Positions 1-64,000 of a DNA stretch of 64,000 bases are shown here, one piece after another. The translations under genes were made by a program, and so were the position numbers. The DNA is taken from positions 97,656-161,655 of the forward strand of contig CAZTJN010000001.1 in NCBI GenBank assembly GCA_964613955.1. Direction: 5' to 3'. Within the stretch, counting starts at the first letter, position 1. Every line of letters begins with the position of its first letter. A model generated the notes under the pieces. The model made no database searches and had not been told where the DNA came from. It saw nothing but the letters and a program-made list of their open reading frames with translations. The DNA comes from an uncultured archaeon (GTDB lineage Archaea > Aenigmatarchaeota > Aenigmatarchaeia > QMZP01 > QMZT01).

Positions 1-815
1 AAGAATGTTGAATTATCAGAGAACGTCAGATTTGACCATTCCGGGATAACGTCATAATCTCTTCCAGTTACATTGTGGAAATAGGTCTCGTTTATTATTG
101 CTGTTTGTGCACGTATTGGGTCCAGAACAGGGCAGTCGTTAACGTCTATAATAGTGAATCTGACATACTGCCAGTCCATCAAATCCTCCGGATCCTTCAC
201 CCATATTATAACATCATGAACACCCACGTCTTCTTGCTGTGGTATAAAAATTATTTCCCCTGTGTCAGGGTCTATATCGAAAAAGGTGGCGGTATCACCG
301 AACGTCAGTGTGTCATTATCAAGGTCTGTTGCGGTTACATTATAATAGAAACGCTCCCCTTGGTTTTTCTCAAAATCAGGTATCGGGTTGAGGATAGGAG
401 CATGATTTCTCTTCCTTATATCGAACACCACATCTTGGGAATCCTTTACCGTGTCACACGTGCCTGATATATGAATTTTAACTACTTCAACACCTTCTTG
501 CTCCTTAGTCGGCGTGAATGATATCACGCCGGTCGTTCTGTTAATTTCGAAGAGAAAGGTATTGTCATGAAAAATAACATTCGGGTCGTCTCCCGTATAG
601 TTCACGTCATAGAAAAACGGCTCACCGACGTAGAGTACCTGATCGGGTATAGGGTCAAGCTGCGCGCTGAGTTCTATGCAGAATGAAACAACACCCGATG
701 ACGAGGCCTTGGCTGTCGGCGGTGTTTTTGAGATATAAACCGATATTTGGAGCGAAAAAACTATTATAAATATCGCAATCAGAACTGCTATCACATTATT
801 GGAGACCTCTCTCAT
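1..815 (-). CDS. Cadherin-like / putative-Ig (He_PIG-like) repeat surface protein, 5' part only (gene runs off window start)
   Basis: Not in the ORF track because no stop lies in the window. Translating the minus strand from the ATG at 815 gives 'MREVSNNVIAVLIAIFIIVFSLQ...' (hydrophobic N-terminus), followed by repeats such as 'NHAPILNPIPD...YYNVTATDLDNDTLTFGD...FDIDPDTGEIIFIPQQEDVGVHDVIIWVKD...FTIIDVNDCPVLDPI', typical of cadherin-like/He_PIG domains. An in-frame stop lies upstream at 879-881. The overlapping plus-strand ORF 75-467 looks spurious. Confidence 0.6.
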   Translation of the reverse strand, partial: MREVSNNVIAVLIAIFIIVFSLQISVYISKTPPTAKASSSGVVSFCIELSAQLDPIPDQVLYVGEPFFYDVNYTGDDPNVIFHDNTFLFEINRTTGVISFTPTKEQEGVEVVKIHISGTCDTVKDSQDVVFDIRKRNHAPILNPIPDFEKNQGERFYYNVTATDLDNDTLTFGDTATFFDIDPDTGEIIFIPQQEDVGVHDVIIWVKDPEDLMDWQYVRFTIIDVNDCPVLDPIRAQTAIINETYFHNVTGRDYDVIPEWSNLTFSDNSTF

Positions 816-912
816 AACCCACCCAGACGTTAAGGAAACAACCCAAGGAACATCACGAACAATGAATGGCCACGATATTTAAAATTGGTTAAAAAGAGTT
901 AAATGCTTTGAA

Positions 913-2103
913 CTATGCCAATTTTTTCTGGATGTATTTCCTTTTCCTTCTTCTTGCTGTATACAATACCATTACTGCAAATATTATTATCAGTATTATA
1001 ACCAAAAGCAGAGTAATATCAGGGAAAACAAACTCGGGTTCTTTCACGATTAATGTGAACTCCATGCTGTCGGTCTTGTTCATGTAATGGAGCGTTGCTA
1101 TACCTTGATATTCTCCAGGACCTTTTGCGTTCGAAGTGTCCCAGAAATTGGTAAACTTTATTTTTTTCCACGGATTCAAAACAATGCTCGGGCTCTTTGT
1201 CGTTAAATCATAACCATCTTTGCTGACGGTCACCGTTACATATGCATCTTCTATATTCTTGTTCCAGTAGCTTATTACCTCGGTTTCTATCGTCCCTATG
1301 GTTCCGTTGACAATAGGCTCAGCGGAAACGTTCAGTATTTTTGCGGTAGGTGAACCTATCCTGAAACCCTTCTGGAATGTTGTTTTGAAGCCATCGTAAT
1401 CTATCCCGACCGCTGCGTAATATTCTCCTGGACTGATCCCGAAGGCAGGCCACTCCGCCTTCATTTCGACCTGTTCCTTGGACGCCACGGATTTCGCATC
1501 AGTCTTCAGGGCAACTATAAATTTACCTGCGGCATCATATATCCTGATTGTGCCCTGGGCTGTTCCGATTGTCTCGTTCCCCCTGTTTATGGCATCTATG
1601 ATGAACAAAATGGTCTTGTTAACCTCAGTATTTTCTATTCTCATGTCAGCTTCCAGATACTTTCCCGGATACGGAACGTGAACATAGAAACCAAGAGCCA
1701 CCTTGACCTTTCCTCCCAATGCGCCTGCCTGCGACGGAACCCCGCCGACAACCTGAGCCGCCCTTATTGCCACCAGATAGGCGCCGGGCTTTTCTAGCTT
1801 TTCCGGCAGGGTCAGCGTGAATTTGATTGGTTTCACGCTACCTGGTTCATCCTTCGGAGCAAGCGTGAAGTTGTATTCACTGAGCGTGGCGTATTCTGTC
1901 AGGTTCCCTCCTAATTCCATCTCAACAGGAAAAGGGTAATCTTGGTCATTTATGACGAACATGTTTCTTTCTATTGCGAGATTCGGTTCGAAGTTCACAT
2001 CAGGCATGGAGATGGGCCCGCTTGGGCCTATTCCCAGAGAGTACACGCTAAAGGAAAACAAGAAAATAAAGAAAAAGGTTGAAATGGAAATTTCCTTGAG
2101 CAT
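913..2103 (-). CDS. Cell-surface protein with N-terminal signal peptide and C-terminal TM helix plus polybasic tail (paralog of 6113-7333)
   Basis: N-terminal 'MLKEISISTFFFIFLFSFSVYSLG' and C-terminal '...LLLVIILIIIFAVMVLYTARRRKRKYIQKKLA'. Shares 'VPYPGKY(L/A)E(A/M)D(M/L)' and 'LP(E/ES)..KPG' motifs with ORF 6113-7333. Confidence 0.6.
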   Translation of the reverse strand: MLKEISISTFFFIFLFSFSVYSLGIGPSGPISMPDVNFEPNLAIERNMFVINDQDYPFPVEMELGGNLTEYATLSEYNFTLAPKDEPGSVKPIKFTLTLPEKLEKPGAYLVAIRAAQVVGGVPSQAGALGGKVKVALGFYVHVPYPGKYLEADMRIENTEVNKTILFIIDAINRGNETIGTAQGTIRIYDAAGKFIVALKTDAKSVASKEQVEMKAEWPAFGISPGEYYAAVGIDYDGFKTTFQKGFRIGSPTAKILNVSAEPIVNGTIGTIETEVISYWNKNIEDAYVTVTVSKDGYDLTTKSPSIVLNPWKKIKFTNFWDTSNAKGPGEYQGIATLHYMNKTDSMEFTLIVKEPEFVFPDITLLLVIILIIIFAVMVLYTARRRKRKYIQKKLA

Positions 2104-2165
2104 ATATTTAATTTAACCTAATTACTATTAAATATTTTGAAATCGCTGAATTCGCTAGCCTCCGA

Positions 2166-2894
2166 TTAGCAGGCACCGCAAGGATTGCACCCAGCTACCG
2201 TCACTGTTGCTGTCTTCGAACCTGCCGCGTCTTCTGGTATTCCGAGCAGGAAATGTATTCTTATCTCATCACTGCACTGAGACGAGTTAAGGTTCGTGCA
2301 AACCGTGGTTGATGATGTCCCCATATCTGTCCAAGTTTGTACAAGCCCGCTAGTACACGCATCCGGGTAAGAACCGCTGCAGCCTGGATTCGTGCCGCCC
2401 CAGGCGCTTTCATTGTTCTTTCCAGCGAACCTGAATTCCGGTGTTTGGGCAGCGCCTCCTATGAACTGCTGTGCTGTCTTATCTGCATAAACTTTGATGC
2501 ATGTATCCGGATCATTCCCGTTGTTCTCGACCACGAAGGGATAAACGTGCGTTCCTGTGTTGTAATCCGTTCCGTTGCCTTCGCTTCCGTTGTTGAAAGA
2601 ACCTGTCCCTGCCGTACCATCCCAGTTTGGTGCTGTATTGTTGCTCCATATTTCCAGTATGCCGCCTCCCTGTGAATTCGGATAACCCGAACCGAACCAG
2701 CTCTCGTTTCTCAGCAGTTTTATGGACAGTGCACTTTCAATCGTCACATTTGCTTTTCCTGCCCCGGTTGTCGCCGCTCCTGTGTACTTCACTGGGTACT
2801 GCATCAGCGTCAATGTGTTTGCCAGTCCCACTATGGAAATCAGTATGGCCACTATCAGCAATCCTGCAATCAAGTTATTTGATATTTCTGCCAT
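2166..2894 (-). CDS. Secreted Gly/Asn/Thr-rich protein with hydrophobic N-terminus and C-terminal CNPCGAC
   Basis: 242 aa ORF. Its N-terminus 'MAEISNNLIAGLLIVAILISIVG' is nearly identical in pattern to the N-terminus of the partial CDS at 1-815. It has many NxS/T sequons and no catalytic motifs. Confidence 0.5.
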   Translation of the reverse strand: MAEISNNLIAGLLIVAILISIVGLANTLTLMQYPVKYTGAATTGAGKANVTIESALSIKLLRNESWFGSGYPNSQGGGILEIWSNNTAPNWDGTAGTGSFNNGSEGNGTDYNTGTHVYPFVVENNGNDPDTCIKVYADKTAQQFIGGAAQTPEFRFAGKNNESAWGGTNPGCSGSYPDACTSGLVQTWTDMGTSSTTVCTNLNSSQCSDEIRIHFLLGIPEDAAGSKTATVTVAGCNPCGAC

Positions 2895-2936
2895 ATTTTA
2901 TTTTCCTCCTGATAATATTGCAAACAACATCATAAA

Positions 2937-3173
2937 CTATTCTTCGTTGCCTCCCAGTATCACAAGACCTACAATACCGCTTGTTTGGACAGGCGGGGAT
3001 TTGGGCCTGTCAGATAGGATTTCCACACCCACAACTCCCTGCGTTTCCGAGCAGGGTGGTTTGGATTCTGGTGCGGGATAAATATTAGTCATCATGGCAT
3101 ACACTCCCATAACAGAAATTAACAGTAATATCATAACCAAGATGAAAATTAACCTATTATCTATTCCAGCCAT
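2937..3173 (-). CDS. Small membrane-anchored protein (78 aa)
   Basis: N-terminal hydrophobic helix 'LIFILVMILLLISVMGVYAMM'. Short, so coding status is uncertain. Confidence 0.3.
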   Translation of the reverse strand: MAGIDNRLIFILVMILLLISVMGVYAMMTNIYPAPESKPPCSETQGVVGVEILSDRPKSPPVQTSGIVGLVILGGNEE

Positions 3174-3244
3174 AAATACCGACCCTCAATATAGAATATT
3201 TAGTCTGAACTTATTTAAATTTATAGTATTCCACATGTTCATGT

Positions 3245-5566
3245 TCAAACCCTTTCCACACCTATGTTCACCTTGCTCCCGATCATTCCCTTATTTTCTA
3301 TCACAACCCTGCTGTAACCCCTTCCAATGCTCAGGGTGTTGTTAATGTCTATGTCATCATCCTTTATTTCTATTCTGAACGGATACCTATTTCCCAATCC
3401 GTATGAAAAACTCGGGGAGAGCTTCGAAAGAAATTCACCCTTCTCTATCATATCCATGCGGTTGTTCACCTGCCTCCAGTTACCCTTGGAAAAAACAAGA
3501 AAAACCATGAAGTTCGTGAATCTCTGGTCTGTTTGCATTTCATATTCATCAGACGCTGCTGCAGCCGTTATCATCAATGGGCTCTCTGAAGAGAAAACAA
3601 GTGATACCAGAACATCATTCAAATATGAGGATAAATAATAGTGAGGTGGGTTCAGATCTGTGTAGGGACTTATGGAAGCGAGCTGGCTGTATGTTCTTTC
3701 TCCAAGGCCGGGTACATACATCATGGCGGAATTCCATGTACTGTTCAGCGAAAGCTTCACCTGAACATTAAGGGTGGCAACAGCTATCTTGGTCCAGTCA
3801 TAGCCCTTTCCATTTCCGACGTCAGTGGCTGTAACATTTATCAGCCACAAGCCCGATGCGTCCGAAGGAAGCGTGTAGTTGTATTCGTATAGATAGCCGT
3901 TGGTTATTTCCGAGATGTTTGCCATGTTGGCATTGCCCACCTTCGTTGCCCCGAGATTATCCTTTATAAGAACAGTTGCATTCGACAGGTAATCCCTGCC
4001 TGTGCTGCTCGTCACAGTCGCGCGTATCCTTACCATTCTTCCCGGTCTGAATATGCTCGTTTCAGCAAGTGCTCTTGTGTATGTTTTAACCTCGACAATA
4101 GGCAGTCCCATATCCTGCAAATGGATAACAACGAATCTGCTCTCTGTCAGGTTTTCATGCGTCTGGTTCGCCACATAGCCTGACTTGCTGACGTTAATTG
4201 TGTAATTGGTGAAAAAATTCTTCCCAGATGATGTCTGGTTGTATTCGTTCAGGACTTGTCTTGTTATATGGCCCGTGGAGTTCGTAAGACCGCTAAACTT
4301 CAAGGAATTGTACGAGTCCGTTATGTTGACATCCGCTCCCTGCACAGGATTTTCGGACATGTCCTTAACCTGTACCTGCAGGTACCATCTGACCCAGATA
4401 ACCGTGTTGCCGTTCACGGAAATATTATTCTTGTCGAACGTTGTGTTTATGAAGTAGTTGTTGGAAGAACTTGTGTCATCTGCGTAAACCTCATCGCCGG
4501 GTGAAGCGTTTATGAGCGTGTCTATGATGTAGTTGTTGGTGGTGTATGTCAAACGCATGCCTTCGTTGTCATTGGAGTGGATATTGCTCCTGCTTACATT
4601 ATTTCCCGAACCGTAGCTTATCATTATCCCGCGTACGTTCAAAGAGGCATCGATGTTTATAATGAGGTTGTTGGAAGAGGATTGCGAATAAATCCCGTTC
4701 CCGCCGTTATCAAGAAAAATGCAATTTTCAATTCTGTTTCCGTTTGAACTGGATTCGAGGTACACGCCGTTGTTCGTATTCAGGGAGCTGTTGACAGACG
4801 TTACGTTGTTGCTTGCTGACTGGTAGAACCAGATACCTGTGTTGCTGTTGGATACTACCTTACCGCCTTCTATCCTGTTGCCTGAGGATGACGCTGCATA
4901 AATACCTCTTGCCTTGTTGGATGTTGTATTAGTTTCGTATATCACGTTGTTATCAGAAGAATCGAGGTTGATGCCGTCCTGTGCGTTGAAGCTTACAACA
5001 GCATATTCAACTCTGTTGTTGTTCGCGGTCGAGAACCAAATTCCGTGGTTTGTGTTTTTCGAAACGTTTCCGTGGCTGAAGTTGTTGCTGGAGGAAGAAG
5101 CAAACACAACCCCGTAGTCTTCGTTAAAGAAAACAGTGTTGTTGGTCAGGTTGTTGTAAGTCGATCCGGAAACTATGTTTATTCCCCTGTCCGTGTTCGA
5201 GGTTATGAAATTGTTGTATATCCTGCTGCCGGCAGAAGAAGATATGTCTATACCATATGCCCAGTCGGATACCTCGCAGTTGCGAATCGTTACGTTGTCG
5301 TAGTTGGGGATCCTCACACCATAGGTATTTGCGTTGTCAACTCCGTCTATCCTGTTGCCTTGACAGTCCAGCGTAACATTATCAGCCTGGACGTACATGC
5401 AGGTTGAGTTCGTGGAGTTCCATATGCTCTGTGTCAGCAGATACGTTTCGCTTGGTGTGTCGAGGACAGTGCAGTTGTCTATGTTGAGAGACAAGACAGG
5501 CAACGCCTCTGACAAAAGGAAAATAAAAAATACAAGTCCTGCCAACAGCACGCCCTTACCCCACAT
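3245..5566 (-). CDS. Secreted right-handed parallel beta-helix (PbH1/NosD-like) repeat protein, 773 aa
   Basis: Signal peptide 'MWGKGVLLAGLVFFIFLLSEALPVLS'. Roughly 22-aa periodic repeats such as 'NVTIRNCEVSDWAYGIDISSSAGSRIYNNFITSNTDRGINIVSGS...NGIWFSTANNNRVEYAVVSFNAQDGINLDSS' are typical of PbH1 beta-helix proteins. C-terminal Ig/CARDB-like beta domains. Very many NxS/T sequons. Confidence 0.75.
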   Translation of the reverse strand: MWGKGVLLAGLVFFIFLLSEALPVLSLNIDNCTVLDTPSETYLLTQSIWNSTNSTCMYVQADNVTLDCQGNRIDGVDNANTYGVRIPNYDNVTIRNCEVSDWAYGIDISSSAGSRIYNNFITSNTDRGINIVSGSTYNNLTNNTVFFNEDYGVVFASSSSNNFSHGNVSKNTNHGIWFSTANNNRVEYAVVSFNAQDGINLDSSDNNVIYETNTTSNKARGIYAASSSGNRIEGGKVVSNSNTGIWFYQSASNNVTSVNSSLNTNNGVYLESSSNGNRIENCIFLDNGGNGIYSQSSSNNLIINIDASLNVRGIMISYGSGNNVSRSNIHSNDNEGMRLTYTTNNYIIDTLINASPGDEVYADDTSSSNNYFINTTFDKNNISVNGNTVIWVRWYLQVQVKDMSENPVQGADVNITDSYNSLKFSGLTNSTGHITRQVLNEYNQTSSGKNFFTNYTINVSKSGYVANQTHENLTESRFVVIHLQDMGLPIVEVKTYTRALAETSIFRPGRMVRIRATVTSSTGRDYLSNATVLIKDNLGATKVGNANMANISEITNGYLYEYNYTLPSDASGLWLINVTATDVGNGKGYDWTKIAVATLNVQVKLSLNSTWNSAMMYVPGLGERTYSQLASISPYTDLNPPHYYLSSYLNDVLVSLVFSSESPLMITAAAASDEYEMQTDQRFTNFMVFLVFSKGNWRQVNNRMDMIEKGEFLSKLSPSFSYGLGNRYPFRIEIKDDDIDINNTLSIGRGYSRVVIENKGMIGSKVNIGVERV

Positions 5567-5612
5567 ACTTTATAATTTGTACTAGATTAAATAATAGTTT
5601 GAATCTCCGAAA

Positions 5613-5631
5613 GGTTTTAAAATTTAAAACC
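5613..5631. promoter_or_regulatory. 19-bp perfect palindrome GGTTTTAAA-A-TTTAAAACC in a divergent intergenic region
   Basis: It lies between the divergent starts of the beta-helix gene (5566, minus) and ORF 5643 (plus), 12 bp upstream of the ATG at 5643. Candidate transcription-factor site. AT-rich, so chance is possible. Confidence 0.3.
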
Positions 5632-5642
5632 AAGGAATACGC

Positions 5643-6092
5643 ATGAAAGATCCGAGATTTTACATTCTCCCTTTAATTTCAGTAATCATCGTCGCAGTTT
5701 TTCTGGTGAACCCCGGCATAACGGGTCTTATCATAGGGACGGGAGGGAGCGCGGAAGAAAACCTGATGCAACTCAGCGGAAAAGTGAGTATAACCATCTC
5801 GAAAGACATAATCCCAGAGGATGCAGTGGTCACTGTTTTCTTCAGCGACCAGAGTTCAGCGATGCCCATAAAGGACTTCATAGAAAAATCAGGCAAGGAA
5901 TACGAGTTCAAATACGGGCGAATCTCTGAGATAGGATACGAAGGTTACGGCTACGGAAAGGGGACGTACACCCTTGACCTTTCGGATTTCGGTCTTAACC
6001 TCATGGTCGAACCGGGCAATTACACGCTGACAACAGAGATAAGTTATGAAAATTTCGTAATATCGAGCACATCGCAGGACGTTGTTGTCTGA
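5643..6092 (+). CDS. Small secreted/membrane-anchored protein (149 aa)
   Basis: N-terminal signal/anchor 'FYILPLISVIIVAVFLV', followed by Gly/Tyr-rich beta-like sequence. Confidence 0.45.
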   Translation: MKDPRFYILPLISVIIVAVFLVNPGITGLIIGTGGSAEENLMQLSGKVSITISKDIIPEDAVVTVFFSDQSSAMPIKDFIEKSGKEYEFKYGRISEIGYEGYGYGKGTYTLDLSDFGLNLMVEPGNYTLTTEISYENFVISSTSQDVVV

Positions 6093-6112
6093 AAATATCC
6101 GTCATTTATAAT

Positions 6113-7333
6113 TTATTTTCTCCTTCTGAAGTAGAAGAACCACCCCAAATTTATCATTATTAACACTATTACAAGCGGCGTTAATATGTCGTAGCCTCCG
6201 CCCTCTTCCCTTCTGATAGCCTTTGCTGTCACCCCAAGTATCTCCGTCTTTATGCTCTCCAGCTCTATGTACGTCTTGAGCTTCTTCTCCGTGGTTCTGC
6301 TCGCGTAATGCAGAACAAGGTTCGCATCGTATACGCCTTTTTCAACCCCTTCCGTGTCCCAGTATGCCAGTAACGTTTCCTTCTGAAGCGGTTCGATGTC
6401 GACAGAGGCGGATTTGACGTTTGCGACTGTGTTGCCCGCCGCATCCTTTATCACCATTTCAGCATAGACGTTTTCGATTTTCTTGTTCCACTTGCTCTCC
6501 ACGAGGATGTTGAACTTTGCCACTCCACCCAGCCTGAATCCCTTAACCGTGACTTCCTTCACATCCACGAAAAGGTTGCCCACGTAAAAATTCTTTTCTG
6601 CTCTTGCGATTTTGTTATCGTACCTGAGCGTAGCCACCGCATGATAGACCCCCGGGTTCACGTCCGCTTTCCAGTACGCCGCCAAGTCCTTTCTTTCCTT
6701 TGATTTGATGGGGATGTCCTCGGTCTCAACCGTATCAATAACCTCGTTCGTCGGACCCTTTATTTCGATGGATGCCTTTGCGTGCGCTATGTTCTGCGTC
6801 CCGAGATTGTAAACCTTAACGAAGAAGTTCACGGTTTCTCCAGGCTGGGCTTCGGCGATGGTCAGATCCATTTCTGCATACTTGCCTGGGTACGGGACCT
6901 TCACCAGAAGCTGGTGTATGACGGCAGTAGTGGCAATAACGAACTGCCCTTTTAATTCTTCCTGCCCTGTGATGCCTGGTGGGAGTTCCATCAAAACAAT
7001 CTTTGCCCAGTGGTCTCCAGGTTTGTCGATACTTTCAGGCAATTTGACCGTATATGTGAAGGGCTTGGAGTATTCCTCTTCACTGAACTCAACCAAGTTT
7101 TTTTCAATATTAACGTAATCCTTCAAGTCCCCCTCCACGTAAACTAGAGCATTGAATGCCTTGTGGTCGTTGTTAAGAATCTTGAAGGTAATTTTTTCAG
7201 AGAGGCCGGGCTCAAATTCAATTGTTTTCCTGCCCGGCGTAACTCCTATGGCACCCGCATTCACCGGAACTGTGAACAGGACCAGCAGGAATGCCAGCAC
7301 TGCGAACCCCCTAAGCCTGCTCCCCTTTGACAT
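6113..7333 (-). CDS. Cell-surface protein with signal peptide and C-terminal TM helix plus polybasic tail (paralog of 913-2103)
   Basis: 'MSKGSRLRGFAVLAFLLVLFTVPVNAG' signal. C-terminus '...DILTPLVIVLIMINLGWFFYFRRRK'. Shares the 'VPYPGKYAEMD' motif with ORF 913-2103. Confidence 0.6.
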   Translation of the reverse strand: MSKGSRLRGFAVLAFLLVLFTVPVNAGAIGVTPGRKTIEFEPGLSEKITFKILNNDHKAFNALVYVEGDLKDYVNIEKNLVEFSEEEYSKPFTYTVKLPESIDKPGDHWAKIVLMELPPGITGQEELKGQFVIATTAVIHQLLVKVPYPGKYAEMDLTIAEAQPGETVNFFVKVYNLGTQNIAHAKASIEIKGPTNEVIDTVETEDIPIKSKERKDLAAYWKADVNPGVYHAVATLRYDNKIARAEKNFYVGNLFVDVKEVTVKGFRLGGVAKFNILVESKWNKKIENVYAEMVIKDAAGNTVANVKSASVDIEPLQKETLLAYWDTEGVEKGVYDANLVLHYASRTTEKKLKTYIELESIKTEILGVTAKAIRREEGGGYDILTPLVIVLIMINLGWFFYFRRRK

Positions 7334-7796
7334 TCTCCCCTTCTCCTATTTTAACCGATGAGCCAACCCCGAGGACCATGGCCCCCGTGACCCTGCTGAG
7401 AACAACGTCCGTGTTCCCTTCGTTCCTGACTTCGTTCTTCTCCCTTGCAAGCACAACGCTCGAACCCAGAGTAAATTTGCGGACCCCGCTTTCGAACACC
7501 CCGCTCCTGACCTTCCAGTAGTACGTCCCGAAATCCAAGTTGTTGCTGAACCTGAAGGAGTTGTCCGAAACTTTAACAGCGAAAGGACTTGTGAAATCTT
7601 GGTCGTCATCCACCAGAAGTTCATATTGTTTGTAGGGACCGCCCCACACAAATTCAGGCGCTCTTTCCGTTATATACACCCCGTTTTCCGGTTCTATCAG
7701 CGGGATGGCCGTTACGCCCGCCAGAAGATAGATAACTAATCCGATGACTAACAAATTCGCCAGTATCAGGGCCTTCGAAATCTTAAGTTTCGCCAA
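7311..7796 (-). CDS. Membrane-anchored protein with Fn3-like extracellular domain (161 aa)
   Basis: N-terminal TM helix 'ALILANLLVIGLVIYLLAGV'. 'GTYYWKV' type motif. Overlaps the upstream gene by 14 bp, suggesting an operon. Confidence 0.45.
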   Translation of the reverse strand: MAKLKISKALILANLLVIGLVIYLLAGVTAIPLIEPENGVYITERAPEFVWGGPYKQYELLVDDDQDFTSPFAVKVSDNSFRFSNNLDFGTYYWKVRSGVFESGVRKFTLGSSVVLAREKNEVRNEGNTDVVLSRVTGAMVLGVGSSVKIGEGENVKGEQA

Positions 7797-9414
7797 TGTA
7801 CCACCCCGTGAATATGAGAGTAGATGATTTACCTCCTGGAGGTTCGTCCCAGGGAACCATTATCTGGATTTCGACTTCGGCGGAATCATTCGTGTCCGTG
7901 TAGTTCAGCGAGTTTATGAAGGTGTTGTTGACCAAAGGGACGTTTGTCCAGCTTGTTGTCGAGCCGGTCCAGTTGAATGCCCCCTCCTCTCCCGGCCACC
8001 AGTCAACAGAATAGTTGAAGTAGTCTGAAGGCACGGGAGCAGAAAGCCATAAAGAATTTTGGGCAGATATATTCACGTCTATTATGCAGTTCCCGTCATT
8101 GTGAAGGCCAAACGGATTCGGCGCGTTGTCCGAGGTGTCGTTCTCATATCCCAATGGCCTGTTTTCCCCGAAGTCAACCACGTCAGGTGAAATCGAAATC
8201 GAAACATTCGTGTCTATTGTGAAGTTCCATTTGTCACTTTCCGTTCCGTTTTCGTATCCGTCATACGCCTTAACGGACCAGTTGTAGTAGTAGTTATCAT
8301 CCCCGAAGTACCGGAGTTCTGTGGAAGGTGTGTAATTAAGATCAGGTGTGCTCGCATATCTGTTATCGCTTGAACAATCCCCTCCTCCCAGCTTAAGACA
8401 GGTTATGTTTACGAAATACGTCAGAGAATCGCCGTCCGCATCATTCGGCTTATTCCATTTCAACGTTGGCGTTTTGTTTGTGAAATGCGAACCGCTCGGC
8501 GGGGAGTCCAAAATAACTTTGTCAGGTTTCGCATTTTCACGGAACTGCCTTAGCGTTTCGTTGCCCCACACACCGTTGGAATCATTCGCATAAACCTTGA
8601 ACTGATACGTTGTTCCGTCCAGTGTTGTTTTTGTTTTGGTGCATATCACACTGTTGCCAGAGCCTATCTTGTTCATGGTTTCATTGCCTGCCGGGTTGTT
8701 TCCCTCTTTCCATTCGAGCAGACACGTATCGATGCTTGCCTGCGAATCAGAAATGACAGTTACATTTATCGTTACGCTGTTTGCGATCTGCCTTGTTCCG
8801 TCCCCGGGCGTTGGGCTTTCGTATGTGACGCTCACGTCATTTGCAACCCTGCAGCATATCTTCCTTTTGTACTCTTGGCACGGCCCGATATGCGCGTTTG
8901 TGTCGTTGTTTTCCGATGGATATGCGGAAGCCATGGATGCGAAACACTCCCTGTCACTCGGGCAGGCATTATCCACATAAGTGCAGTTGAAATAGCCAGG
9001 CGTGGCTTCCAGACAGACGTCAACTCCATAAACAACCCCAGGGCCCGAATAATCACCCCTTTGAACATGCGAATTGGTGGTCGCGTTCAATCGGAGGAAA
9101 ACGCCCTCGCAACCGTAGGAGAGGGTTGAGTTCGAATCGCAGCATATCGCATAAGGATAGTTGTTAACGGAAACATTCTGGGCATGCGCATTCCAGTAAC
9201 CTCCCGTGTCGTTCTTCACGTACAAGACAGGGGTGTATGAACAGCTGGTATTCACCGTAAAACTGCAATCTAAATCACCGGCGGCCGAAACAAGATACAC
9301 AAAAACCAGAGTAAGGAGAAAAATCATCTCGATTATCATTAAATTGCTTCCCCTGGAACTTTTCCTCAAGACGTTCCCCTCCCTATGAAAGAATAGAGTA
9401 TTACCCAGTATCAA
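7783..9414 (-). CDS. Secreted Cys-rich surface protein (about 518-543 aa; the likely true start is the internal Met at 9339)
   Basis: The internal Met gives a classic signal 'MIIEMIFLLTLVFVYLVSAAG'. Many Cys and NxS/T sequons. Fn3-like segment '...LKWNKPNDADGDSLTYF...YYYNWSVKAYDG'. Confidence 0.6.
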   Translation of the reverse strand: MILGNTLFFHREGNVLRKSSRGSNLMIIEMIFLLTLVFVYLVSAAGDLDCSFTVNTSCSYTPVLYVKNDTGGYWNAHAQNVSVNNYPYAICCDSNSTLSYGCEGVFLRLNATTNSHVQRGDYSGPGVVYGVDVCLEATPGYFNCTYVDNACPSDRECFASMASAYPSENNDTNAHIGPCQEYKRKICCRVANDVSVTYESPTPGDGTRQIANSVTINVTVISDSQASIDTCLLEWKEGNNPAGNETMNKIGSGNSVICTKTKTTLDGTTYQFKVYANDSNGVWGNETLRQFRENAKPDKVILDSPPSGSHFTNKTPTLKWNKPNDADGDSLTYFVNITCLKLGGGDCSSDNRYASTPDLNYTPSTELRYFGDDNYYYNWSVKAYDGYENGTESDKWNFTIDTNVSISISPDVVDFGENRPLGYENDTSDNAPNPFGLHNDGNCIIDVNISAQNSLWLSAPVPSDYFNYSVDWWPGEEGAFNWTGSTTSWTNVPLVNNTFINSLNYTDTNDSAEVEIQIMVPWDEPPGGKSSTLIFTGWYIGET

Positions 9415-9456
9415 TTATAATCTTGGTGGCTAAGAAATAAAAATCGACTGTGAAAT

Positions 9457-10047
9457 TCAAAGAGTGCATCCAGTCGTGCTCTCAATCCAGTCCAGTGATT
9501 TCAGGCCTGTGTATATTTTGTTGTCGTAAACGATGGATGGTACCTCTTTCACCCCCAGCTGTTCGCATGCCTGCAGGTTCGCTCCTGTGCAGTCCACGTA
9601 AACCTTGTTGGCATAGTTTCCTATTGCCAGCAACTGCTGCAGCGTATTGGGTTCGCTCTTTTGACCAAGAACGATGAACCCTTTTGAGCGCAGACATTCA
9701 GCGAACTTCTTCTCTTTCTCGAGCCTAGCGAGGGTTCCGGAAACCTCCATTATGTTCTCTGAGAGAAACCTTCCGTCTTTCGTTGCGTAGAGCTCCTTTA
9801 TAACATCCCCGTCTCTCAGTTTCAACCTTACCAAAAGCTTGTAGACATACCCCTCGTCCTTGACGTTGAGAACCTCCACATCACTTTCCGTTAACATTTT
9901 GTAAACATTTTCCACGCTGTCCACAACCTGTTTTTGTGACCCGAGCGTGATAGTGTTCTGCAGAAGCATAAATGCGAGTATGATGACCAGAACCAATATT
10001 ATCCCTATGTAGACCAAATCCTTTTTCACAATCTTCTTTGGGGCCAT
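9457..10047 (-). CDS. Membrane-anchored thioredoxin/glutaredoxin-fold-like protein (putative)
   Basis: N-terminal TM helix 'LVYIGIILVLVIILAFMLL'. C-terminal 'GVKEVPSIVYDNKIYTG' resembles the cis-Pro/GG region of glutaredoxin/thioredoxin folds, and cysteines lie in 'FAECL' and 'VYVDCTGANLQAC'. There is no canonical CxxC motif, hence the low confidence. Confidence 0.35.
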   Translation of the reverse strand: MAPKKIVKKDLVYIGIILVLVIILAFMLLQNTITLGSQKQVVDSVENVYKMLTESDVEVLNVKDEGYVYKLLVRLKLRDGDVIKELYATKDGRFLSENIMEVSGTLARLEKEKKFAECLRSKGFIVLGQKSEPNTLQQLLAIGNYANKVYVDCTGANLQACEQLGVKEVPSIVYDNKIYTGLKSLDWIESTTGCTL

Positions 10048-10128
10048 ACAATAGAAATGGAAGCAGGATATAAAAAATTATAGTGGAGAGGGTGAAAAAG
10101 AAGGAAAAGGCACGGCGGAAATCCCTTC

Positions 10129-12666
10129 TTAGCCTAACCTTATGATAACGTCCCCGCCGTCGCTCTGCAGCCGCAGGTCGCTGGAGTCCCTGCATATATC
10201 AACTCCTGATCCGCAACCGCCGTTTGCGTCAAGGTTGATATCCCCGCCGCTCACCGTCAGGTCACCATCCATCTGCACATTTCCGTTGTCCAGATCAACA
10301 TTTGCCCTGTCCGTTCCGCTGCCAGTGAATTCAATTGTGTTCGCTCCCGTGTCCCAGTAGATGCCCCAGTTGGTCGCTGTTTTAAGCCAGAAGGCGCTCG
10401 CATCGTTGAAATTCACGCCGCCATTGTTGTTGTTAATGCTCACATCACCTCCGTTTACTGTCAGGTCAGCAGCGAGCGTCAAACCCCCGCCTGTTGTGAA
10501 GTCAGTTCCTCCATTTCCAATGTTCGTTATCAGGTTGTTGTTCATGTCTATGTCCTGGCTCATTTGGTTTTGTCCTCCGGAAAGATGAAGTGAGAATGGG
10601 TCTGATTCACTCCCCAAACCAGAATCTGCCGCGCAGTACCAGTACGAACCAGTCGATTCCCACTTGAGTATCTGTCCGTCAGAACAACTCTGGTTCAGAA
10701 CAACCGTGTCCGAGCTTATCTCTATGCCGTTCCCTGTCTTCACATAAAGCGCACCAGAACTCAGCCCTAAACCATTTCCTGCAACACTCGAATCCAGCTC
10801 TGTCCCTGTTGCAGTCACAGCACCCGAATCAAGCTCATCAGCACCTACAGCACCCGTGCTTATATCATCCGAGCCAACCTCGTTCCCACCGTCATTGATA
10901 AATCTCGTATCTGCCTGACTCCTCGTAAGCAAGTCATTCGCATTGTCGTTGTTCAGATAACCTTCAGCAGACAAATCAGAATACGCGCTGTACCTGCCCG
11001 TGCTCAGGGTCCCGGATGTTATGTTGGATGCATCATGCGTGTGCGTGTCGGCAAGGCTTGACTTGGCAATCCATGTGGGGTCTGCGCCCGAACCCTGGCT
11101 TTCCAGCACGTCACCGCTGTTCCCTGCAGCCAAATCATTTATCGTGCTCGCTCCTGTCCAGTAAGCCAGCCTGTGGTTCGTCCCGGTTCCTGACACTGAA
11201 CCGCCAGAGTTCTCATCAGCAGCACAGTACCAGTACGACCCTGTCGATTCCCACTTAAGTATCTCCCCGTCCGAACAGCTCTGGTTCAGAACAACCGTAT
11301 CCGAACTTATCTCTATGCCGTTACCGACGTTCACCGACAAGGCAGAACTTCCTCCTCCTCCGAGCCCTGCGCCGGCGTAAGCCGAGCTGAGCGCGTCGCT
11401 GGTCAGGTCAACCGAGTTCGCAGCCAGGTCCGTATTTCCCACACAGTCCGTGCACCCTGACTGCCATTCTGCTATGCTTTCTACTGCGTCTTGGGTTGCC
11501 GTGTAAGTTTCGCTCCCGCATGATATCGCTCCTCCGTCAGCAATGCTCTGCACGAAGTTCGCTCCTGAACAACTTCCTGTTACATCCTCCTGATACTTTG
11601 CCGAAAGCGTGGAGCCTCCCTCATAAATCGTACCGGTCGCGTTTATGTCACCCACAACATCCAGTTCCTGCTGTGGAGTTGCCGTCCCGATGCCGACGTT
11701 CGCGTTCAGTATGTTAACCTCGTCCGTTGCTTGGTTGTCAAACTCTATCCTCCCTGCAGATGAGCCAAGGCCAATCCAGTCATCGTCCGTCACAGTAAGC
11801 GAAGTCTGGACCGTCGGCGTTGTCAGTGTCGGCGAGGTCGAGAAAACCACATTCCCTGTTCCAGTCCTTGCCGTGTAGTTAGCAGTCCACCTCGGGTCGC
11901 TCTCGCTCCCCAAACCAGAATCTGCCGCACAGTACCAGTACGACCCTGTCGATTCCCACTTAAGTATCTGTCCATCAGAACAGCTCTGGTTCAGAACAAC
12001 CGTGTCCGAACTTATCTCTATGCCGTTCCCTGTCTTTACACTCAGTATACCCTGCGAGTATCCAAGACCATTCCCAGCGGACGTGCTCGAAAGGTTCACT
12101 CTTGGTTGCGGACCGGCAGAATTCGTGACAGTTATTCCCCATCCGGCAAGCACATCCGTGACATCTCCGGTCCCAACTCCCATATTACTCAGACACTTCC
12201 CGCCTTGTATACACAAGTCAGTTGTGGAGTTTATTGTGCCTGTAGCGTTTATGTTACCGACCACGTCCAGCTCTTGATATGGAGTTTCTGTTCCTATGCC
12301 TATTTTTCCGCTTATCGAATCCACATACAGCGTATCCGTGTTCACTATAAGGAAGCTGTTGATTGTCAGATTGTTAGGGAACACGTAATTTCCGGACTCG
12401 AACGTTCCTGCCGATATCGAGGACGCCGGATGGCCCGGATTGGCAGGGGAGGCGTGAACTGTTGTCACCAGGGAGGTGAAACAAGTGATCAAAACAATCG
12501 ATAGAGCTACCGCTAAGCAAGGTCGCGTTCTGGGCTTCGCCATTTTACCCAAACCGACTAATGTCGAGCCGATTTTCCTGGAGTTACTAACGAAGGTATA
12601 TGCGTTCCTTAACGAACGCAGGGCCACCTCCAGTATGGCGAAGATTACGGTTGCAAACCAGTTCAT
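10129..12666 (-). CDS. Secreted Gly/Ser/Thr-rich repeat protein, 845 aa, with three near-identical 45-65 aa internal repeats and a tail-fibre-like Gly/Asn/Asp-rich C-terminal region
   Basis: The more plausible start is the internal Met at 12543, giving signal peptide 'MAKPRTRPCLAVALSIVLITCFTSLVTTVHA'. The repeat 'GNGIEISSDTVVLNQSCSDG(Q/E)ILKWESTGSYWYCAAD' occurs three times. No C-terminal anchor. Confidence 0.7.
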   Translation of the reverse strand: MNWFATVIFAILEVALRSLRNAYTFVSNSRKIGSTLVGLGKMAKPRTRPCLAVALSIVLITCFTSLVTTVHASPANPGHPASSISAGTFESGNYVFPNNLTINSFLIVNTDTLYVDSISGKIGIGTETPYQELDVVGNINATGTINSTTDLCIQGGKCLSNMGVGTGDVTDVLAGWGITVTNSAGPQPRVNLSSTSAGNGLGYSQGILSVKTGNGIEISSDTVVLNQSCSDGQILKWESTGSYWYCAADSGLGSESDPRWTANYTARTGTGNVVFSTSPTLTTPTVQTSLTVTDDDWIGLGSSAGRIEFDNQATDEVNILNANVGIGTATPQQELDVVGDINATGTIYEGGSTLSAKYQEDVTGSCSGANFVQSIADGGAISCGSETYTATQDAVESIAEWQSGCTDCVGNTDLAANSVDLTSDALSSAYAGAGLGGGGSSALSVNVGNGIEISSDTVVLNQSCSDGEILKWESTGSYWYCAADENSGGSVSGTGTNHRLAYWTGASTINDLAAGNSGDVLESQGSGADPTWIAKSSLADTHTHDASNITSGTLSTGRYSAYSDLSAEGYLNNDNANDLLTRSQADTRFINDGGNEVGSDDISTGAVGADELDSGAVTATGTELDSSVAGNGLGLSSGALYVKTGNGIEISSDTVVLNQSCSDGQILKWESTGSYWYCAADSGLGSESDPFSLHLSGGQNQMSQDIDMNNNLITNIGNGGTDFTTGGGLTLAADLTVNGGDVSINNNNGGVNFNDASAFWLKTATNWGIYWDTGANTIEFTGSGTDRANVDLDNGNVQMDGDLTVSGGDINLDANGGCGSGVDICRDSSDLRLQSDGGDVIIRLG
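10607..10800 (-). repeat. Intragenic DNA repeat copy (encodes protein repeat 3)
   Basis: About 135 bp core '...cagtaccagtacgaaccagtcgattcccacttgagtatctgtccgtcagaacaactctggttcagaacaaccgtgtccgagcttatctctatgccgttccctgtcttcac', nearly identical to the copies at 11216-11340 and 11906-12095. Confidence 0.8.
11216..11340 (-). repeat. Intragenic DNA repeat copy (encodes protein repeat 2)
   Basis: Near-identical to the cores of the 10607 and 11906 copies. A few substitutions, for example Q->E. Confidence 0.8.
11906..12095 (-). repeat. Intragenic DNA repeat copy (encodes protein repeat 1)
   Basis: Shares the 'tccccaaaccagaatctgccgc...' leader and the core with the copy at 10607-10800. Confidence 0.8.
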
Positions 12667-12712
12667 TTTTCTTCACCTCCCTTTTGTGACTTATTGGTCA
12701 CCATGATAACAC

Positions 12713-15700
12713 CTAAAAGTCCGAATTGTAATGCAAAACCCCCTTGAAGTACATGTTTCCTGTCGCAGAGTCTATGTATCCAACAACATTACCTCCCGAG
12801 TCCTGAACTATGAAATCATCATTTCCTGACGGAGTTGGACTGCCATTCTTGTAGAAATACCCCTTTGCAGCTAGGTTACCGGAACTGTCTATATACAGCA
12901 TCACACTCCCTCCCGAGTCCTTTAAGATAAAGCTGTTTGCAGGTGGGGACAGGGATGACTGCGCAGGTGAATAGCTTCCTTTCACATCCACGTACCCAAA
13001 TTTATCAAACCTGGCCTTCACAGAACCAGTTGAGTTTTGTATGAGCAAACATTTGTTCGTTGCATCGCATGTCGTTCCATGACCTCCGTCAATAGAATCA
13101 TCATTAACAACAAGCACGCTTGAATTCTTTGTGATTCCATCATCCACGCCATCGCTTGGCGTGACCTCGCATCTCCACTGATCGCCTATGTCGGTCTCCT
13201 GGCTGACCATGGTGGATTTATAGGAATAGCCGTCCTTGCTGTCCTGGTAAAGAGCATTAACCTGCTCAGGTGAAAGCGAGTAATTATATATGCGGACCTG
13301 ATCGATTGAGCCGTTGAAATAATTCTGTGCTACACCAATCTGCATGTCACTAGTGCCCTGCCAGTTAATTCCTGATGAGTTTGTCAGGTTATCAAGTTCT
13401 TGACCATTCACATAGAGCCTAGCGATTTGACCATCATAAGTGAATGCGACATGAACAAACTCATTAATAGGAAACTTATAAGATGAACCCCAAAGACTCT
13501 GCGGGGTTGAGCCTCCAAAGTTAATCTGAACCCGAGGATAATTATTATAATCCAGTAGTCTCCACCCACTAGAGTAACCATCCCCTTTCGCACTTTTAAC
13601 AATCCCATTCCAACCTGTTACGGATGTATTTTCATACGTTTTAACCCATAAGGATAGTGTAATATTTTCTGGAGCCAAGGAAATATCATTACCTACATCG
13701 ACATAGGCATTCACACCATCAAACTCGTAAGCCCCGCCAACCTTCCCGGAGGATGTCCAATTTGGTCCGTACAGTATGCCATTATTGGCATAACCCGAAT
13801 AATCCTTGGTTCCATTCGTGACCTTCGTATCAAACGGCATATTCAGAACCATTATTGATTTGTTGTTCTTGTACCAGTTGTAAATGTTTGTGACAGAATC
13901 CCCATCTTCATCATAAGTCGACTGATTCCAGCACGTTATGTTGTCACTGGTCATATTGTAACCGGATGTGCTGTTAATGAGCGGGTCTGAATGAGTGGGT
14001 TTTGCATTTACCTGGCAGGTTAGACTGCAGGAAATCGTGGCGTTACTGAACCCCGGCGGGTGCTCGTCGCACTGCGGGGAAGCGCCGCATTTCTGTTCGC
14101 AAAGATCATTTCCTGTCGCCCCCTCCCTCTGCGTCTTGTTGTTCGTCCAGCACCTCACGCACTTTCCATCCTCATCATCCTTGCCCGGATACTCGCTCGT
14201 TGTCCCTCCAGTCGGGCAGCAGTCAGAGTCCGCTATTGCAGAATAGCTCATCGGAACGCAAAGGGTCTGTGTGGTTGTGCAGGAACCTTCATTGCTGTTC
14301 GGATCCTCTGTGTCATTAATCTGGCCAGACCCGCACTCTTCTTCTCCTATCTCTAGGTAATATGTGGTCTCATCGTCAGGTTTTGTTGCGAATTCAGACC
14401 AGTCCATTGTTATTTCATAGTAATCCCCGTAAGTCCCTTCGTTTGAATCCGTGTCGTTGCACCAGTTCCTTAGGCCAGTGTCATAAAAGCATCCGTTTGT
14501 TCCGTAATTACAAGCCCCTGTTCCCGAGCCATCATCATCTATTCTCCATCTGTGGTGTCCTGAATTTGAATAGGTATCAGGAGTTTCGTCTGCCACATCC
14601 CATCTTATGGTCAACGTTTTGAACTGATCCGAACTGCCCGACTGGGTAAGATAACACTGGCCTATGTGTGGCCCGTTCCATGACTGGTTCAAGCACTGAT
14701 ATCCCTGATCCTGATTACTTGGACCATTTCCGTGGTCATTCCATATGGCATTTCCAACACAGCTTTCTTTGTCGTAGGTAGTTCCGGCCTCGCCCGAACC
14801 GTACGGATATTCAGTTCCTATGCCATCACAGTCGTCAGGTGTCAGGGGTTGACCTATCTGCTGCTTCCACGTGTTCGCTCCAGTTCCAGCACCGTCACAG
14901 TAGTAACCCACGCGTCTCGTGCACGAACTGTCTTGAGTGGCGACTCCTCCCAGATTCCCGTTACATCCGTAAATTTCCCCGTCGATGCACAAGTACTGGT
15001 TGCTCGAATCCGTGGTTCCATTTGTAACGGTCTCGCCGTTTATGCAGCAACTGTTGCCAGAACCTGAATTTTCGAAATCATCATTTGCTCCATCATCCCC
15101 GCAGCACTTGGAGTAAGAGCCTGTCCCACTGGAAAGCCAAGTATTCCCATCTAGTTCACAAGATGTTTGGTCACTATCCTGGGCATACCATAATGAAGAC
15201 AGGCAAACCTCATTGTCTGAACCATCACCACCACCTGTGTCTCTTATAGTTCCGTTGTCATAACAGCCATCCTGATTTGTTGTGTTACTTCCTGGTAGAG
15301 AGTCATCTACACAGTCAGTGGAATTCGGACAACAGCCTATACTTCCTGTCCCATCAGCACCACTACCTGCCTCGGAAATGTAGTAGCCGTACAACACATA
15401 GCCAAAACCTGTATCCCATTCCCTTATTTCAAGCTGATGGAAGTTTGCGGTGTCAGACGCATTATATATGTAATTATATCTCCATTCGTCATTTCCGCTG
15501 GCGGGAGTCGAACTGTTCACATTTGTGTTATGCTCGGTTGTGGTTACAATAGCATTCACATTCCCATCGGCATCATATACATTATACCTCAAACAAAGGT
15601 CTCCATCCGGGTTGCTTGGAGTTGTGTAACCATGGTCACCGCATTTCCCGTTACCTGAAGAATCACCGCTCCAGTAAGCACCTTGGGAATAATTGATGGT

Positions 15701-17932
15701 CATTAACACCCCCAAAGACAAACTTTCAACATCCCTGCACTGGTAAGTGTAAGAACAGCTGCCTTGATTATTATTGATCTGTTCTGAAACACAAATCTTA
15801 TTTGAGCCGCACTCTGAATCAGTGTCACAGCATGGGTTTCCATCTCTGCAACTCTGATAACTAAGGCACTCGGATGTTGTGCAGGCAGTACAAGACCCTC
15901 CAATACAATAGTTGTTACTGCCACAGTTATTGGTGTTCCAGTCACCTGAATTACAAATCCATGAATAGGCATCATCAGAAGAACTTCCATTGTCATAACA
16001 ATCAGGGGCATTCGCACCATTGGTGTATGCACTACCATCATGCATACAATTCCCGGCATTGGCACACCAGCATTCATCTCCGGAATCACAATTACCGTCA
16101 GCATTGCTACTTCCGTCATAGTCATCCCTACAGTATCCGGAAGAACAGACTCCATTTGATTCAGAAGAACTGTCTGTGTTTGTCACAGAGAAATCACAAG
16201 TCCCTCCCTGTGATTTTTGAGCTTGGCATAATGTAGAAGCATTACAGAAGAAACCTGACGGGCAATCGCTGTTCTGTGTACAAGCCAATGTGCAGTCATT
16301 AGAAGAAGTATTGCAGTGATATCCTGAAGCCGTGTCACACTGTGAATCAGTATTGCAATCATACCATGTCCCTGCGTTACAGTAATCGCTGTCCCCGTCG
16401 TTGTCTACATCCTTATTCGTATCGCCGTTGGATGCGTAGCAGTTCCCGCCTTGATCCGCAGGGTTATAACAATCTTGCATTGCTTCATCCCAATCGTTAT
16501 CAAATGGACACCCATCTGTTGGAATACAGACATCCCAACTATCGCAGGTGTTGCAGATACAACCATCCGCATTATCGCACACGCCTGCTCCTGCTGTCCC
16601 TGCGTATTCTGTGTCCTGCATGCAGTTCCCTGAAACACATGCAGTTTCTAGGTCGCAGTCGGAATACCCGTTGTATCTTTTGTAAATGCAGTCATTGCTT
16701 GTGCAGGCTTCACTGCAGTCTGTGCTGCCATAGCATGCATCACTGGTTTCTCCCTCTGCATACTCACCTGCCGGATCGCAGTGGCTCGTGTCTGTGCAGT
16801 CTATCCATGTACTTGATGAACATACGTCATCGTCTCCGTTGCTATCAACATCTTTTGTCCCGGAAGTTGCATAGCACGTGTCAGCATCAACGCAATCCGT
16901 CGAAGGATTGCAGCAGGCATCTGTGGATGCTGGTGGGTTTTCAATAGATGCTCCATAAGAACCAGTCAAGTAATTCTCCCCGCTGTCATCCCCACAACAA
17001 TTTGCGCTCGTTCCTGTATCGAAACCGAAACCCCGCGTTGGACCCCAGCAACTCCCTCCGCTACAACCTGTTGTTCCTTGTTTACAATTACACCAATTCT
17101 CATCTGTATCCCAGTTCACGGTATAAAGGCTGGGAAGAGTTGTGTTAATGGTCTCGTTTTCATAGGCCGAGCATGTCTGGTCACCACCGGCTGCATATGC
17201 TGTTACGTTCGCTACGTATGTCCCTTCTGTCGGGCAGAATGTGTAACCCAAATCATAAGTCCACGTTTCGTTCACCACGTAAGGGCTGCTGCTACATGAT
17301 CCTTCAGAGCTTTGGTACGTCATCCCGTGGGGTCCAGAGTCGCCACCGCCCGAAGGGGCAGTCACGGTTACCCACATCTGGCTTACGTCACAGCAATGAC
17401 ATGGAGAAACATCCGTCCCCGTGCAGTCAGCCCAGTTCTCAGCGTATGCATCTTCCCCTAGGAACGAAAATTTCAGATAGTGATGGCCTGTTTCGAGAAT
17501 TCTCAGAACAAGCCTCGCTTTTTCGCTACACTCCCAGTCTCTCGCGATAATTTTTCCATTGGACACGCCTTCAAAAAATTCATTCTTACCGCTGTCAGAA
17601 AAATATTTTTCAGCCTTAACCTCTCGGTTTCCGCACTGAAGCCTGATGAATTCGATGCTCTTCCCGAAATACGTTTTTTCATATGCCTGTATTTCAAGGT
17701 CTCCCTTCCCCTCTGTCTCGAAATTCACTACCCACCGGCCCCATAAAGTGGGACTGGAAACAGGGTTGAGGATTTTTATATGTGTGCTTCCGGAGGGAAG
17801 TTCGGGTTTGGGGAATATCATGTTGAGAAGCATTTCCAGAATAGTCGTCTGCTCCGCTTTTACCCCTATCGGAAAGACTGACAAGACCAGGCAAACTGTC
17901 AGCACCACCGATACCACGACCTTCCTATTCAT
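12713..17932 (-). CDS. Giant secreted Cys/Asp/Gly-rich protein (1739 aa) with C-terminal LamG/concanavalin-A-like lectin domain
   Basis: Signal peptide 'MNRKVVVSVVLTVCLVLSVFPIGVKA'. Hundreds of Cys in 'C..D.D.DG' type calcium-binding-like motifs, with internal repeats such as 'DVDSNGDDDVCSSSTWIDCTDTSHCD' and 'DVDNDGDSDYCNAGTWYDCNTDSQCD'. C-terminal region '...YEFDGVNAYVDVGNDISLAPENITLSLWVKT...GWRLL...FVHVAFTYDGQIARLYVNGQ...' matches the LamG_3 laminin-G/ConA fold signature. Confidence 0.8.
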   Translation of the reverse strand: MNRKVVVSVVLTVCLVLSVFPIGVKAEQTTILEMLLNMIFPKPELPSGSTHIKILNPVSSPTLWGRWVVNFETEGKGDLEIQAYEKTYFGKSIEFIRLQCGNREVKAEKYFSDSGKNEFFEGVSNGKIIARDWECSEKARLVLRILETGHHYLKFSFLGEDAYAENWADCTGTDVSPCHCCDVSQMWVTVTAPSGGGDSGPHGMTYQSSEGSCSSSPYVVNETWTYDLGYTFCPTEGTYVANVTAYAAGGDQTCSAYENETINTTLPSLYTVNWDTDENWCNCKQGTTGCSGGSCWGPTRGFGFDTGTSANCCGDDSGENYLTGSYGASIENPPASTDACCNPSTDCVDADTCYATSGTKDVDSNGDDDVCSSSTWIDCTDTSHCDPAGEYAEGETSDACYGSTDCSEACTSNDCIYKRYNGYSDCDLETACVSGNCMQDTEYAGTAGAGVCDNADGCICNTCDSWDVCIPTDGCPFDNDWDEAMQDCYNPADQGGNCYASNGDTNKDVDNDGDSDYCNAGTWYDCNTDSQCDTASGYHCNTSSNDCTLACTQNSDCPSGFFCNASTLCQAQKSQGGTCDFSVTNTDSSSESNGVCSSGYCRDDYDGSSNADGNCDSGDECWCANAGNCMHDGSAYTNGANAPDCYDNGSSSDDAYSWICNSGDWNTNNCGSNNYCIGGSCTACTTSECLSYQSCRDGNPCCDTDSECGSNKICVSEQINNNQGSCSYTYQCRDVESLSLGVLMTINYSQGAYWSGDSSGNGKCGDHGYTTPSNPDGDLCLRYNVYDADGNVNAIVTTTEHNTNVNSSTPASGNDEWRYNYIYNASDTANFHQLEIREWDTGFGYVLYGYYISEAGSGADGTGSIGCCPNSTDCVDDSLPGSNTTNQDGCYDNGTIRDTGGGDGSDNEVCLSSLWYAQDSDQTSCELDGNTWLSSGTGSYSKCCGDDGANDDFENSGSGNSCCINGETVTNGTTDSSNQYLCIDGEIYGCNGNLGGVATQDSSCTRRVGYYCDGAGTGANTWKQQIGQPLTPDDCDGIGTEYPYGSGEAGTTYDKESCVGNAIWNDHGNGPSNQDQGYQCLNQSWNGPHIGQCYLTQSGSSDQFKTLTIRWDVADETPDTYSNSGHHRWRIDDDGSGTGACNYGTNGCFYDTGLRNWCNDTDSNEGTYGDYYEITMDWSEFATKPDDETTYYLEIGEEECGSGQINDTEDPNSNEGSCTTTQTLCVPMSYSAIADSDCCPTGGTTSEYPGKDDEDGKCVRCWTNNKTQREGATGNDLCEQKCGASPQCDEHPPGFSNATISCSLTCQVNAKPTHSDPLINSTSGYNMTSDNITCWNQSTYDEDGDSVTNIYNWYKNNKSIMVLNMPFDTKVTNGTKDYSGYANNGILYGPNWTSSGKVGGAYEFDGVNAYVDVGNDISLAPENITLSLWVKTYENTSVTGWNGIVKSAKGDGYSSGWRLLDYNNYPRVQINFGGSTPQSLWGSSYKFPINEFVHVAFTYDGQIARLYVNGQELDNLTNSSGINWQGTSDMQIGVAQNYFNGSIDQVRIYNYSLSPEQVNALYQDSKDGYSYKSTMVSQETDIGDQWRCEVTPSDGVDDGITKNSSVLVVNDDSIDGGHGTTCDATNKCLLIQNSTGSVKARFDKFGYVDVKGSYSPAQSSLSPPANSFILKDSGGSVMLYIDSSGNLAAKGYFYKNGSPTPSGNDDFIVQDSGGNVVGYIDSATGNMYFKGVLHYNSDF

Positions 17933-18188
17933 TTCCGCCCTCCGTTAGGTAATTCCCGTTTACGAGTTTCGGGATCTCAAAGGCTTCCTGCTTTCTTGCA
18001 AACGAATAGAGCTTCGCTTTTCCCACGTCCCTCCTTTTCACATGACCCTTCGCCTCAAGAACCGCAAGATATTTGGAAGCCGTCACTCTGTGTATTCTCG
18101 CTTTCTCGGCTATCTCCAGAATAGTCAGAGAAATATCGGATTTTCTTAAAATGTCCAAAATCAGCTCCTCTAAAAAATCAGGACCCAT
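17925..18188 (-). CDS. Small winged helix-turn-helix transcriptional regulator (87 aa)
   Basis: 'LTILEIAEKARIHRVTASKYLAVLEAKGHVKRRDVGKAKLY' is the HTH recognition helix plus wing. Its 3' end overlaps the giant gene start by 8 bp, so the two are co-transcribed. Confidence 0.6.
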   Translation of the reverse strand: MGPDFLEELILDILRKSDISLTILEIAEKARIHRVTASKYLAVLEAKGHVKRRDVGKAKLYSFARKQEAFEIPKLVNGNYLTEGGNE

Positions 18189-18226
18189 CTACCCAACCCT
18201 TGGAAGGCAAAAAGCCTTAGACATCC

Positions 18227-18268
18227 ATGACTAACATTAATGTCAATTTTTTGACATTAATGACTAAC
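18227..18268. promoter_or_regulatory. Operator-like element: 22-bp perfect inverted repeat TAATGTCAA-TTTT-TTGACATTA flanked by direct repeats ATGACTAAC
   Basis: Located in the 123-bp divergent region between the wHTH regulator (start 18188, minus) and the Dpm1-like GT2 (plus). The palindrome spans 18238-18259 and the direct repeats are at 18227-18235 and 18260-18268. TATA-like AT tracts follow at 18275-18323. Confidence 0.45.
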
Positions 18269-18311
18269 ACCTAGTTTATTAATTATTGGAAAAGATTCTA
18301 TAAATTGTTTA

Positions 18312-19088
18312 TTGTTTAAAAATCAATTACGGAAAGATAAGATGACTTCAAAGACAGCAAAAGTCAAAAAAAAATTCGTCTCCATCGTGATACCCACATA
18401 CAATGAGAGGGAAAACATACGAATGCTCGTACCCAGAATTTTCAGGGTGTTCAAAAGGGAAAGGATAAAAGGCGAGGTTATAATAGTTGATGACAACTCG
18501 CCTGACAGGACAGGGGAAATCGCGGAAAAACTGAAAAATAAGTATAGTTTGAAAGTCATCCACAGAGAAAAGAAAAGTGGCCTGTCCTCCGCTGTTCTAG
18601 AGGGCTTCCGGAAGGCCGACGGTGAAATAATTGGTGTCATGGATGCCGATCTTTCCCACCCGCCTGAATACATACCGGATTTCGTGAGGCCAATAATCAG
18701 AAAGGAGGCCGACCTTGTCATAGGAAGCAGACGCGTGAAGGGAGGCGGGATAAGGGGATGGCCTCTCTCGAGAATTATTATTTCAAGGTCTGCTGCCATG
18801 CTTGCGAAAGGTCTGACAAAAGCCAAAGATCCCATGTCAGGCTTCTTTTTCTTCAACAGAAAAATCATGAATTCCATTGAGCTCAAGCCAAGCGGTTACA
18901 AGATATGCCTAGAAATAATAGTCAAGGGAAAATACGACAAAATGAAAGAAATCCCTTATGTTTTTGTGAACAGGAAGGAAGGTAAAAGCAAGCTAGGTTT
19001 CATGGAAACTCTCAGGTATTTTTACCACCTTTTCAGGCTCTACTGGTATAAAAAAAGTCATAAGAAGCAGAAAGCCTTGCCTATTTAA
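18312..19088 (+). CDS. Dolichyl/polyprenyl-phosphate mannosyl(glycosyl)transferase, GT2 family (Dpm1-like)
   Basis: 'VSIVIPTYNERENI...VIIVDDNSPDRTGEIA...GVMDADLSHPPEYIPDF...GSRRVKGGG' are the canonical Dpm1/GT2 motifs (DxD 'DAD'). Soluble, about 250 aa. The start may be the internal Met at 18342. Confidence 0.85.
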   Translation: MFKNQLRKDKMTSKTAKVKKKFVSIVIPTYNERENIRMLVPRIFRVFKRERIKGEVIIVDDNSPDRTGEIAEKLKNKYSLKVIHREKKSGLSSAVLEGFRKADGEIIGVMDADLSHPPEYIPDFVRPIIRKEADLVIGSRRVKGGGIRGWPLSRIIISRSAAMLAKGLTKAKDPMSGFFFFNRKIMNSIELKPSGYKICLEIIVKGKYDKMKEIPYVFVNRKEGKSKLGFMETLRYFYHLFRLYWYKKSHKKQKALPI

Positions 19089-19467
19089 TGCCCAGCCAGC
19101 TTTTTTTCATCTCAACGCTTTCACGGCACGAGCCTTTCAGGCCTTCTTCTATTATTCCCTTGCACATTGTCTCGTTCAGCAGGACCCTTGCGACACAGAA
19201 CGTCTTCACGTCAGGGTCGCCTATCATCTCGCATACATTAACATCCGAGTTCATTTCAGCAACGTCCGCAAGGCAGAAGTTCCTTTTCTCTGTTTTTTCG
19301 CAGTCCTGAATGCTGGGGTGTTCGGGATAGGTTGGGCTCAGATTTTCTGTCTGCTGGGCTTCTTGGGTTTCTCCTTCCTTATCAACAGGAGGTTTTTCAA
19401 TGGGCATGAATAGCACAATTAAAACAACAATTGCGATGGCTACGGCAACAAACACCCAGGTTTTCAT
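19081..19467 (-). CDS. Small secreted Cys-containing protein (128 aa)
   Basis: Signal peptide 'MKTWVFVAVAIAIVVLIVLF' and 6 Cys. No recognisable domain. Confidence 0.4.
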   Translation of the reverse strand: MKTWVFVAVAIAIVVLIVLFMPIEKPPVDKEGETQEAQQTENLSPTYPEHPSIQDCEKTEKRNFCLADVAEMNSDVNVCEMIGDPDVKTFCVARVLLNETMCKGIIEEGLKGSCRESVEMKKSWLGIK

Positions 19468-19524
19468 AATAAAGAGTTGTCGGCGCTGAATAAAAATAAA
19501 TAGCTTAGATTTTCAATCTATATC

Positions 19525-20571
19525 ATGCTCTCCCTGATAAAACCGGTTCTAAGGACAAAGATAAACAGGAGACTCGGAAGGTTCAACTTTCCCTATAAAT
19601 TAAACCTTCACGTAACCTATGCCTGCAACCAGAGATGCAAAACCTGCTTCATATGGGAGAGGTACAGAAAAAAACCCGAACTTATAAGAAGGGAACTGAA
19701 TATAAATCAATGGAAAAGGTTTTTTGAGAAACTTGGCGAAAATCTTTACTGGATTTCCATTTCAGGGGGCGAACCTTTCATCAGGGGGGATTTGCCCGAA
19801 ATAATTTCTTCCATAAATACCAAAAATTTATGCATACTGAGTGTCAACACCAACGGGCAATTGACAGAAAAGATATACAATATAGTAAGAGAATTGCTTG
19901 ACACAGTTCCGGAAAATGTCAAGGTTTTCCTCGCTGTGAGCCTTCTCGGAAAGGAGGATACCCACAACTTCATTTCAGGAAAAAAAGACGCCTTCAAAAC
20001 ATCAGAAAAGACATACAAAAAACTTAAATCTTTACAATCCAGACACAAAAACTTTTACCTTGAAAGGGAGCTCGTTGTAAACAAAAACAACCTTGATGAA
20101 ATATATGAGGTAGTCGAAAAACTCAACAAAGAGAAAATTCCGTTCACCATTACATTCTCCCAAGAATCTGAATATTACGACAACGTAGGAAAAAATGTCG
20201 GTCTGACCCCCGAGGAAAGAAAAAGGACCGCTAAAATCCTCAAGAACCTGAGAATTCCCCTGTACCAAAAAGCGGATTTTATCAAACACATTTTCAAAAA
20301 AAATGCAATCAGATTTTTTGAAAGAGGTGAAATTCCTAAATGCTATTCTTCATGGTGCTCTGTCAGGATAGATCCCTATGGAAATGTCTACCCTTGCATC
20401 ATGAGAAACGATAAAATAGGCAACCTTACGGAAAATGACATGGACCTAGAGAAAACGCTCCTAAAAGGCGATATACTTAGGATACAAAAACTTATAAAGG
20501 CAGGTAAATGCAACTGCTGGACGCCGTGCGAGGCCTACCACAACATTGTACAAAACTTCCCGTTTCTATAG
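19525..20571 (+). CDS. Radical SAM protein with SPASM/twitch-like C-terminal auxiliary-cluster domain
   Basis: 'CNQRCKTC' is the CxxxCxxC radical SAM motif. C-terminal 'CYSSWCSVRIDPYGNVYPC...CNCWTPC' Cys array. Confidence 0.8.
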   Translation: MLSLIKPVLRTKINRRLGRFNFPYKLNLHVTYACNQRCKTCFIWERYRKKPELIRRELNINQWKRFFEKLGENLYWISISGGEPFIRGDLPEIISSINTKNLCILSVNTNGQLTEKIYNIVRELLDTVPENVKVFLAVSLLGKEDTHNFISGKKDAFKTSEKTYKKLKSLQSRHKNFYLERELVVNKNNLDEIYEVVEKLNKEKIPFTITFSQESEYYDNVGKNVGLTPEERKRTAKILKNLRIPLYQKADFIKHIFKKNAIRFFERGEIPKCYSSWCSVRIDPYGNVYPCIMRNDKIGNLTENDMDLEKTLLKGDILRIQKLIKAGKCNCWTPCEAYHNIVQNFPFL

Positions 20572-20574
20572 CAT

Positions 20575-21906
20575 TCAAATCCTCAAAACAGTTTTCAGGA
20601 GGGTGAAGAACATTTCATAGTCACCCTTCCGGAAAAGGGTTTGCGTGTTTAAAACATAATTTAGGTAGTAGTATGCAAACTTCAAGTCGATATCAGGGAT
20701 CCTTGAAAAATTATGGTTTTTTGAAAAATTAAATTCTATCCATCCCTCTGTTGAACCGGGCAGGTGGAAGCCATTCCTTAGTACGAAATTGTACAAAGCG
20801 GTTCCGGGATATGGCTGATAAAATCCAGCGTAAAGCACACTTTTCAGTCTCTTTGCCAGTTTAAGTGTTTTGGAAAGGTCCCCCCTTGTTTCCGTCGGGA
20901 TGTCAATCATGAAGGAGGCAACAGACCTCAGGCCTATCTTGTTGCAGAAATCAAAAATATCAACAATTTGTTCAGTGTTCGTTCTTTTGTTTAGGAAGTC
21001 TAGCATCCTCTGCGAGCCTGATTCCACTCCGAAAAATATGTATTCGCAACCGTTTTCTTTGAAGGTTTTGAGCATTTTCTTATTCGCATCGGTAACCCTC
21101 AGTTGACACCCCCATCTCACGTCATGTGTTTTGAAAAGGTGTGACAGCTTTATTGCCCTCCTCATATCAGTCCCGACAAAGTTATCTTCATAATCAACTT
21201 TCAAGGCCTCGATTTTTGGGTAAGAAGATAGGAGATTCTCCAGATTTTCTCTCACCCTTCCCAAAGAATATGCCCTCCAACCTTCGCGGTAAAAAACCTT
21301 ATTGTAGCAGAAGTTACAGTTGTACGGACATCCGCGGGAAGTCGGCAAGGCCATTGTCTTCAAACCACCAATCCACCTGAAAGCATAATCATTGATATTA
21401 ATAATGTCCCAAGGTATGGGAGGCAGAGAATCCAGTTTTTTAATTGGGCTTTCTGAAATGTTGGATATTATTTTCCCGTTTTTCTTGAAAATAACCCCCT
21501 TTACCTTCTTGGGATTTTTCAGATTCTTTAGCAGGTCATTAAAGGCAATGTCCCCTTCCCCGACAACAACAAAATCTACATAATCCTCCTTTATTACCTG
21601 ATAAGGGAGGAGGGAGGGGTGAACACCACCCCAAACCACTTTCGCTTGTGTATTTTCCTTTGAGAATTTCGAAATCTCAACACAGGATTTTAACGATTTT
21701 CCGGTCCAGCTGGTAAGTCCCATTACATCAGGGTCGGTTTTTTTTATTATTTTTTTTGCTGTTTCTACCGATATTTTATTGCAATCCAAGATCTCAACAT
21801 CGTTGCCTTCTTTGTACGGCAGCGCCGCTATCTGCATGAGCCCCAGAGGTATAGATGGGACTTTACCGGGAAATTTTGTTTCCGGGTTTACGAGCAATAT
21901 TTTCAT
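20575..21906 (-). CDS. B12-binding domain radical SAM protein (class B)
   Basis: N-terminal Rossmann-like B12-binding region 'MKILLVNPE...LGLMQIAALPYKEGNDVEILD...DVMGLTS', then 'TSRGCPYNCNFCYN', the CxxxCxxC motif. 443 aa. Confidence 0.85.
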   Translation of the reverse strand: MKILLVNPETKFPGKVPSIPLGLMQIAALPYKEGNDVEILDCNKISVETAKKIIKKTDPDVMGLTSWTGKSLKSCVEISKFSKENTQAKVVWGGVHPSLLPYQVIKEDYVDFVVVGEGDIAFNDLLKNLKNPKKVKGVIFKKNGKIISNISESPIKKLDSLPPIPWDIININDYAFRWIGGLKTMALPTSRGCPYNCNFCYNKVFYREGWRAYSLGRVRENLENLLSSYPKIEALKVDYEDNFVGTDMRRAIKLSHLFKTHDVRWGCQLRVTDANKKMLKTFKENGCEYIFFGVESGSQRMLDFLNKRTNTEQIVDIFDFCNKIGLRSVASFMIDIPTETRGDLSKTLKLAKRLKSVLYAGFYQPYPGTALYNFVLRNGFHLPGSTEGWIEFNFSKNHNFSRIPDIDLKFAYYYLNYVLNTQTLFRKGDYEMFFTLLKTVLRI

Positions 21907-22966
21907 TTTTCCTCCTGAGTACGGAGTCGAAAACTATGTTTAATTCTTCCTGGCAGTTCCATACACATTCTTTGCAGTTCAGTAAGTTCAAACGTAAAGT
22001 TTCATATAACTCTGAATACCAGAAATCCTTGATATTGAGGTTGTGGATATTTCCTATTTTCTTCCCAAGTTCAAACATACCAAAGCAGGGATAAATATCC
22101 CCATTCGAATCTATTACCACTGTTAAAAATCCAGCCCCGCATGCCCTTGACCTTTCTCCTTTGAGAATAAATTTTTTAATTGTTTCCAGGTATTTTTCAG
22201 TGTTGTCTATAATTCCCTTCTCCCTCTCTATGTTTACTATCTTGTTCACTATTTCCTCGAGTTTGTTTTTTTGACATTCAGAGAAAGAGAGGGACTTCTT
22301 CATGTTAAAATTGTGCACCGGTATGAAACCTATATTTTTAATCCCGAGATTACTCAAGAAGTTCACGGTTTCTAGCAGCCTATCCAAGGTTTGGGGGGAT
22401 AATAAAATATTCACGGTTATCCTTGTTTTGTTGTTGGAAACATTTAACAAATTTTTGATTCCTAGAACCGCTTTGTCGTGCGCACCTTTTATTCCCCTCA
22501 ACCTATCGAAAATTTCAGGATCATCAGAATCCAGCGAAACCGATATTGTATCAACACCAATTTCAGTTATTTTTTTTGCCACAGAATTTGTTATTAATGT
22601 TCCGTTGGTGGATATATCCAAAAACATACCTTTGCCTTTTACGTAATTCATAATTTCGAACACGTCCTCCCTCATGAGCGGCTCTCCTCCTGATATGGAT
22701 ATAGTTGTAACACCAAGTTTTTCGAGATCATTAACCAACCTGAATATTTCTTCTTTTGACATTTCGTTGTTTTTGTATTTCCATAAATTGCACATTTCGC
22801 ACCTCAGATTGCATCTTCTGGTGAGAATCAAGATCGCAAGCAAAGGCGGATGTTTTATTTTCCAGTCCCTGAGAGAAAAATAGGTGCGTATAAAATTAAG
22901 GGATTGTTTAAATCCCTTTGTGCTTAAAAAATTTTTCCGTGCATAAGCTTTGTATTTTTCCCTCAT
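21863..22966 (-). CDS. Radical SAM protein with SPASM/twitch-like C-terminal domain
   Basis: 'LTRRCNLRCEMCNLW'. C-terminal 'CGAGFLTVVIDSNGDIYPC...CKECVWNC'. Overlaps the downstream B12-rSAM gene by 44 bp. Confidence 0.8.
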   Translation of the reverse strand: MREKYKAYARKNFLSTKGFKQSLNFIRTYFSLRDWKIKHPPLLAILILTRRCNLRCEMCNLWKYKNNEMSKEEIFRLVNDLEKLGVTTISISGGEPLMREDVFEIMNYVKGKGMFLDISTNGTLITNSVAKKITEIGVDTISVSLDSDDPEIFDRLRGIKGAHDKAVLGIKNLLNVSNNKTRITVNILLSPQTLDRLLETVNFLSNLGIKNIGFIPVHNFNMKKSLSFSECQKNKLEEIVNKIVNIEREKGIIDNTEKYLETIKKFILKGERSRACGAGFLTVVIDSNGDIYPCFGMFELGKKIGNIHNLNIKDFWYSELYETLRLNLLNCKECVWNCQEELNIVFDSVLRRKNENIARKPGNKISR

Positions 22967-23103
22967 TCAAAGACCTTTTAAAATAGTGGAAGTGAATTTT
23001 AAATAAAGAACTCCACCAGTCTTTGAATGGTGGATGATAGAAATCATATTCAAGGGCGTGACCTAGAAATCATACACCATCATGCTACCGGAGAATGTAA
23101 AAA

Positions 23104-23124
23104 GACGCATGCTTGACATGCGTC
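23104..23124. other. Hairpin-forming inverted repeat GACGCATG-cttga-CATGCGTC in an unusually long (315 bp) intra-cluster spacer
   Basis: 8-bp perfect arms with a 5-nt loop. Nearby are the 'CACCAgtctttgaaTGGTG' stem and a duplicated GGTGCTT. It lies 3' of the GT-C gene 23282-24844 on the minus strand. Confidence 0.3.
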
Positions 23125-23281
23125 ACCCCATAATCTGACCGGTGCTTGTTGGCAAAACTGGTGCTTTATTTTCCGAACATTTCCAGAGATAAAAGCATCG
23201 CCTTTTCCAAATGATATCTTCAGTGGGTTTTCGATATTTTCCGATTTGCCCATCTTGTAAATTTATTCTATAAATTTTATT

Positions 23282-24844
23282 TTAATCCACGATTTTGTAG
23301 AGACGGGTACACCCTTTCTCTTCAACAAGTGCGAGCGTATGATTCTTTTTCAGCTGATCGAAAATCAGTCTCCCGTATCCGAAAAACGTGGTATCGCACA
23401 TAGTATGGTTTACGTACAGGTAGTATTTCCCTCCCTTGTTTCTGCATCCTGAAAAAGAGGAAGTTAGATGTTTATCAGGCAACAATATTTTCATAACCAT
23501 TTCTGGGGAAGACATGCAATAATTTGACTGGGAGCTCTCGAAAAGCAAACAATCGTTATCCTTCACATAACTTCCGAAATGGATTATATTATCAATAAGA
23601 CAGTCGTCTTTTTCGAAGACGAAAACGTTCGTGCTTGAATGAAACAGTAATAATATTAAAATCAATACCACGAAAACGCCTGTAGTTCTAACCATATGCG
23701 GTATCCTGAAGGGAAATCTATTCTCCACAGTTCGCTCAACCAAATCCTTTGCTTTGAAAATACCGTAGCCCATCAGGATCGCCAGTGCTGGCTGCAGTGT
23801 TAGCTGATATAACTGCGGGTTGGTGTAAAGTGTTGCCCAGTACAGACCGTAAAAAAGAAAAAAGAATGCCACCCACGAAAACAGGAATATGAGACTGCGT
23901 TCTTTTGATACAAAAAGAAGAGAAAACAAAAGAAAGGCATAGAGAATGGTGGGATAAACATAGGGTTTTGCCAAATTTGAAGAAAGATGATATTGAACGT
24001 TTGGTATTAAGTACCCCAAGGAAAATGTTACAGGCCGTTCCTCATAATGAGGGTCTCTTGCCGGACCATAGATATTATCACCTATAATGTAATAGTAGCT
24101 GACAGGTATCATGAAAATCAAGAATATAAGCAAAGGGATTTTCAATTTTTTAATCTGGAATTTCTTCCTGTTTAAAATGAAATCCATAATGAACAAAGGT
24201 ATGAATATGGAATTGTCTGTTCTTACGTGGAGAGAAAACACGAGGAGCAGTAGGAAGAGAAGGTAAAGACCCCTCTTTCCTGCCTTAATCGAAATGAAAT
24301 ACATGAGAAATGTTAGCATGATAAAAAAGACGGACGTTACCTCGCTTGCATTGAGTTTTGCAAGGATAACAGACATGGGAAAAAGAGAGTATATCAAGGA
24401 GGAAAACAAAGCCACATAGTCCCTCTTGAAAAGAATATATGCGAGAAGAAAAATCATCAAAATAGTTAGCGAGCTCAGGAGCAGGTTAAGATAGAGAATG
24501 ACATTGTAGTTTGAACCAAACAAAAAGAAACCCGCTGCCATCAGTAAAGAATACCCTTTGGGGTGCCAGAAATCCTCCACAATCTGGTTTTCCAGCATAT
24601 TTACAGATGTTTTCACATAACTCCAGCAAAGCCCGTTGGGCGAGCTACATCCTGGGGAAGTGAATCTCAAATACGAACCCAAAAGAAAAATTAAAATGAA
24701 TGCCACCCAGACATGTATTTTTATTTTTCTGAAAAAAGAGGCAATATTTCTTATGTTGGCCAAAATCAATACACAAATCAAAACAAAGTTAATAAGTAAT
24801 ATGTAAAGTAAACTGCCGGAAAGGAAAGACTGAAAATCAAACAT
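23282..24844 (-). CDS. GT-C fold membrane glycosyltransferase, PMT/ArnT-like (GT39/GT83 family), paralog group A
   Basis: 520 aa. N-terminal polytopic domain (10 or more TM helices) plus C-terminal soluble domain ending '...LYKIVD'. The TM2 region 'KIKIHVWVAFILIFLLGSYLRF' is shared with five other paralogs. Confidence 0.6.
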   Translation of the reverse strand: MFDFQSFLSGSLLYILLINFVLICVLILANIRNIASFFRKIKIHVWVAFILIFLLGSYLRFTSPGCSSPNGLCWSYVKTSVNMLENQIVEDFWHPKGYSLLMAAGFFLFGSNYNVILYLNLLLSSLTILMIFLLAYILFKRDYVALFSSLIYSLFPMSVILAKLNASEVTSVFFIMLTFLMYFISIKAGKRGLYLLFLLLLVFSLHVRTDNSIFIPLFIMDFILNRKKFQIKKLKIPLLIFLIFMIPVSYYYIIGDNIYGPARDPHYEERPVTFSLGYLIPNVQYHLSSNLAKPYVYPTILYAFLLFSLLFVSKERSLIFLFSWVAFFFLFYGLYWATLYTNPQLYQLTLQPALAILMGYGIFKAKDLVERTVENRFPFRIPHMVRTTGVFVVLILILLLFHSSTNVFVFEKDDCLIDNIIHFGSYVKDNDCLLFESSQSNYCMSSPEMVMKILLPDKHLTSSFSGCRNKGGKYYLYVNHTMCDTTFFGYGRLIFDQLKKNHTLALVEEKGCTRLYKIVD

Positions 24845-24884
24845 CCAGACACCACTATTGTTTTAGCGTCTCAGAAATTAAAAG

Positions 24885-25313
24885 TTAATAGTCTATCCCT
24901 ATCTTATCGCTGACCTGGTTCATTTTGCTCTTATAGCATTCTCCCGAACAGCACCATTCAATCGAAAACACACGAATATCGACATCCCCTTCACAGGGAA
25001 TCAGTTTCAACACGCCTGTTTTCCCGCTTTTTAACGGTTCAGTCACACTGAAATCTGCCGGCAAAGTTATGTTGGTTTCGACCCCGAACGGGACAACTAT
25101 TTTTATACTCGTTATATCCTTCCGGTTCGGGTTATAGAAAGGGACTGACAAGTAACCATCGATACACTTTCCTTGACCATATTCTATTGAACAGGAGGGA
25201 TTATAAGAACTGAAATAATCTTCCCAGTATAATCTCACTAGTGACACCAAAAATACTGCTACCAATATGATAAAAAAAAGTTTTCTTAATTTGTTGTATT
25301 TCATCTCTTTCAT
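24885..25313 (-). CDS. Small membrane-anchored Cys-containing protein (142 aa)
   Basis: N-terminal TM helix 'LFFIILVAVFLVSLVRL', then an extracytoplasmic domain with 7 Cys. Confidence 0.4.
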   Translation of the reverse strand: MKEMKYNKLRKLFFIILVAVFLVSLVRLYWEDYFSSYNPSCSIEYGQGKCIDGYLSVPFYNPNRKDITSIKIVVPFGVETNITLPADFSVTEPLKSGKTGVLKLIPCEGDVDIRVFSIEWCCSGECYKSKMNQVSDKIGIDY

Positions 25314-25427
25314 ATTTTACTCTCCATATGTTTTATAATTTCGCAGAATTGATTTTATATAATCTGAATTTGAACGAATTACTTTCGATAACGTTTGGTT
25401 TAAATTCCGAATATTTTTCAGGCAGAT

Positions 25428-26022
25428 TTATTTCAAATTCTCTGAAAGTTTCGAGCTCGAACTTCTCGTGCATTTCTTCACACAGATATAAGAAAAGAGA
25501 CTCAATAACGCGAAAAATACAGATGTTGTGTTAGATTCAATACTATTTGAAAGTAATATGTGCAGACGAAACAGAGCAAGCAAAAGAGCAGAGTAAAGAC
25601 CTGTCTCCTCTTTTTCAAAAAGAAGGCAGGCAACAAGGAAGATTATGATAACAGAAACAGCACCAAAAAACATTCACAGAGTAAAACACACCAATACTTG
25701 ACCCGAAAATCAAAAAGATAACCGAGAGCAGGAATGGATAAGAAATAGATTTCTCAATGGCCAAGTGGATATCACCCTGCAGCATACCTCTTGCAGCTTT
25801 CCCGCAGCCGTACTAATCATGAACCGTGAAGAAAATGTTTGGGAACATCTCCATGAGAAGAAGGGACAGGGCAACGATTACGATAAGTATAACCCATGTA
25901 GATTTTCTTATTTTTGACAGCTGTTTTCCTATATCTTTAATGTTAAAAATAAACAAAACAATTAGTAATGAAAAACAAACCGATAGCAATAAGACGTAAA
26001 AATGCGAAAGCTACTCAAACAT
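25428..26022 (-). pseudogene. Decayed 5' remnant of a GT-C paralog (group A) with in-frame stops and internal deletions
   Basis: Minus-strand translation from the ATG at 26022 gives 'MFE*LSHFYVLLLSVCFSLLIVLFIFNIKDIGKQLSKIRKSTWVILIVIVALSLLLMEMFPNIFFTVHD*Y...YPFLLSVIFLIFG', continuing in ORF 25428-25673 as '...EETGLYSALLLALF...TTSVFFALLSLFSYI'. These align with intact paralogs, for example 39193: 'LNLKDIKNQFHKIDKKVWAFLLVIFLFGFSL...YPFLIMLSYSIFG...KREEIGLYSAILYAM...SVSVFFIALAVLAYL'. There are TAG stops at codons 4 and about 66, and roughly two-thirds of the gene is missing. Confidence 0.55.
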
Positions 26023-26063
26023 CCAATAAGTTTTTGGATTTGAATTTTAAAAAATGTTACCCT

Positions 26064-27413
26064 TTAGGATGTAATGAATCTCAGGGCATGGAATCCTCTT
26101 TTAATATCTCCAAACGATCTAATTTTTTTGAACTGATCTAAAATGTAACTACCCCTTAAATAATATCTTTTGTATACCTCTCTCTGAATTTTTATCAACT
26201 CATCTTGCGTAAACATGCAAATTTCTTTTGGTCCTTTTCTATACATTTCAGATCCCGGGTATATAATTATTGGATTAAACTGTACGTAGTCCGGTTTTAG
26301 CATTTTCATTAGCCTGAAACTTTTTTCTACAGAGTCCTTCGTTTCTCCCGGGGACCCTATAATTACGTATGATAAAATTCTTATACCTGCCTTTTTGGTT
26401 AACTCAAAAGCCTTTTTAGTTTCTTCAAGTTTCACCTGCTTTTTCATTTTGTCCAGTATCTTCTGGTCCCCGCTTTCGACACCATACGCTATTACTGAAC
26501 ATCCAGCAGTCTTCATTTTCTCCAGCAAAATTTTATCAACCATATCAACCCTTGTTGCACATATCCACTTGATGTCCATTTTTTCCCTTGTTATGAGATC
26601 ACATATCTTCATCGTTCTTTTCCGGTTCAATGTGAAGTTGTCATCATAAAAGACAATGTTCTTGGTTTTTTGCATATCCACAACTTCCCTCAACTCCTCG
26701 AAAACATTTTCAACGCTTCTTTCCCTGTAGGGGCCGTAGACCCTTCTGGAACAATACACACAATTGTATGGGCACCCTCTCGTGGTGAGAAACGTTGTCA
26801 TGGGTCTGTCTATCAGAATGTGACCGTAAATTTTTGTTTCCAAGAGTTCTCTGGACGGGAAACTTATAGAATCGAGGTTGTTTGTATAGCATGGCTTGTT
26901 TATGTGTGTCTTCTTGTTAAATTTTAAACACAAACCCATCGTGTTTTTCAGATTTCTTTCATTTCCAAAACTTTCAACCAAATTCCTGAAAACAATTTCC
27001 TGGTCCCCTCTTATGATAAAGTCCACATATCTGAGGGCGCGCTCTGGAAATGTGCTTGCAAACGGACCGCCAGCAGCCGTAACAGCATTCAGACCTATCG
27101 ATTTCATTTTTGCTGAAAATAGCCTTATCCAGTTTTCCAAGTCACCCATCACAAAATCGCAGTAGTTGTTTGGTATAATTCCGATAATATCAGGCTTGCT
27201 TTCATATATTTTTTTCAGACATTCTTCGATCCCCATCTCTTTTGCATAGCAGTCCATTATTTCGACATCGGCCAGACCTTTTAGTGATGAAGCGATGTAG
27301 GCCAAATTCAGGGGAGGTGTCACGAACAATGTCTTGTAACCATCCAGCCTGCCGAATCCGGGGTTTACCAAACAGACTTTAATTCTATCACCTTGTATAT
27401 CAAAACCGAACAT
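26064..27413 (-). CDS. B12-binding domain radical SAM protein (class B)
   Basis: 'IKVCLVNPGFGRL...LAYIASSLKGLADVEIMD...DIIGI', then 'TTRGCPYNCVYCSRR'. 449 aa. Confidence 0.85.
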   Translation of the reverse strand: MFGFDIQGDRIKVCLVNPGFGRLDGYKTLFVTPPLNLAYIASSLKGLADVEIMDCYAKEMGIEECLKKIYESKPDIIGIIPNNYCDFVMGDLENWIRLFSAKMKSIGLNAVTAAGGPFASTFPERALRYVDFIIRGDQEIVFRNLVESFGNERNLKNTMGLCLKFNKKTHINKPCYTNNLDSISFPSRELLETKIYGHILIDRPMTTFLTTRGCPYNCVYCSRRVYGPYRERSVENVFEELREVVDMQKTKNIVFYDDNFTLNRKRTMKICDLITREKMDIKWICATRVDMVDKILLEKMKTAGCSVIAYGVESGDQKILDKMKKQVKLEETKKAFELTKKAGIRILSYVIIGSPGETKDSVEKSFRLMKMLKPDYVQFNPIIIYPGSEMYRKGPKEICMFTQDELIKIQREVYKRYYLRGSYILDQFKKIRSFGDIKRGFHALRFITS

Positions 27414-27460
27414 AGAAATTTATGAGAATTAAACTTAAAAACCGAAATTGAAGAATGCTA

Positions 27461-27474
27461 TTTATAAAATATTT
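27461..27474 (+). promoter_or_regulatory. TATA-box-like element (TTTATAAAATATTT) for the GT2 gene at 27489
   Basis: Centred about 25 bp upstream of the ATG, in the 75-bp divergent spacer between the B12-rSAM (minus) and GT2 (plus) genes. Consistent with an archaeal promoter and a leaderless or short-leader mRNA. Confidence 0.3.
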
Positions 27475-27488
27475 GGAAAATTATAAAC

Positions 27489-28187
27489 ATGATAACCCCG
27501 CAGATTTCTTTTGTTCTCCCCGTGTTTAATGAGGAAATGAACATCACGGGTGCTGTTGAGGATATTGTATCAGCGTCAGCTTCCTTGGGTCTGGGAAGAT
27601 ATGAAATAATCATTGTCAATGACGGCAGCACGGACAGCACAAAAAGGATTTTGAATTCTTTGCGCAAAAAAATAAAGATGCTGAGAATCATAAATTTTGA
27701 AAAAAACAGGGGCTATGCAGACGCCCTGAAAGAGGGATTCAAAGCTGCTAAGTACCTGCTTGTCTTTTACACTGATGCAGACAGGCAGTGCGACATAAAG
27801 GAACTGGGCTCCCTTCTCGACGCTATGGAGAAATACAAATGCGATTGCATTTTCGGTTACAGAAAAGAAAGGAAAGATTCATTATACAGAATTCTGGCTA
27901 CATGGGTGTTCAACGTACTTGCAAGAAAAATGTTCGATCTAGATTTAAGGGACATAAATTGTCCGTTCAAACTTTTCAAAAAAAGAGTGCTCGATAATAT
28001 TCAAATAAAATCAAAGGGGTTTTTGGTAGATCTGGAATTGGCCACGAAGGTAAAGCACTGCGGATTCATTATAAAACAAGTTCCGGTGACACACCGCAAG
28101 AGATATTCCGGGAAATCAAAGGTCAAGTTCAGAACTATATTTAAAACATTCTTTGGTTTATTAAAATTGAGAAAATATGAAATTTAG
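27489..28187 (+). CDS. GT2 glycosyltransferase, polyprenyl-phosphate sugar synthase-like (Dpm1/ArnC-like, soluble)
   Basis: 'ISFVLPVFNEEMNI...EIIIVNDGSTDSTKRIL...FYTDADRQCD' are the GT-A DxD motifs. 232 aa. Confidence 0.85.
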   Translation: MITPQISFVLPVFNEEMNITGAVEDIVSASASLGLGRYEIIIVNDGSTDSTKRILNSLRKKIKMLRIINFEKNRGYADALKEGFKAAKYLLVFYTDADRQCDIKELGSLLDAMEKYKCDCIFGYRKERKDSLYRILATWVFNVLARKMFDLDLRDINCPFKLFKKRVLDNIQIKSKGFLVDLELATKVKHCGFIIKQVPVTHRKRYSGKSKVKFRTIFKTFFGLLKLRKYEI

Positions 28188-28197
28188 CAGGTGAACC

Positions 28198-29880
28198 ATG
28201 ATTTTTTACGAGTCTCCGATACTGAACGCTTTGGAAGGATTTCTTTCACAGTACATGATACCTGTTCTTGCGATTCATATTACACTTATAATAGCTTTTC
28301 TCTATCTGTGCAGAAATGATCTGAGGAACAATTTAAAACTGGATAAAAAGGACATTCTCTTCATGGCTATAATTTTGATACTTTTCTCCTCTTCGATTTT
28401 TTATTTGCTGGAGAATAACAAAATATGCCTGGATCCCACAGAGCAGGGATGGTATTCACTTAGGATAGCCAAGATCATGGCCAGCACGGGTAGATATCAA
28501 AGTTCTGAATTTTCTGTTGATGGCCTCGGCGAGAACCCGGAATGCGCAGTCTATGAGTTTCCTTCCAGAATGGAGGGCACACCCTTCATATTCTTCCTCG
28601 CCCTCCTGCTACTTGGCCCCAGTGTCTCCATAAACATGTGGGTTAATTTTGTATTTTCTTTGCTATTCCTGATGGTGGTTTACATTTTCATGTCATTTTT
28701 GACCAAAAAGAAAGAAGCAGGCCTGATAACATCAATAACCTTTATGATATCCAGCCTGTTTTTGACGTATACCCTTTCACATGAAAATATGATATCTTTG
28801 TTCTTTATCTCCCTTTCCTTGCTGTTCATCCTTCTGTCTTTCAAAGTGAACAAGCTACATTTTTACATGCTTGCCTTCCTGATAATGGCCTTTGCTGCAA
28901 AAATCAGACCCGAAGATACCGTTATTTTCGTCATTTTTTTCATACTGGCCTTTCTTTTCAAAAAAAAATTTTTCAAGGACAGGATTTTCTTGAAGAACAT
29001 TTCACTTTCGTTAGTATTGGCCCTTGCAATTGGAATATCTTTCGTGATGCATGTCATGTTCATACCCAGATTTTGGGGGATAGAATTCATGGGCCCGGAA
29101 TACGAAGGAGTGCATCCATTCATGACTGGAAAGTTTTTCGAAAATCTCACAGAACATTCTTATGTTTGGGCTCAATTCAACGGTTGGCCTGTAATCATGT
29201 TTCTGCTTATAGGAGCTGTCTACTGTGCCCTTAGATATAGAAAGATACTTTTACTTTTCCTCCTTTCCATGATACCGTATGCCTTGGTTTATCTTTTTTA
29301 TGCCCACGGAGGGAATAACTATACATACCATCTGAACTTTTTCCTCATACCGATAGCTGGAATGGGGATATATCTACTATTCAGAGTTATATTATTGACT
29401 ACAAAGCGTATAGCAGTAAAAAGAAATTTCATATTAGCTGTGGTATTCTCGATAGCAATCTTTTTCATACTGTTCCCATCAGCTGCCTCCAGATTTAATT
29501 CATGCAAAATAGGGACCCTTGGATTCCTAAGTGGTATAAATGAAGTTTCAGGGGAATTCGGAAAGGATGACATCATAGTCACGGGAAGAGACGATTTTGC
29601 CGGCATTCTGGATTATTCAACTGAAAGCTGTGTAATCTATACGGCATTCACAACCGATGGCGTAGTCATAAAGGAATATGAGAAAGCCCAATGGGACATA
29701 ATAGTAGATTTTATAAAGACTCACAAAAACAGGGTCTTTTATTTCATGCCAAAGGAGGACGTTACGGCTAATTATTACTACTATGAGGGCATGTTCAGAA
29801 AACTTTCGCAGATCTTCAATTTGGAGAAGGTATATGAAAATGATATTTCCATTGTGTACGAAATCAGCAATAAAATCTAA
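28198..29880 (+). CDS. GT-C fold membrane glycosyltransferase, PMT/ArnT-like, paralog group A
   Basis: 560 aa polytopic N-terminal domain plus soluble C-terminus ending 'ISIVYEISNKI'. Motif 'KKEAGLITSITFMISSLFL' is shared with the paralogs. Lies 10 bp downstream of the GT2 gene. Confidence 0.6.
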   Translation: MIFYESPILNALEGFLSQYMIPVLAIHITLIIAFLYLCRNDLRNNLKLDKKDILFMAIILILFSSSIFYLLENNKICLDPTEQGWYSLRIAKIMASTGRYQSSEFSVDGLGENPECAVYEFPSRMEGTPFIFFLALLLLGPSVSINMWVNFVFSLLFLMVVYIFMSFLTKKKEAGLITSITFMISSLFLTYTLSHENMISLFFISLSLLFILLSFKVNKLHFYMLAFLIMAFAAKIRPEDTVIFVIFFILAFLFKKKFFKDRIFLKNISLSLVLALAIGISFVMHVMFIPRFWGIEFMGPEYEGVHPFMTGKFFENLTEHSYVWAQFNGWPVIMFLLIGAVYCALRYRKILLLFLLSMIPYALVYLFYAHGGNNYTYHLNFFLIPIAGMGIYLLFRVILLTTKRIAVKRNFILAVVFSIAIFFILFPSAASRFNSCKIGTLGFLSGINEVSGEFGKDDIIVTGRDDFAGILDYSTESCVIYTAFTTDGVVIKEYEKAQWDIIVDFIKTHKNRVFYFMPKEDVTANYYYYEGMFRKLSQIFNLEKVYENDISIVYEISNKI

Positions 29881-29917
29881 TATTAAAAATTTCAAAACAT
29901 CTATTGGTTGTGGTTGA

Positions 29918-30859
29918 ATGAAAGCGCTGGTAACAGGAGGAGCGGGCTTCATAGGTTCTCATTTGGTTGACGAACTAATCAGACATGGTCGTACGGTCAG
30001 GGTTTTGGACAACCTAAGCGCGGGCAAAGAAGAATTCATCGAACACCACTTCAACAACCCGAATTTCGAATTCTTAAAAACAGACCTGCTGAAGGATGAT
30101 ATTGATAAATATTTTAAAGGAGTAAAGAGGGTTTTCCATCTGGCAGCGAACCCTGAGGTGAGGATCGGAGCTGAAAACACAAGTATCGATCTGGAGCAAA
30201 ATGTCTTGGTCACTCACAAAGTACTGGAGGCCATGAGGAAGGAAAGGGTAAAATCAATTGTTTTCACTTCCTCATCAACTGTTTACGGCGAAGCAGACAT
30301 ACCAACACCCGAAAATTACACCCCGCTCAGGCCGATATCTTTGTACGGCGCTTCAAAACTGGCGTGCGAATCCATGATCTCCGCGTATTGCCACACCTTT
30401 GGCATGAATGCAGTTGTCCTCAGGCTGGCCAATGTAATAGGGAAGAGGAGCACCCACGGCGTTACCCGAAACTTTGTGGATAGTTTAAAAAAGAATCCGA
30501 ATGAACTTAAAATCCTCGGCAACGGCCTGCAGAACAAATCATACATCTACATAACAGATTTTATAAAGGTAATGTTGCTTGCTGTTGACAACTCTGAAAA
30601 ACCCTTTGATGTTTTCAACATAGGTTCCGAAGACCAGGTGGATGTTAGGAGAATTGCCGAAATAGTTTCGCAGGAAATGGGTTTGAATCCGAAATTCGCA
30701 TTTGCCGGCGGAAATAGGGGATGGAAAGGCGATATACCCGTTATGCTCTTGGACATTTCAAAGATAAAAAAACTGGGATGGAAACCCGAATACAGCTCAG
30801 AGGAGGCAGTGAGAAAGACGGCAGGGGATTTGCTCGAAGGGCCCAAAGCTCAGAACTAG
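29918..30859 (+). CDS. NAD-dependent nucleotide-sugar epimerase/dehydratase (GalE/SDR family)
   Basis: 'MKALVTGGAGFIGSHLVDELI' is the Rossmann GxxGxxG motif. 'YGASKLACE' is the catalytic YxxxK. 313 aa. Confidence 0.85.
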   Translation: MKALVTGGAGFIGSHLVDELIRHGRTVRVLDNLSAGKEEFIEHHFNNPNFEFLKTDLLKDDIDKYFKGVKRVFHLAANPEVRIGAENTSIDLEQNVLVTHKVLEAMRKERVKSIVFTSSSTVYGEADIPTPENYTPLRPISLYGASKLACESMISAYCHTFGMNAVVLRLANVIGKRSTHGVTRNFVDSLKKNPNELKILGNGLQNKSYIYITDFIKVMLLAVDNSEKPFDVFNIGSEDQVDVRRIAEIVSQEMGLNPKFAFAGGNRGWKGDIPVMLLDISKIKKLGWKPEYSSEEAVRKTAGDLLEGPKAQN

Positions 30860-30867
30860 ATAAGTTT

Positions 30868-31971
30868 ATGGTTTTTATGATAGTGAAAAACACTCTCCAG
30901 TTCCTTGACATACTGATTTCAAGATCGCTGGGATTCAGACCTAAAGGACCTTTATTTCTTTACCTGGAGATCACGAGAAAATGTAACCTTAGGTGTGAAT
31001 TCTGCAACCTCTGGATGGTGGAGAAGAAAAACCCAGAGCTCATGGGAAAGGAGATGAACACGGATGAGATATTTAACATTGTAAAGGATGCCAAAGATAT
31101 GGGCGTAGAGATTGTGGATATAGACGGGGGGGAACCTCTCCTGAGGGAGGATGTGTACAAAATCATAAAAGAGGTAAACAGGCATGGTATGAAGGCAGTT
31201 CTGGCCACCAACGGCACGCTGATAACAGAGACAGTGACGAAAAAATTACTGAATTCGGGTGTATCTTCTGTTCTGGTTTCCCTGGATGCGCCCGTACCGG
31301 AAAAACATGACAAGATAAGAGGAGTAAAAGGCTCTTTCAAGAAGGCTGTTGCGGGTATAAAAATCCTGAGAAAAATCGGCAAGGACGGGATAAAGATAGG
31401 CATAAATTCGCTGATCACAAGAGAAAATCTCGAACTTGTAAAAATGGCGAAGTTCGCTGGCTCACTCGGTGTTGACGGGATAAGGTTTCTCCCATACCAT
31501 CTGATTTACCCCCACAATTTATATTCTTTGCAAAATGAAAAATTGTTCATAAAAGACGATTCCGAGATTAACAAACTTGAAGAGGAAATAGAAAATCTAA
31601 TTAATTTTATTCCGAAGACAGGCCTGTACACAAATTCAATCCCTTTCTTAAGAGGCATTCCCGATTACTTCAGGGGGAACAGCGTTGTGGAAAAATGCTA
31701 TGCAGGCTATCTTTTCTGCGACATAAACTGTTACGGTGATTTGATGCCGTGCCTGATAAAACATAAAACCCTGAACATCCGAAACTCCTCATTCAAAGAG
31801 GCCTGGAACTCTGGGGAATTCGACAAGATGAGAAGGGAAATATCAAAAACCAGATGCGAAAACTGCTGGCACTCATGCTACATAGAACCAAACATAAGGA
31901 TGTCGCCTCTTTATCTTTTGAAGAACTGGAGAAATGTTTACCAAGAGATAAGATCCTATCTGAACGTTTAG
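30868..31971 (+). CDS. Radical SAM protein with SPASM/twitch-like C-terminal domain
   Basis: Start placed at the ATG at 30868 (the longer ORF from 30721 would overlap the epimerase). 'EITRKCNLRCEFCNLW'. C-terminal 'CYAGYLFCDINCYGDLMPC...CENCWHSC'. Confidence 0.8.
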   Translation: MVFMIVKNTLQFLDILISRSLGFRPKGPLFLYLEITRKCNLRCEFCNLWMVEKKNPELMGKEMNTDEIFNIVKDAKDMGVEIVDIDGGEPLLREDVYKIIKEVNRHGMKAVLATNGTLITETVTKKLLNSGVSSVLVSLDAPVPEKHDKIRGVKGSFKKAVAGIKILRKIGKDGIKIGINSLITRENLELVKMAKFAGSLGVDGIRFLPYHLIYPHNLYSLQNEKLFIKDDSEINKLEEEIENLINFIPKTGLYTNSIPFLRGIPDYFRGNSVVEKCYAGYLFCDINCYGDLMPCLIKHKTLNIRNSSFKEAWNSGEFDKMRREISKTRCENCWHSCYIEPNIRMSPLYLLKNWRNVYQEIRSYLNV

Positions 31972-32237
31972 CTAAATATTTCCTCCATTATCTGCCAAGC
32001 ATCACCCCAACTACAACCTAAGGGAGCCTCTTTCAGCAAAAATCTTTTATCAGGATCCTCGAAGGAATTCGTTGATATCAAAAAATAAATATCAGGACAG
32101 AAATTAGGACGATGAGTATGAAAAAGGTCTTCAGATTATAATGTTTACGGAACCTGTTCAACAGAGTATAATTCATAAATTCTAATATCCCAAGCAGATA
32201 TTAAATTTTAACTGCTCGGTCCTAATTTGATTCTGAT

Positions 32238-33884
32238 TTATGACGTTCTTACTGAATATATGTCATACACAGGATAACCTCTGGAGTCGTTTATTCTGGT
32301 TTCCAACACCAAGATTTTATTTTTTTCACTTGATTTCTCCTGTAGGATTTTGAGCGGTATATCACATGGATTTGTTTTTTCATGACATATCCCGAGGAAT
32401 ATTCTATTATCAACATCTTCAAAATTTTTCCTCAGAGGTGAAGGAAAAATATACAGAGTTTCGCTAAAATTCAACATCTTATCAATAAGTCTTGCAGCCT
32501 CTGGACATTTAAGAGTTTTTTCATTTTCTAAAAAACCTACATTACACAAACTATATAAATGCCCCTTTTGTTGTAGAGGGATCATATCATCCAGGACAGG
32601 TACACTCGCGGGCATCACCACGTATGGAGCATCTTTAAGGTATAATGAAGCTTCATAATGAACCATGGCCCTTTCAGGCAGATTATCCTCTACCCATGTC
32701 TGATTTTTGAGGGTATTCACAGCTTTGAATGTTGTTTGAACGTTAAGAAACGAGAATATCGTAATCAATATAATAATTACTACAGCCTTTTTTGTTTTAA
32801 ATTTGAATAAAGTTAGAAATCTGGATATGAGTAAGATAAAAATTGGAAAAATTGCGAAAAGATGAAACGGATGTGGTACAGTGGGAACGAATATACTTAA
32901 AAATAGAAAAACAAGCAACATGCCCAATAAAAAGTAATCTTTTTGAGATCCATACCATAAAATGACAGGGATACACAGAAGAAAGAGGAAAATATTGAAG
33001 CTGAAACCCTCTTTGTAGCACCATTCACATTCGCCTCCGAGATAAATTGAAAACCATGCGGACTTTTCAGATGATATGTACATGAATTGTTTCAGCCTTT
33101 CTTGCAGATTTTTTATTATCTCAAAGTTATTGTAACCATATTGTGTTTTTACTGAATTTGAAAATACATCATTCAAAGTCGAGAAGTTTGTCTCGAAATT
33201 GTAAATTATCAAAAGACTTGAACCAATTAAAAAGAAAAGAACTGCAAAAAATATGTGGTTTTTTGTTATTTTGATATTTTTCAATTTGACTTTAAGGAAC
33301 TTTATTAAAATAAATTTGACAAAGATGAATGAGAGAAATATTGATATCAATATGTACAGTATCAGTAATTTGAAATATATGGCATAGCCCGCTATTAAAG
33401 AGGCAAGAGACAAATACACAATCTTTTCTGTTTTGTAATATTTGTATGAAAAAAGAAGTATAGAGACGGTGAAGAACGGATAAAATGTGACATCATCAAA
33501 TTTCATTAAGACAAAAAACGGGTTTATTGCCAGGAAAAGGGAGCATAATAAAGCGGTTTTTATTCCATAAAACTCTTTTACAAAAAGGTAAAAAAGTAAA
33601 ATGGTAAGTGTTATAAAGAATGACTCGGCTAACCTGTACGCAAAAATATTGAAGCCCATTATTACAAAAAACGGGACAACCAATATATTTCCCCCGCTCC
33701 AAGGTTTTTGGTGCGGAAAGAACCCTTGACCTTTGAAGAAATTTATAACCGGCCTCAGGGCACTGGTGTCTCCGCCGAGGGTGATGTCATACCAATTATA
33801 AAAGCTTATTACAAAACTGAGAATCAGGATTATGACTAAGAATACAGTCTTCCTTTCAATTTTTGCATACCTTTCAATCATCAT
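32238..33884 (-). CDS. GT-C fold membrane glycosyltransferase, PMT/ArnT-like, paralog group B
   Basis: 548 aa, polytopic, with soluble C-terminus ending 'GYPVYDIYSVRTS'. N-terminal region '...FYNWYDITLGGDTSALRP' is similar to ORF 42288 '...LYNWDSLSLFEGRADIHMAKI'. The stop lies 9 bp from the upstream GT2 gene. Confidence 0.55.
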   Translation of the reverse strand: MMIERYAKIERKTVFLVIILILSFVISFYNWYDITLGGDTSALRPVINFFKGQGFFPHQKPWSGGNILVVPFFVIMGFNIFAYRLAESFFITLTILLFYLFVKEFYGIKTALLCSLFLAINPFFVLMKFDDVTFYPFFTVSILLFSYKYYKTEKIVYLSLASLIAGYAIYFKLLILYILISIFLSFIFVKFILIKFLKVKLKNIKITKNHIFFAVLFFLIGSSLLIIYNFETNFSTLNDVFSNSVKTQYGYNNFEIIKNLQERLKQFMYISSEKSAWFSIYLGGECEWCYKEGFSFNIFLFLLCIPVILWYGSQKDYFLLGMLLVFLFLSIFVPTVPHPFHLFAIFPIFILLISRFLTLFKFKTKKAVVIIILITIFSFLNVQTTFKAVNTLKNQTWVEDNLPERAMVHYEASLYLKDAPYVVMPASVPVLDDMIPLQQKGHLYSLCNVGFLENEKTLKCPEAARLIDKMLNFSETLYIFPSPLRKNFEDVDNRIFLGICHEKTNPCDIPLKILQEKSSEKNKILVLETRINDSRGYPVYDIYSVRTS

Positions 33885-33892
33885 TAAGATAT

Positions 33893-34633
33893 TTATTTCA
33901 CACTTTCAAATTTAATTTTTAATATCTCAAAAAACTGCGAAATGCTGTCCCTGAAAAGATTCATTTTTGTGTCTTTTCCCTCTTCCCATTTGACCGGTAT
34001 TTCCTTTATACTTAAACCCCTTTTCTTGGCCTTCACCAGAAATTCCAAGTCCCAGCTCCAGCCATTATTTCTTATTCCCTTATTCAAATTCACGAACACG
34101 TCTCTCTTGAATCCTTTAAAACCACATTCCGTGTCAGTTAATTTCAGGTCAGGGAAGAAAACTTTAACAAAAAAATGATATATTTTGCTGAGCAAAAATC
34201 TTTTTAAAATTCTTGATGCCTTCGAACGTTTCAAATACCTTGAACCTATGACCAGATCGTATTCCTTCAAAAACCTTATAAGGTCCTTTAAGTATTTGAG
34301 ATCCGTCGCTAGATCGGCATCCATATAAACAACGTGGTCTCCTCTTACGTAAAGACTTGCATGCTTTAAAGCACCACCCTTGCCTAGCTTTTTATCTGAA
34401 TGAATATGAATAGTTTTTTTATCCTTCATCAGCCTCTCAGCTATTTTGTCGCTCCCGTCTGTGGAACCGTCCTCGGCTATGATTATCTCGTAATTTATTT
34501 TCAAAGAATCCAGAAAGTTCTTCAATCTGACTACGTTTCTTTTCAGCTTGTTCGCTTCGTTGTAAACCGGCAAGATAAATGAAATCATATCGAATAATTT
34601 TAAAATCTTTAAATTATTAAACCTATTATACAA
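33893..34633 (-). CDS. GT2 glycosyltransferase, polyprenyl-phosphate sugar synthase-like (Dpm1-like, soluble)
   Basis: 'MISFILPVYNEANKL...EIIIAEDGSTDGSDKIAE...VYMDADLATD'. The start is probably the internal Met at 34588. Confidence 0.8.
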   Translation of the reverse strand: MYNRFNNLKILKLFDMISFILPVYNEANKLKRNVVRLKNFLDSLKINYEIIIAEDGSTDGSDKIAERLMKDKKTIHIHSDKKLGKGGALKHASLYVRGDHVVYMDADLATDLKYLKDLIRFLKEYDLVIGSRYLKRSKASRILKRFLLSKIYHFFVKVFFPDLKLTDTECGFKGFKRDVFVNLNKGIRNNGWSWDLEFLVKAKKRGLSIKEIPVKWEEGKDTKMNLFRDSISQFFEILKIKFESVK

Positions 34634-34636
34634 AAT

Positions 34637-35710
34637 ATGCGAAAAATCAGATTCTTTGACTTCGAAATAAGCAAGGAAGAAAGGGAATCGGTTATTGGCG
34701 TGTTAAAGAGGAGATGGCTGAGACAGGGGCCGGAAGTCGAGGCCTTTGAAAAAGAAATATGCAGGCTGACCGGTTCCAAACACGCGGTTGCCACGAGCAG
34801 CTGCACAGGTGCTCTGCATCTTTCCCTGCTTGCACTTGGGATAAAGGGTAAGGTTCTTGTTCCTTCCCTGACGTTCCCCGCAACCTGCAATGCCGTTGTT
34901 AATTCCGGGAACACACCTGTGTTTGTTGACATAGACCCAAAGATTTACACCATGAACCCGGAAGAAATAGAGAAAATCGTGAGGACGGATAAGGACATCA
35001 AGGCAATAATGCCCGTCCACATTTTTGGAATGCCTGCTGAGATGGACAGGATAATGGAAATCGCTGAAGCATACGATCTCCGTATAATAGAGGACTGCGC
35101 ACAGGCGTTCGGGGCGAAATACAGGAAAAAAAGCGTTGGTATGTGGGGAGATGTTGGTTGCTTCTCCTTTGATACGGTCAAGCCGTTCACTTCAGGCGAA
35201 GGAGGGTGTTTGATAACGAATAATGAAGAGATTGCTGAAAAGGCGAGGGCGATGAAGGACCACGGGAGAATCAAAAACAAGTTTCTGTTTTTCGGCCTGA
35301 ACTACAAGCCCACGGACATCCAGATATCCCTGCTCAACGCGCAGATCAAGAATTTCAAGAAAGTTATGGAAATAAGGAGGGGTTTGTTCGAAGAGTACAA
35401 CAGGCTGATAACCAACGAGGAAATTGAGAAGCCTTTCATACCAGAGCACGTCGAACATGCCTACGTGTACTATACCATGAAACTCCCTGCCAATGCCGAG
35501 CACGTGAAAAGCAAGCTCATGGAAATGGGAATAGAAACAAAGACCTATCCACCTGTTCACCTGGAACCTGTTTATGTGAAATACAAAACAAAGCTGCCTG
35601 TAACAGAGGAGGTTTGTGAAAGGCTTCTTTCACCGCCTTTATTCAATATAATAAAGAAAGAAGAAGTTGAATATGTAGTTAAAAGCTTGGATTCTATATT
35701 AAAAAAATAG
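34637..35710 (+). CDS. DegT/DnrJ/EryC1/StrS-family PLP-dependent sugar aminotransferase (ArnB-like)
   Basis: 'EVEAFEKEICRLTGSKHAVATSSCTGALHL' and 'FSFDTVKPFTSGEGGCLITNN' (PLP-lysine motif SFxxxKxxxxGEGG). 357 aa. Confidence 0.85.
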   Translation: MRKIRFFDFEISKEERESVIGVLKRRWLRQGPEVEAFEKEICRLTGSKHAVATSSCTGALHLSLLALGIKGKVLVPSLTFPATCNAVVNSGNTPVFVDIDPKIYTMNPEEIEKIVRTDKDIKAIMPVHIFGMPAEMDRIMEIAEAYDLRIIEDCAQAFGAKYRKKSVGMWGDVGCFSFDTVKPFTSGEGGCLITNNEEIAEKARAMKDHGRIKNKFLFFGLNYKPTDIQISLLNAQIKNFKKVMEIRRGLFEEYNRLITNEEIEKPFIPEHVEHAYVYYTMKLPANAEHVKSKLMEMGIETKTYPPVHLEPVYVKYKTKLPVTEEVCERLLSPPLFNIIKKEEVEYVVKSLDSILKK

Positions 35711-35741
35711 TTATAAAAAGGATAAATCGAATGGTGGAGAA

Positions 35742-36602
35742 ATGAAAGATATCGGATTGTCTGTAATTATCCCAGTATATAACGAAGAGGAGAGTATAAA
35801 AAATACCTTAAAGGATTTAAAAAATGTGATGAAGGATTCCAAAATAAAATATGAAATTTTGGTGGTTGATGATGGTTCTACGGACAACACTGCGAAAATG
35901 GTCAAGGGGGATGGAATTAATTTGATAAAACATCCGCAAAATATGGGGTACGGGGCGGCGTTAAAAACCGGAATAAGAAACGCTAAGGGTGGGTTGATTT
36001 TGATAACAGACGCTGATGGGACTTATCCAGCAAAGGATATACCTAAACTCATTGAATACGCCGATAAATACGACATGGTGATAGGAGCAAGAACCGGGAA
36101 GAATGTAAAAATACCACTTCACAGAAGACCTGCCAAATGGCTTTTATCAAAGCTGGCAAATTTTCTGTCCGGAACCAGAATACCTGATTTGAATTCAGGG
36201 ATACGTGTTTTTAGAAAGAAGGATATAGAGAATTTTTTCCGAATAATACCCTCCGGGTTTTCATTCACGACCACTATTACCCTGGCTTATTTGGTCAACA
36301 ACTACTCGGTAGGTTTCGTTCCAATAGACTATTTGAAAAGGGAAGGGAAATCCAAAATAAGACCGATTAGAGATAGTGTCAATTTTTTTTCGCTGATAAT
36401 AAAGACCATAACTTATTTTAATCCGCTTAAGATCTTCATACCCATAAGCATTTTAATATTCATTGCTGCCTTGTTCATATTTTTGTACAGTTTTTTCATT
36501 ACAGGAAGACTAATGGATGTTACTATTATAGTTCTTGTGGTGGCATCCATCCAGATTGCCTTATTTGGTTTATTTGCTGACTTAATTGTAAAAAGGGGGT
36601 AA
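35742..36602 (+). CDS. Membrane-anchored GT2 polyprenyl-phosphate sugar transferase (ArnC/GtrB-like: GT-A domain plus two C-terminal TM helices)
   Basis: 'LSVIIPVYNEEESI...EILVVDDGSTDNTAK...LITDADGTYP', and C-terminal TM helices 'IFIPISILIFIAALFIFLYSFF' and 'IIVLVVASIQIALFGLFADLIV'. Confidence 0.8.
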   Translation: MKDIGLSVIIPVYNEEESIKNTLKDLKNVMKDSKIKYEILVVDDGSTDNTAKMVKGDGINLIKHPQNMGYGAALKTGIRNAKGGLILITDADGTYPAKDIPKLIEYADKYDMVIGARTGKNVKIPLHRRPAKWLLSKLANFLSGTRIPDLNSGIRVFRKKDIENFFRIIPSGFSFTTTITLAYLVNNYSVGFVPIDYLKREGKSKIRPIRDSVNFFSLIIKTITYFNPLKIFIPISILIFIAALFIFLYSFFITGRLMDVTIIVLVVASIQIALFGLFADLIVKRG

Positions 36603-36603
36603 T

Positions 36604-38238
36604 ATGAGAAATATCTATGCTGAAAAGGCAATATCACAAATCCCAAGACTGTTAAGTCTAGAGGACAGAAACCCTTTGTCCAAAACATACGGGTGTTTTG
36701 ATAGAACATACTGGCTTGACAAAGCCATAGATTTTCCTTCTGCAATATATCAGTTTGCTGTTCACAGTCTGGCTCTGGTTTACACCCATAAATTCCCTAA
36801 AAATATTTACTTCAAAAATGAAAAAATTAAAAATTGGTGCCTTGCTGGTATAGATTTTTGGACCAAAATCCAGAAAAATGATGGATCGTACGATGAATTT
36901 TATCCGAATGAAAGGGGGTGGGCAGGACCCACGGGTTTTCTTTTGTATGCAATGATGGAATCCTACAAATTACTAAAAAGTGAATTCCCAAAGGACTTGA
37001 GGGAAAAATTTTTCAGAGCAGCCAAAAAATCTGCAAAATATTTAATTAAATATGATGAACACGGGATACTCGCAAACCATCATGCAGTAGCCATGCTTGC
37101 TGTATATTCTGCTTACGATATTTTGAAAGAGGACTGGATACTAGAAGGTTACACTAAAAAATTTGAATTTTTCAAAAAATTAAACTATCCAGAAGGTTGG
37201 TCACTGGAATACGATGGAGTTGATATGGGTTATCTCTCCGCCACGGTTAGCTTTTTGGGAAAAATTTACAAAATGAATCCAGATCCGGCAATATTAAACT
37301 TGGCCAAGAAATCTATAGATTTTACCAGCTATTTCGTATACCCGAATAAATTTTATGCTGGAACAATTGGAAGCAGACAAACATCTCATTTTTATCCACA
37401 TGGGTACGAGATATTTAGCAGGCAGATTCCTCTGGCTGGTAAAATCGCTGATAAAATGCTAGAGGGTTTGGAGGAGGGGAGATTAGTTCCTCCAGAGATT
37501 ATGCCTGATAGATACTTAGCTTACAGAGTCCCAGAGTTTTTACTGGCTTATTTAGATTACAAACCTCGGAAGAGCAAAATAACTGATTTACCACACGAAA
37601 GGAAGCCGTTCCAAAAATATTTTACTCAAGCGGGTATCTTTATTAAGAGGGACAAGGATTATTATATGATTGTAAATTTAAATAAAGGAGGTATCATAAA
37701 AGTTTTCGATGTAAGATCAAAAAAACTGGTTCATAATGACTGCGGAATTTTGGGCAGGTTAAAGGGAAGGAAACTTGTGACTTCCCAGTGGGTAGACAAG
37801 GATTATAAAAAAGAAGTAAAAGAAGACAAGGTTATCATTTCTGGTCACCTTCACCAAGTCCCTGAAAAAATGCCCACTCCATTTAAAATGATTCTTTTTA
37901 GGACAGCACTTTTGAGTCTGGGTAGAAATACCAGAATGGCCTATAAGCTGAAGGGTATTATTAGGAAAATGATGATAACCAAGAGCAAAAGGGTTCCCAT
38001 TAAATTTGAAAGAAAGATAAGTTTCAAAGACAAAATAAGTGTGGAGGATAAGATCATAATTCTGAAAAATGATAAATTCGAATCTCTGATGATCGGAGAT
38101 GAATTTTCCGTAAGATATGTCCCACAATCTTTATACTTTCAAAATCAAGAACTTGATGTTAAAGGATTTAATGTCCATAATGATTACTTGAATAATTTGA
38201 ACAAGAAACGAGAAATAATTTTAAACAGAAAGATTTAG
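36604..38238 (+). CDS. Hypothetical soluble protein, possibly alpha/alpha-toroid polysaccharide lyase-like (heparinase II/III / alginate-lyase-like)
   Basis: 544 aa with no signal peptide. 'GWAGPTGFLLYAMMESYKLL' and 'ANHHAVAMLAVYSAY' resemble conserved helices of heparinase II/III-like proteins. Weak, sequence-only similarity. Overlaps the upstream GT2 stop. Confidence 0.3.
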   Translation: MRNIYAEKAISQIPRLLSLEDRNPLSKTYGCFDRTYWLDKAIDFPSAIYQFAVHSLALVYTHKFPKNIYFKNEKIKNWCLAGIDFWTKIQKNDGSYDEFYPNERGWAGPTGFLLYAMMESYKLLKSEFPKDLREKFFRAAKKSAKYLIKYDEHGILANHHAVAMLAVYSAYDILKEDWILEGYTKKFEFFKKLNYPEGWSLEYDGVDMGYLSATVSFLGKIYKMNPDPAILNLAKKSIDFTSYFVYPNKFYAGTIGSRQTSHFYPHGYEIFSRQIPLAGKIADKMLEGLEEGRLVPPEIMPDRYLAYRVPEFLLAYLDYKPRKSKITDLPHERKPFQKYFTQAGIFIKRDKDYYMIVNLNKGGIIKVFDVRSKKLVHNDCGILGRLKGRKLVTSQWVDKDYKKEVKEDKVIISGHLHQVPEKMPTPFKMILFRTALLSLGRNTRMAYKLKGIIRKMMITKSKRVPIKFERKISFKDKISVEDKIIILKNDKFESLMIGDEFSVRYVPQSLYFQNQELDVKGFNVHNDYLNNLNKKREIILNRKI

Positions 38239-39156
38239 TTTATTTTTAAATTTGATGTACTTTTTCATGAATGGTATTCCTATTAAAGCCAGTAACCAAT
38301 ACCTGAAAAAAGAGAATAAAATTCCAACACCCAATAACTCGGCTGGTTTTGCATATTCAGAGAAAAGTAAGATTATTGCAGAATCCCTTGTGCCCATACC
38401 ACCTAATGTTACTGGTATTTGGCCTATGAGTATGGCAATAGGTATATTTGCCATTATAAAAAATAAAGGCACGTCAATACCCAATGCCGAAAATAATAGG
38501 ATCATTTGCACGACTGCTATAAACCAAAAAATGATAGAATAGACCGAGAGAATAAAAAATAAGTTAGGCTTTTTTGGTAAGATTTTTAGAGAAGAAAATA
38601 CATCTCTAATTTTATCATTCCATGATTTTTTGATTGGGAGTTTAATTCTGAAATTTTGAATTAAAAACAAGGAAAATAAAGCAATAAGAATGATAATAAT
38701 TATAATTAATACCTCTGTTATTGGATAAAAAATCAATCCTATCAAAGCAAGCAGTATCAAAAACAAAACATCCAGAATTCTTTCCGTCAAAATACTGCCA
38801 ATTGTTTTGCCAGCAGGGAACTTGCCCTTTAAATAAAGAGTTTTTATCAAATCCCCTGATTTTGATGGCGTTATTGGAAGCAAGGGAAAAGTTGCCATTA
38901 CTACATGAAAACATTCTTTAAAGGGAATCTTACAGCCAATTGATTTTAATATTATTTGCCATCTTCTTGTTTTGATCAAGATAGCAATTAATTCCAAAAC
39001 AACCATAATTGATAATAACCAAATATTAGACCTTGATAAAATACCGACAACTGAGAAAAAATCAATTTGGCTGAAAATTACTAGGAAAATTACTATGGTT
39101 ATTAAAAGGATTAGGAATATTCTTATTTTTTTATTAAGAAATTGGTTAATTGACAT
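38221..39156 (-). CDS. Flippase-like polytopic membrane protein (UPF0104 / LPG_synthase_TM family)
   Basis: 311 aa with about 8 TM helices. 'KTRRWQIILKSIG' and 'IPVTLGGMGTRDSAIILLF' match the family signature (P..gG.G..E). Confidence 0.55.
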   Translation of the reverse strand: MSINQFLNKKIRIFLILLITIVIFLVIFSQIDFFSVVGILSRSNIWLLSIMVVLELIAILIKTRRWQIILKSIGCKIPFKECFHVVMATFPLLPITPSKSGDLIKTLYLKGKFPAGKTIGSILTERILDVLFLILLALIGLIFYPITEVLIIIIIILIALFSLFLIQNFRIKLPIKKSWNDKIRDVFSSLKILPKKPNLFFILSVYSIIFWFIAVVQMILLFSALGIDVPLFFIMANIPIAILIGQIPVTLGGMGTRDSAIILLFSEYAKPAELLGVGILFSFFRYWLLALIGIPFMKKYIKFKNKLNLSV

Positions 39157-39192
39157 GTTTCTATTTTAAATATCTTAAATAAAAGTTTTGAT

Positions 39193-40836
39193 TTAGACAA
39201 TCTCCAGCGTTGCGTTATAAACCTCTATAGACCCTTCTCTGAAAAGAAATTTTAGATTGAAAGTATTCTCTATGTACGCATAATCTCCACTGTATACATC
39301 TTCAAGATTTTCGTCCCTTAGAAATACTATACAGGCATCTTTGCCTATTTTGTCTATATCAAAATATTCTTCGAAACGGTAAATTTGAATTGAAATTCTG
39401 TGATTATTTTTTATCACATCGCTTCTTGCTGTGAATAAAAGAGGTGATATGATTGTACAGTTGTCCGGTGTTCTTTTTAGAGCTGCAACGAATTCTTCAA
39501 GACCTAAGAATCTAGAATCCTTGAATAGGGTGGTGGGCATATGCAAACCCGAAGTTACAAATACCATAATCAAAATTGCCAGTATGAAAAGGTTTTTATC
39601 AACCCTCAGGGATTTTCTTATCTTGAACAAAGCAAATGATGCAAGAATTACATAAGGTAGTTGAAATTGCAGACTGTTTCTTAAGTAGGCAGAACAAAGT
39701 TCCATATCAAATTCACAGTAGTAAATGAAAGAAAAAAGAAGAAAATAAACTAAAAACCAAGCAATGATAAACAATTTCTCCTTTCTGAAATCAGATTTTA
39801 TTAACAGGATGATACCAATTAAAAATAATATAGTGACAACAGGATTGTACAATATTGCATTCATTTCAATAATTTCAGGAGGATATTGGTTGAAGAGCAC
39901 AGCACCATTTTTCAAAATACCGGAAGGTATGTAAGAAACGAAATATCTAATTTCATTCCCCCAAAAGGGTTCTATTTCCCTAAGACCAATTGGCTTGTAA
40001 ATGATCAGAGACTGAACAAATAGCTGCAGTAATACGAATATAACGATTATGGAAAACAACTTTCCAAGTGAAGTATAGATATTTTTTATTTTTTTATCTT
40101 TGAAGAAATTAAAGATAAAGAGACCAAGGATGAATACTATCAACATAATAAGGTTTTCCTGTCTAATATAGACTGAATACGAGAAGAGTATAACAAATAG
40201 TATCCAACTTTTGAGTTTATTTGTTTTTAGGGAAATGAGGTAGGCAAGAACAGCAAGGGCGATGAAAAAAACCGACACAGACCTCGCATTGGGTATACTT
40301 GCATGAAATATACTGAGCGGAACCATTGCGTACAATATAGCCGAATAAAGACCAATTTCCTCTCTTTTTGTCAGAAGATAAGATATCAGAAATACCAAAA
40401 TTATTGTAAGACTGCTGCACAAATCTGATATATAATTTGCGTACAAGGTATTAAATCCAAAAATCGAATACGACAACATTATAAGGAACGGGTATCCAGG
40501 AGGAGCGTTCGTTGGTTCATAATCGAAACATTCTTCATAACTGCCAAAATTACAATGGCTGTACATGCGTCCCGTTTTTTGTAACCATAGAGCATATTCT
40601 TCAAATGGGTAACCACCATGATAATAAGCTACGTAACTGGAATGAAAGCTTTCACTCCTTAAAGAAAAACCAAATAAAAAAATCACCAGAAGAAAGGCCC
40701 ATACTTTTTTATCAATTTTATGAAATTGATTTTTGATGTCTTTTAAGTTCAAAAATAAGAATATGATAAGAATGAGAAAATGTATCGATAATATGGGAAT
40801 CAAGTATGGTTCCAAAAAATGGTAAATTTGTTCCAT
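39193..40836 (-). CDS. GT-C fold membrane glycosyltransferase, PMT/ArnT-like, paralog group A
   Basis: 547 aa. 'HKIDKKVWAFLLVIFLFGFSLR', 'KREEIGLYSAILYAMVPLSIF', and C-terminal 'GSIEVYNATLEIV'. Confidence 0.6.
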   Translation of the reverse strand: MEQIYHFLEPYLIPILSIHFLILIIFLFLNLKDIKNQFHKIDKKVWAFLLVIFLFGFSLRSESFHSSYVAYYHGGYPFEEYALWLQKTGRMYSHCNFGSYEECFDYEPTNAPPGYPFLIMLSYSIFGFNTLYANYISDLCSSLTIILVFLISYLLTKREEIGLYSAILYAMVPLSIFHASIPNARSVSVFFIALAVLAYLISLKTNKLKSWILFVILFSYSVYIRQENLIMLIVFILGLFIFNFFKDKKIKNIYTSLGKLFSIIVIFVLLQLFVQSLIIYKPIGLREIEPFWGNEIRYFVSYIPSGILKNGAVLFNQYPPEIIEMNAILYNPVVTILFLIGIILLIKSDFRKEKLFIIAWFLVYFLLFSFIYYCEFDMELCSAYLRNSLQFQLPYVILASFALFKIRKSLRVDKNLFILAILIMVFVTSGLHMPTTLFKDSRFLGLEEFVAALKRTPDNCTIISPLLFTARSDVIKNNHRISIQIYRFEEYFDIDKIGKDACIVFLRDENLEDVYSGDYAYIENTFNLKFLFREGSIEVYNATLEIV

Positions 40837-40888
40837 GAATATTTTATTTCTAAGCGTTTTTTAAAAGTTTAGATTCATAAAAATAGTT

Positions 40889-42271
40889 ATGAAAATACTG
40901 CTGGCCTACCCTAAGATGAAATACGTAACCGGAGACCCCCCTCTGGGGATAGCGTATCTGGCCTCATACATAATAGAGAGGGGGTATGAAGTCAAAATCC
41001 TAGACACCACATTCAATCATTCTTGGAACTTCGTGGAGAAGACAATAAGGAAAGAAAAACCTGACATACTTGGTATTTATTCTGCAACCACCATGATCAA
41101 GGACGCTCTGAAGACGGCAGATATAGGGAAGGCGGGTGGTGTCCCACTGGTTGTTCTGGGAGGTCCACACCCTTCGATGCGCCCGGAAGAGACCTTAAAT
41201 CACAAAAGTGTGGATGCGGTGGTTGTCGGAGAGGGGGAATATTCATTTCATAAAATTGTGCAAACTTTCGAGGAAACTGGAGATACGAGAAAGTTCTCGA
41301 AAATACCGAATGTCTACTTCAAGTTAAACGGGAAAATCAAAAGGAACAAAGAGAGGTATTTTATAAAAAATTTGGACACCATTCCCTTTCCGGCTAGGGA
41401 ACTTCTTGATATGGGAAACTACATAAAACACTGGTTCCAGATGGATGTTGTTTCTCCAGGATTGAAAGGAACGGCCATATTCACTTCACGCTCCTGTCCT
41501 TATAACTGCACATTCTGCCAGCCAACAGTGAACAGGATGTTCGGGAACATCATAAGGAGAAGAAGTCCGGAGAATATCATAGAAGAGCTCAAGCACCTGA
41601 AGAAGAAATACAAAATCAATGCATTCCAAATATATGACGACATTTTCTTGATTGACAGCAACTACATTGAAAGTTTTTGTAACAAATTAATGGAAGAAGA
41701 TTTGGGTTTGTTGTGGACATGTCACGGAAGGGTGAACATCTTATTTGAAGAAAAACTGGTTAAAAAGATGCATGCCGCCGGTTTGAGGTCGGTAGGCATT
41801 GGTATAGAGTCAGGTTCTCAGAGAATAGTTGATATGTACAAGAAGGGAATAAATTTAAACCAGGTCAAAAAGGCAATCAAATCTTTCAGAAAACACGGAA
41901 TTAAGATAAGGGGATTCTTCATTATGGGTGCGCCCACAGAAACGGTAAAAGAAATGAAAAAAACCATACATTTTGCTGTAAATTCAAGGATAGATGAGGG
42001 CGTTTTTTCGATTTTGTGCCCATTCCCTGGAACGTATATTTACGAGATGGCGAAGGAAAGGGGATGGGAAATAAGTGAGGAATGGGATCCCGATTTTTAC
42101 TATTCCAGGTCCGGATTCAAGTCCGGAACGCTTCCTGAAAAACTCATCAAGAGATACCAGCAGCTTGCGATGCTCCTTTTCTACTTTCATCCATTCAGGG
42201 CAAGGTATCTGTTAAATTCCCTGTTTAATCCAAGGAGGAGTTTGGCAAAAATAAAAACATACTTCATTTAA
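40889..42271 (+). CDS. B12-binding domain radical SAM protein (class B)
   Basis: 'MKILLAYPKMKY...LGIAYLASYIIERGYEVKILD...DILGIYS', then 'TSRSCPYNCTFCQP'. 460 aa. Confidence 0.85.
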   Translation: MKILLAYPKMKYVTGDPPLGIAYLASYIIERGYEVKILDTTFNHSWNFVEKTIRKEKPDILGIYSATTMIKDALKTADIGKAGGVPLVVLGGPHPSMRPEETLNHKSVDAVVVGEGEYSFHKIVQTFEETGDTRKFSKIPNVYFKLNGKIKRNKERYFIKNLDTIPFPARELLDMGNYIKHWFQMDVVSPGLKGTAIFTSRSCPYNCTFCQPTVNRMFGNIIRRRSPENIIEELKHLKKKYKINAFQIYDDIFLIDSNYIESFCNKLMEEDLGLLWTCHGRVNILFEEKLVKKMHAAGLRSVGIGIESGSQRIVDMYKKGINLNQVKKAIKSFRKHGIKIRGFFIMGAPTETVKEMKKTIHFAVNSRIDEGVFSILCPFPGTYIYEMAKERGWEISEEWDPDFYYSRSGFKSGTLPEKLIKRYQQLAMLLFYFHPFRARYLLNSLFNPRRSLAKIKTYFI

Positions 42272-42287
42272 ATGTGTTTTTTAAATA

Positions 42288-43976
42288 ATGAATATGCCCC
42301 CCCTGCTTTCATCAAGAAACAAAGAAATATTATTAATACTGCTCCTTTTTCTGATAAGTTTCTCAATAAATCTCTACAACTGGGACTCCCTTTCTCTCTT
42401 TGAGGGGAGAGCGGATATACATATGGCAAAGATATTTTCTTTTGAAAATTTTGAGATGGCAGGAGGGTACACGGGAACGATATTTTTTCTTTTGCTCATG
42501 AGAGCAGTCCTTGGTCTCAATTTGTTTTCAGTCAGGCTGGCTTCTGCCATTTCCATAGCCTCTATTGTTGTTCTAATTTACCTGTTTACAAAGGATTATT
42601 TAGGCAGGAGAACAGCGCTATTAACGTCTGTAATGCTCATTACCGCCCCGGTTTTCATTACCATGTGTATCAGCGAAGTTCCTTACCTTGCGTTTTTCCC
42701 TGCTCTGCTATCCTTTCTCTTCTACAGATACTACAGAACAAGAGATATTCGATACCTATATATCTACGCATTGGTAGGTGGATACAGCCTTTATCACAAA
42801 TTAATAAATCTGTATTTTCTAATCAGTTTAATCGTTTCTTTCATTCTAGTCAAATGGATGTTCAAAATAAAAAGCAATTTTAATTTAAACAAAAAGTCGA
42901 TCTTAATTCTAGTTTTCTTCTTCATTATAGGTTTGTCGCCTCTTATAATTCATAATATACGTTATGACTTTCCGTTGCTATCAAAAATAGACGGGTTGAT
43001 ATTTTCTGAAGAACACGAGGGTTTATCGATAATCAGCAAAATAAACAAAAAAATATTACAGTTTGCGAGAATTGAATATAGTTTAGGTCTTCCAATTTCA
43101 GAGGATATCGTATTCCTAGAGCCTCACAGTCCAATTCTCCCCTTCCCCAGATTCTACCATTTCAACCTGTCCATATTTTTAATGTCCTTAATTCTTTTTG
43201 TCATTTCAAGAGATCCAAAAAAGATATTCCTACTCTTATTGATTTTCTTCTTCTCCTGCTTAACAATTTTAAGCCCCACAGACCCGATAATTGCTCATTA
43301 CTTGCCTGTACAGCCGTTCTTCTTTATAGTAATGGCCTCCGGTCTTGTTATGATTTACAAATCGAATATCAAAATTTTCAAAATAAAAAACTTAAACAAA
43401 GTTTTATTTTTCATGTTAATCGGACTCTTCATCTTTCTTAACTTCTCCAATGTTCTCACGTTTTTAGCCTTGAGTAAGGACCAGGTATTCGTAGAGGAAA
43501 CTTTACCAGAATTTGCTATTATACATCACAACTTGGTAGAGAGTTTGGAGGAAGCAGATGTGATTGTGGTGCCTTCATATAGCTCATTTGGTGATTATAT
43601 ACCTCAATATTATCCAGAGAAGAAAACAACAAATTTTTGTGATGCATTCTACGATGAAAAAAATGACGTATGTTCATTCGTTTCATGTAGTGCTGATGAT
43701 TTATTTTTTCTCAAAAACAAAGGGGTGAAATACGTTCTTCCCTATTTGTCTGAAAATCTAACAGCCTATAATTTAACAGGTTATGGGCTCATAAAAGGAC
43801 CAATTAGGAACTGCAAGATCGCCTTCGGACCTTATGGTAACTTCAACAATACGAACTATCCTTTGGAATTCCTTCTGAGCGAGGCAGCAAAAAAGAAAAA
43901 GACCTTAAGACTGGAAAAGGATTTTGTAAATGCCCATGGAGAAGTCGTTTACAAGATCTATTCGATTGAAAATTGA
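42288..43976 (+). CDS. GT-C fold membrane glycosyltransferase, PMT/ArnT-like, paralog group B
   Basis: 562 aa, polytopic. C-terminal '...GEVVYKIYSIEN'. Lies 17 bp downstream of the B12-rSAM gene. Confidence 0.55.
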   Translation: MNMPPLLSSRNKEILLILLLFLISFSINLYNWDSLSLFEGRADIHMAKIFSFENFEMAGGYTGTIFFLLLMRAVLGLNLFSVRLASAISIASIVVLIYLFTKDYLGRRTALLTSVMLITAPVFITMCISEVPYLAFFPALLSFLFYRYYRTRDIRYLYIYALVGGYSLYHKLINLYFLISLIVSFILVKWMFKIKSNFNLNKKSILILVFFFIIGLSPLIIHNIRYDFPLLSKIDGLIFSEEHEGLSIISKINKKILQFARIEYSLGLPISEDIVFLEPHSPILPFPRFYHFNLSIFLMSLILFVISRDPKKIFLLLLIFFFSCLTILSPTDPIIAHYLPVQPFFFIVMASGLVMIYKSNIKIFKIKNLNKVLFFMLIGLFIFLNFSNVLTFLALSKDQVFVEETLPEFAIIHHNLVESLEEADVIVVPSYSSFGDYIPQYYPEKKTTNFCDAFYDEKNDVCSFVSCSADDLFFLKNKGVKYVLPYLSENLTAYNLTGYGLIKGPIRNCKIAFGPYGNFNNTNYPLEFLLSEAAKKKKTLRLEKDFVNAHGEVVYKIYSIEN

Positions 43977-44010
43977 ATGCTTATAAAAAATTCTATTACA
44001 AAAATTCTAT

Positions 44011-45777
44011 ATGGATATTTTTACCCTTTACACTGAAAATTTGATCCCTCTGCTCTGTATACAAGTCGTAGTTTTCCTGTTGTTATTCTTTCTGAACATG
44101 GAAACCTTCAAAAGAGAATTCAGGAATGTGGATAAGAGGTACCTCATATTTTTGGCGGCTCTTGTCTTCATGATGCTGGCTTTGTATTCAAACACCACAG
44201 GATACGAGGGTGATTGGAAGTTTTGGCCAATGTCTGTAGCCAAGGACTTCTCCATGGGCAAAACCAATCTGTACTTCATGGACCCGTCAACTGTCAAGGG
44301 AAGAGTGGAGGGAAGGGACCCGTACCCTTGGGGACCGCTGACACCATTCCTACTTGGCATATTTTATTCGATATTAGGCATAAGTTCAGGAACAGTCTAC
44401 CTGTTTTACGGAACTGTACTCGCATTAAGCATGATTTCATTTTTCTTTTTGGGGTATATTTTGTTCAGGGACGGGAAGGTTTCAATACTTCTGGTATCTC
44501 TCTTTTGCATGGTTTTTCATGAAAGTTTTTTGGGAGGAAGTCTGGCGGAGTTTGACCTCGTCTTGCATTTATTTGTTTCCATGAGCCTGCTTTTTTCGTT
44601 AATGGCGTACAAAACGAACAAACATGTAATGTATATGCTCTCTCTTGTTTCCATTCTGCTTGCGGCGGAGATAAGATTTGAAGTCCTCGTTTTGTTCCCC
44701 GTATTCATCACGGGCATGCTCCTCTACAGAGTAAAGGACATGAAGAGGGTAAAGGAATTCTGGCTAAAAGGAATCGCTCCTGCAATGCTACTGTTCTTTG
44801 TCTTCCTGCCTGTCATTCTCACTCACGGATTTTCACATCATTTCTGGTCGCACAATGAAAGGGTATTTGGTCAATTCTGGGGCAATTCAATCTTCCCATC
44901 CATACCCGAGGGCGCAGGTATAACTATGGACGGCTTCCTTTACTTCTGGACTCATAACTTATTTTTATTCTTGACACCGTTGATGCTGATAGGGTTATTT
45001 GTTTCCTTAAAAAATAAGAAATACAGAAAGGTTGCTGTCTTGCTGTTGTTGCTTTTTCTGTTGCACAACTATGTATTTTTCAAATGGGATAACGGATACG
45101 AGGAGAAGTACGCATTCGCCTCAGCAGTTCCGTACATTTTACTTGCAGGATTGGGCATTAACGGTATCGTTAATTTTAAAGAAAAGCCCAAGTTTATAAA
45201 GGTAGGCACTATCTTGATTGGTATCTACCTTGTGTGTGTCTGGGGAGTTTTGTTTTCAGGTTTTCTTTATGACAAGAAAACTTCGGACCCCCTTGATACA
45301 AGCGACTTCGAGGAAGATGTTAAATCAATCCAAAATTATATAACAGGGGAAAAGCCAAACATACTGATGATGTCCACCGAGAGTACCAATCATAAATTCG
45401 AATTTCTTACTTTGTACAGCACCCTGGACTTCTTCAAGTATATATCAGATAATTTCTTGATTAGGAACTATCTTGGTGGCGAAAATGAATTTGGTATCAA
45501 CTTCCAAAGGGGGGGATTTTATTTTAATTCAACCTTGGAAGAAGTTCAAAGCAGGGTTTCTGAACTGTCAATGAATTTTACAGTCGAACGCATCATGAAC
45601 AATAAAACTATCCAAGAAATTATAAAGGATACTCTACTCACCAATAACACGTACGCAGTTTACGATAAATGCGGTTGTTGTGAATCGGAAATCACTCACA
45701 AAATCCTGACTAATGTTTTTAATACCGAGATTTTGTATGAAGGTGAATGCCTGAGACTTTATCATGTAGGTGGTTAA
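44011..45777 (+). CDS. GT-C fold membrane glycosyltransferase, PMT/ArnT-like, paralog group A
   Basis: 588 aa. 'FRNVDKRYLIFLAALVFMMLALY'. C-terminal '...ECLRLYHVGG'. Confidence 0.6.
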   Translation: MDIFTLYTENLIPLLCIQVVVFLLLFFLNMETFKREFRNVDKRYLIFLAALVFMMLALYSNTTGYEGDWKFWPMSVAKDFSMGKTNLYFMDPSTVKGRVEGRDPYPWGPLTPFLLGIFYSILGISSGTVYLFYGTVLALSMISFFFLGYILFRDGKVSILLVSLFCMVFHESFLGGSLAEFDLVLHLFVSMSLLFSLMAYKTNKHVMYMLSLVSILLAAEIRFEVLVLFPVFITGMLLYRVKDMKRVKEFWLKGIAPAMLLFFVFLPVILTHGFSHHFWSHNERVFGQFWGNSIFPSIPEGAGITMDGFLYFWTHNLFLFLTPLMLIGLFVSLKNKKYRKVAVLLLLLFLLHNYVFFKWDNGYEEKYAFASAVPYILLAGLGINGIVNFKEKPKFIKVGTILIGIYLVCVWGVLFSGFLYDKKTSDPLDTSDFEEDVKSIQNYITGEKPNILMMSTESTNHKFEFLTLYSTLDFFKYISDNFLIRNYLGGENEFGINFQRGGFYFNSTLEEVQSRVSELSMNFTVERIMNNKTIQEIIKDTLLTNNTYAVYDKCGCCESEITHKILTNVFNTEILYEGECLRLYHVGG

Positions 45778-47201
45778 CTTCTAGTTTTCTGAATTTCAAA
45801 AAGAAACCTTGTTGTCTTCCTCACGAGTTCCATTTCATTCATTACTCCTATTCGTAGCAGATTCTTCCAGTGTCTCAAGATAAAAGAAGGGCGTGCGTAG
45901 TATTTCCAGTAGAACTCTTTCTGTGCTCTCATCAGTCTTCCAGAGGGGACATTGCTGAAGTTGTGGATAAGTGTATCATAATGTGAAAACCTGCTAAAAA
46001 GGAATTTTTTCCTAAACTTTTCAAATATTGGCGAACCAGGATAGGGCGTAAAAAAAGCGACCTGTATGAGGTCAGAATCAATTTCCAAGGCGAGCTTGAA
46101 CGTTTTCTCTATCTCTTCCATGGTTTCTGTGGGACACCCTATCATAAAGAAGCAAACGGTAAACATATCCTCTTTATTTATCATGGAGGACGATTTTTTT
46201 ATCTCTCTCACCGTTATGCCCTTTCTCAATATATTCAGAATTCTGTCAGAACCGGATTCCACACCAAAACAGAGCGTTTCGCACCCGGAACTCTTCATCT
46301 CTTTTAACATCTCCCTGTTTATGTGGTTCAGTTTTATCTGTGCCGCCCATCTGACGTTAAGCTTACGTCTCTTCATCTCTTTGCATAGTGCAAGAACCCA
46401 TTTCTGATCGAAAGAAAAATTATCATCAAGGAAGAATATAGACTTAACCCCGAACCTATTTGTAATATATTCCATTTCATCAACTACATTTCTAGGGGTT
46501 CTTTTCCTAAACTTCTTCCCGTATGATACCCTGAGGGTCGGTGAACAAAATATACATTTGTATGGACACCCCCTGGTAGCTATGATGAAACCCCACTTAG
46601 TTTTTTTCGAAGCTGAGGGATAATAAATTCTGTAAAGTCCATTGGAGAACCATTCGTGTTTTGGGTAGGGAAGCGAATCCAGATCTTCTATTAACCTCTG
46701 TGGTTTTGTCTTAACAAACGAATTTCTCTCAGAATCAAAAAATGCGATTCCTCTTATCTTTCTGAAATTTTTTTTATTTCTCGACAAAGAGTTACACACA
46801 TCCAGAATAGTTTTTTCGGCTTCACCTATCATACAAATGTCAACTGGGGAATTTTTAAAAACCAATGTGTCTGGCAAGGCACTGGCATGCTGGCCCATGA
46901 AAATTATTTTCGAAGCATATTTTTCCTTGAAATACCTTGCCAATTTCATTGCGACCTCATATGCTGCGGTAGTCAAATGTATGACAACTATGCTTGGTCT
47001 GACTTTCCAGTTGAGAATCGTCCCATAAAAGTTTTTTTTGAAGATAGAATCAATTATGTGCACATTATAACCGTTCTTTTCCAAAACAGCTGCGCAGTAA
47101 CCAATATCCAGAGGGGGCTGAATGTTTATTGGGTGCTCCTTCTTAAAAACCAGATTGCTTGACAAACGAATGAACAAGATATTTTTCAATTTATCACCCA
47201 A
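45774..47201 (-). CDS. B12-binding domain radical SAM protein (class B)
   Basis: 'ATRGCPYKCIFCSPT' with an N-terminal B12-binding-like region. 475 aa. Convergent with ORF 44011 and overlaps it by 4 bp. Confidence 0.85.
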   Translation of the reverse strand: MGDKLKNILFIRLSSNLVFKKEHPINIQPPLDIGYCAAVLEKNGYNVHIIDSIFKKNFYGTILNWKVRPSIVVIHLTTAAYEVAMKLARYFKEKYASKIIFMGQHASALPDTLVFKNSPVDICMIGEAEKTILDVCNSLSRNKKNFRKIRGIAFFDSERNSFVKTKPQRLIEDLDSLPYPKHEWFSNGLYRIYYPSASKKTKWGFIIATRGCPYKCIFCSPTLRVSYGKKFRKRTPRNVVDEMEYITNRFGVKSIFFLDDNFSFDQKWVLALCKEMKRRKLNVRWAAQIKLNHINREMLKEMKSSGCETLCFGVESGSDRILNILRKGITVREIKKSSSMINKEDMFTVCFFMIGCPTETMEEIEKTFKLALEIDSDLIQVAFFTPYPGSPIFEKFRKKFLFSRFSHYDTLIHNFSNVPSGRLMRAQKEFYWKYYARPSFILRHWKNLLRIGVMNEMELVRKTTRFLFEIQKTRS

Positions 47202-48339
47202 ATAACATGCGCAGTAGCTTGTGTTTCCTACCTTCGATCTTTATTGCTAGGTTCGGGCAAACCTCCAGACATTGCATACACCCCACACATTTTTTATAGT
47301 CTATCTTGGGAGGCGTAATAGCGTTGGCAGCACACATTTTTACGCACTCCAAACATCTCGAACATCTCTCTTCCAAAATTACTGGCTTTTCCCTTATTTT
47401 TAAAGGGATGTTCAGTTTTTTCAATGGCCACGAGATTATCCTGCTCCTCATCGCCCAATTGTCCAGAAACGACTTCTTTCGTAAAGGGATTTCGAATTCC
47501 AAAGCGGGAATTTCCCCGGAAATTTTTATTTTTTCAAAATTGCTGCCCGGAAGATTCCTTTCTGTTGCATAATTTATCTGTTTTACAGAATGAAAATCAA
47601 CCCCCATAACCTTACACGCAACCATATCAACGCTTATGTTGTTGTCTCCCACTATTAACAAGTCTCCTCTGACAGGTTTCCCGTGTGTTGGTCCTGACCC
47701 CTCCATACCCATTATCCCTTCCACTACCGATAACCTTATTCTGTGGAGAAGCTTTTCATTCAATAAGGCTATCAGCATGTCTATGTTCTTTGAATGGAAT
47801 TTCCTTCTCCCTTTTCTGTTCAGGAACCCCATCAGATTTTTCATTCCCAAGGAAACTCCGGTGAGCGTGTGCGTCTTTAATTTGGGTATGTTTATAATAC
47901 CGTCCGCATCGAAAAGTGTTTTGGGCAAATAAATATCTTCCCTGTCCAATGATATTCTAACCCATTTATCTTCTTCCGAATTTATCAGTTCTATTCTCAA
48001 ATCTTTACACATCCTTTTAAATCCTGTTATCTTCATGGTTTCCTCAAAATCGTAAATCTGTATGGGGGCCTCTATTATCAGGGGTTCGGCTCCGATCCTT
48101 TTAAGATACTTAGCTATTACCTCAACAATCCTTACATCAGTAGTTGCCCCTGTTGAGGAAGGGAATGGCGAAGATATATTTGGTTTGAGCACTATCCTTT
48201 CTCCTTTCTCAGCAAAATTGGATTTATCCAAAACCCTCAAGAACTCCCCTTTTAACGAAATAAAATTTTTGTTCCTCAAGACATAAACCTTGGACATATG
48301 AAATTCTTGACAACAATTTTTAAAAGCCAATAAACTCAT
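47194..48339 (-). CDS. DUF362-domain protein fused to a C-terminal 2x[4Fe-4S] ferredoxin domain
   Basis: C-terminal 'CSRCLECVKMCAANAI' and 'CVGCMQCLEVCPNLAI' are two CxxCxxCxxxCP motifs. The N-terminal 300 aa are typical of DUF362 architecture. Overlaps its neighbours by 8 and 4 bp, indicating an operon. Confidence 0.65.
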   Translation of the reverse strand: MSLLAFKNCCQEFHMSKVYVLRNKNFISLKGEFLRVLDKSNFAEKGERIVLKPNISSPFPSSTGATTDVRIVEVIAKYLKRIGAEPLIIEAPIQIYDFEETMKITGFKRMCKDLRIELINSEEDKWVRISLDREDIYLPKTLFDADGIINIPKLKTHTLTGVSLGMKNLMGFLNRKGRRKFHSKNIDMLIALLNEKLLHRIRLSVVEGIMGMEGSGPTHGKPVRGDLLIVGDNNISVDMVACKVMGVDFHSVKQINYATERNLPGSNFEKIKISGEIPALEFEIPLRKKSFLDNWAMRSRIISWPLKKLNIPLKIREKPVILEERCSRCLECVKMCAANAITPPKIDYKKCVGCMQCLEVCPNLAIKIEGRKHKLLRMLFG

Positions 48340-49142
48340 TTTCCTCCCAAGCGCAAATATAAATTGAAGGGGATCACATGGAAGACAACGGCGTTAATTC
48401 TGAACAGAACTGCAACCATGAAACCAAATAAAACAGGGTATCCTAAAAGATAGAAGAACAGGACCGAGTATGCCTCCAGCAAACCTCCCGCATTCTTAAA
48501 ATAGGGAACGAAATACAGAAGGCTCGATGAAGCCAAGAATATGATAATTACCGGAATATCCAGGAAAAGATTCGCTGCATAAAACACAAAAAGTGTTCTG
48601 GGAAACTCCAGAAAGTACCTGAAAAAGCATAGGGATGCATAACCCCCTAATTTCCTAGATAGAATATTTCTATGTTTTACAACCACCATCAAAACGTACA
48701 CAGTTTCGAACACCAAAATCCAAAGAAAGAAATTCCATTCTTTCACGAAAAACAAGGATACCAAAATCAAAAAGGGTATGGAAACCATGTCGGAAATATT
48801 TATTATTTTCAAAGTTTTCTCAGCTTTTTCAATCTTTAATTTTTCGGTCAGGTATTTTTTTGCTTCCCCTCCCACCACATCTAGATACACAAATTTCAAA
48901 ATAACCCTCACGCCTCTTCTTGGATTTCCCTTTAAAATAAAGGGGGCGTAGGGGAAAAGAAACGAGAGTGCTGCAACGTATCCGGCCACACCAGAGATAA
49001 CGAAATAAAACAAATTTATTCCGAAAAATAAAACAGCAATCTCATCAAAAATCCCAGCTCCATAAAAAGCAAAAAACAGCATGCACAAAATCAAGAATAA
49101 AAGGATCGAGTATTTGTACTTTGCTAAATTGTTTGGGGCCAT
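48336..49142 (-). CDS. Polytopic membrane protein, possibly flippase-like (UPF0104-like)
   Basis: 268 aa with about 8 TM helices. 'PYFKNAGGLLEAYSVLFFYLLG' resembles the UPF0104 P..gGlG..E signature. Confidence 0.45.
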   Translation of the reverse strand: MAPNNLAKYKYSILLFLILCMLFFAFYGAGIFDEIAVLFFGINLFYFVISGVAGYVAALSFLFPYAPFILKGNPRRGVRVILKFVYLDVVGGEAKKYLTEKLKIEKAEKTLKIINISDMVSIPFLILVSLFFVKEWNFFLWILVFETVYVLMVVVKHRNILSRKLGGYASLCFFRYFLEFPRTLFVFYAANLFLDIPVIIIFLASSSLLYFVPYFKNAGGLLEAYSVLFFYLLGYPVLFGFMVAVLFRINAVVFHVIPFNLYLRLGGK

Positions 49143-49321
49143 CTTATCAAGATTATATTGCTAGATTAGATTTATTAAACATCTGGATAACAAATTTTTA
49201 TGATATATGAGAGGATACTCGTAACCTTCTTGGTCTGTGTACAACTTCAAGGTACGAAGCAGGCTTAAGATTTATCCTATACAGAGGTTATTTTTTTTAA
49301 ACCTATTGATAAATTATTAAC

Positions 49322-50242
49322 ATGAAAATGAGAAGAAACCCCTTTTTGATTATTTTGGTATGCGCCATTTTTTTGCTAATTCCTTCTCTTGTTGCCGGAG
49401 CATGCCCCAAGGATGACACGTACATAAACTCCAGTACTGTTCTCTCTGGAGGTTTCTGCAAGATCGAAGACAAAAATGAAGACGGTGTACTTATAATAAT
49501 TTCTTCCAACATCGTTCTTGATTGTAACAATACTTTATTTGACGGAGGTGTATCAAAAGCAGGATATACGGTAACCGTCCCCTGCGATATGGGAATAAGA
49601 AATATCACGATCAAAAACTGCCGTGCTGTTAACTATTTCCGCGGGGCTAATATATGTGGTCTTAAAGAAAGCTCAATTTATGGAAATATATTCACCAATA
49701 TGTCTTTAAGTGGTATCGGTATGCCCTATGGTTGCAGTAATAACAAGATAACGAAAAATATTTTGGAATACAACGCAAATGAAGGAATAAGTTTTTACGG
49801 GTCAGAGTACAATACCATATCGGAAAATGTAATAAAGTATAATGGTAACGGCATAGTAATTAAAGGTGGGAATGGATGGGGTTGCCACCACAACATTATA
49901 AAGGAAAACGAAATCGAGAACAATAGGAACAATGGAATATTATATGACAGTTGTAAACATGGCATTATTTCAGGAAACATTATAAAAAATAACTCAGGAT
50001 ACGGAATACTTTTCGTAGGCGATGCAGAAGCAGACGACACAACAGGCAATGAATTCTCATCCAATGAAAAAGGGGATACCGGATTTGGAAAAACAATTGA
50101 AACTGCTTCAGGAGGGGGTATTTCTGGATTCTTTATTTGGAGTCAGGGCATTCCGGCTGCTATATTCATTATCGTGTTAATTTTAGCTTTTGTTATTATA
50201 AAAATTATTTTGCCAAAGTACAGAATTCAGAGTAAACGTTAA
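49322..50242 (+). CDS. Secreted right-handed beta-helix (PbH1/NosD-like) protein with C-terminal TM anchor
   Basis: Signal 'MKMRRNPFLIILVCAIFLLIPSLVAGA'. Repeats 'NITIKNCRAVNYFRGANICGLKESSIYGNIFTNMSLSGIGM...NEGISFYGSEYNTISENVIKYNGNGIVI'. C-terminal 'IPAAIFIIVLILAFVIIKIILPKYRIQSKR'. Confidence 0.7.
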   Translation: MKMRRNPFLIILVCAIFLLIPSLVAGACPKDDTYINSSTVLSGGFCKIEDKNEDGVLIIISSNIVLDCNNTLFDGGVSKAGYTVTVPCDMGIRNITIKNCRAVNYFRGANICGLKESSIYGNIFTNMSLSGIGMPYGCSNNKITKNILEYNANEGISFYGSEYNTISENVIKYNGNGIVIKGGNGWGCHHNIIKENEIENNRNNGILYDSCKHGIISGNIIKNNSGYGILFVGDAEADDTTGNEFSSNEKGDTGFGKTIETASGGGISGFFIWSQGIPAAIFIIVLILAFVIIKIILPKYRIQSKR

Positions 50243-50349
50243 TAAAATTTTGTTGACTCTTCTTCTGTGTATGAAAACAAAACTCTAAAAAGAGATAATG
50301 GAAATGAAACTTATATAAATTTACCTTTAAAATAAATCTTATTGATAAA

Positions 50350-51267
50350 ATGATGTATGTAGTAACAGGCGGTTCTGGCTATATAGGACGTCAGCTCGTC
50401 AAAGATATTCTGAATAAAGGCGGAAGGGCAATAAACATAGACAAGAAAGAACCTCTTGAACCCGTCAAAGGAGAAAGGTTTATCAAGTGCGACCTAACGG
50501 ACAAAAGGAAAGCAAGAGAAACCATAAAATCCCTTGAGCCCGAAGGAGAATACGTTGTGATACATCTTGCTGGTTTGTTCGAGAAGGACGTAAGAAAAAG
50601 GAAACACTGGAAATTCGAGGATTTTCTTTCCATGAACGCCACCACAACAAAGAACCTAGTGGATGGACTGAACGAACAAACTTTCGACATCAAATCATTC
50701 ATCTTTTCCTCTGCCGCCTTGGTTAACTGCTTGGGAAAAATAAATGATTTTTACCCGCGTTCGAAGCTAAAGGCCGAAGAATTTATCAGGAAAAATCCGC
50801 CTTCTGCCTCCACCCACATACTCAGGGTCAGCAGGGTCATAGGAGGGCTTGACAACGGGAAAGTCTCGAAGGACATCGTAAGCGACTTCATAAAAAAATT
50901 CCTCTCCGAAGATGAAATTGTTTTCAAGGGCTCGAACATAAGGAGGGATTACATCCATTTGAATGACGTATGCAGGGTGATTCTCTCCCAGATGGAAAAT
51001 GGCCTGCATATAAAGAATGTTTATTCTTCAGAACAGGTGCAGATGAGAATAATAATTGAGATGATTCATGAGGCATTGCTGAAGAGAGGGCTTATCCAAA
51101 AGAAACGAAAAATCACCTTTCAGGAAGATATTGACAATCCTCTACCCCAGATAGAGGGCAGAAGCGATTTTTCCGGCATTCTTGAATGCAAGACCTCTGA
51201 AGATGTTGTAAAAAGGACGATAGATGAATATATCGAAGCCATGAAGAAAAACATCCCTTTCAAATAG
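50350..51267 (+). CDS. NAD(P)-dependent epimerase/dehydratase-family protein (extended SDR)
   Basis: 'MMYVVTGGSGYIGRQLVKDIL' Rossmann motif. Catalytic 'YPRSKLKAE' YxxxK. 305 aa. Confidence 0.7.
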   Translation: MMYVVTGGSGYIGRQLVKDILNKGGRAINIDKKEPLEPVKGERFIKCDLTDKRKARETIKSLEPEGEYVVIHLAGLFEKDVRKRKHWKFEDFLSMNATTTKNLVDGLNEQTFDIKSFIFSSAALVNCLGKINDFYPRSKLKAEEFIRKNPPSASTHILRVSRVIGGLDNGKVSKDIVSDFIKKFLSEDEIVFKGSNIRRDYIHLNDVCRVILSQMENGLHIKNVYSSEQVQMRIIIEMIHEALLKRGLIQKKRKITFQEDIDNPLPQIEGRSDFSGILECKTSEDVVKRTIDEYIEAMKKNIPFK

Positions 51268-51301
51268 TTTTATTTAAAATTTCCCTTTCAAATTAAAACT
51301 A

Positions 51302-52609
51302 ATGAGCAGGATTGTTGTTCTGGGAGGAGGTATCGCGGGTCTTTCCACTGCCTATTTCCTTGCGAAAGCCGGCATGAAACCAATCGTCTTGGAGAAGGAG
51401 AAGGAAGCGGGCGGTCTCGGATTCTGTCACAGTGTCGGCGATATGTTTATAGACAGCGGATATCACATCATTTTCAAAGGTGACGAGTATCTCCTGAATC
51501 TTTTGAGGGAGCTGAATTTAGAGAAAGATATTGTATGGGGAGACCTTGATTTTAAACTGGTCACCAAGAAAGGAGATATATTTTTCTCCCCGCTTAAAAT
51601 ATTATCAAGCATATGCCTCTCTTTATCCGAAAAAAAGTTCCTTGCGAAAATTTACTTCAAAATGAAAAACACAAAGGACTGGAAATCCCTCGACAAATTC
51701 ACAGCGAAAGAGTGGATAATAAAAAACAGCAGCGGTGATGTATACAAAGATATATTCGAGCCGATAATAAAGGCAAAATGGGGAAGGGATTCGGACAAAG
51801 CTTCTGCCGCATGGTTCTACGGTAGGCTTAAACCGCGTTCTAAATCCAGGAATATCTTCGGAGGAGGGGAAAAGGCAGGATACCTCAAAGGCTCTTTCAA
51901 AAATCTTTTTTCCGTTCTTGAAAGAGAAATAAAAGGTAGGGGAGGGGAAATAATAACATCAGCGAAGCCCACGAGGATATCCATAAAAAACAAGAAAGTC
52001 GTGTCAGTCAAGTATCGTATAAACAAAAACCTGAAAGAAATGAGAACAGACACTCTAATCAGCACCATCCCTGTTGGAGAGCTTCTGAGGATTGCAAAAT
52101 TGCCTGAAGATTTTGAAAGACAGGCAAGAAAATTAAAATACAAAGCTGTGATATGCGCAGTATTCAGCCTGCGGAAAAAAGTGACGAATTCTTTCAGAAC
52201 GATATTTTCTGAAAGGAGGTCCTTCGGCGGTCTTGTCGAGCTCACGAATCTCATAGACAAAAAACATTTCGGCGGTAAACACATACTTTACGTTTTCAAT
52301 TTCCTCAATGCCGAAGAAAGTTTATGGAAATTAGGGGACAAAGAAATTATTGAAAGATACATGAACGATCTCGAAAGGCTCTACTCTAGTTTCAAGGAAC
52401 AGATAATCTGGTATAGATTATACAAAAATCAGTACGGGGAGCCCTTTTATCAAAAAGACTACCTTAACATAATGCCGGATACCAAAACACCTGTAAAGGG
52501 GTTATTCTTAACGGGCATGATACACTCTTATCCTGTTTCTGATTTCAACAACATAGTATCACTAGCCAGCAAAACAGCTGACTTGGTTTTAAGGGAGGTA
52601 AGATGTTGA
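51302..52609 (+). CDS. FAD/NAD(P)-binding oxidoreductase (amine-oxidase / phytoene-desaturase-like fold)
   Basis: 'MSRIVVLGGGIAGLSTAYFLAKAGMKPIVLEKEKEAGG' is the dinucleotide-binding GxGxxG...E motif. 435 aa. Confidence 0.7.
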   Translation: MSRIVVLGGGIAGLSTAYFLAKAGMKPIVLEKEKEAGGLGFCHSVGDMFIDSGYHIIFKGDEYLLNLLRELNLEKDIVWGDLDFKLVTKKGDIFFSPLKILSSICLSLSEKKFLAKIYFKMKNTKDWKSLDKFTAKEWIIKNSSGDVYKDIFEPIIKAKWGRDSDKASAAWFYGRLKPRSKSRNIFGGGEKAGYLKGSFKNLFSVLEREIKGRGGEIITSAKPTRISIKNKKVVSVKYRINKNLKEMRTDTLISTIPVGELLRIAKLPEDFERQARKLKYKAVICAVFSLRKKVTNSFRTIFSERRSFGGLVELTNLIDKKHFGGKHILYVFNFLNAEESLWKLGDKEIIERYMNDLERLYSSFKEQIIWYRLYKNQYGEPFYQKDYLNIMPDTKTPVKGLFLTGMIHSYPVSDFNNIVSLASKTADLVLREVRC

Positions 52610-53718
52610 GCAGAAAGACGGCCCTCTCTATTCTGAAGGGGGTGCTAACGAAGAAAACACCCATTTACGTGCAGTTCGCAGTCACAAAAAGATGCAATTT
52701 GAACTGCAGAATGTGTGGCATAGTGAAATCATGGAAAAACGAAAAGGATTTGGACCTGGATGACGTGGAAAGGGTAGCGGATATTCTCTACAAGCTGAAC
52801 ACAGGCATGGTGATATTTACTGGAGGGGAGCCCTTTTCAAGAGATGACCTCCCGGAGATTGTGAAAATCTTCCATGAAAAAGGCCTGAATACAAGGCTGC
52901 AGACAAACGGGACATTGTGTACAGAAGAGAATGTCAAGGAGGTGGTAAAATCCGGCCTCAATGATATTTCAATATCTTTGGATTCACTGAGCCCGAAAGT
53001 TCAGGACAGTATAACCAATATGAAGGGTTCATGGGAAAGAACAATAAATTCCATATCCTTGTTTTCCCGCATGATGCCCAAGAAAAATTCCATGCCTATT
53101 ATAAACTGCGTTCTTTCGAAAAAGAACATAGCGGAAATCGAAAAAATGGTAAAATTCGTAGATAAAATAGGATTCTATCTTTCCGTTATTCCCGTACATC
53201 TCTTGAAAGAGCGAAGCGAAAGATTCGCCTTCAGGGGTTATGAGAATTCGATGGGTTTTTCGGAAAGGGATTTTGATTTGATAGATCGGACATATTCGAA
53301 ACTCATAGAGATGAAAAGGAAAGGATTTTCCATATACAACTCCCTGAAGTTCCTGAGGGAGAGCCCCGGGTTCATTAAATATCAAATATGCAGATGGAAG
53401 TGTTATTCTCCGTATCTCTATTTCTCTATTTCGCCAAGCGGCCTGTTCTCCCCGTGCATAGATTTACGAACAGATATATCAATCTTGGATGACAGGTTCC
53501 TCGAAATTTATAGGTCAAAGGAATTTGAAAAGAGAATTTCAAGGCAGGTCAGCCAGTGTTCGGGATGCATGTACGGCTGCTGGCCGGAGATTACGTATCT
53601 CTGCGAAGATGTGAAGGTTTTTATAAAGAGGATTTCGGAAGGTCTGAAAATTCTTGGCAGGAAAAGGAAAGGCTTCGATTACGATAGCATTATAAAAATT
53701 ATCAATTCAATATCATAA
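52603..53718 (+). CDS. Radical SAM protein with SPASM/twitch-like C-terminal domain
   Basis: 'AVTKRCNLNCRMCGI'. C-terminal 'CRWKCYSPYLYFSISPSGLFSPC...CSGCMYGCW'. Overlaps the upstream gene by 7 bp and abuts the downstream GT-C gene. Confidence 0.8.
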   Translation: MLSRKTALSILKGVLTKKTPIYVQFAVTKRCNLNCRMCGIVKSWKNEKDLDLDDVERVADILYKLNTGMVIFTGGEPFSRDDLPEIVKIFHEKGLNTRLQTNGTLCTEENVKEVVKSGLNDISISLDSLSPKVQDSITNMKGSWERTINSISLFSRMMPKKNSMPIINCVLSKKNIAEIEKMVKFVDKIGFYLSVIPVHLLKERSERFAFRGYENSMGFSERDFDLIDRTYSKLIEMKRKGFSIYNSLKFLRESPGFIKYQICRWKCYSPYLYFSISPSGLFSPCIDLRTDISILDDRFLEIYRSKEFEKRISRQVSQCSGCMYGCWPEITYLCEDVKVFIKRISEGLKILGRKRKGFDYDSIIKIINSIS

Positions 53719-53719
53719 A

Positions 53720-55450
53720 ATGCTCGGACTTGTTTACAAATTTCTGGACCAGAATATCCTGATTTTCATGTCCATACACTTTGCACTTTTGCTGCTGTTT
53801 CTCGCGCTAAATTTCAAAACAATCGTGAAAGAATTTTCAAGAATAAACAGAAAGGCATGGGCAATATTGCTGGTGATATTCCTGGTTGGTTTTTTCCTAA
53901 TGAACGCCGAATACTGGTATGGAGAACATACGGACGCTTATGCTCCTCTAGAAACTGCCAAGTTTCTGGTTCTGGAGGGGAAAAACGTGAAGGCCTGCGC
54001 TGCAGGACGGGCTGGTTACTGTTCGTCATACCAGCAGGTTCTTCAGCCGGTTGGGTTCCCTTATCTGATATCAATTTTATATATGATCTTCGGGATAAAC
54101 ACGCTCCCTGTTTTGGTGTTTTCAGGTGTATTAAGCTCGCTTACCACAATTCTCGTATTTCTCATATGCTATCTGTTATTCAAAAAGGAAGAAGTTGGAT
54201 TATATGCATCCCTTGTTTATGCTTTGATACCCCTTAACATATTTTTCTCAGGAACAGGATTCACAAGGATCATTTCTTTGTTTTTTGTTGGCTGCACAAT
54301 CTTGGTTTACTTGGTCACTATAAAGAAAAATAATCTTCGTTTATGGATGCTCTTTGTGCTGTTCCTTTCTTTTTCCATTTACATAAGGCAGGAGAATTAC
54401 GTTCTCATCCCTTTGTTTGTCTTGGGGTTGTTTTTGTTCAGATATAATTTAAAAAACAGGGACAACATGAAAAAGCTTTTCATAGCCGCTGTGGTGTTCA
54501 TAATTTTCCAGTTACATGTATTTTACTGGACATTCTTCATAATTGCATATGCATTTGTCCACCCTGTTGGATTACCGACATACTCCCTTGCTTGTCTTTT
54601 TAAAGTGAGCCCTTACATTCTCAGTTTCATGCTGGGGTTCCCCTTCTACCATATATCCAATGCATACAATTTAGCAGCAAGTTCGCTGTTTATTATAGGA
54701 ATTGCCCTCATACCGGTTTCCCTTTTAATGAAAAAAGACCATGCCAAGGGGTCTTTGTTCACGGCTGTTTGGTTTGTTTTGTTTTTTGTTATTTACGGGT
54801 CCTATTGCATGAACTTCGTTAACGGGCTTTCCCGAGACCCGGATACAAGCTTTGTCAGGTATATAATTCAATTCCATGTTCCATATGCCATACTGGCAGG
54901 ATATGCATTTTATATGATAACTAAATTTGGTAAAAGGATAAGCAGGTACGCAAATTTTGTATTGGTTCCGATTTTCGTTATTCTTTTGCTTATGTCAATC
55001 CAGTTCCCAACAACCATGTTTAAGGATGCGAGGACAGATCATGACAGCAAGTATTTCTCAGCCATAAAGAGGACGCCTCCGAATTCGACCATTATAACAC
55101 AGATGTTCATGATGGTGTCATCAGATGTAGTTGGAGGAAATAGAAAGTATATATCTCCCGAAGTAATGGTTCTGCACGGAACACCTGAACACACGATTAA
55201 GTTGCTGCATGAAAGCAAAGATGTCTATTACATAGAGCTGGACTATTGTAAATACGACCCAGATCATAATCCATGCAAGTTCATAAGGGAAAATCTGGAC
55301 CTCGAGTTTGCTTTCAGGGAAGGCCCCCTGAATGTCTACAAAGTTTTAGTGAAACCTGATAAGGACTACATCATTGAGTGGATTCATTCCCTGTACAACG
55401 TTACCGTGAGATCAAACAAAATTGTAAATATGACTGTGAGTGAATTATGA
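53720..55450 (+). CDS. GT-C fold membrane glycosyltransferase, PMT/ArnT-like, paralog group A
   Basis: 576 aa. 'SRINRKAWAILLVIFLVGFFLM', 'KKEEVGLYASLVYALIPLNIFF', and C-terminal 'GPLNVYKVLVKP'. Confidence 0.6.
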   Translation: MLGLVYKFLDQNILIFMSIHFALLLLFLALNFKTIVKEFSRINRKAWAILLVIFLVGFFLMNAEYWYGEHTDAYAPLETAKFLVLEGKNVKACAAGRAGYCSSYQQVLQPVGFPYLISILYMIFGINTLPVLVFSGVLSSLTTILVFLICYLLFKKEEVGLYASLVYALIPLNIFFSGTGFTRIISLFFVGCTILVYLVTIKKNNLRLWMLFVLFLSFSIYIRQENYVLIPLFVLGLFLFRYNLKNRDNMKKLFIAAVVFIIFQLHVFYWTFFIIAYAFVHPVGLPTYSLACLFKVSPYILSFMLGFPFYHISNAYNLAASSLFIIGIALIPVSLLMKKDHAKGSLFTAVWFVLFFVIYGSYCMNFVNGLSRDPDTSFVRYIIQFHVPYAILAGYAFYMITKFGKRISRYANFVLVPIFVILLLMSIQFPTTMFKDARTDHDSKYFSAIKRTPPNSTIITQMFMMVSSDVVGGNRKYISPEVMVLHGTPEHTIKLLHESKDVYYIELDYCKYDPDHNPCKFIRENLDLEFAFREGPLNVYKVLVKPDKDYIIEWIHSLYNVTVRSNKIVNMTVSEL

Positions 55451-56853
55451 GGGTAATGCTGATAAGGTATCACAATATTGGTAACATAAATACAAGGTTA
55501 CCGGAGAGCATAAACAGAGTCCAAGGCGTATACCCGCCTCTGGGAATAGCATATGTGGCTTCCACTTTGGAGAAATTTGGCCACGATGTTCGCATTCTCG
55601 ACAGCAGGGCACTGAACTTAACGGCAGAGGAAACAAAGAAGCACATAGAAAAATTCAACCCAGATGTCGTCGGAATTACGTGCATGAGCTCCACCATAAA
55701 GGGTTCACTTGAAGCTGCGTATCTGACCAAACAAGTTTCGAATGGTATAGTAACCGTTATGGGAGGTCCTCAGGTATTCATATACCCCAAAGAAACGATA
55801 AATTACGATTTTGTGGATTTCGGCATTGCTGGAGAAGGGGAAATAATAATGCCCGAACTTTTGGAAGCATTGGATGGCAAGAAGAAACTTGGAGAAATAG
55901 ATGGGCTGGTTTACAAGAAGAACGGGATAAAGTTCAATCCTGCAAAAAGATATGTCAAGGATCTGGATTCTTTGCCATTCCCTGCAAGGCATCTCTTACC
56001 CAATTACAAGTATTTCTCGATACTTTCAGACCATCCTTTCACAACCCTTATAACATCGAGGGGTTGTCCGTTCAGGTGCGGTTACTGCTTCAGAAAAAAA
56101 CTGGACAGAATTGTAAGATACAGAAGCGCGAAAAATGTGGTTGATGAAATACAGTACTGCCTAGAGAAATGGAAATTCAGGGAAATCTGGTTTTACGATG
56201 ACACGTTTACGATGAACAAAAGACATGCCGCGCAAATATGCAAAGAAATAATAGACAGGGGACTGGATTTTAAATGGGAGGCCGTCACAAGGGTGGATTG
56301 CGTTAGCAGGGGGATGCTCAGATTGATGAAAAAGGCAGGTTGCAGAATGGTGAGATACGGGATTGAAAGCGGAGATCAGGAAACCCTCAATATCATGAAA
56401 AAGGGAATAACATTAGAGCAGGCAAAGAAGGCAACAAAATGGACAAGGGAAACAGGAATGGAAAGCTTTTGTTTTTTTATGATAGGTTATCCTAATGAAG
56501 ACGAGAAAAAAATAAAAAACACCATAGATTTCGCAAAAAACCTTAACATAGACTGGGCGATGTTTTCCAATGTCACCCCCTACCCTTCCACGGATTTGCT
56601 TGAACTCGCCTACGAGAAGGGTTTACTGAAAGACAGGGAATACTGGAGGAAATTCACACTCGGGAAAACGAATGAAAGAATACCATACGAATTTCCTGAT
56701 ATGGATAGGTGGGTGAAGAAGGCATATAAAAGTTTTTATCTGAGACCAGGATTTGCAGCAAAAACATTATTTAAAATAAAGAGTTTAAGACAGGTAAAAA
56801 AATACCTTTTAGGCTTGTATGCCATTTTGAATTTCAAAACGTTTAGCTCATGA
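55447..56853 (+). CDS. B12-binding domain radical SAM protein (class B)
   Basis: 'LGIAYVASTLEKFGHDVRILD...DVVGITC', then 'TSRGCPFRCGYCFRK'. 468 aa. Overlaps the upstream GT-C gene by 4 bp. Confidence 0.85.
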   Translation: MRVMLIRYHNIGNINTRLPESINRVQGVYPPLGIAYVASTLEKFGHDVRILDSRALNLTAEETKKHIEKFNPDVVGITCMSSTIKGSLEAAYLTKQVSNGIVTVMGGPQVFIYPKETINYDFVDFGIAGEGEIIMPELLEALDGKKKLGEIDGLVYKKNGIKFNPAKRYVKDLDSLPFPARHLLPNYKYFSILSDHPFTTLITSRGCPFRCGYCFRKKLDRIVRYRSAKNVVDEIQYCLEKWKFREIWFYDDTFTMNKRHAAQICKEIIDRGLDFKWEAVTRVDCVSRGMLRLMKKAGCRMVRYGIESGDQETLNIMKKGITLEQAKKATKWTRETGMESFCFFMIGYPNEDEKKIKNTIDFAKNLNIDWAMFSNVTPYPSTDLLELAYEKGLLKDREYWRKFTLGKTNERIPYEFPDMDRWVKKAYKSFYLRPGFAAKTLFKIKSLRQVKKYLLGLYAILNFKTFSS

Positions 56854-56856
56854 GTC

Positions 56857-58539
56857 TTATGAACTCGTTGTAATTTTATAAAGAGTTAAATTGAAATCAC
56901 CAAACTCATATTCTAAGTATGGCTGAAGTTCAAATTTTTCATGCATTTCCCTGCATTGGGAAACAATTTTTCGCCTCAGTTCTTCGCATGTTTCAAAGGA
57001 TTCGTTCTCGATACCGCATCTGTTACCCAGGCTGTAAAAATCCGTACAGTACAAGTCTTTGAAGTAAAAAACACACCCTCTGTTTCCTGTAACATCCTGT
57101 AACATTTCTGGTTGTTTAAGAACCGATTCGGTTGGTATAGCTTTTAGATCAGTTGCTGAGAAAAATACAGGCTCCTTTGTCACAACATAACATGAATCTA
57201 TTTCCCTGTCTATCATATCTATAACTTCCATTTCTTTGTATTCTATCTCCCCCCTTGGGTATCCGTGATTAACATTAAGCGGCTTGGGGTCGTTTTGCAC
57301 AGCATAAAAATAGGGAATGGATAAGAGAAATAAAAGCAGAACGAAAAAAGTCGGGACTATTTTTGTTATTACTTTCTGTCGGGCAATTTTGTGCGGCATG
57401 GAAAGTGCAAATTCTTCAAACGCATAAAACCCAAGACCTGCAAAACATAACAACGGAACGAGACCAGTTATTAGATATTTCTCAACTATGCTGGCGGAAT
57501 AGGCAAGGTATGCAAACATATAACAGGAGAAAAATATGGCCAGGAAGAGGGCTTCCTTCCTGTGTTTTTTGAAACCGTAAAGCAAACCGGCAAACAAAAA
57601 CACATTTATCAGCAGAGGATAAAAGCTACCATTCATTGCCTTGGCCAGAACTTGGGCATTCATAGGTATGTTTTCCATCCTGATCAATTTCCCTTCAACT
57701 ACCGTCGCTGTGGATTTCCCGTAAAGTGCGGGATAAATCTCCAAGGACAAATGCAAGATATGCGGGATTACCAGTATCGTTAAAAGAAGGACAAGAAACC
57801 AAAGCCTTTTATTTTTGATTGCGGATTTGAGCGTTTTTGCATCAAGGAATAGGACAGACAGCAGCAACACCAGCGGTATTAACAGAATATCTTCCTGTTT
57901 TATGGAGATCGAGAAAGCGAGGATGCTTGTTGCAAAAATACCGATTTTCAAGTCCCTTATTTTGAAAAAGAGGAGGAAGGCAGTGAACGTCAGCAAGATA
58001 AAAAAAGCGGACACAGTGTCTGGTTCTATATTTCTTGAAAGTAATATGTACAATGGAATAATGGAAACAATGAATGCGCTGTACAGCCCTGTTTTCTCGC
58101 TTTTGAAAAGGAGGAAGCAGAAAAGGAAAACAACTACCACAAGGAGGGAGCCCGTTACGATGTTTACCATGTATGCAGAATTTTCGTTTATACCGCCGAA
58201 GAGAAGAAATAAAGCCACAACGTATGAAAATCCAACAGGCTCATTGAAGACTGCCCTACCAGATGTGATGATATCCCTGGCGACCTGTACATGCGCGAAT
58301 TCATCCCCATACGTTGTCAGGTAGACAGGAGTAATAAGCCTCAAGGATAACGCAAGCAAAAATATGAATATAAGTATAACCCATACGGATAATCTAATCT
58401 TAAAATATTTTTTTATTTCGCTATAATCAAGAGCAAAAAAAATTATCGCAAGCAAAAAACTTATCGTGAAAGACAGAGGGAGGAGTGTGGGTAAAAAACC
58501 CCTGCTCCCTTCCAATAAACTTGTGACGATTTCCAGCAT
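56857..58539 (-). CDS. GT-C fold membrane glycosyltransferase, PMT/ArnT-like (carries a GT39/GT83-type 'DE' loop motif), paralog group A
   Basis: 560 aa. The first extracytoplasmic loop 'TTYGDEFAHVQVARDIITSG' matches the DE..(Y/F)A..A motif of Pmt/ArnT enzymes. 'KSEKTGLYSAFIVSIIPLYIL'. C-terminal 'NLTLYKITTSS'. Confidence 0.65.
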   Translation of the reverse strand: MLEIVTSLLEGSRGFLPTLLPLSFTISFLLAIIFFALDYSEIKKYFKIRLSVWVILIFIFLLALSLRLITPVYLTTYGDEFAHVQVARDIITSGRAVFNEPVGFSYVVALFLLFGGINENSAYMVNIVTGSLLVVVVFLFCFLLFKSEKTGLYSAFIVSIIPLYILLSRNIEPDTVSAFFILLTFTAFLLFFKIRDLKIGIFATSILAFSISIKQEDILLIPLVLLLSVLFLDAKTLKSAIKNKRLWFLVLLLTILVIPHILHLSLEIYPALYGKSTATVVEGKLIRMENIPMNAQVLAKAMNGSFYPLLINVFLFAGLLYGFKKHRKEALFLAIFFSCYMFAYLAYSASIVEKYLITGLVPLLCFAGLGFYAFEEFALSMPHKIARQKVITKIVPTFFVLLLFLLSIPYFYAVQNDPKPLNVNHGYPRGEIEYKEMEVIDMIDREIDSCYVVTKEPVFFSATDLKAIPTESVLKQPEMLQDVTGNRGCVFYFKDLYCTDFYSLGNRCGIENESFETCEELRRKIVSQCREMHEKFELQPYLEYEFGDFNLTLYKITTSS

Positions 58540-58541
58540 TC

Positions 58542-60257
58542 CTATACCTCTTCACCTCTGACCAGATAGTTTCCAATTGCAAGGTAATCCAGCTTCGCCT
58601 CAAGAAAAGCCCTTATTGCATCATTCGGATTTTCAACTATGGGTTCTTCGTGCATGTTGAAGCTGGTGTTTATAATAGTGGGAATGCCTGTTATCTTTCT
58701 ATAACCGTCAATTACCTTGTAAAATGACGGATTATATTTTTTGTCTACCAATTGAGGTCTTGCTGTCCCGTCCACATGTACGGCTCCCGGGCATTTATCC
58801 TTCATCCAATCTGTGCATTCAAAAGTTACGGTCATGAAACGGGCTGCATGCATAGCCTTTTTGTAGTTTTTGTAACACCTGCCGGCGTATTCAATAAGAG
58901 TGGAAGGGGCGAAGGGCATAAATTCCGTTCTGCCAAGCTTTTTGTTCAGCCAGTCATTGACAGTAGGGTCCGTGGCCTGATATAATATACTTCTATTGCC
59001 AAGAGCACGGGGTCCGTATTCCATTTTTCCTGTAAATCTCGCGACAGTTTTCCCCTCAGAAAGCAGCTTTGCAATTCTTGGTTCTATTCGCCTGTAAAAC
59101 TTATAAGCTAAGTTGTGTTTTATGAGTTCTTTTTTTATCTCTTTGTCTGAATAACCCCAGCCCAGATAAACATGATTCAGATTTTGGTATTTTACTTCAC
59201 CACCATGTCTTCTTGACATTCTTGATTGGACATACAGGGCGGCACCAACCGATAACCCACCATCACCCATGTTAGGGAATACATAAAGAGATTTAACTTC
59301 AGGAAGTTCACAAATCCTCTGGTTCAATTTCACGTTTGCGAAAACCCCCCCAGCAAGGACAACATCTCTTACCCCTGTTTTCTCCACCCAACTTTTCACT
59401 ATACTGCAGATCCCTGTTTCAAAATTCTTCTGTAACCATGCTGCTATATCCTCCCTTGGGTGTTTGAGAAGTTTCTTGCCGTTTTGTTTGATTCCTTTCC
59501 TGCCCCATTTACTTATGTAGGAAACCATTTGTCCGTTAATCAAAAATGGAAATTCAACATTTACGTTTTCAGGATTCCCGTATGCGGCAAGGCCAGTTAT
59601 CTTCCCCTCATGCCTGTGTGACTTAAACCCTAGCATCAGTGTTATCAGACTGTAAAACAAACCGAAAGAGTCCCAAGCGCCAATTTCATAAACCCTATTT
59701 ATATTTCCGTTTCTGCATAGACTGACAGTAAGCGAAACACCATCTCCATACCCATCGGCGGTCACACAAAGAGCCTCTCTCTTCCCTGATGTAAAATATG
59801 CTGAACTCGCATGTGCCAAATGATGGTCCACGAAAATTACAGGTTTTTTTCTCAGTTCTCTTGGTAAATCCCTCCTTAATATACGAGTGATTAACCCCCT
59901 CCCCAGGACCGACCATGAAGAATCAGGCTTTATCAAGGGCCATTTCATTTTGAACTTTATAAAATCTGAAATTCGCGCTTTCAAATCGTTCTTCCCAGAC
60001 AAAACTTCACTTTCCATTCTGTGCAAATTTCTGAACATCCTAGTCAGAATGAACGGACTTACCAAACCACCGACCGCTATGAAATCTATGTCACTCCTTT
60101 TTTTGTCGACTATCCTGTCAATAGCATTCCTTGGGAATCCGGGATGTAGCTTGATTCTGCTCAGCCGTTCCTCATTAACAGCATAAATAATGTCACCGTT
60201 CTCCAGTAAACAAGCGCTTCCCTCCTTCCCGTCTGATATGCCCAGTATCTTTATGAT
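58542..60257 (-). CDS. NodU/CmcH-family carbamoyltransferase
   Basis: 'VDHHLAHASSAYFTSG...ALCVTADGYGDG' and the C-terminal domain are typical of this family. The first canonical start (TTG at 60065, as used by the ORF track) would delete the conserved N-terminus. The open frame continues upstream to a stop at 60303-60305 and encodes 'IKILGISDGKEGSACLLENGDIIYAVNEERLSRIK', the family's N-terminal motif. No ATG, GTG or TTG occurs in this extension, so the 5' end is approximate. Confidence 0.75.
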   Translation of the reverse strand: MIKILGISDGKEGSACLLENGDIIYAVNEERLSRIKLHPGFPRNAIDRIVDKKRSDIDFIAVGGLVSPFILTRMFRNLHRMESEVLSGKNDLKARISDFIKFKMKWPLIKPDSSWSVLGRGLITRILRRDLPRELRKKPVIFVDHHLAHASSAYFTSGKREALCVTADGYGDGVSLTVSLCRNGNINRVYEIGAWDSFGLFYSLITLMLGFKSHRHEGKITGLAAYGNPENVNVEFPFLINGQMVSYISKWGRKGIKQNGKKLLKHPREDIAAWLQKNFETGICSIVKSWVEKTGVRDVVLAGGVFANVKLNQRICELPEVKSLYVFPNMGDGGLSVGAALYVQSRMSRRHGGEVKYQNLNHVYLGWGYSDKEIKKELIKHNLAYKFYRRIEPRIAKLLSEGKTVARFTGKMEYGPRALGNRSILYQATDPTVNDWLNKKLGRTEFMPFAPSTLIEYAGRCYKNYKKAMHAARFMTVTFECTDWMKDKCPGAVHVDGTARPQLVDKKYNPSFYKVIDGYRKITGIPTIINTSFNMHEEPIVENPNDAIRAFLEAKLDYLAIGNYLVRGEEV

Positions 60258-60317
60258 ACCACCTTTGAGTACGATATTGATAATTAAAATTAAATAATTT
60301 AATTACTACCTTTAACT

Positions 60318-61187
60318 ATGGACAAACCATACCTACGTTATGGAATTCAGCTTCAGGAATTGCTTGCTGTGAAACATGGCATAAAACCAGTCCTAAGGAC
60401 TGTGATAAATCCTAAAAATATCAAAAATATAGAAACCCTCTGCAGGGAAGATAATATGTTCTCCATGACAAAATCTTTCAACCATCTTTATGGGACAAAG
60501 TTTGATTCAGCCCTGAACGTAATCTACATCTCCAAATCCAAGGATTTATTGAATAAAGCATACCTGTCCGATAAGTCAGGAGACAGAAAAAAGCTTGGGG
60601 AAGTTCTGGGGTATCCGGAGTGTTGCGTTGAATTTTTCTCAGGAGCACTCAAAGACGCGGAATCTCCTTTTCCGGTTAAAACATATCTTAAAACAAATGG
60701 CAAGCCTTCATTTCTGGTTAACAATGTTTTCAAGCTCGAATCCAGACTAAGTTCCAGTGGGGTTGAAAAAATCCAGAAAAATCCCGATTTTGCCAACAGG
60801 ATTTCCCACCTTTTCTTGATATCCCACATACCCTGCTCATACAATTGCAGAGAAAGCATTAAAATAGGCAGGGAAATGCTCGTCCTGCTGAAAAGGGAAG
60901 AACCTGAGCTGGCAAAGGAAATAGCATCCACACTCAAGAAGCCATTGCTCTTTTTTGACGACCTGAATTGGGTGATATTTGATGGCAAGGTGAACGGCAA
61001 AATTATAGATTACACCTCTATATGGCCTCCCTTATCACTGATGCCGGAAAACCTTATAAACAAATTCAGGGAAGGGGACAAGGTTAAAGTGGGAAAGGAA
61101 TATGTGGAAATATTCAGAGATGGTGAAATCATACACAGAATAAAAAAGAAACATAAATATGATGGAATTCTTTTGGATTTTTCATGA
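60318..61187 (+). CDS. Uncharacterised conserved protein with paired Cys motifs 'LGYPECC' and 'HIPCSYNC' (copy 1)
   Basis: 289 aa and soluble. A paralog starts at 63689 with 'LGYPECCIDFF'. Four conserved Cys suggest a possible metal site. Its stop abuts the stop of the convergent radical SAM gene 61188-62117. Confidence 0.5.
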   Translation: MDKPYLRYGIQLQELLAVKHGIKPVLRTVINPKNIKNIETLCREDNMFSMTKSFNHLYGTKFDSALNVIYISKSKDLLNKAYLSDKSGDRKKLGEVLGYPECCVEFFSGALKDAESPFPVKTYLKTNGKPSFLVNNVFKLESRLSSSGVEKIQKNPDFANRISHLFLISHIPCSYNCRESIKIGREMLVLLKREEPELAKEIASTLKKPLLFFDDLNWVIFDGKVNGKIIDYTSIWPPLSLMPENLINKFREGDKVKVGKEYVEIFRDGEIIHRIKKKHKYDGILLDFS

Positions 61188-62117
61188 TTACGGAACGGGA
61201 ACCAGCTCCTCAAAACCCCTTCTTTCTGCATATTCCTTGAATATCCCTTCACACACGTTGTAGTACTTACAACCTACACATTGAGGACCCCTGACCCTTC
61301 CATACTCCCTTCTGTTTTTTTCCACATTTAAATCCTTGAATTCAGGTCCCACGTGCTCCTCCTTCAATCTGTCCTTACTTTCGTATTCACTCAGGTAACT
61401 CTCGTATCCCACACCAAGCATGTAACACAGAGGAAGGTATCTCATTACAAAATGGTTGATCTTGTGGGATTTTCCCACTATTATGGTTTTTGGTATATAA
61501 TCAACTATTTCCTTAAGTGTTGGGACGATTTCTTCAAAGTTTTTCAGTGCATTCCCGCGTGGGTGTATGAAAATGAATTCGCATGCATCCGCCCCGAGTT
61601 TTATGTTGTTCTCTGCTATCTGCGGGAGATATTTGTAGTTCGGTCTTACTATAACGGTATTCGTACAAAGGTAAATGTCCGGCTTTATCTCTTTTATGTT
61701 CTTCATTCCAGCCGTTAACTGTTTGAATGCTCCCGGTGACCTTGTGAGGTAATCGTGGAGTTCTGCATTATGTCCGTGTATCGAAAATATGATGTGATTC
61801 AAACCGCATTTTATGATTCTTTCAGCGAAATCTTTGTAATAAAGCATCCTCCCGTTCGTGGTCATGCCTATTGTGTTATAACCGAGTTTTCTTGCATAAT
61901 CAATAAGCTCGAAAATATCCTTTCTTATTGCCGGTTCACCTCCTAAGAAATCTACGAAATTGCAACCTCTTTTAAATCCTTCTTCCAGTTCTTCTTTGGC
62001 CTCTTTAGTTGTTTTGGCTTTTATATTTTTATTAAATCTTTTGTCTGCGCAGTAGCAGAAACGACAGTTGTTGTTGCATTCATACCCCAAGATTAGAGAA
62101 AGTTTTCTTGTGACCAT
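61188..62117 (-). CDS. Radical SAM protein (stand-alone, about 310 aa) with C-terminal Cys cluster (copy 1)
   Basis: 'LGYECNNNCRFCYC' CxxxCxxC motif. C-terminal 'CVGCKYYNVCEG'. Paralog of ORF 62684-63649. Confidence 0.75.
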   Translation of the reverse strand: MVTRKLSLILGYECNNNCRFCYCADKRFNKNIKAKTTKEAKEELEEGFKRGCNFVDFLGGEPAIRKDIFELIDYARKLGYNTIGMTTNGRMLYYKDFAERIIKCGLNHIIFSIHGHNAELHDYLTRSPGAFKQLTAGMKNIKEIKPDIYLCTNTVIVRPNYKYLPQIAENNIKLGADACEFIFIHPRGNALKNFEEIVPTLKEIVDYIPKTIIVGKSHKINHFVMRYLPLCYMLGVGYESYLSEYESKDRLKEEHVGPEFKDLNVEKNRREYGRVRGPQCVGCKYYNVCEGIFKEYAERRGFEELVPVP

Positions 62118-62317
62118 CTTGACCTACGAAATATTTATAAACAAGTTTTATAACTTTAAATTTACGACCATCAACCAATTAATATGGAAACTAAAAACTA
62201 CCATGTACAAAGTTGCCTACTCGATTCGTTTATCAGACAAATTAAAAATTTCGCTCTTAAAAATTTAAAAAATTATTATATTTTTTCATTTCTCATTCAA
62301 GGATATTACCCCAGATA

Positions 62318-62659
62318 ATGGTGAGAAAATCAAGAAAATTGTCAAAGACCAGAATCATGGAGGTCTGCGGTTTCGGTGAGCATATCCCATTCAGGGAAAG
62401 ATTATTCGAAGTGATATTAATGCAATCCTCCTATGCACATTTTTCCAATTTAGAAAAGGTTCTTAAAAATGTATACAAAACTTTAAATGACAGAGGGAGG
62501 CTCGTGATATTCGAGGAGCATGCACTAATTATCAAGGAATCAGAATTCTGGACAAAGCACTGCAGAGACCATAATCTAAAAGAAGCAATTTCAGAAATCA
62601 AAAAATATAAATTCAAAATTATTGACAATTTTGAGCATAACGGGAGTTGGGGATTTTAG
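62318..62659 (+). pseudogene. Class I SAM-dependent methyltransferase fragment (C-terminal part only)
   Basis: 'LFEVILMQSSYAHFSNLEKVLKNVYKTLNDRGRLVIFE' resembles motifs II/III of Methyltransf_11-type enzymes, but the GxGxG motif I and the N-terminal 60 or more aa are absent. 113 aa. Confidence 0.35.
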
Positions 62660-62683
62660 CGATAAAACAGGGAGATTAGAACT

Positions 62684-63649
62684 CTAACAGAATTCCTTTT
62701 CAAACTGTTCAAGGGTTTTCACCTTCCTTCCTAGGACTGGTTTAAGTTCATTAAGACCATAAAGGTTTGCATACTCTTTCCACAGACCATAACAAATGTC
62801 ATCAAATCTACATTTTTTACATGTACTTCCCTTTAACATGTTTTTTTTGAGTTCAGATTCTATTATCATTGTGAAGTTCGGGTTCTTTATTACCATTTTG
62901 GATGGGATTTTTATGAAGTTTATGTATTTTTCATGGCCCTCTAGGAAGCATGGTGGTATGTAACTAATTCCCATATTCCTGTCCGAAAATGTATTCAGAA
63001 CATCTGTAATGTAGGTGATTACATCAGAGATCGTGGGTATTGCTTCCTTATTTATTAATAAACTTCCACATGCCGTTGCAAAACTAAGAGTTACATGACC
63101 AACCCCAAGTTTCCATGAGAATTTTGCTATTTCAGAAAGGTATTTGTAGTTGAGTTTTGTTATTGCTACAATTACCTCTACATTTAAAACATTACCTGCA
63201 TATCTAACCAAGTTTTTAATTCCACTGACAGTTTCCCCAAAACTCCCTTTAACCCCTGTCAATTTTTCATGCAGCTTTGGCTTGTGTCCATAAATGAATA
63301 CTGAAAAAATGTTTGCTCCAGATTTTATCATTTTCCTTGCGTATTCTTTATCACTAAATTTTCTCCCGTTGCTCTCTATACAAATATTTTTGAAGCCCAA
63401 ACTTTTTGCATAAGATATGATTTGCATAATATTCGGTCTGATCGTTACTTCCCCTCCTGTAAATTTAACATCATCGGCAAACTTTTTAATTATTTTTAGC
63501 TCCTTCCTAACGTCCTCTGCGCTTTTTCTTGGAAAATCTTCTTTGTTCAAGGAGCAAAATGAGCATCTGTTGTTGCAGTTCGGACCCAGATAGACTTCAG
63601 GGACGAAAAGCTGTTTTATGTTGCTACTCATACCTAAAACCCCAAACAA
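62684..63649 (-). CDS. Radical SAM protein (stand-alone, about 320 aa) with C-terminal Cys cluster (copy 2)
   Basis: 'LGPNCNNRCSFCSL' CxxxCxxC motif. C-terminal 'CKKCRFDDICYG'. Paralog of ORF 61188-62117. Confidence 0.75.
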   Translation of the reverse strand: MFGVLGMSSNIKQLFVPEVYLGPNCNNRCSFCSLNKEDFPRKSAEDVRKELKIIKKFADDVKFTGGEVTIRPNIMQIISYAKSLGFKNICIESNGRKFSDKEYARKMIKSGANIFSVFIYGHKPKLHEKLTGVKGSFGETVSGIKNLVRYAGNVLNVEVIVAITKLNYKYLSEIAKFSWKLGVGHVTLSFATACGSLLINKEAIPTISDVITYITDVLNTFSDRNMGISYIPPCFLEGHEKYINFIKIPSKMVIKNPNFTMIIESELKKNMLKGSTCKKCRFDDICYGLWKEYANLYGLNELKPVLGRKVKTLEQFEKEFC

Positions 63650-63688
63650 TTTAATACTTTAATATGTAAGTTTTAAAAGTGATTTAGT

Positions 63689-64000
63689 ATGGATTTAAAG
63701 TACGCTTCAGAAAATGGTTTGAATCCTCAGGAAGTTTTGTTGCTAATGAACGATATGAAATCTGTAATAAGATCTGGGATACCTTCAAAGAAATGTTACA
63801 AGAATCTGGTATTTTCATGCAATAAATATGGACTACATTTTCTGAAGGGGAAATTCAAAGAAGGTTCAGAGGAACAGGTTTTTTATATATCTAAATCAAA
63901 AAGTTTGGCAAGAGATGCCTACGAGGCGGAAAGAGGCGGTAATAAAAAAGAATTGGGGAGACTTCTAGGATACCCAGAATGTTGCATAGATTTTTTCGTA
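63689..64000 (+). CDS. Uncharacterised 'LGYPECC'-motif protein (copy 2), 5' part (runs off window end)
   Basis: ATG at 63689. The encoded sequence 'MDLKYASENGLNPQEVLLLMND...YISKSKSLARDAYEAERGGNKKELGRLLGYPECCIDFFV' is a clear paralog of ORF 60318, for example 'YISKSKDLLNKAYLSDKSGDRKKLGEVLGYPECCVEFF'. Not in the ORF track because it has no stop in the window. Confidence 0.5.
   Translation, partial: MDLKYASENGLNPQEVLLLMNDMKSVIRSGIPSKKCYKNLVFSCNKYGLHFLKGKFKEGSEEQVFYISKSKSLARDAYEAERGGNKKELGRLLGYPECCIDFFV

Follow-up and report, generated by a model that had tools for sequence, protein, structure and literature searches.

DPANN archaea rely on contact with a host cell, and the construction and control of their attachment surface are largely unknown; most of their lineages, Aenigmatarchaeota included, are uncultured. 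A 64,000-nt stretch of DNA from an uncultured aenigmatarchaeote (the window) poses this question in a concrete form: the gene for a small DNA-binding protein runs into the gene for a giant secreted protein, and it may be asked what the giant does and whether the small protein controls it. On the reverse strand, a winged-helix (wHTH) gene of 87 aa (17925..18188) is followed by a gene for a secreted mosaic surface protein of 1739 aa (12713..17932). An earlier reading made from the letters alone (the sequence-only reading) had proposed both open reading frames and had placed the end of the regulator gene inside the giant gene, and the DNA agrees on each count: the genes share 8 nt, ATGAATAG, at a junction (17925..17943, reverse strand) made up of a GGAGG Shine-Dalgarno motif (17939-17943) 6 nt 5' of the giant's ATG (17930-17932), and the TAG stop of the wHTH gene (17925-17927). 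The locus is probably the promoter-proximal end of an autoregulated, translationally coupled surface-protein operon of Aenigmatarchaeota (DPANN), the group to which homologs and related loci are assigned by name. As such it would offer a testable regulatory unit, composed of a small protein, a palindrome of 8 bp and a defined, if predicted, promoter, at the head of a conserved surface operon of seven genes.

The giant gene has its ribosome-binding site and its start codon within the final codons of the regulator gene, an arrangement expected to yield regulator and surface protein from one transcript and in a fixed ratio. Co-transcription of the two genes is consistent with the overlap, the Shine-Dalgarno site and the lack of a T-run before position 10077. 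The tight coupling of a small wHTH gene to a giant, as the sequence-only reading proposed it, recurs in dozens of Aenigmatarchaeota loci. The pair with its 8-nt overlap is found in the complete genome CP070801.1 and at other loci; the wHTH gene overlaps its downstream gene by the same 8 nt in L008, L009, L010 and L012, and the GGAGGnnnAAATGAATAA/G junction is also present in L002/L011 and L003. Among 59 distinct loci, the wHTH stop overlaps the next start in 45 and lies at most 5 nt from it in 7 more. In 55 of these 59 loci, a hydrophobic segment lies at the N-terminus of the protein that follows, and in 15 this protein measures at least 1000 aa.

The small protein had been called a winged-helix regulator, and this assignment stands, on weak Pfam matches and a profile match to a known structure. 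It presents a recognition helix IHRVTASKYLAVLEAKG and a wing RRDVGKAKLY, and it matches 14 wHTH families in Pfam weakly, at E 7e-6 to 0.06. Membership in the IclR, MarR, TrmB or ArsR families is not indicated by Pfam, as all scores fall below the cut-offs except that of HTH_IclR, which sits exactly on it (22.0 vs 22), and the 87-aa protein has no effector domain. A profile of its family finds IclR (1mkm) as best match in the PDB at E 2.2e-5, followed by PapI (2htj, E 1.4e-3), with CadC and an Lrs14-like protein (6cmv, E 3.5e-3) also matched. Relatives fall into 116 clusters, and those with a name all come from Aenigmatarchaeota, to which the family thus appears, by sequence, to belong exclusively.

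Upstream of the wHTH gene lies an operator-like array (18222..18270, reverse strand) in which two perfect self-complementary octamers, CATTAATG, stand 20 nt apart, with GTTAGTCAT repeats and a variant, CATGGATG, on the flanks. The element that the sequence-only reading had marked at 18227-18268 is thereby recovered, with inverted-repeat arms of 12 nt each (18235-18246 and 18251-18262), and it is conserved in related loci, where it varies with the wHTH clade; the 28-bp palindrome of the putative operator is CATTAATGTCAAAAAATTGACATTAATG. It is the sole such cluster in the window. About 30 nt 5' of the array, TTTATA (18299..18304, reverse strand) is a candidate archaeal TATA box, and similar boxes (TTTATAT/TATATAG) occupy the equivalent place in L018, L003 and L008. 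The putative 5' UTR has a small hairpin, AAGGC-TTTTT-GCCTT (18204..18218, reverse strand), which follows the operator, precedes the start codon and recurs in L003 and L008; L009 has a different hairpin, GACGTTCGCTAGCGAACGTC, at the equivalent 5' position.

In front of wHTH genes, the operator motif is found 43 times in 1800 nt vs 58 times in 257 kb of background, an approximately 100-fold enrichment among loci that are related to each other. The motif differs between wHTH clades: ACATTRATG occurs in 20/23 loci of the HR clade vs 4/37 elsewhere, TTAGTGAA in 8/17 loci of the HY clade vs 1/43 elsewhere, and ATCATTAAT in 5/9 loci of the NR clade vs 2/51 elsewhere, for which Fisher p-values (3e-9 for the HR clade) overstate the evidence, as the motifs were defined post hoc and related loci are not independent. 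On these counts, the operator motif co-varies with the residues that start the recognition helix. Against this, the core of the helix, TASKYLAVLEA, does not vary between clades with differing operator motifs, which would leave a few flanking residues to confer specificity. The wHTH protein is predicted to bind the CATTAATG arrays that separate the TATA-like box from the start codon of its own gene, and such a position would place its own operon under its control. A conserved palindromic site between promoter and start, co-varying with the regulator, is what an autoregulated operon is expected to display, and this locus appears to display it. Most simply, the protein would be an autorepressor, though it may be an activator instead.

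Small regulators of surface structures are known from both prokaryotic domains. PapI and FaeA of bacterial fimbrial adhesin operons are, like the wHTH protein, stand-alone proteins of ~70-90 aa encoded in or beside an adhesin operon, although the FaeA Pfam score of the wHTH protein is under the cut-off (18.8 vs 20.7). In contrast to these systems, the host is an archaeon, the wHTH gene is the first of the operon and seems to be translationally coupled, and the operator is a CATTAATG palindrome array in place of Lrp/GATC sites; phase variation is not evident here. In archaea, AbfR1 (Lrs14-like), ArnR and EarA are small HTH proteins that control genes for pili, archaella or biofilms, and they act via short repeated sites near the promoter. 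Their sequence kinship to the wHTH protein is generic to the wHTH fold, and none of them is known to open the operon that it controls as a translationally coupled gene. As far as could be found in the literature, a dedicated regulator and operator cassette of this kind has not been described before.

The first residues of the giant, aa 1-26 (17855..17932, reverse strand), read as a signal peptide or a membrane anchor, made up of MNRK, a hydrophobic core and VKA|EQ and kept in orthologs, by which the protein would be exported. An N-terminal Ig-like β-sandwich domain follows (aa 50-170, 17423..17785, reverse strand; model pLDDT 71-94), a member of an unnamed, widespread family with 395 representative proteins at E≤1e-3. 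It has no Pfam family, and a fold search gave generic Ig-like matches alone, above E 1e-3. The giant carries two Ig-like domains in all; beyond aa 50-245, the quality of the model of aa 1-600 is poor.

Cys-rich modules follow. Two of them, copy A (aa 339-400, 16733..16918, reverse strand), with the pattern CC..DC..CY..DVDSNGDDDVC..W.DC, and copy B (aa 487-547, 16292..16474, reverse strand), with a DVDNDG loop, are duplicates of each other (Smith-Waterman with shuffling, z=11.8), and a weaker third copy lies at aa 866-930 (z=5.2). The duplicated modules of roughly 60 aa proposed earlier are thus real, although self-BLAST of the giant returned no off-diagonal matches and the shuffled Smith-Waterman comparison was required to reveal them. 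The count of more than 150 Cys given at the same time was too high: the protein has 107 (6.2%). The number of Cys in the mature protein is even in 7/8 orthologs, which lends indirect support to the earlier proposal that the giant requires extensive disulfide formation, and the modules are probably disulfide-bonded; models of the Cys-rich regions have pLDDT <50.

The modules had also been likened to thrombospondin type-3 or other calcium-binding repeats on account of a "C..D.D.DG" motif, and this part of the sequence-only reading fails. The exact pattern has 0 matches in the giant; neither TSP_3 nor DUF11 (PF01345) is among the Pfam matches of the whole protein at E≤0.1, and TSP_3 (PF02412) also failed to match any of 13 modules taken singly, at E≤1. 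A module profile searched against the PDB found no thrombospondin or COMP chain at E≤10. Its only near-match, disintegrins at E 3.7, is insignificant and was set aside. DxDx(D/N)G loops number only two (aa 361 and 508, 147 aa apart). As in thrombospondin type-3, they precede acidic residues and Cys, and both could bind calcium; thrombospondin type-3, however, is a contiguous array of calcium loops of the form DxDxDGxxDxxD, whereas here the two are separated and are not matched by the profile.

The sole Pfam domain of the giant is Laminin_G_3 (PF13385), a LamG/ConA-like lectin domain at aa 1405-1558 (13259..13720, reverse strand; E 3.8e-27, 95.7 bits vs a cut-off of 27.6). An AF2 model of aa 1300-1739 agrees, with ConA-like jelly-roll matches (E ~1e-10) and pLDDT 70-84 in the LamG part; the top Foldseek matches are the lectin-like subdomains of TeNT/BoNT Hc, domain 4 of AbnA and a trans-sialidase lectin domain (E 2.5e-11 to 1e-9). 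The LamG assignment made earlier is thus confirmed by profile and fold, but the domain is not C-terminal as had been stated, since a conserved domain of 125 aa comes after it. This C-terminal domain (aa 1612-1739, 12716..13099, reverse strand) consists of three β repeats of ~35 aa and ends in ...HY(N/Y)S(D/N)F, in which H, Y, S and F are invariant in an alignment of 10 orthologs. It is 64-67% identical in L003, L008, L009 and L010, and L018 carries the same domain. Its profile matched nothing in the PDB or Pfam, and a bulb-lectin-like reading of the repeats was dropped for want of support.

Between these conserved ends, the middle of the protein varies. Aa 583-1614 (13091..16186, reverse strand), some 1030 aa that hold further Cys-rich modules and the LamG domain, are missing from a 684-aa ortholog in L008/L026, and a block of the giant at ~aa 850-1345 recurs in the proteins P0005 and P0003 at 53-60% identity. 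Full-length relatives range from 529 to 2119 aa, and partial ORFs after wHTH genes exceed 2600 aa. No reverse-transcriptase family, which would point to a diversity-generating retroelement, was seen in 43 scanned ORFs of the window, mostly of at least 150 aa. The conserved ends would probably dock the giant to other operon products, and the middle is swapped between lineages, as expected of an adhesin by which an ectosymbiont recognises its host or a surface. A protein with fixed ends and an exchanged middle is a natural site in which to seek determinants of host specificity. The proposal of a secreted, adhesin-like LamG protein is upheld, with adhesion itself inferred.

In DPANN archaea, LamG lectin-like proteins that are organism-specific and carry numerous N-glycosylation sites have been proposed to mediate host attachment (PMC7443923; PMC11310336). 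Like those, for example of Nanohaloarchaeota (PMC7443923), the giant is large, secreted, LamG-bearing and rich in sequons, and it is lineage-specific and fast-evolving in a small-genome archaeon. It has ~35 N-x-S/T sequons and adjoins a 45-kb glycosylation island, and is on both grounds probably heavily glycosylated. It differs from them in its Cys content (6.2%), its conserved, docking-like N- and C-terminal ends and the dedicated wHTH gene that always heads it. The giant SPEARE surface proteins of Nanohaloarchaeota differ from it in having protease or nuclease domains: serine protease and restriction-endonuclease Pfam domains are both absent from the giant, which is thus not placed among them. 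As an attachment protein, the giant is nothing out of the ordinary among DPANN and matches the LamG proteins already described.

Downstream, the gene order continues on the same strand. A gene for a fibre-like repeat protein of 845 aa (10129..12666), with three copies of GNGIEISSDTVVLNQSCSDG.ILKWESTGSYWYCAAD and a weak Adeno_shaft match in Pfam, begins 46 nt 3' of the giant gene behind the Shine-Dalgarno sequence GGGAGGTGA, and the spacer between the two contains no T-run. It is followed by a membrane-anchored protein of 196 aa (9457..10047), which the sequence-only reading had taken for a thioredoxin-like protein possibly related to disulfide formation in the giant. The N-terminal membrane helix is there, and the C-terminal domain may be a degenerate thioredoxin-like one: the best PDB match, to the C-terminal half only, is the VKOR-linked thioredoxin-like domain 3kp8 of Synechococcus (E 0.054, marginal), and Pfam has no match at E≤1. 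A catalytic thioredoxin role, in contrast, is not borne out, as CXXC is absent and replaced by SEPN, with K-S-E-P-N at the aligned position here and in three orthologs. The remaining members are a secreted, Cys-containing protein of 543 aa (7783..9414), an N-terminal membrane-helix protein of 161 aa (7311..7796) and a CARDB-domain protein of 406 aa that carries a signal peptide and, at its C-terminus, a membrane anchor (6113..7333), the last two being conserved members of the operon. The genes 3' of the giant are conserved in L008, L010 and L018. Scans of the window for tRNA genes and Rfam families found nothing.

This operon could also be read as a structural envelope, an S-layer or wall-like sheath, with the wHTH protein tuning envelope synthesis. 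The operon is conserved in Aenigmatarchaeota and adjoins the large glycosylation island, its CARDB, β-helix and membrane-anchored proteins are typical of archaeal envelopes, and in an ARMAN archaeon large secreted proteins of a similar sort have been treated as surface-layer proteins (PMC5498576). However, a size varying from 529 to 2119 aa and a middle that is replaced between close relatives are unusual for a lattice protein, and the giant is Cys-rich with a lectin domain, so that this explanation is unlikely.

A bolder and quite improbable view takes the wHTH family as a lineage-wide mobile leader cassette of promoter, operator, wHTH gene and overlapping start, the product of which senses export or assembly of its partner. 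The cassette would move ahead of whichever secreted-protein gene needs control, and sensing would proceed via the cytoplasmic N-terminus of the partner, or by fusion as in P0006, a single ORF of 2200 aa in L004 that joins an Hjc-like domain, a wHTH, a membrane helix and a Cys-rich ectodomain with DUF2341 and LamG. If true, whether surface-adhesin genes are transcribed would depend on successful secretion or on contact with a host. The same fusion bears on a further and very doubtful suggestion, a physical link between the wHTH protein and its secreted partner, by which the two would form a signalling pair close to the membrane or a sensor that feeds back on secretion; the wHTH protein would then do more than autoregulate its operon. 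The topology of P0006 would place its wHTH in the cytoplasm, and the near-universal start/stop overlap exceeds what regulation alone needs. Yet P0006 is a singleton whose closest N-terminal relatives are free-standing proteins of ~200 aa, a single base error at an overlapping junction in a metagenome assembly would produce it, and overlapping first-gene autoregulators are common. P0006 was therefore demoted from a Rosetta-stone link to a low-probability lead.

As in phage tail-fibre and receptor-binding proteins, conserved ends flank a mosaic middle shared patchwise with distant relatives; unlike those, the giant has no viral context. A viral or mobile-element origin of the cluster, as a chromosomal module of fibre and receptor-binding protein, is hardly credible, since the features in its favour (GC of 0.44-0.53 at 1-18 kb vs mostly 0.30-0.41 in the remaining window, the fibre-like gene after the giant with its weak shaft match, and the occurrence of LamG proteins in DPANN viruses; PMC11310336) are set against PHROG matches that are only generic LamG and wHTH, no relative of the wHTH protein among the 2.9 million contigs of IMG/VR, a window in which neither integrase nor capsid nor terminase was seen, the same synteny beside housekeeping genes in several genomes, and a GC shift that can stem from Gly/Asp/Cys/Ser-rich composition.

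With the locus read as an autoregulated, coupled surface-protein operon, newly sequenced Aenigmatarchaeota genomes could be searched for surface-protein operons by means of the wHTH family and its clade-specific motifs. A second paralog of the wHTH gene, in L010, has its own copy of the operator motif, and in L010 and L018 an ortholog of the 543-aa secreted protein has its own wHTH and operator cassette.

A giant 1739-aa LamG protein (12713-17932, minus strand) and a small wHTH protein of 87 aa (17925-18188, minus strand) are encoded by ORFs that share 8 nt, as the sequence-only reading had described. The 3' end of the wHTH gene (GGC GGA AAT GAA TAG) runs into the 5' end of the giant gene (ATG AAT AGG), and a GGAGG is located 6 nt 5' of the giant's ATG. 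The complete genome CP070801.1 and one JGI contig likewise carry an 83-aa wHTH ortholog that overlaps, by 8 nt, giants of 2119 aa and 1266 aa. Among 59 distinct loci collected from genome and metagenome scans, the wHTH stop overlaps the following start in 45 (by 4 nt in 24, 8 nt in nine, 11-20 nt in ten and 1 nt in two), and lies at most 5 nt from it in another seven. In 55/59 loci, the downstream protein carries a hydrophobic segment at its N-terminus, and in 15/59 it reaches at least 1000 aa, many of these downstream proteins being truncated at contig ends. The conserved C-terminal "GG.NE" of the wHTH falls on the GGAGG and ATG of the downstream gene, so the ribosome-binding site probably constrains the tail. 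The two genes would share one transcript, and their translation would be coupled.

The small protein has a winged-helix fold that fits every named family poorly. Its relatives form 116 clusters (57-108 aa), each named one belonging to Aenigmatarchaeota, and the loci retrieved with it are titled Aenigmatarchaeota or "uncultured archaeon", except for two weak bacterial matches. The recognition helix, TASKYLAVLEA, is invariant in the alignment and the wing reads R.VGKAKL. The partner gene differs between loci: second paralogs with their own CATTGATG-type operator lie immediately 5' of an ortholog of the 543-aa protein of the window's operon in two related loci (L010, about 11115-11300; L018, 9001-9222), and no wHTH copy is found in the 42-nt gap at 9415-9456 of the window. 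In another Aenigmatarchaeota contig (L019, 449-8162), genes for an archaeal type IV pilus (PilB3/T2SSE ATPase, KaiC-like ATPases and two T2SSF genes) are directly followed by a wHTH cassette and a LamG giant of 2285 aa. The giant's relatives in L005 have a gene for a prepilin peptidase (Peptidase_A24) nearby, and those in L007 a gene for a Pilin_N protein. These gene contexts hint at a connection between giants and pilus-type machinery.

The window's wHTH gene is preceded by an operator-like array (18222-18270) with two perfect CATTAATG copies 20 nt apart. CATTAATG is a self-complementary octamer, both copies of which lie within an inverted repeat with 12-nt arms, flanked by GTTAGTCAT repeats, and no other such motif cluster occurs in the 64 kb. 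The same motifs, spaced at 13 or 20 nt, precede orthologous wHTH genes, with 43 matches in 1800 nt of upstream sequence versus 58 in 257 kb of background. Furthermore, the motif varies with the two residues just before the invariant helix core, after which the "HR", "HY" and "NR" clades are named. ACATTRATG is found in 20/23 "HR" loci versus 4/37 others (p = 3e-9, indicative only, as are all these p-values, since the tests were set up after data inspection and the loci are related), TAGTCAT in 15/23 "HR" loci versus 1/37 others, TTAGTGAA-type repeats in 8/17 "HY" loci versus 1/43 others, and ATCATTAAT in 5/9 "NR" loci versus 2/51 others. Such covariation is what one would expect of a regulator and its cognate operator. 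A TTTATA box lies ~30 nt upstream, placing the array at or just past the likely transcription start. In archaea, sites at or just after the transcription start are the usual position for repression, and the place of the array relative to the predicted start would suit repression by the wHTH, which would thereby regulate its own operon. A small hairpin between operator and start codon (AAGGC-TTTTT-GCCTT; 18204-18218, minus strand) could represent a structured element within the 5' UTR; it is kept in the related loci L003 and L008, and L009 has another hairpin (GACGTTCGCTAGCGAACGTC) at that position. No prior description was found in the literature searched of such an Aenigmatarchaeota-specific wHTH-plus-operator cassette heading secreted-protein genes with a start/stop overlap. 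It is in this cassette, rather than in the giant, that the apparent novelty lies.

The giant adds a member to the already known DPANN LamG surface proteins, and the earlier observation, although largely real, was overstated in its details. The giant has 107 Cys (6.2%), not more than 150, with 9.5% Asp, 11.2% Gly and ~35 N-x-S/T sequons; the exact motif "C..D.D.DG" is absent, and DxDx(D/N)G loops occur only twice (aa 361 and 508). The Pfam search returned neither of the proposed TSP_3 and DUF11 domains. Its sole Pfam domain is Laminin_G_3 (aa 1405-1558, E 3.8e-27), and the LamG/ConA lectin-like assignment is borne out by both this profile and the fold. The modeled structure of aa 1300-1739 (mean pLDDT 58; LamG part 70-84) resembles lectin-like jelly rolls (E about 1e-10), among them the Hc domain of clostridial neurotoxins, domain 4 of AbnA and a trans-sialidase lectin domain. 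The duplicated ~60-aa modules are also present (aa 339-400 versus 487-547, z = 11.8; weaker copy at 866-930), and their pattern, CC-x4-DC-x5-CY-x8-DxDxDGDxDYC-x2-GxW-x-DC, recurs in relatives; this Cys-rich module matched no PDB chain and no Pfam family. The N-terminal domain (aa 50-170) is modeled confidently as an Ig-like sandwich (pLDDT 71-94). It has no Pfam family, yields only generic matches in the fold search, and belongs to an unnamed family of 395 representatives, many of which are giant proteins. The number of Cys past the signal peptide is even in 7/8 orthologs, which is compatible with disulfide pairing, short of proof. Cys14 (17891-17893, minus strand), in the middle of the hydrophobic core of the signal peptide, is kept in 7/8 orthologs, and its surroundings are unlike a lipobox. 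The giant would be exported, disulfide-bonded and glycosylated.

A protein identical to the giant is encoded on a 170-kb contig. The relatives of the giant are LamG proteins of Candidatus Aenigmatarchaeota and one from Micrarchaeota, and BLAST similarity to them is patchwise. Residues 1-208 resemble P0002 and P0004, 167-378 resemble P0003, P0002 and three copies within P0006, 307-700 resemble P0013 and P0011, 849-1344 resemble P0005 and P0003 (53%), the LamG part resembles many proteins, and 1611-1739 resemble P0004 (64%). A 684-aa ortholog in L008 corresponds only to the two ends, aa 1-582 (69% identity) and 1615-1739 (66% identity), so that the window's giant has ~1030 additional residues in its middle. 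Over the final 125 aa, identity to the orthologs in L003, L008, L009 and L010 is 64-67%, and the same domain is present in L018. The C-terminus of each of the ten aligned orthologs is a near-invariant ...(L/F/I)HY(N/Y)S(D/N)F (12716-12736, minus strand; ...HYNSDF), with H, Y, S and F constant throughout. The C-terminal domain has no match in PDB or Pfam and its end matches no known motif; this conserved end might act as a signal for docking or sorting.

In the literature, LamG lectin-like proteins that are organism-specific and carry many N-glycosylation sites are viewed as DPANN host-attachment systems (PMC7443923; PMC11310336; PMC5498576), and on this basis the giant would adhere to a host or substrate. 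A purely structural role in the envelope is possible for the giant and its operon, but fits poorly with the variability in size and domains. The sole hint of a physical link between the regulator and its partner is the fused ORF P0006 (L004 8001-14603, GCA_041643275.1), whose 2200 aa run from an Hjc-like PD-(D/E)xK domain through a wHTH and a membrane helix to a Cys-rich giant ectodomain that includes DUF2341 and LamG. This fusion is, however, a singleton that a one-base assembly error would suffice to yield, and its closest N-terminal relatives are free-standing ~200-aa proteins (Hjc-like plus wHTH), likewise adjoining giant genes (L023). A viral or mobile origin of the cluster is unlikely, given that PHROG matches are limited to generic LamG and wHTH, that IMG/VR holds no wHTH relatives, and that synteny beside housekeeping genes is stable.

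Downstream of the giant, a 46-nt spacer with an GGGAGGTGA Shine-Dalgarno site and no T-run leads to the gene for an 845-aa protein (10129-12666, minus strand); the first potentially terminating T-runs lie between this gene and that for a membrane-anchored 196-aa protein. A secreted Cys-containing 543-aa protein, a 161-aa membrane protein and a CARDB protein of 406 aa, anchored at its C-terminus, follow in turn on the same strand. L008 and L010 keep this gene order, L018 has a rearranged version of it, and L009 stops after the 845-aa protein's counterpart. With three nearly identical ~45-aa copies (GNGIEISSDTVVLNQSCSDG.ILKWESTGSYWYCAAD) and repeated IGT.TP..ELDVVG.INATG motifs, the 845-aa protein looks like a fibre; its relatives range from 845 to about 1400 aa, with 67-68% conservation over the N-terminal 135-150 aa. 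For the 196-aa protein, previously called thioredoxin-like, the best PDB match is the Trx-like domain of a VKOR fusion from Synechococcus, with a marginal E (0.054) and over the C-terminal half only. Its CXXC position reads SEPN, as in three orthologs, which lends no support to a catalytic disulfide-forming role.

On the other side of the gene pair, 18312-64000 is occupied by a ~45-kb island of glycosylation and envelope genes, with several GT2 and six or seven PMT_2 (ArnT-like) members. Its radical-SAM enzymes comprise at least five of the B12-binding and four of the SPASM type, and it further encodes two epimerases, a DegT aminotransferase, a carbamoyltransferase and an LPG_synthase_TM protein. 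In L002, L004 and L005, too, the relatives of the giant are flanked by radical-SAM and GT2 genes. No tRNAs or Rfam families were found in the window. GC is 0.44-0.53 over the surface-protein operon (1-18000) versus mostly 0.30-0.41 in 18000-64000, a shift that may stem from Gly/Asp/Cys-rich composition or from a different origin. The 406-aa CARDB protein of the operon (6113-7333, minus strand) has a paralog at 913-2103 (minus strand). Besides a signal peptide, these two ~400-aa proteins (27-28% identity) have in common their "GIGxxPG" start, CARDB-like middle and C-terminal membrane anchor, the last with an RRRK tail.

Follow-up and report, generated by a model that had tools for sequence, protein, structure and literature searches.

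A candidate cell-envelope glycosylation island with interleaved GT-C glycosyltransferase and radical-SAM genes in an uncultured archaeon

Gene content of the island

The window, the whole 64,000-nucleotide stretch of DNA analysed here, comes from a tiny, symbiotic DPANN archaeon, probably of the Aenigmarchaeota. A 46-kb island (18.3-64 kb of the window) holds eight GT-C (PMT_2) genes interleaved with 11 radical-SAM genes, accompanied by four GT2 genes, one flippase-like gene, sugar-nucleotide tailoring enzymes and one ferredoxin-domain protein. Seven of the eight GT-C genes adjoin a radical-SAM gene, an arrangement only marginally non-random within the island (permutation P = 0.044). An earlier note on this DNA listed the GT-C, GT2 and flippase toolkit but did not mention the radical-SAM genes, which are the main feature; this dominant conserved association alters the probable product of the system.

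Five of the radical-SAM genes are of the B12 type (20575..21906, 26064..27413 and 45774..47201, all on the minus strand, and 40889..42271 and 55447..56853 on the plus strand) and three of the SPASM type. Radical SAM/SPASM proteins are encoded at 21863..22966 (-) and 30721..31971 (+); the latter has a 400-aa ortholog in locus L004 and probably starts further downstream than listed. The protein at 19525..20571 (+) matches Radical_SAM above cut-off (48 bits) and SPASM just below it (20.5 vs 21.5), and the one at 52603..53718 (+) matches Radical_SAM at 97.1 bits with a sub-threshold, HpnH-like DUF3463 match in its C-terminal part (25.1 vs 31.3). The ~300-aa radical SAM at 61188..62117 (-) belongs to the type with the most repeats in CPR and DPANN clusters; its HxsC4-like score is 169 bits (cut-off 500). 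A ~320-aa protein at 62684..63649 (-) is of the same broad type. The solved relatives are suggestive of sugar chemistry. AprD4, an aminoglycoside sugar diol-dehydratase, is among the closest for 40889 (E 3.6e-23) and is also matched by 55447 (E 1.8e-24), and BlsE, a cytosylglucuronate decarboxylase, is closest for 61188 (E 4.3e-13), but these similarities are mostly to the generic core, and the SPASM and HxsC-like similarities are equally compatible with peptide maturases. No radical SAM, GT2 or GT-C protein of the island reaches a curated NCBIfam equivalog cut-off. A DUF362 protein with a 4Fe-4S ferredoxin domain (47194..48339, -) is a candidate electron donor to the radical SAMs.

Profile matches bear out the four GT2 genes named earlier. 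The proteins at 18312..19088 (+; Dpm1/ArnC/AglJ-like, Glycos_transf_2 E 1e-36, with ArnC, PgfS and AglJ as best NCBIfam matches, each below cut-off), 27489..28187 (+; Dpm1/ArnC-like) and 33893..34633 (-; Dpm1/PgfS/AglJ-like) are soluble. The pair of C-terminal TM helices typical of GtrB, ArnC and AglJ is found only in the fourth (residues 231-249 and 260-278), which is AglJ/Dol-P-hexose-transferase-like (35742..36602, +; AglJ 126 bits vs cut-off 325). As a set, the four come closest in NCBIfam to ArnC, AglJ, PgfS, PpgS and Dol-P-hexose transferase, and two of the genes (27489 and 33893) lie 8-10 bp from a GT-C gene. Of two proposed UPF0104 flippases, the one at 38221..39156 (-), downstream of GT-C_39193, is well founded, since it matches LPG_synthase_TM (PF03706, E 4e-41) and passes the TIGR00374 'flippase-like domain' model (90.6 bits vs cut-off 43.2). 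The other, at 48336..49142 (-), is an orphan 8-TM membrane protein: neither Pfam nor NCBIfam matches it, it does not resemble 38221, and its close homologs number only three. Its role as a second flippase is therefore unsupported. GT2 enzymes with one flippase-like protein make a three-part lipid-linked-sugar system the natural reading; with half as many GT2 genes as GT-C genes, however, the donor toolkit is not one-to-one.

DegT aminotransferases, SDR epimerases and NodU/TobZ-type carbamoyltransferases are classic sugar-tailoring enzymes. The island encodes a DegT/PseC-type sugar aminotransferase (34637..35710, +; PF01041 E 1e-99; best matches PseC, LegC and ArnB, each below cut-off), an SDR sugar-nucleotide epimerase/dehydratase (29918..30859, +) and a second SDR epimerase/dehydratase-like protein (50350..51267, +). 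A NodU/TobZ-type carbamoyltransferase recognised by Pfam (58542..60254, -) is intact and exceeds its listed ORF; in tblastn the L004 ortholog aligns stop-free over residues 4-571. An FAD amine-oxidase/phytoene-desaturase-like oxidoreductase of the PRK07233 family lies at 51302..52609 (+; NF005560 343.9 bits vs cut-off 252). The DUF483 protein at 60318..61187 (+), a recurrent partner of ~300-aa radical-SAM genes, has a fold without a solved relative. A small membrane-anchored Cys-rich protein (24885..25313, -) gives its name to the x24885 family, a soluble 544-aa protein (36604..38238, +) starts 1 bp after GT2_35742 and has only weak Pec_lyase and Ulvan_lyase_N matches and no PDB match, and a NosD-like beta-helix surface protein, with a signal at its N-terminus and an anchor at its C-terminus, is encoded inside the island (49322..50242, +).

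Upstream, at 913..17932 (-), are nine surface proteins predicted to be secreted or anchored, with beta-helix, CARDB and laminin-G domains. They had been described as sequon-rich, which is true of some (x7783 has 25 sequons vs 9.6 expected), but others contain no sequon at all. On this circumstantial evidence they are possible acceptors of glycosylation.

The GT-C proteins

All eight GT-C genes are present exactly where they had been placed, and every protein matches Pfam PMT_2 (PF13231), six of them exceeding its gathering score (26.1 bits). These are 23282..24844 (-; 35.2 bits; ~9 TM helices and a 112-aa C-terminal domain), 32238..33884 (-; 30.7 bits; lacking an additional N-terminal helix; 8 bp downstream of GT2_33893), 39193..40836 (-; 52.5 bits), 42288..43976 (+; 38.0 bits; 16 bp downstream of B12-rSAM_40889; 66% identical to its L004 ortholog), 53720..55450 (+; 43.7 bits) and 56857..58539 (-; 54.3 bits, and 33.4 bits to PMT PF02366; 2 bp downstream of the carbamoyltransferase gene). 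The two below it, 28198..29880 (+; 16.7 bits; 10 bp downstream of GT2_27489) and 44011..45777 (+; 18.3 bits), align to a GT-C family profile in hhalign with probabilities of 99.5% and 99.1%. Structure searches, with a model of one of the eight (39193), and profile searches did not place these proteins elsewhere, so their identity as GT-C membrane proteins stands. Each carries a C-terminal extracytoplasmic domain.

Some of the motifs in the earlier note are more restricted than described. The conserved C-terminal strand, [LVI]-Y-x-[IVA], is real, and only five alignment columns are invariant, that of its Tyr among them. The TM2 'K-x-W' motif, said to be common to six proteins, was found in four of them, and the strict 'E(E/K)xGLY(S/A)' motif, also ascribed to six, in three. 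The loop-1 hallmark of 56857 is a classic 'DE', its 'YGDEF' aligning with 'YDEDIY' of homologs. Of 20 aligned family members, 18 keep the loop-1 Asp and all have the Y-I-R-Q-E motif, but 39193 and 23282 (N/G at this position) lack the Asp; these two may be inactive, or another residue may take its place.

The 'paralogous expansion' of the earlier note would suggest local duplication, which is not supported. The eight proteins share only 15-27% pairwise identity and fall into two deep groups, group B with 32238 and 42288 (27% identical) and group A with the other six, between which there is no significant BLAST similarity (best cross-group score 28 bits). The copies are therefore ancient and the expansion is not recent. 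At least 23282, 42288, 53720 and 56857 have closer relatives of their own in other genomes. The note also missed a degraded, frameshifted ninth copy at about 25455..26010 (-), of which the N-terminal ~200 aa are left as ORF fragments in two reading frames (tblastn with four paralogs, E 4.65e-07 to 2e-14, residues ~8-210).

Conservation in related loci

The association with radical SAMs extends well beyond this genome. Related loci with this GT-C subfamily come from DPANN archaea and CPR bacteria and thus from two domains; each of the 12 that span 15 kb or more has 6-11 radical-SAM genes within 10 kb, and independent Pfam annotation gave 12 for L038, 9 for L039 and 8 for L041. GT2, DUF483 and carbamoyltransferase genes are also frequent in loci of the subfamily. 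Two sub-arrangements recur, rSAM-DUF483-GT-C and GT-C-B12rSAM-GT2; a B12-rSAM of the 55447 type directly follows the GT-C gene in L005, L007, L016 and L018, and the GT-C/LPG_synthase_TM pair seen here as 39193/38221 is found again in L037. In most related loci the GT-C gene is matched best by GT-C_53720, the 'core' type of the DPANN and CPR clusters. The gene starts 1 bp past the end of rSAM_52603 and shares 4 bp with B12-rSAM_55447, and such overlapping or nearly abutting codons imply co-expression. The association is not universal, as family member P0150 has housekeeping genes as neighbours and no radical SAM close by.

The number of paralogs varies between relatives, as had been predicted. 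The close relative L004/L023, 58-85% identical in amino acids across shared genes, has three GT-C genes where the syntenic stretch of the window has six, and lacks three blocks holding GT-C_32238, GT-C_39193 and GT-C_44011. The window-specific genes have a lower GC content (0.358 vs 0.402, P = 0.005).

Possible products of the island

We favour, with a probability of roughly 0.55 for the explanation as a whole, an island for cell-envelope glycosylation, with a three-component extracytoplasmic system whose donor sugars would be tailored by radical-SAM enzymes. At the cytoplasmic face, the GT2 enzymes would load single sugars from nucleotide sugars onto dolichyl or polyprenyl phosphate. The nucleotide- or lipid-linked sugars would then be modified by cytoplasmic enzymes: the B12-dependent, SPASM and ~300-aa radical SAMs might carry out C-methylation, deoxygenation, decarboxylation or ring rearrangement, with the DUF362-ferredoxin protein as reductant, and the aminotransferase, epimerases/dehydratases, FAD oxidoreductase and carbamoyltransferase would work beside them. 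The flippase-like protein, and perhaps also the orphan 8-TM protein, would flip the lipid-linked donors to the outer face. There each GT-C paralog would deliver one particular modified sugar to an extracellular acceptor bound by its C-terminal domain. Surface proteins, pilin-like proteins, growing glycans and lipids are all conceivable acceptors. There are precedents in three-component systems whose donor sugar is diversified by auxiliary epimerases and whose GT-C enzyme has a C-terminal carbohydrate-binding module (PMC11127046), and in calditol synthase, a radical SAM converting a lipid-bound hexose (bioRxiv 10.1101/2023.10.20.563219).

It is conceivable, though unlikely, that the radical SAMs instead modify, in the cytoplasm, a ribosomal peptide or small exported protein which the GT-Cs glycosylate after export, giving a RiPP-like or pilin-like surface product and not a tailored glycan. 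Among the best NCBIfam matches of the radical SAMs are HxsC/HxsC4, maturases of sactipeptides and ranthipeptides, and RiPP C-methyltransferases (ApyD, rSAM_ocin_1), but the scores are far under the curated cut-offs (HxsC 92 bits vs 268). Small Cys-rich proteins with a membrane anchor (the x24885 family, and 19081-19467) are kept beside rSAM_61188-type genes in L005, L007, L018 and L039; with 140-150 aa and an N-terminal anchor, however, the x24885 proteins are unlike typical RiPP precursors, and the two largest intergenic gaps of the window hold no short precursor-like ORF. HxsD-annotated and prepilin-peptidase-like (Peptidase_A24/Arc_PepC) genes in L034, L039 and L041, and PilM/PilO flanking L038, would fit such a product, whereas the conserved DegT, SDR epimerase, carbamoyltransferase and GT2 genes indicate sugar chemistry.

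Less probable still is a remodelling of membrane lipids, in which Tes/Hbs/Grs/Hgm/HpnJ/HpnR-like radical SAMs and the FAD desaturase-like enzyme would modify isoprenoid or acyl lipids, and the GT-Cs would add sugars to outer-leaflet lipid head groups. ArnT glycosylates lipid A, PimE acts on PIMs, and DPANN and CPR organisms scavenge host lipids. The B12-rSAMs score best against HpnJ, BchE, HpnR and 'lipid biosynthesis B12/rSAM' models, and the SPASM types against AhbD-like models, the source group of the H-GDGT bridge synthase; yet these scores too are far under cut-off (HpnJ at most 209 bits vs 578, Tes 38-61 vs 450). The HpnH-like match of 52603, whose best PDB match is the GDGT/macrocyclic archaeol synthase (E 2.5e-12), the phytoene-desaturase/HpnE-like family of 51302 and the fact that LPG_synthase_TM is MprF's lipid-flippase domain point the same way. 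Against this, the cluster occurs in archaea and bacteria alike, though their membrane lipids are chemically unlike, and four GT2 enzymes, an aminotransferase, epimerases and a carbamoyltransferase exceed the needs of simple head-group glycosylation.

That GT-C, GT2 and radical SAM are independent functions gathered in a recombination-prone surface/accessory region, with no common pathway, is the least probable reading: the gene content and GC differences, the decayed GT-C copy, the high divergence of the eight proteins and the marginal adjacency would agree with it, but not the co-occurrence in 12 of 12 long loci from two domains, the recurring sub-arrangements and the near-abutting start and stop codons around GT-C_53720.

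For the glycosylation system that we prefer, the unlike gene content of close relatives suggests that the island diversifies the surface glycan. Full-text literature searches gave no account of such a GT-C and radical-SAM glycosylation system, and the combination, in ultra-small archaea and bacteria, points to an undescribed route to a heavily modified surface sugar coat.

Family, groups and fold of the eight transferases

The eight GT-C genes claimed in the earlier note, here called by their start coordinates (23282, 28198, 32238, 39193, 42288, 44011, 53720 and 56857), are all open reading frames at precisely those positions. The encoded proteins all match PMT_2 (PF13231) in Pfam, six of them above the gathering score of 26.1 bits (23282, 35.2; 32238, 30.7; 39193, 52.5; 42288, 38.0; 53720, 43.7; 56857, 54.3) and two below it (28198, 16.7 bits; 44011, 18.3 bits). 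Against a family profile built from 20 sequences, 28198 and 44011 gave hhalign probabilities of 99.5% and 99.1%. The PMT model PF02366 was passed by 56857 alone, with 33.4 bits against a cut-off of 22.7, and had no match in the other seven. When 56857, 53720 and 42288 were compared with NCBIfam, no curated ArnT or Pmt model was matched, and the single match was a weak one of 56857 to Agl23, whose 35 bits fall well short of the cut-off of 126.

The identity among the eight is 15–27%. All-against-all BLAST divides them into group A (23282, 28198, 39193, 44011, 53720 and 56857) and group B (32238 and 42288, which share 27% identity), with no significant similarity between the groups and a top cross-group score of 28 bits. 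Hydropathy gives 9–12 transmembrane (TM) segments followed by a soluble C-terminal domain of 112–178 aa, and the six members of group A have an additional N-terminal TM helix ahead of the canonical first one. A recent local expansion is not borne out; at least four paralogs (23282, 42288, 53720 and 56857) have their closest relatives in other genomes, which implies that the set was put together from old lineages and that recent duplication at the locus was not its source. The remains of a ninth GT-C gene lie near 25455-26010 (minus strand), where a frameshift leaves two reading frames that match residues ~8–210 of the intact paralogs; 'K.TW' and 'EETGLYSA' are kept, but the C-terminal two thirds are missing.

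The conserved C-terminal strand that had been described is real, [LVI]-Y-x-[IVA], and the Tyr in it occupies an invariant column, of which there are five. Of the two motifs said to be common to six of the proteins, the Trp motif is present in four and the strict GLY motif in three. In the loop after the canonical TM1, 18 of 20 aligned family members have D-[GEA]-[YIF], the classic 'DE' version being found in 56857 and a sub-branch, and Y-I-R-Q-E is kept by all aligned members. In group A an acidic residue of this loop, judged from sequence a putative counterpart of the catalytic one of ArnT and Pmt, is seen as Asp or Glu in 28198, 44011, 53720 and 56857, but not in 39193, which has Gly, or in 23282. 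Group B has a conserved Asp directly behind TM1, 'NW(Y)D', likewise a putative counterpart.

The family profile gave nothing meaningful against all PDB chains, and a comparison of folds was therefore needed. An AlphaFold2 model of 39193, with the family alignment as input, had a mean pLDDT of 81 and a pTM of 0.87, and in Foldseek all its matches at ranks 1–34 were GT-C-fold proteins. The predicted polytopic membrane domain is that of the GT-C fold, and the reading of these proteins as GT-C enzymes survives, profile and fold searches agreeing and neither another family nor a lack of GT-C topology being found. Compared with GT39 (Pmt1/2/4, bacterial Pmt) and ArnT (GT83), the identity is 10–17% over structural alignments, the C-terminal domain is different and the MIR domain is absent. 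Oligosaccharyltransferases are among the top Foldseek matches; nonetheless an identity as such an enzyme (STT3/AglB/PglB, GT66) was rejected, as WWDxG is absent from all eight proteins and from any frame of the window.

Donor-side and radical SAM genes of the island

The GT-C genes are encoded together with GT2 and flippase-like genes. All four GT2 genes claimed earlier (18312, 27489, 33893 and 35742) were confirmed; in NCBIfam they come closest to ArnC, AglJ, PgfS, PpgS and Dol-P-hexose transferase without reaching an equivalog cut-off, and only 35742 has a C-terminal TM pair. Of the two proposed flippases, one is kept as a candidate: 38221 is an LPG_synthase_TM protein (PF03706, E 4e-41) that passes the TIGR00374 'flippase-like domain' model and differs in type from GtrA, Wzx and MATE. 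The other, 48336, was rejected as a UPF0104 flippase at the sequence level, since it has no family match, is unlike 38221 and has three close homologs only. From the fold and the adjacent GT2 and flippase-like genes, the donor is predicted to be a polyprenyl-phosphate-linked sugar at the outer membrane face.

Eleven radical SAM genes, overlooked by the earlier note, are interleaved with the GT-C genes. They are B12-binding (20575, 26064, 40889, 45774 and 55447), SPASM-type (21863, 30721 and 19525, the last with a SPASM match just under the cut-off) or of other types (52603, 61188 and 62684). Of the eight GT-C genes, seven have a radical SAM gene as a direct neighbour, where 4.3 would be expected (P = 0.044). 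The gaps between the radical SAM gene 52603, the GT-C gene 53720 and the B12-binding gene 55447 are 1 and -4 bp, and the GT2/GT-C pairs 27489/28198 and 33893/32238 are spaced by 8–10 bp, which implies co-expression; GT-C gene 39193 lies 36 bp from 38221. Among solved proteins, AprD4 (E 1.8e-24 and 3.6e-23) is one of the nearest relatives of the radical SAM proteins and BlsE (E 4e-13 and 5.5e-12) another, with the similarity mostly within the shared radical SAM core, and curated family cut-offs were reached by no radical SAM protein of the island. These sequence relationships are at most suggestive of radical chemistry directed at sugars.

Further genes of the island encode a DegT/PseC-type aminotransferase, two SDR epimerase/dehydratases, an FAD oxidoreductase of the PRK07233 family, a NodU/TobZ-type carbamoyltransferase, a DUF362-ferredoxin protein, a beta-helix surface protein and DUF483. 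The carbamoyltransferase (58542-60254, minus strand) is listed as 507 aa with a TTG start. It is not truncated, the frame being open to 60254, and with about 570 aa it aligns with residues 4–571 of the ortholog in the related locus L004, so that the true start would be an unlisted or unusual codon. A fold search with DUF483 gave no informative match, the literature found for DUF483 concerned only unrelated DUF483x families, and protein x36604 had no PDB or PHROG match. The DUF362 protein, a fusion with a 2x[4Fe-4S] ferredoxin (47194-48339, minus strand), overlaps the B12-binding gene 45774 by 8 bp and is a plausible candidate for a dedicated reductant of the radical SAM enzymes.

The listed start of the SPASM-type gene 30721 (30721-31971, plus strand) overlaps an epimerase gene (29918-30859, plus strand) by 139 bp; its L004 ortholog has 400 aa as compared to 416, and the real start is therefore probably downstream. 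The two terminal radical SAM genes are separated by 566 bp, and this gap contains a 113-aa ORF (62318-62659, plus strand), apparently a C-terminal fragment left from a SAM-dependent methyltransferase; intact methyltransferases were seen alongside three related clusters (L034, L035 and L041).

The combination recurs in archaea and bacteria

Species-representative genomes and metagenomes were scanned with the 39193/53720 sub-family, using a 5-sequence alignment as query. Loci were found in DPANN archaea (Iainarchaeum, Aenigmatarchaeota and unnamed archaea) and in CPR bacteria (Falkowbacteria and Portnoybacteria), as well as in MAGs labelled Saccharibacteria or Gammaproteobacteria. With ORFs annotated against the window proteins, each of the 12 loci that are 15 kb or longer has 6–11 radical SAM genes within 10 kb of the GT-C gene, and often also GT2, DUF483 and carbamoyltransferase genes; the sub-arrangements rSAM-DUF483-GT-C and GT-C-B12rSAM-GT2 are repeated among them. 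Precomputed Pfam annotation of four loci, checked separately, gave the same picture: 12 Radical_SAM genes with PMT_2 and DUF483 in L038, nine with two PMT_2 in L039, eight in L041, and two PMT genes with B12-rSAM, SPASM, two Carbam_trans, DegT and LPG_synthase_TM in L037.

The link between GT-C and radical SAM genes is frequent but not universal. Assembly GCA_017610325.1 has two members of the sub-family, one isolated among housekeeping genes (L040) and the other amid the eight radical SAM genes of L041, which shows that the association is specific to the locus and not a trait of every family member. The sub-family comprises about 708 clusters (50% identity, E <= 1e-30) among 1.84 billion representatives. 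Homologous clusters lie in a chromosomal context, adjoining ribosomal and RNA polymerase genes in CP070809. A viral or mobile-element origin was without support: no sub-family member was found in IMG/VR and there was no significant PHROG match (one marginal, E 3.8e-4).

The nearest relatives carry the label Aenigmarchaeota/Aenigmatarchaeota. The GT-C protein of one of them (L011) is 71% identical to 53720, and a DUF483 homolog shows 67% identity. The close relative represented by L004/L023 is syntenic with the window from 29.9 to 64 kb, with 58–85% aa identity across the shared genes, and lacks three blocks: GT-C gene 32238; GT2 gene 35742, x36604, LPG_synthase_TM and GT-C gene 39193; and GT-C gene 44011, the B12-binding gene 45774, DUF362, x48336 and NosD. 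The variation in paralog count that had been predicted between relatives was thus seen. Window-specific genes have a GC content of 0.358 against 0.402 (P = 0.005), a comparison confounded by membrane-protein composition. GC content also changes along the window, from 45–53% in the upstream surface-protein genes (1-18000) to 29–45% in the island (18000-64000), and the most AT-rich genes of the island are among those absent from L004/L023 (LPG_synthase_TM, 0.294; 39193, 0.327; 32238, 0.330).

A proposed pathway and its alternatives

The most far-reaching reading, with a probability of roughly one in four, is that the GT-C sub-family, the ~300-aa, SPASM and B12-binding radical SAM proteins, DUF483, GT2 and the carbamoyltransferase make up a single ancient pathway, exchanged between CPR and DPANN and elaborated here into eight transferase steps. 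Its product would be a surface glycoconjugate without precedent, C-modified by radical chemistry and built up extracellularly from lipid-linked donors; it would be peculiar to ultra-small episymbionts and central to host attachment or evasion. In the mechanism that we favour, as somewhat more likely than not, the GT2 enzymes would load monosaccharides onto dolichyl or polyprenyl phosphate. The radical SAM enzymes, in the cytoplasm and alongside the aminotransferase, epimerases, oxidoreductase and carbamoyltransferase, may tailor nucleotide-linked or lipid-linked sugars. The flippase-like protein would translocate the donors, and each GT-C would then add one specific sugar to an extracytoplasmic acceptor bound by its C-terminal domain. 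Candidate acceptors encoded upstream are predicted secreted or anchored proteins. Some of them have excess sequons (x7783, 25 against 9.6 expected; NosD3245, 29 against 19.3) and 18–22% Ser+Thr, others have zero sequons, and as far as composition tells this fits a role as glycan acceptors.

Another possibility, which we find unlikely, is that the cluster matures peptides or proteins. The radical SAM proteins have SPASM, HxsC-like and RiPP-methylase similarities, but with scores below threshold: 61188 reaches 92 bits against a cut-off of 268 for HxsC and 169.5 against 500 for HxsC4, and 62684 reaches 86 against 268. Membership in a His-Xaa-Ser (Hxs) or RiPP maturation system is not supported by these scores, and no convincing RiPP-like precursor ORF was found in the window's two largest intergenic gaps; the many sugar enzymes also speak against this alternative. 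Consistent with it are conserved small anchored Cys-rich proteins and the HxsD and prepilin-peptidase genes of related clusters. The former make up the x24885 family, with a member in the window (24885-25313, minus strand) that has an N-terminal membrane anchor and a Cys-rich domain, and others at L005:3436-3891, L007:14731-15189, L018:14688-15143 and L039:14486-14926. These proteins of ~145 aa share the pattern C.[IL]EYG..EC...IPF.NP...WCC and belong to no Pfam family, their genes in other genomes directly adjoin radical SAM genes of the 61188 type, and they could be acceptors or accessory subunits. No alignment was obtained between x24885 and the HxsD-annotated protein of L039.

Another small Cys-rich protein with an anchor, of 128 aa (19081-19467, minus strand), outside the listing of ORFs of at least 150 aa, is encoded between the GT2 gene 18312 and the radical SAM gene 19525 and resembles a 150-aa ORF at L039:9548-10000 ('C.ADVAE...CE.I.DPD.K.FCVA.V..N.T.C'). 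In related clusters (L034, L039, L041 and L038) there are also Peptidase_A24/Arc_PepC genes, which are prepilin/preflagellin-peptidase-like, and small proteins annotated as HxsD, and one CPR locus has PilM/PilO. There are hints here of a link between the related clusters and type IV pilin-like surface proteins.

That the cluster instead remodels membrane lipids seems improbable. The HpnJ, HpnR, Tes and AhbD-like similarities, a desaturase-like FAD enzyme and the ArnT-like structure would agree with it, but the scores are very low and the cluster occurs in archaea and bacteria alike. An incidental variable island is very doubtful, given the cross-domain conservation and start and stop codons that overlap or nearly abut.

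The proposed glycosylation system resembles known three-component systems (GtrA/GtrB/GtrV of O-antigen glucosylation, ArnC/ArnEF/ArnT, Haloferax AglD/AglR/AglS and Citrobacter PPPRS/MATE/GT136) in that GT2 genes for putative polyprenyl-phosphate sugar synthases and a gene for a candidate flippase accompany GT-C transferases predicted to act outside the membrane, and in a GT-C with a C-terminal soluble domain, which in GT136 is a carbohydrate-binding module. Known systems include auxiliary epimerases by which the donor sugar is diversified, and a GT-C with such a C-terminal module (PMC11127046). Unlike these systems, the island packs eight GT-C paralogs from two deep groups, with four GT2 genes, into a single locus of a reduced genome, and it has an LPG_synthase_TM protein as its candidate flippase instead of GtrA, Wzx or MATE, an extra N-terminal TM helix in six of the eight GT-C proteins, and a setting within a conserved set of 6–12 radical SAM genes. 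We know of no described three-component system with such a set. The mycobacterial and corynebacterial enzymes (EmbA/B/C, AftA-D, PimE, MptA-C and Pmt, with decaprenyl-phosphate sugars) likewise comprise many GT-C paralogs that act stepwise outside the membrane and build a complex glycan from lipid-linked monosaccharides, with the donor modified while lipid-linked (DprE1/E2), and AftA, AftB, AftD and Emb are structural matches of the 39193 model. However, their genes are scattered on the chromosome, the proteins are larger, radical SAM enzymes are not involved, and no sequence similarity to the GT-C family profile was detectable.

For the B12-binding and small radical SAM proteins the nearest solved or curated families are AprD4, BlsE and HpnJ, with scores far under the family cut-offs. 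HpnJ is a precedent for radical reactions whose substrate is a lipid-attached sugar, and to our knowledge none of these three enzymes, nor the calditol synthase Cds, feeds a GT-C transferase. Cds offers a second precedent, as a radical SAM enzyme by which a hexose bound to a lipid is remodelled (bioRxiv 10.1101/2023.10.20.563219). We found no description of a cluster of GT-C and radical SAM genes in full-text searches of the literature, and the paper on Aenigmarchaeota genomics is silent on radical SAM enzymes and on glycosyltransferases.

Taken alone, eight PMT_2 genes would be a modest curiosity; more interesting, and easier to test, is the partnership with radical SAM genes that CPR and DPANN have in common. 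The genomes of DPANN archaea and CPR bacteria measure ~1 Mb, these organisms rely on host-cell contact, and their surface chemistry is, as far as we know, almost unknown. Eight sugar transferases of the extracytoplasmic side and eleven radical enzymes, sensitive to oxygen and demanding in cofactors, take up at least 46 kb, which implies that the product must matter to the organism. The island and its related loci are a source of uncharacterised radical SAM enzymes with sugars as possible substrates, and if they act on peptides or lipids instead the conserved cluster would still be an undescribed system. If the proposed mechanism is true, the three-component glycosylation paradigm would be widened to donors tailored by radical chemistry. 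The partnership of GT-C and radical SAM genes in both domains of life gives a concrete, testable handle on the surface biology of episymbionts.

Follow-up and report, generated by a model that had tools for sequence, protein, structure and literature searches.

We propose that four radical SAM enzymes of an uncultured archaeon, here called S1 to S4, are twitch-domain proteins that probably tailor nucleotide- or polyprenyl-phosphate-linked sugars before their transfer by GT-C enzymes, as part of a surface glycosylation island. The island covers about 45 kb of the 64,000 nucleotides analysed (the window), is Aenigmarchaeota-like (DPANN), and contains four GT2 glycosyltransferases, eight GT-C/PMT_2-like genes plus one pseudogene, two SDRs, a DegT aminotransferase, a carbamoyltransferase and five B12-binding radical SAM genes (Table 1). 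No literature on the S1–S4 families was found.

Table 1. Genes of the glycosylation island (positions in the window).
Feature	Coordinates	Strand	Evidence and remarks
S1: radical SAM, twitch-like C-terminal domain, 348 aa	19525..20571	+	PF04055 48 bits
S2: radical SAM/twitch, 367 aa	21863..22966	-	PF04055 96 bits, SPASM 36.6
S3: radical SAM/twitch, 364-367 aa	30868..31971	+	PF04055 96.5 bits, SPASM 30.5
S4: radical SAM, 4-Cys twitch domain, 371 aa	52603..53718	+	PF04055 97 bits
B1: B12-binding radical SAM	20575..21906	-	PF02310 + PF04055
B2: B12-binding radical SAM	26064..27413	-	PF02310 + PF04055
B3: B12-binding radical SAM	40889..42271	+	PF02310 + PF04055
B4: B12-binding radical SAM, overlapping DUF362-ferredoxin gene	45774..47201	-	PF02310 + PF04055
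B5: B12-binding radical SAM	55447..56853	+	PF02310 + PF04055
GT2, nearest polyprenyl-phosphate sugar synthases (ArnC/PgfS/AglJ)	18312..19088	+	PF00535 127 bits
GT2, ArnC/AglJ-like	27489..28187	+	Pfam + NCBIfam
GT2	33893..34633	-	Pfam
GT2	35742..36602	+	Pfam
GT-C membrane glycosyltransferase (PMT_2)	23282..24844	-	PF13231; 9 TM-like segments
GT-C paralogue, without Pfam match	28198..29880	+	phmmer 5.5e-22 to PMT_39193; 11 TM-like segments
GT-C (PMT_2)	32238..33884	-	Pfam + TM-like segments
GT-C (PMT_2)	39193..40836	-	Pfam + TM-like segments
GT-C (PMT_2)	42288..43976	+	Pfam + TM-like segments
GT-C paralogue, without Pfam match	44011..45777	+	phmmer 7e-16 to PMT_39193; 12 TM-like segments
GT-C (PMT_2), starting 2 nt 3' of S4	53720..55450	+	Pfam + TM-like segments
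GT-C (PMT_2/PMT)	56857..58539	-	Pfam + TM-like segments
SDR nucleotide-sugar epimerase/dehydratase, conserved S3 partner	29918..30859	+	PF01370 175 bits; GalE/RmlB-like, under cut-off
SDR, divergent epimerase family, opens S4 operon	50350..51267	+	PF01370 79 bits; order kept in L002
FAD oxidoreductase, amine-oxidase/phytoene-desaturase fold	51302..52609	+	PF01593
DegT/PseC-like sugar aminotransferase	34637..35710	+	PF01041 334 bits; PseC 261 vs cut-off 423
DUF362 + 2x[4Fe-4S] ferredoxin domain	47194..48339	-	domain search
NodU/CmcH-type carbamoyltransferase	58542..60065	-	PF16861 + PF02543

A radical SAM core with a truncated SPASM domain

All four open reading frames lie where an earlier note on this DNA had placed them, with CxxxCxxC near the N-terminus (C34/38/41 in S1, C52/56/59 in S2, C39/43/46 in S3 and C31/35/38 in S4) and a Cys-rich C-terminus, and all four pass the gathering score of Pfam Radical_SAM (29.5 bits). 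They share 24-35% identity and are distant paralogues. The S3 gene probably starts at 30877 rather than at 30868, which gives the 364 aa typical of its orthologues; its longest reading frame begins at 30721 and runs into the upstream SDR gene.

The C-terminal Cys array that the note had described is real and conserved in relatives, but it is of a one-cluster, twitch-like type: S1 carries CxCxxxC instead of CxxCxxxC, and the Pfam SPASM cut-off (21.5 bits) is passed only by S2 and S3 and missed by S1 (20.5) and S4 (16.6). In the S1 family, C273-x17-C291...C329-x-C331-x3-C335 is invariant (35 sequences aligned), as are C267, C285, C319 and C322 in the S4 family (32 sequences aligned). The alignment of the S2/S3 group has C277, C295 and C333 invariant and C330 and C337 present in at least 90%, the C-terminal Cys of S2 itself being C276, C294, C331, C334 and C338. 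The C-x17-C spacing is identical in all four proteins, and S1 to S3 have a fifth conserved C-terminal Cys. Because only four to five C-terminal Cys are conserved per protein (C-x17-C ... CxxC/CxCxxxC), we read the domain as a truncated SPASM (twitch) and not as a full two-cluster SPASM, with one auxiliary [4Fe-4S] cluster on four Cys predicted in each of S1–S4.

This pattern bears on the names that database searches return. AhbD/NirJ, PqqE, anSME and SkfB belong to the same superfamily, share the core and C-terminal Fe-S fold with S1–S4 and are the highest-scoring named families, but all remain under their curated cut-offs, their two-cluster motif is truncated in S1–S4, and their substrates (tetrapyrrole genes, PqqA, sulfatase and SkfA) are absent here. 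That S1–S4 modify tetrapyrroles in the manner of AhbD or NirJ is barely credible: these are the top NCBIfam names for S2–S4 (AhbD 97-151 bits, NirJ2 91-130 bits) and database neighbours at about 30% identity carry the annotation 'heme b synthase', but cut-offs of 500-650 bits effectively refute the identity. AhbD-like relatives, aligned together with S2 and S3, moreover retain the full SPASM motif (CxxCx5CxxxC...C), which is shortened in S2 and S3, and other haem or sirohaem genes are missing from the window.

Gene content and operons of the island

The epimerases, the DegT aminotransferase and the glycosyltransferases that the earlier note had listed as neighbours are all confirmed. The note had overlooked that the island also encodes five B12-binding and two further radical SAM enzymes. 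HxsC4-like radical SAM genes lie at 61188 and 62684, and small Cys-rich, membrane-anchored open reading frames at 19081-19467 and 24885-25313, the latter conserved in the related locus L002.

The best NCBIfam likenesses of the window's GT2s are ArnC, PgfS, AglJ, PpgS and dolichyl-phosphate hexose transferase, every assignment being under cut-off; the first four of these are also the best matches, again under cut-off, of the GT2 at 18312..19088. The stop of S2 overlaps the start of B1 by 44 nt, and S3 lies directly 3' of an SDR gene. S4 is part of a tight operon (SDR-FAD oxidoreductase-S4-GT-C-B12 radical SAM) with junctions that overlap or are 2 nt apart, the FAD oxidoreductase gene overlapping the S4 start by 7 nt. 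The product of this gene exceeds the cut-off of NF005560 (344 versus 252 bits), a family with the product name 'hypothetical protein'. The DUF362-ferredoxin protein could possibly supply electrons to the radical SAM enzymes.

Conserved neighbourhoods and gene fusions

The same gene order is found in Aenigmarchaeota MAGs at 57-76% identity, with synteny to GT2, GT-C and SDR genes kept. S1 orthologues are 49-72% identical, the named ones being Aenigmarchaeota; the PMT_2-S2-B12 radical SAM order of the window recurs in L002, and the SDR-S3 pair is conserved in L004 and L005, where the two genes overlap. A scan of one genome per species (GTDB) yielded 454 loci of the S4 family, with GT2 or B12-binding radical SAM genes immediately adjacent in many phyla; cultured carriers include Pelagicoccus mobilis KCTC 13126 and Neptuniibacter sp. 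SY11_33 (loci L056 and L066). Within 5 kb in the best 80 of these 454 loci, GT2 genes occur in 51%, B12-binding radical SAM genes in 35% and FAD oxidoreductase genes in 26% (21/80). Up to 2 kb from S4-family genes there are 1.06 GT2 genes per 10 kb, versus 0.18-0.66 farther away; this baseline comes from the outer flanks of these loci and not from random genomic background. Two arrangements recur: a GT2-radical SAM-methyltransferase triad, also found in O-antigen-like loci that hold GDP-mannose dehydratase-type SDRs, and a B12 radical SAM-FAD-B12 radical SAM-radical SAM-polytopic membrane protein series. Loci of bacterial relatives carry GtrA and formyltransferase genes.

S1-family loci contain GT2 (31%), SDR (27%) and carbamoyltransferase genes (13%), the NodU/CmcH type of the latter occurring near relatives of both S4 and S1, and in L093 an S1 relative (39% identity) lies in an overlapping GT-C/radical SAM/GT2/PMT_2 operon. 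Of the 149 best cluster representatives for S2, ten carry a GT2 domain and one a B12-binding radical SAM domain on the same polypeptide; the fused GT2 domains may differ in subtype from polyprenyl-phosphate sugar synthases. It is because of these gene neighbours and gene fusions that we favour sugars over peptides as substrates, and the earlier suggestion of a sugar or glycoconjugate role in place of RiPP or sulfatase maturation is supported by the GT2/GT-C/SDR synteny, the GT2 fusions and the lack of sulfatase co-conservation.

Most SPASM/twitch enzymes do act on proteins or peptides, and S1–S4 might accordingly be anSME-like or sactisynthase-like, or modify large surface proteins or a small Cys-rich protein nearby. 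The S1 family profile is nearest to SkfB (2e-23), CteB and anSME, SuiB is the top Foldseek match by E-value for S3 and S4, and an S3-like gene (30% identity) stands beside two sulfatases in L007; the small Cys-rich reading frames and the HxsC4-like genes of the window would suit such a role as well. We nevertheless consider it very unlikely. An N-terminal peptide-recognition domain (RRE) is absent from S1–S4, in which only 30-51 residues precede the CxxxCxxC motif, scores against every NCBIfam peptide-maturase model fall far short of the cut-off, and the full two-cluster SPASM motif is missing. As previously claimed, sulfatases are absent nearby: a search of all frames of the window gave no homologue, and none of its open reading frames of at least 150 aa matches PF00884. 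Sulfatases are also nearly absent from the 160 related loci (2/80 and ~0/80). As for precursor peptides, four intergenic gaps next to S1, S2 and S3 were read, and the claim that such peptides are lacking holds there: no RiPP precursor-like reading frame is present in them.

A different possibility is that these enzymes modify lipids, either the polyprenyl or dolichyl carrier or membrane isoprenoid lipids, as do HpnH, Tes/GDGT-MAS, GrsA/B and the proposed ladderane enzymes, with the FAD protein and the B12-binding radical SAM enzymes acting on the chain. Lipid modification by radical SAM enzymes is well documented (PMC13459092). The nearest solved relative of the FAD oxidoreductase is phytoene desaturase (PDB 5mog, 3e-13), with a weak match to HpnE, and the B12-binding enzyme B5 matches HpnJ, HpnR, BchE and TIGR04072 ('lipid biosynthesis'), all under cut-off, with HpnJ (209, cut-off 578) and BchE (199) as the best. 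S4 reaches 25.1 bits against DUF3463, the HpnH C-terminal domain (under cut-off), S3 88 bits against HpnH (far under cut-off), and GDGT-MAS is among the PDB matches. Every such match, however, is far under its family cut-off, a GT2 is the conserved partner right beside them and is fused to some relatives, triads occur in O-antigen-like loci, and the window has no isoprenoid or lipid biosynthesis genes, which makes a lipid substrate unlikely.

Nearest folds and the question of a dehydrogenase

Structures were modelled for S3 and S4 (AF2 pLDDT 89.7 and 93.5). By TM-score, the top fold match is the cytosylglucuronate decarboxylase BlsE (PDB 7vob; 0.67/0.74 for S3 and 0.65/0.73 for S4), which is also the best profile match of the S4 family (1e-18). 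BlsE is similar to S3 and S4 in size, likewise has no N-terminal peptide-binding domain, and acts on a hexuronate sugar ring attached to a nucleobase. Identity is only 16-18%, however, the BlsE NCBIfam model is missing from the lists of 25 families obtained for each of S1–S4, and BlsE belongs to a nucleoside antibiotic cluster, whereas S1–S4 are found in a surface glycosylation context.

The earlier note had favoured BtrN- or DesII-like dehydrogenases that oxidize a sugar hydroxyl to a ketone for amination by DegT, which we regard as quite unlikely. BtrN has a radical SAM core and a truncated SPASM (twitch) whose single auxiliary cluster is held by four Cys, an arrangement matched by the fully ligated four-Cys twitch with C-x17-C and CxxC (PMC9012708). 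BtrN (2-deoxy-scyllo-inosamine dehydrogenase, PDB 4m7t) also resembles S1–S4 in having no peptide partner, and its substrate is small and carbohydrate-like. A DegT gene is located 2.7 kb from S3, and L010 contains SDR-DegT-B12 radical SAM-FAD-B12 radical SAM-S4 as a single operon. S1–S4 nevertheless group with neither BtrN nor DesII: resemblance to BtrN is marginal, confined to local alignments (E 3.5e-4 to 7e-4; DesII ~2e-3), and BtrN is outside the top 50 structural matches of the S3 and S4 models. It is also some 100 residues shorter (PDB chains 269-270 residues) and works in an aminocyclitol pathway, for which the window holds no genes.

The neighbourhoods argue in the same direction, and neither ketone supply to DegT nor co-occurrence with it was borne out. 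DegT was found within 2 kb of 0 of 77 S4-family genes, with low density beyond, within 5 kb in only 12% of S4-family loci, and almost never near S1 relatives; the island itself has four such radical SAM enzymes against a single DegT. SDR 4-dehydratases/epimerases, the usual source of keto-sugars and able to provide them already, adjoin S3 and lie two genes upstream of S4. S1–S4 may still perform dehydrogenase chemistry as such.

Proposed role in sugar tailoring

The substrate, exact chemistry and lipid-linked stage that we infer for S1–S4 would be as follows. The island would consist of repeated modules, in which a GT2 probably charges dolichyl or polyprenyl phosphate with a sugar, a tailoring set (twitch radical SAM, B12-binding radical SAM, SDR, FAD oxidoreductase, aminotransferase and carbamoyltransferase) modifies it, and a GT-C/PMT_2 membrane transferase moves the finished sugar to a surface acceptor outside the cell. 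In S1–S4, the nucleotide- or lipid-phosphate-linked sugar would lose a hydrogen from one of its unactivated carbons to the 5'-deoxyadenosyl radical. If the electron then passed to the auxiliary cluster, the sugar would be oxidized to a ketone; quenching of the radical by a Cys thiol would instead lead to epimerisation or rearrangement. The B12-binding partners may add C-methyl or related groups. For calditol synthase Cds and HpnJ, both radical SAM enzymes, ring contraction of lipid-linked hexoses after the action of a glycosyltransferase has been proposed (PMC13459092). GDGT and hopanoid genes are not present in the island.

The overall organisation resembles the Arn, Gtr and mycobacterial DPA pathways, which employ a GT2 polyprenyl-phosphate sugar synthase followed by lipid-linked sugar tailoring, a flippase and a GT-C transferase. 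The island has repeated GT2 and GT-C pairs, ArnC/AglJ/PpgS-like GT2s, an ArnB-like DegT and SDRs; in contrast to those pathways, which operate without radical SAM enzymes, each of its modules carries a twitch and/or a B12-binding radical SAM enzyme. The pair of SDR and FAD oxidoreductase ahead of a GT-C gene is also reminiscent of DprE2/DprE1, although DprE1 has the FAD fold of vanillyl-alcohol oxidase, unlike the amine-oxidase fold of the island enzyme.

Twitch-type radical SAM enzymes of four subfamilies

S1 to S4 are twitch-type radical SAM (rSAM) enzymes of four uncharacterised subfamilies, encoded with glycosyltransferases and, in relatives, fused to them. The four ORFs, each with the N-terminal CxxxCxxC motif, were found where the earlier note had placed them (Table). 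All four matched the Pfam profile Radical_SAM (PF04055; 48, 96, 96, and 97 bits for S1 to S4, with a gathering score of 29.5), and CxxxCxxC is invariant across their family alignments, which places them all in the radical SAM superfamily. As paralogues they are only distantly related, with 35% identity between S2 and S3 and 24-28% in the remaining pairs. The window sequence is metagenomic (ENA ERZ27248458) and the nearest named relatives belong to Candidatus Aenigmarchaeota MAGs (76% identity for S3, 75-76% for S4, 72% for S1).

The C-terminal Cys array had been labelled SPASM/twitch. A SPASM domain carries seven Cys (CX9-15GX4C ... CX2CX5CX3C ... C) that ligate two [4Fe-4S] clusters; a complete domain of this kind is ruled out, given that just four (S4) or five (S1-S3) C-terminal Cys are conserved. 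The Pfam SPASM cut-off was exceeded by S2 and S3 only, S1 and S4 scoring slightly under it. In the S4 family, an alignment of 32 sequences with identities as low as 36% leaves just four C-terminal Cys invariant, namely C267, C285, C319, and C322 (C-x17-C-x33-C-x2-C). The S1 family keeps C273, C291, C329, C331, and C335 (35 sequences aligned), while the S2/S3 group has C277, C295, and C333 invariant and C330 and C337 in at least 90% of sequences. AhbD-like relatives in the S2/S3 alignment display the full SPASM motif CxxCx5CxxxC, followed by another Cys, whereas S2, S3, and their kin have CxxCxxxC only, lacking x5C and the last Cys.

Twitch domains are truncated SPASM domains with a single cluster, held by three to four ligands from a Cys pair in a beta-hairpin and a downstream CxxC-type pair; BtrN uses four Cys ligands and MoaA three (PMC9012708). 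This arrangement is present in S1 to S4 as C-x17-C followed by CxxC (S2-S4) or CxCxxxC (S1), invariant within each family, and the structural models of S3 and S4 place a pair of strands at the Cys hairpin. Because the family alignments keep only four to five C-terminal Cys, we assign a twitch domain to all four proteins, with Cys sufficient for one predicted auxiliary [4Fe-4S] cluster and, in S1-S3, one spare conserved Cys beyond the four predicted ligands. The original SPASM/twitch label was right, twitch being the narrower term.

Relationship to named radical SAM families

We compared S1 to S4 with BtrN, anSME, PqqE, and DesII using profile E-values, curated cut-offs, and TM-scores. NCBIfam and Pfam scans reached no equivalog, with every named family far under its cut-off: the best NCBIfam scores (AhbD, NirJ, PTO1314, WgkB, StsB, and MoaA) were 50-150 bits versus cut-offs of 230-850. 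On clustering within anSME or RiPP maturase clades, an outcome that the earlier note had named as speaking against its reading, profile scores were compared with cut-offs, and S1-S4 reached no curated model. Among individual candidates, AhbD/NirJ was rejected with a best score of 151 bits (S3 against AhbD; cut-off 500-650) and HpnH at 87.7 (S3) and 49 bits (S1) against the 225 needed for TIGR03470; S4 scored 25.1 bits with the HpnH C-terminal domain DUF3463, below the 31.3 required. For none of the four proteins did the list of 25 NCBIfam families include anSME, and PDB anSME entries gave E-values of 3.6e-6 (S2), 2e-11 (S1 profile), and >0.01 (S4 profile).

PDB searches with single sequences and family profiles returned superfamily-level matches without functional discrimination; identity was 14-21% throughout, and these comparisons therefore speak for architecture, not function. 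AlphaFold models built from the family alignments were confident (S4: pLDDT 93.5, pTM 0.92; S3: pLDDT 89.7, pTM 0.89). In Foldseek searches of the PDB, both gave the top TM-score with BlsE, a cytosylglucuronate decarboxylase (0.65/0.73 for S4 and 0.67/0.74 for S3), followed by SuiB, SkfB, PqqE, MoaA, viperin, anSME, and DesII. The S4 profile was likewise closest to BlsE (1e-18) and MoaA (1e-17), ahead of BtrN (7e-4), DesII (2e-3), and anSME (>0.01), and the S1 profile to SkfB without its RRE (2e-23), then CteB and anSME. The BtrN family was rejected on E-values of 3.5e-4 to 7e-4 with partial alignments, and BtrN lay outside the top 50 Foldseek matches of the S3 and S4 models. No 2-deoxy-scyllo-inosose synthase or similar enzyme was found in the window. 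DesII was rejected as well (E ~2e-3; TM-scores of 0.47-0.59 on the query and 0.38-0.47 on the target).

Peptide and sulfatase maturation

The presence of a SPASM/twitch enzyme is usually read as a sign of a peptide natural product or of sulfatase maturation. Sulfatases are not co-conserved here. No reading frame of the window encodes a homologue of two bona fide sulfatases, in agreement with the earlier note, and a sulfatase occurs at 2 of 80 S4-family loci, with one weak match among 80 S1-family loci. The only anSME-style pairing was seen on a metagenomic contig (L007), on which an S3-like rSAM gene (30% identity) is flanked by two arylsulfatase-type genes (L007:2716-4152 and L007:9168-10667) and also adjoins GT2, PMT_2, and B12-rSAM genes.

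No RiPP-like precursor ORF is present in the four intergenic gaps that were read next to S1, S2, and S3. CxxxCxxC begins at residue 31-52 of S1-S4, and the preceding 30-51 residues therefore leave no room for a fused RRE. Two small Cys-rich proteins, both with a single TM segment at the N-terminus, are encoded nearby (Table); the larger is kept (141 aa) at the same position in the related locus L002.

The glycosylation island

The four genes lie in a glycosylation island spanning ~18-64 kb of the window. It contains four GT2 and eight GT-C/PMT_2-type glycosyltransferase genes, the latter encoding polytopic membrane proteins of which two lack a Pfam match yet are clear paralogues, as well as two SDR epimerase/dehydratases, one PseC/LegC/ArnB-like DegT aminotransferase, a phytoene-desaturase-fold FAD oxidoreductase, and a NodU/CmcH carbamoyltransferase. 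The two GT2 proteins scanned were most similar to ArnC, PgfS, AglJ, PpgS, and dolichyl-phosphate hexose transferase, all below cut-off. Arn/Gtr-type glycosylation combines a GT2 that forms polyprenyl-phosphate sugars, a flippase, and a GT-C transferase; GT2 and GT-C genes are each present here in multiple copies, a GtrA or ArnE/F-type flippase was not identified in the window, and the related locus L010 has GtrA.

Features of the window
Feature	Position (strand)	Length	Remark
Very large secreted/surface-type proteins	3245-17932 (-)	773, 406, 543, 845, 1739 aa	Directly upstream of the island
Cys-rich protein	19081-19467 (-)	128 aa	
S1, twitch rSAM	19525-20571 (+)	348 aa	
B12-binding rSAM	20575-21906 (-)		
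S2, twitch rSAM	21863-22966 (-)	367 aa	Overlaps neighbouring B12-rSAM by 44 nt
Non-coding gap	22967-23281	316 bp	
GT-C	23282-24844		
Cys-rich protein	24885-25313 (-)	142 aa	
Gap with short ORFs	25313-26064	751 bp	
B12-binding rSAM	26064-27413 (-)		
SDR	29918		Stops 8 nt upstream of S3
S3, twitch rSAM	30868-31971 (+)	364-367 aa	
DegT aminotransferase	34637-35710		
Soluble protein	36604-38238 (+)	544 aa	
LPG_synthase_TM gene	38221-39156		
B12-binding rSAM	40889-42271 (+)		
B12-binding rSAM	45774-47201 (-)		
DUF362-ferredoxin fusion	47194-48339 (-)		2x[4Fe-4S]; overlaps start of B12-rSAM 45774-47201 by 8 nt
7-TM protein	48336-49142		Precedes DUF362-ferredoxin gene
SDR	50350		
FAD oxidoreductase	51302		
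S4, twitch rSAM	52603-53718 (+)	371 aa	
GT-C	53720		
B12-binding rSAM	55447-56853 (+)		
HxsC4-like rSAM	61188-62117 (-)		
HxsC4-like rSAM	62684-63649 (-)		

Eleven radical SAM genes fall within ~45 kb: four twitch, five B12-binding, and two HxsC4-like. The B12-binding genes, absent from the list in the earlier note, encode paralogues of 26-34% mutual identity and are interleaved with twitch and GT-C genes; in NCBIfam they come closest to HpnJ, BchE, and the 'lipid biosynthesis' family TIGR04072, each below cut-off. The SDR, FAD, S4, GT-C, and B12-rSAM genes that begin with the SDR gene at 50350 are joined by junctions that overlap or lie 2 nt apart. The DUF362-ferredoxin fusion may serve specifically to supply electrons to the island's radical SAM enzymes. 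The two HxsC4-like proteins are 31% identical; the one at 61188-62117 matched HxsC4 best (170 bits versus a cut-off of 500), neither had a Pfam SPASM or B12-binding match at E<=0.001, and no His-Xaa-Ser peptide ORF was seen near them (60-64 kb). At the related locus L093, HxsD and three rSAM genes adjoin an S1-like operon.

Fusions and conserved gene neighbourhoods

An exhaustive HMMER search with S2 yielded 348 cluster representatives at E<=1e-30, and 35 of the best 149 are multidomain proteins. Of these, eight have the architecture GT2-twitch-twitch and two twitch-twitch-GT2-twitch; tandem twitch repeats account for 24, and in the remaining one a B12-rSAM precedes four twitch domains (Pfam-confirmed). 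The fusions (P0366, P0373, P0374, P0389, P0390, P0450, P0452, P0469, P0367, P0407, and P0472) are 1000-1900 aa long; in the GT2 fusions, a long spacer of ~230-570 residues separates GT2 from two twitch domains, and in the three sequences read this spacer abounds in Glu, Lys, Gln, and Leu. For a joint function of twitch enzymes and glycosyltransferases, no single argument is stronger than the fusion, in S2 relatives, of the three enzyme types that neighbour each other in the window.

Gene order points in the same direction. Aenigmarchaeota relatives keep the arrangements PMT_2-S2-B12rSAM, GT2-GT-C-SDR-S3, DegT-B12rSAM-PMT_2, and SDR-FAD-S4-PMT_2, and the SDR-S3 pair still overlaps at 65% identity. 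A 39%-identical relative of S1 belongs to the archaeal operon GT-C-rSAM-GT2-PMT_2, in which the ends and starts of successive genes overlap. Among the 52 of 80 metagenomic S1-family loci with at least 4 kb of flank, GT2 (31%), SDR (27%), B12-rSAM (19%), and carbamoyltransferase (13%) genes occur within 4 kb, and an iterated GT-C profile detected GT-C within 5 kb at 18 of all 80. No glycan genes appear near the distant S3 relatives L006 and L008.

The S4 family comprises >120 clusters (35-93% identity over full length); scanning a single genome for each GTDB species detected 454 loci, with carriers that include Woesearchaeota, Omnitrophota, Nitrospinota, Planctomycetota/Brocadiales, Thermodesulfobacteriota, Verrucomicrobiota, Patescibacteria, SAR11, and SAR86. 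Two kinds of context were seen among its 80 best loci. At >=40% identity, the gene belongs to a B12rSAM-FAD oxidoreductase-B12rSAM-S4-(B12rSAM) operon, followed at several examined loci by a protein with 7-13 TM segments (512-1098 aa); some of these large membrane proteins match the GT-C profile (L017, 5e-18; L035, 6e-8), and those of L016 and L010 gave no match. At 33-39% identity, a GT2-S4-like-class I methyltransferase triad is found, with SDRs common. Within 0-2 kb of S4-family genes, GT2 density is 1.06 per 10 kb (0.18-0.66 farther away) and B12-rSAM density 0.96 per 10 kb, declining to 0.22; DegT is at 0 per 10 kb within this distance and rare beyond it. Two to three small proteins (170-190 aa, 3-4 TM segments) recur just upstream of bacterial S4-like genes at L016, L018, L023, L024, L028, and L040; Pfam gave four YdjM-family matches among these neighbours, one of them to the gene immediately upstream of the L016 S4 gene.

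Possible chemistry and significance

The modules would be of the Arn/Gtr/DPA type, with tailoring between the GT2 and GT-C steps. The twitch enzymes would take a hydrogen from a carbon atom of a nucleotide- or polyprenyl-phosphate-linked sugar; a fully Cys-ligated auxiliary cluster might then accept an electron, resulting in oxidation, or a conserved Cys might donate hydrogen, resulting in epimerisation, while the B12-rSAMs may add C-methyl groups. The nearest documented precedents in logic are the rSAM enzymes Cds and HpnJ, for which a rearrangement of lipid-attached hexoses has been proposed (PMC13459092).

The earlier note had called plausible a BtrN- or DesII-like oxidation whose ketone would feed the DegT aminotransferase. 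We disfavour this idea since DegT lacks conservation as a partner, keto-sugars can already come from the SDRs, and specific similarity to BtrN or DesII is lacking; it may hold as a special case. As the main rival, S1-S4 could have the isoprenoid lipid as their substrate: similarities to phytoene desaturase and HpnE were found for the FAD partner, and to HpnJ, HpnR, and 'lipid biosynthesis' rSAMs (TIGR04072) for the B12-rSAMs, all below cut-offs.

Returning to sugars as substrates, we tentatively suggest, as a conjecture we consider rather doubtful in its full breadth, that rSAM tailoring of polyprenyl-phosphate-linked monosaccharides is a widespread, unrecognised step of extracytoplasmic glycosylation, after which GT-C enzymes install the sugars on the cell surface. 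If so, S1-S4-type twitch enzymes, B12-rSAMs, and a phytoene-desaturase-like flavoenzyme would alter simple lipid-linked hexoses by C-methylation, oxidation, epimerisation, or conversion to carbocycles, the S4 family alone doing so in >450 species, including SAR11, Verrucomicrobia, Omnitrophota, CPR bacteria, and DPANN archaea. Encoded in a small symbiont genome, the 45-kb island with its 11 rSAMs would then produce a highly unusual glycan coat.

S1-S4 represent new subfamilies within a known superfamily, widespread and unannotated, and synteny, cross-phylum operon structure, and direct GT2 fusion tie all four twitch subfamilies to glycosyltransferases. The system as a whole would be a novel variation on established lipid-linked glycosylation pathways. 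Our literature search found no work on these families or on rSAM-GT2-GT-C/GtrA modules, in DPANN or elsewhere, which is weak evidence of novelty because subscription journals were outside its coverage. If the enzymes act on sugars, they would represent a new tailoring class in prokaryotic glycan biosynthesis, performing C-H activation on nucleotide- or lipid-linked sugars, and would account for part of the large unannotated 'radical SAM protein' pool in polysaccharide loci; such activity would also hint that DPANN archaea, CPR bacteria, Omnitrophota, and abundant marine bacteria bear unusual surface sugars. Members of the S4 family occur in Pelagicoccus mobilis KCTC 13126 and Neptuniibacter sp. 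SY11_33, both cultured, and the hypothesis is therefore directly testable.

Surface proteins and other features of the island

The very large proteins encoded directly upstream of the island carry NosD/beta-helix, CARDB, and Laminin_G_3 domains and are plausible glycan acceptors. G+C content is 0.44-0.53 in their region (1-18000) versus 0.30-0.43 across the island (18001-64000). A tRNA scan detected no tRNA genes in the window. The 544-aa soluble protein, which has neither a Pfam match nor a TM segment, is encoded between GT2 and the LPG_synthase_TM gene. The 751-bp gap contains short ORFs resembling membrane-protein fragments and is probably a decayed GT-C pseudogene; its counterpart in L002, a syntenic Aenigmarchaeota contig, is an intact PMT_2 gene (551 aa). 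The 316-bp gap separates a GT-C gene from S2, and in L002 these two genes abut.
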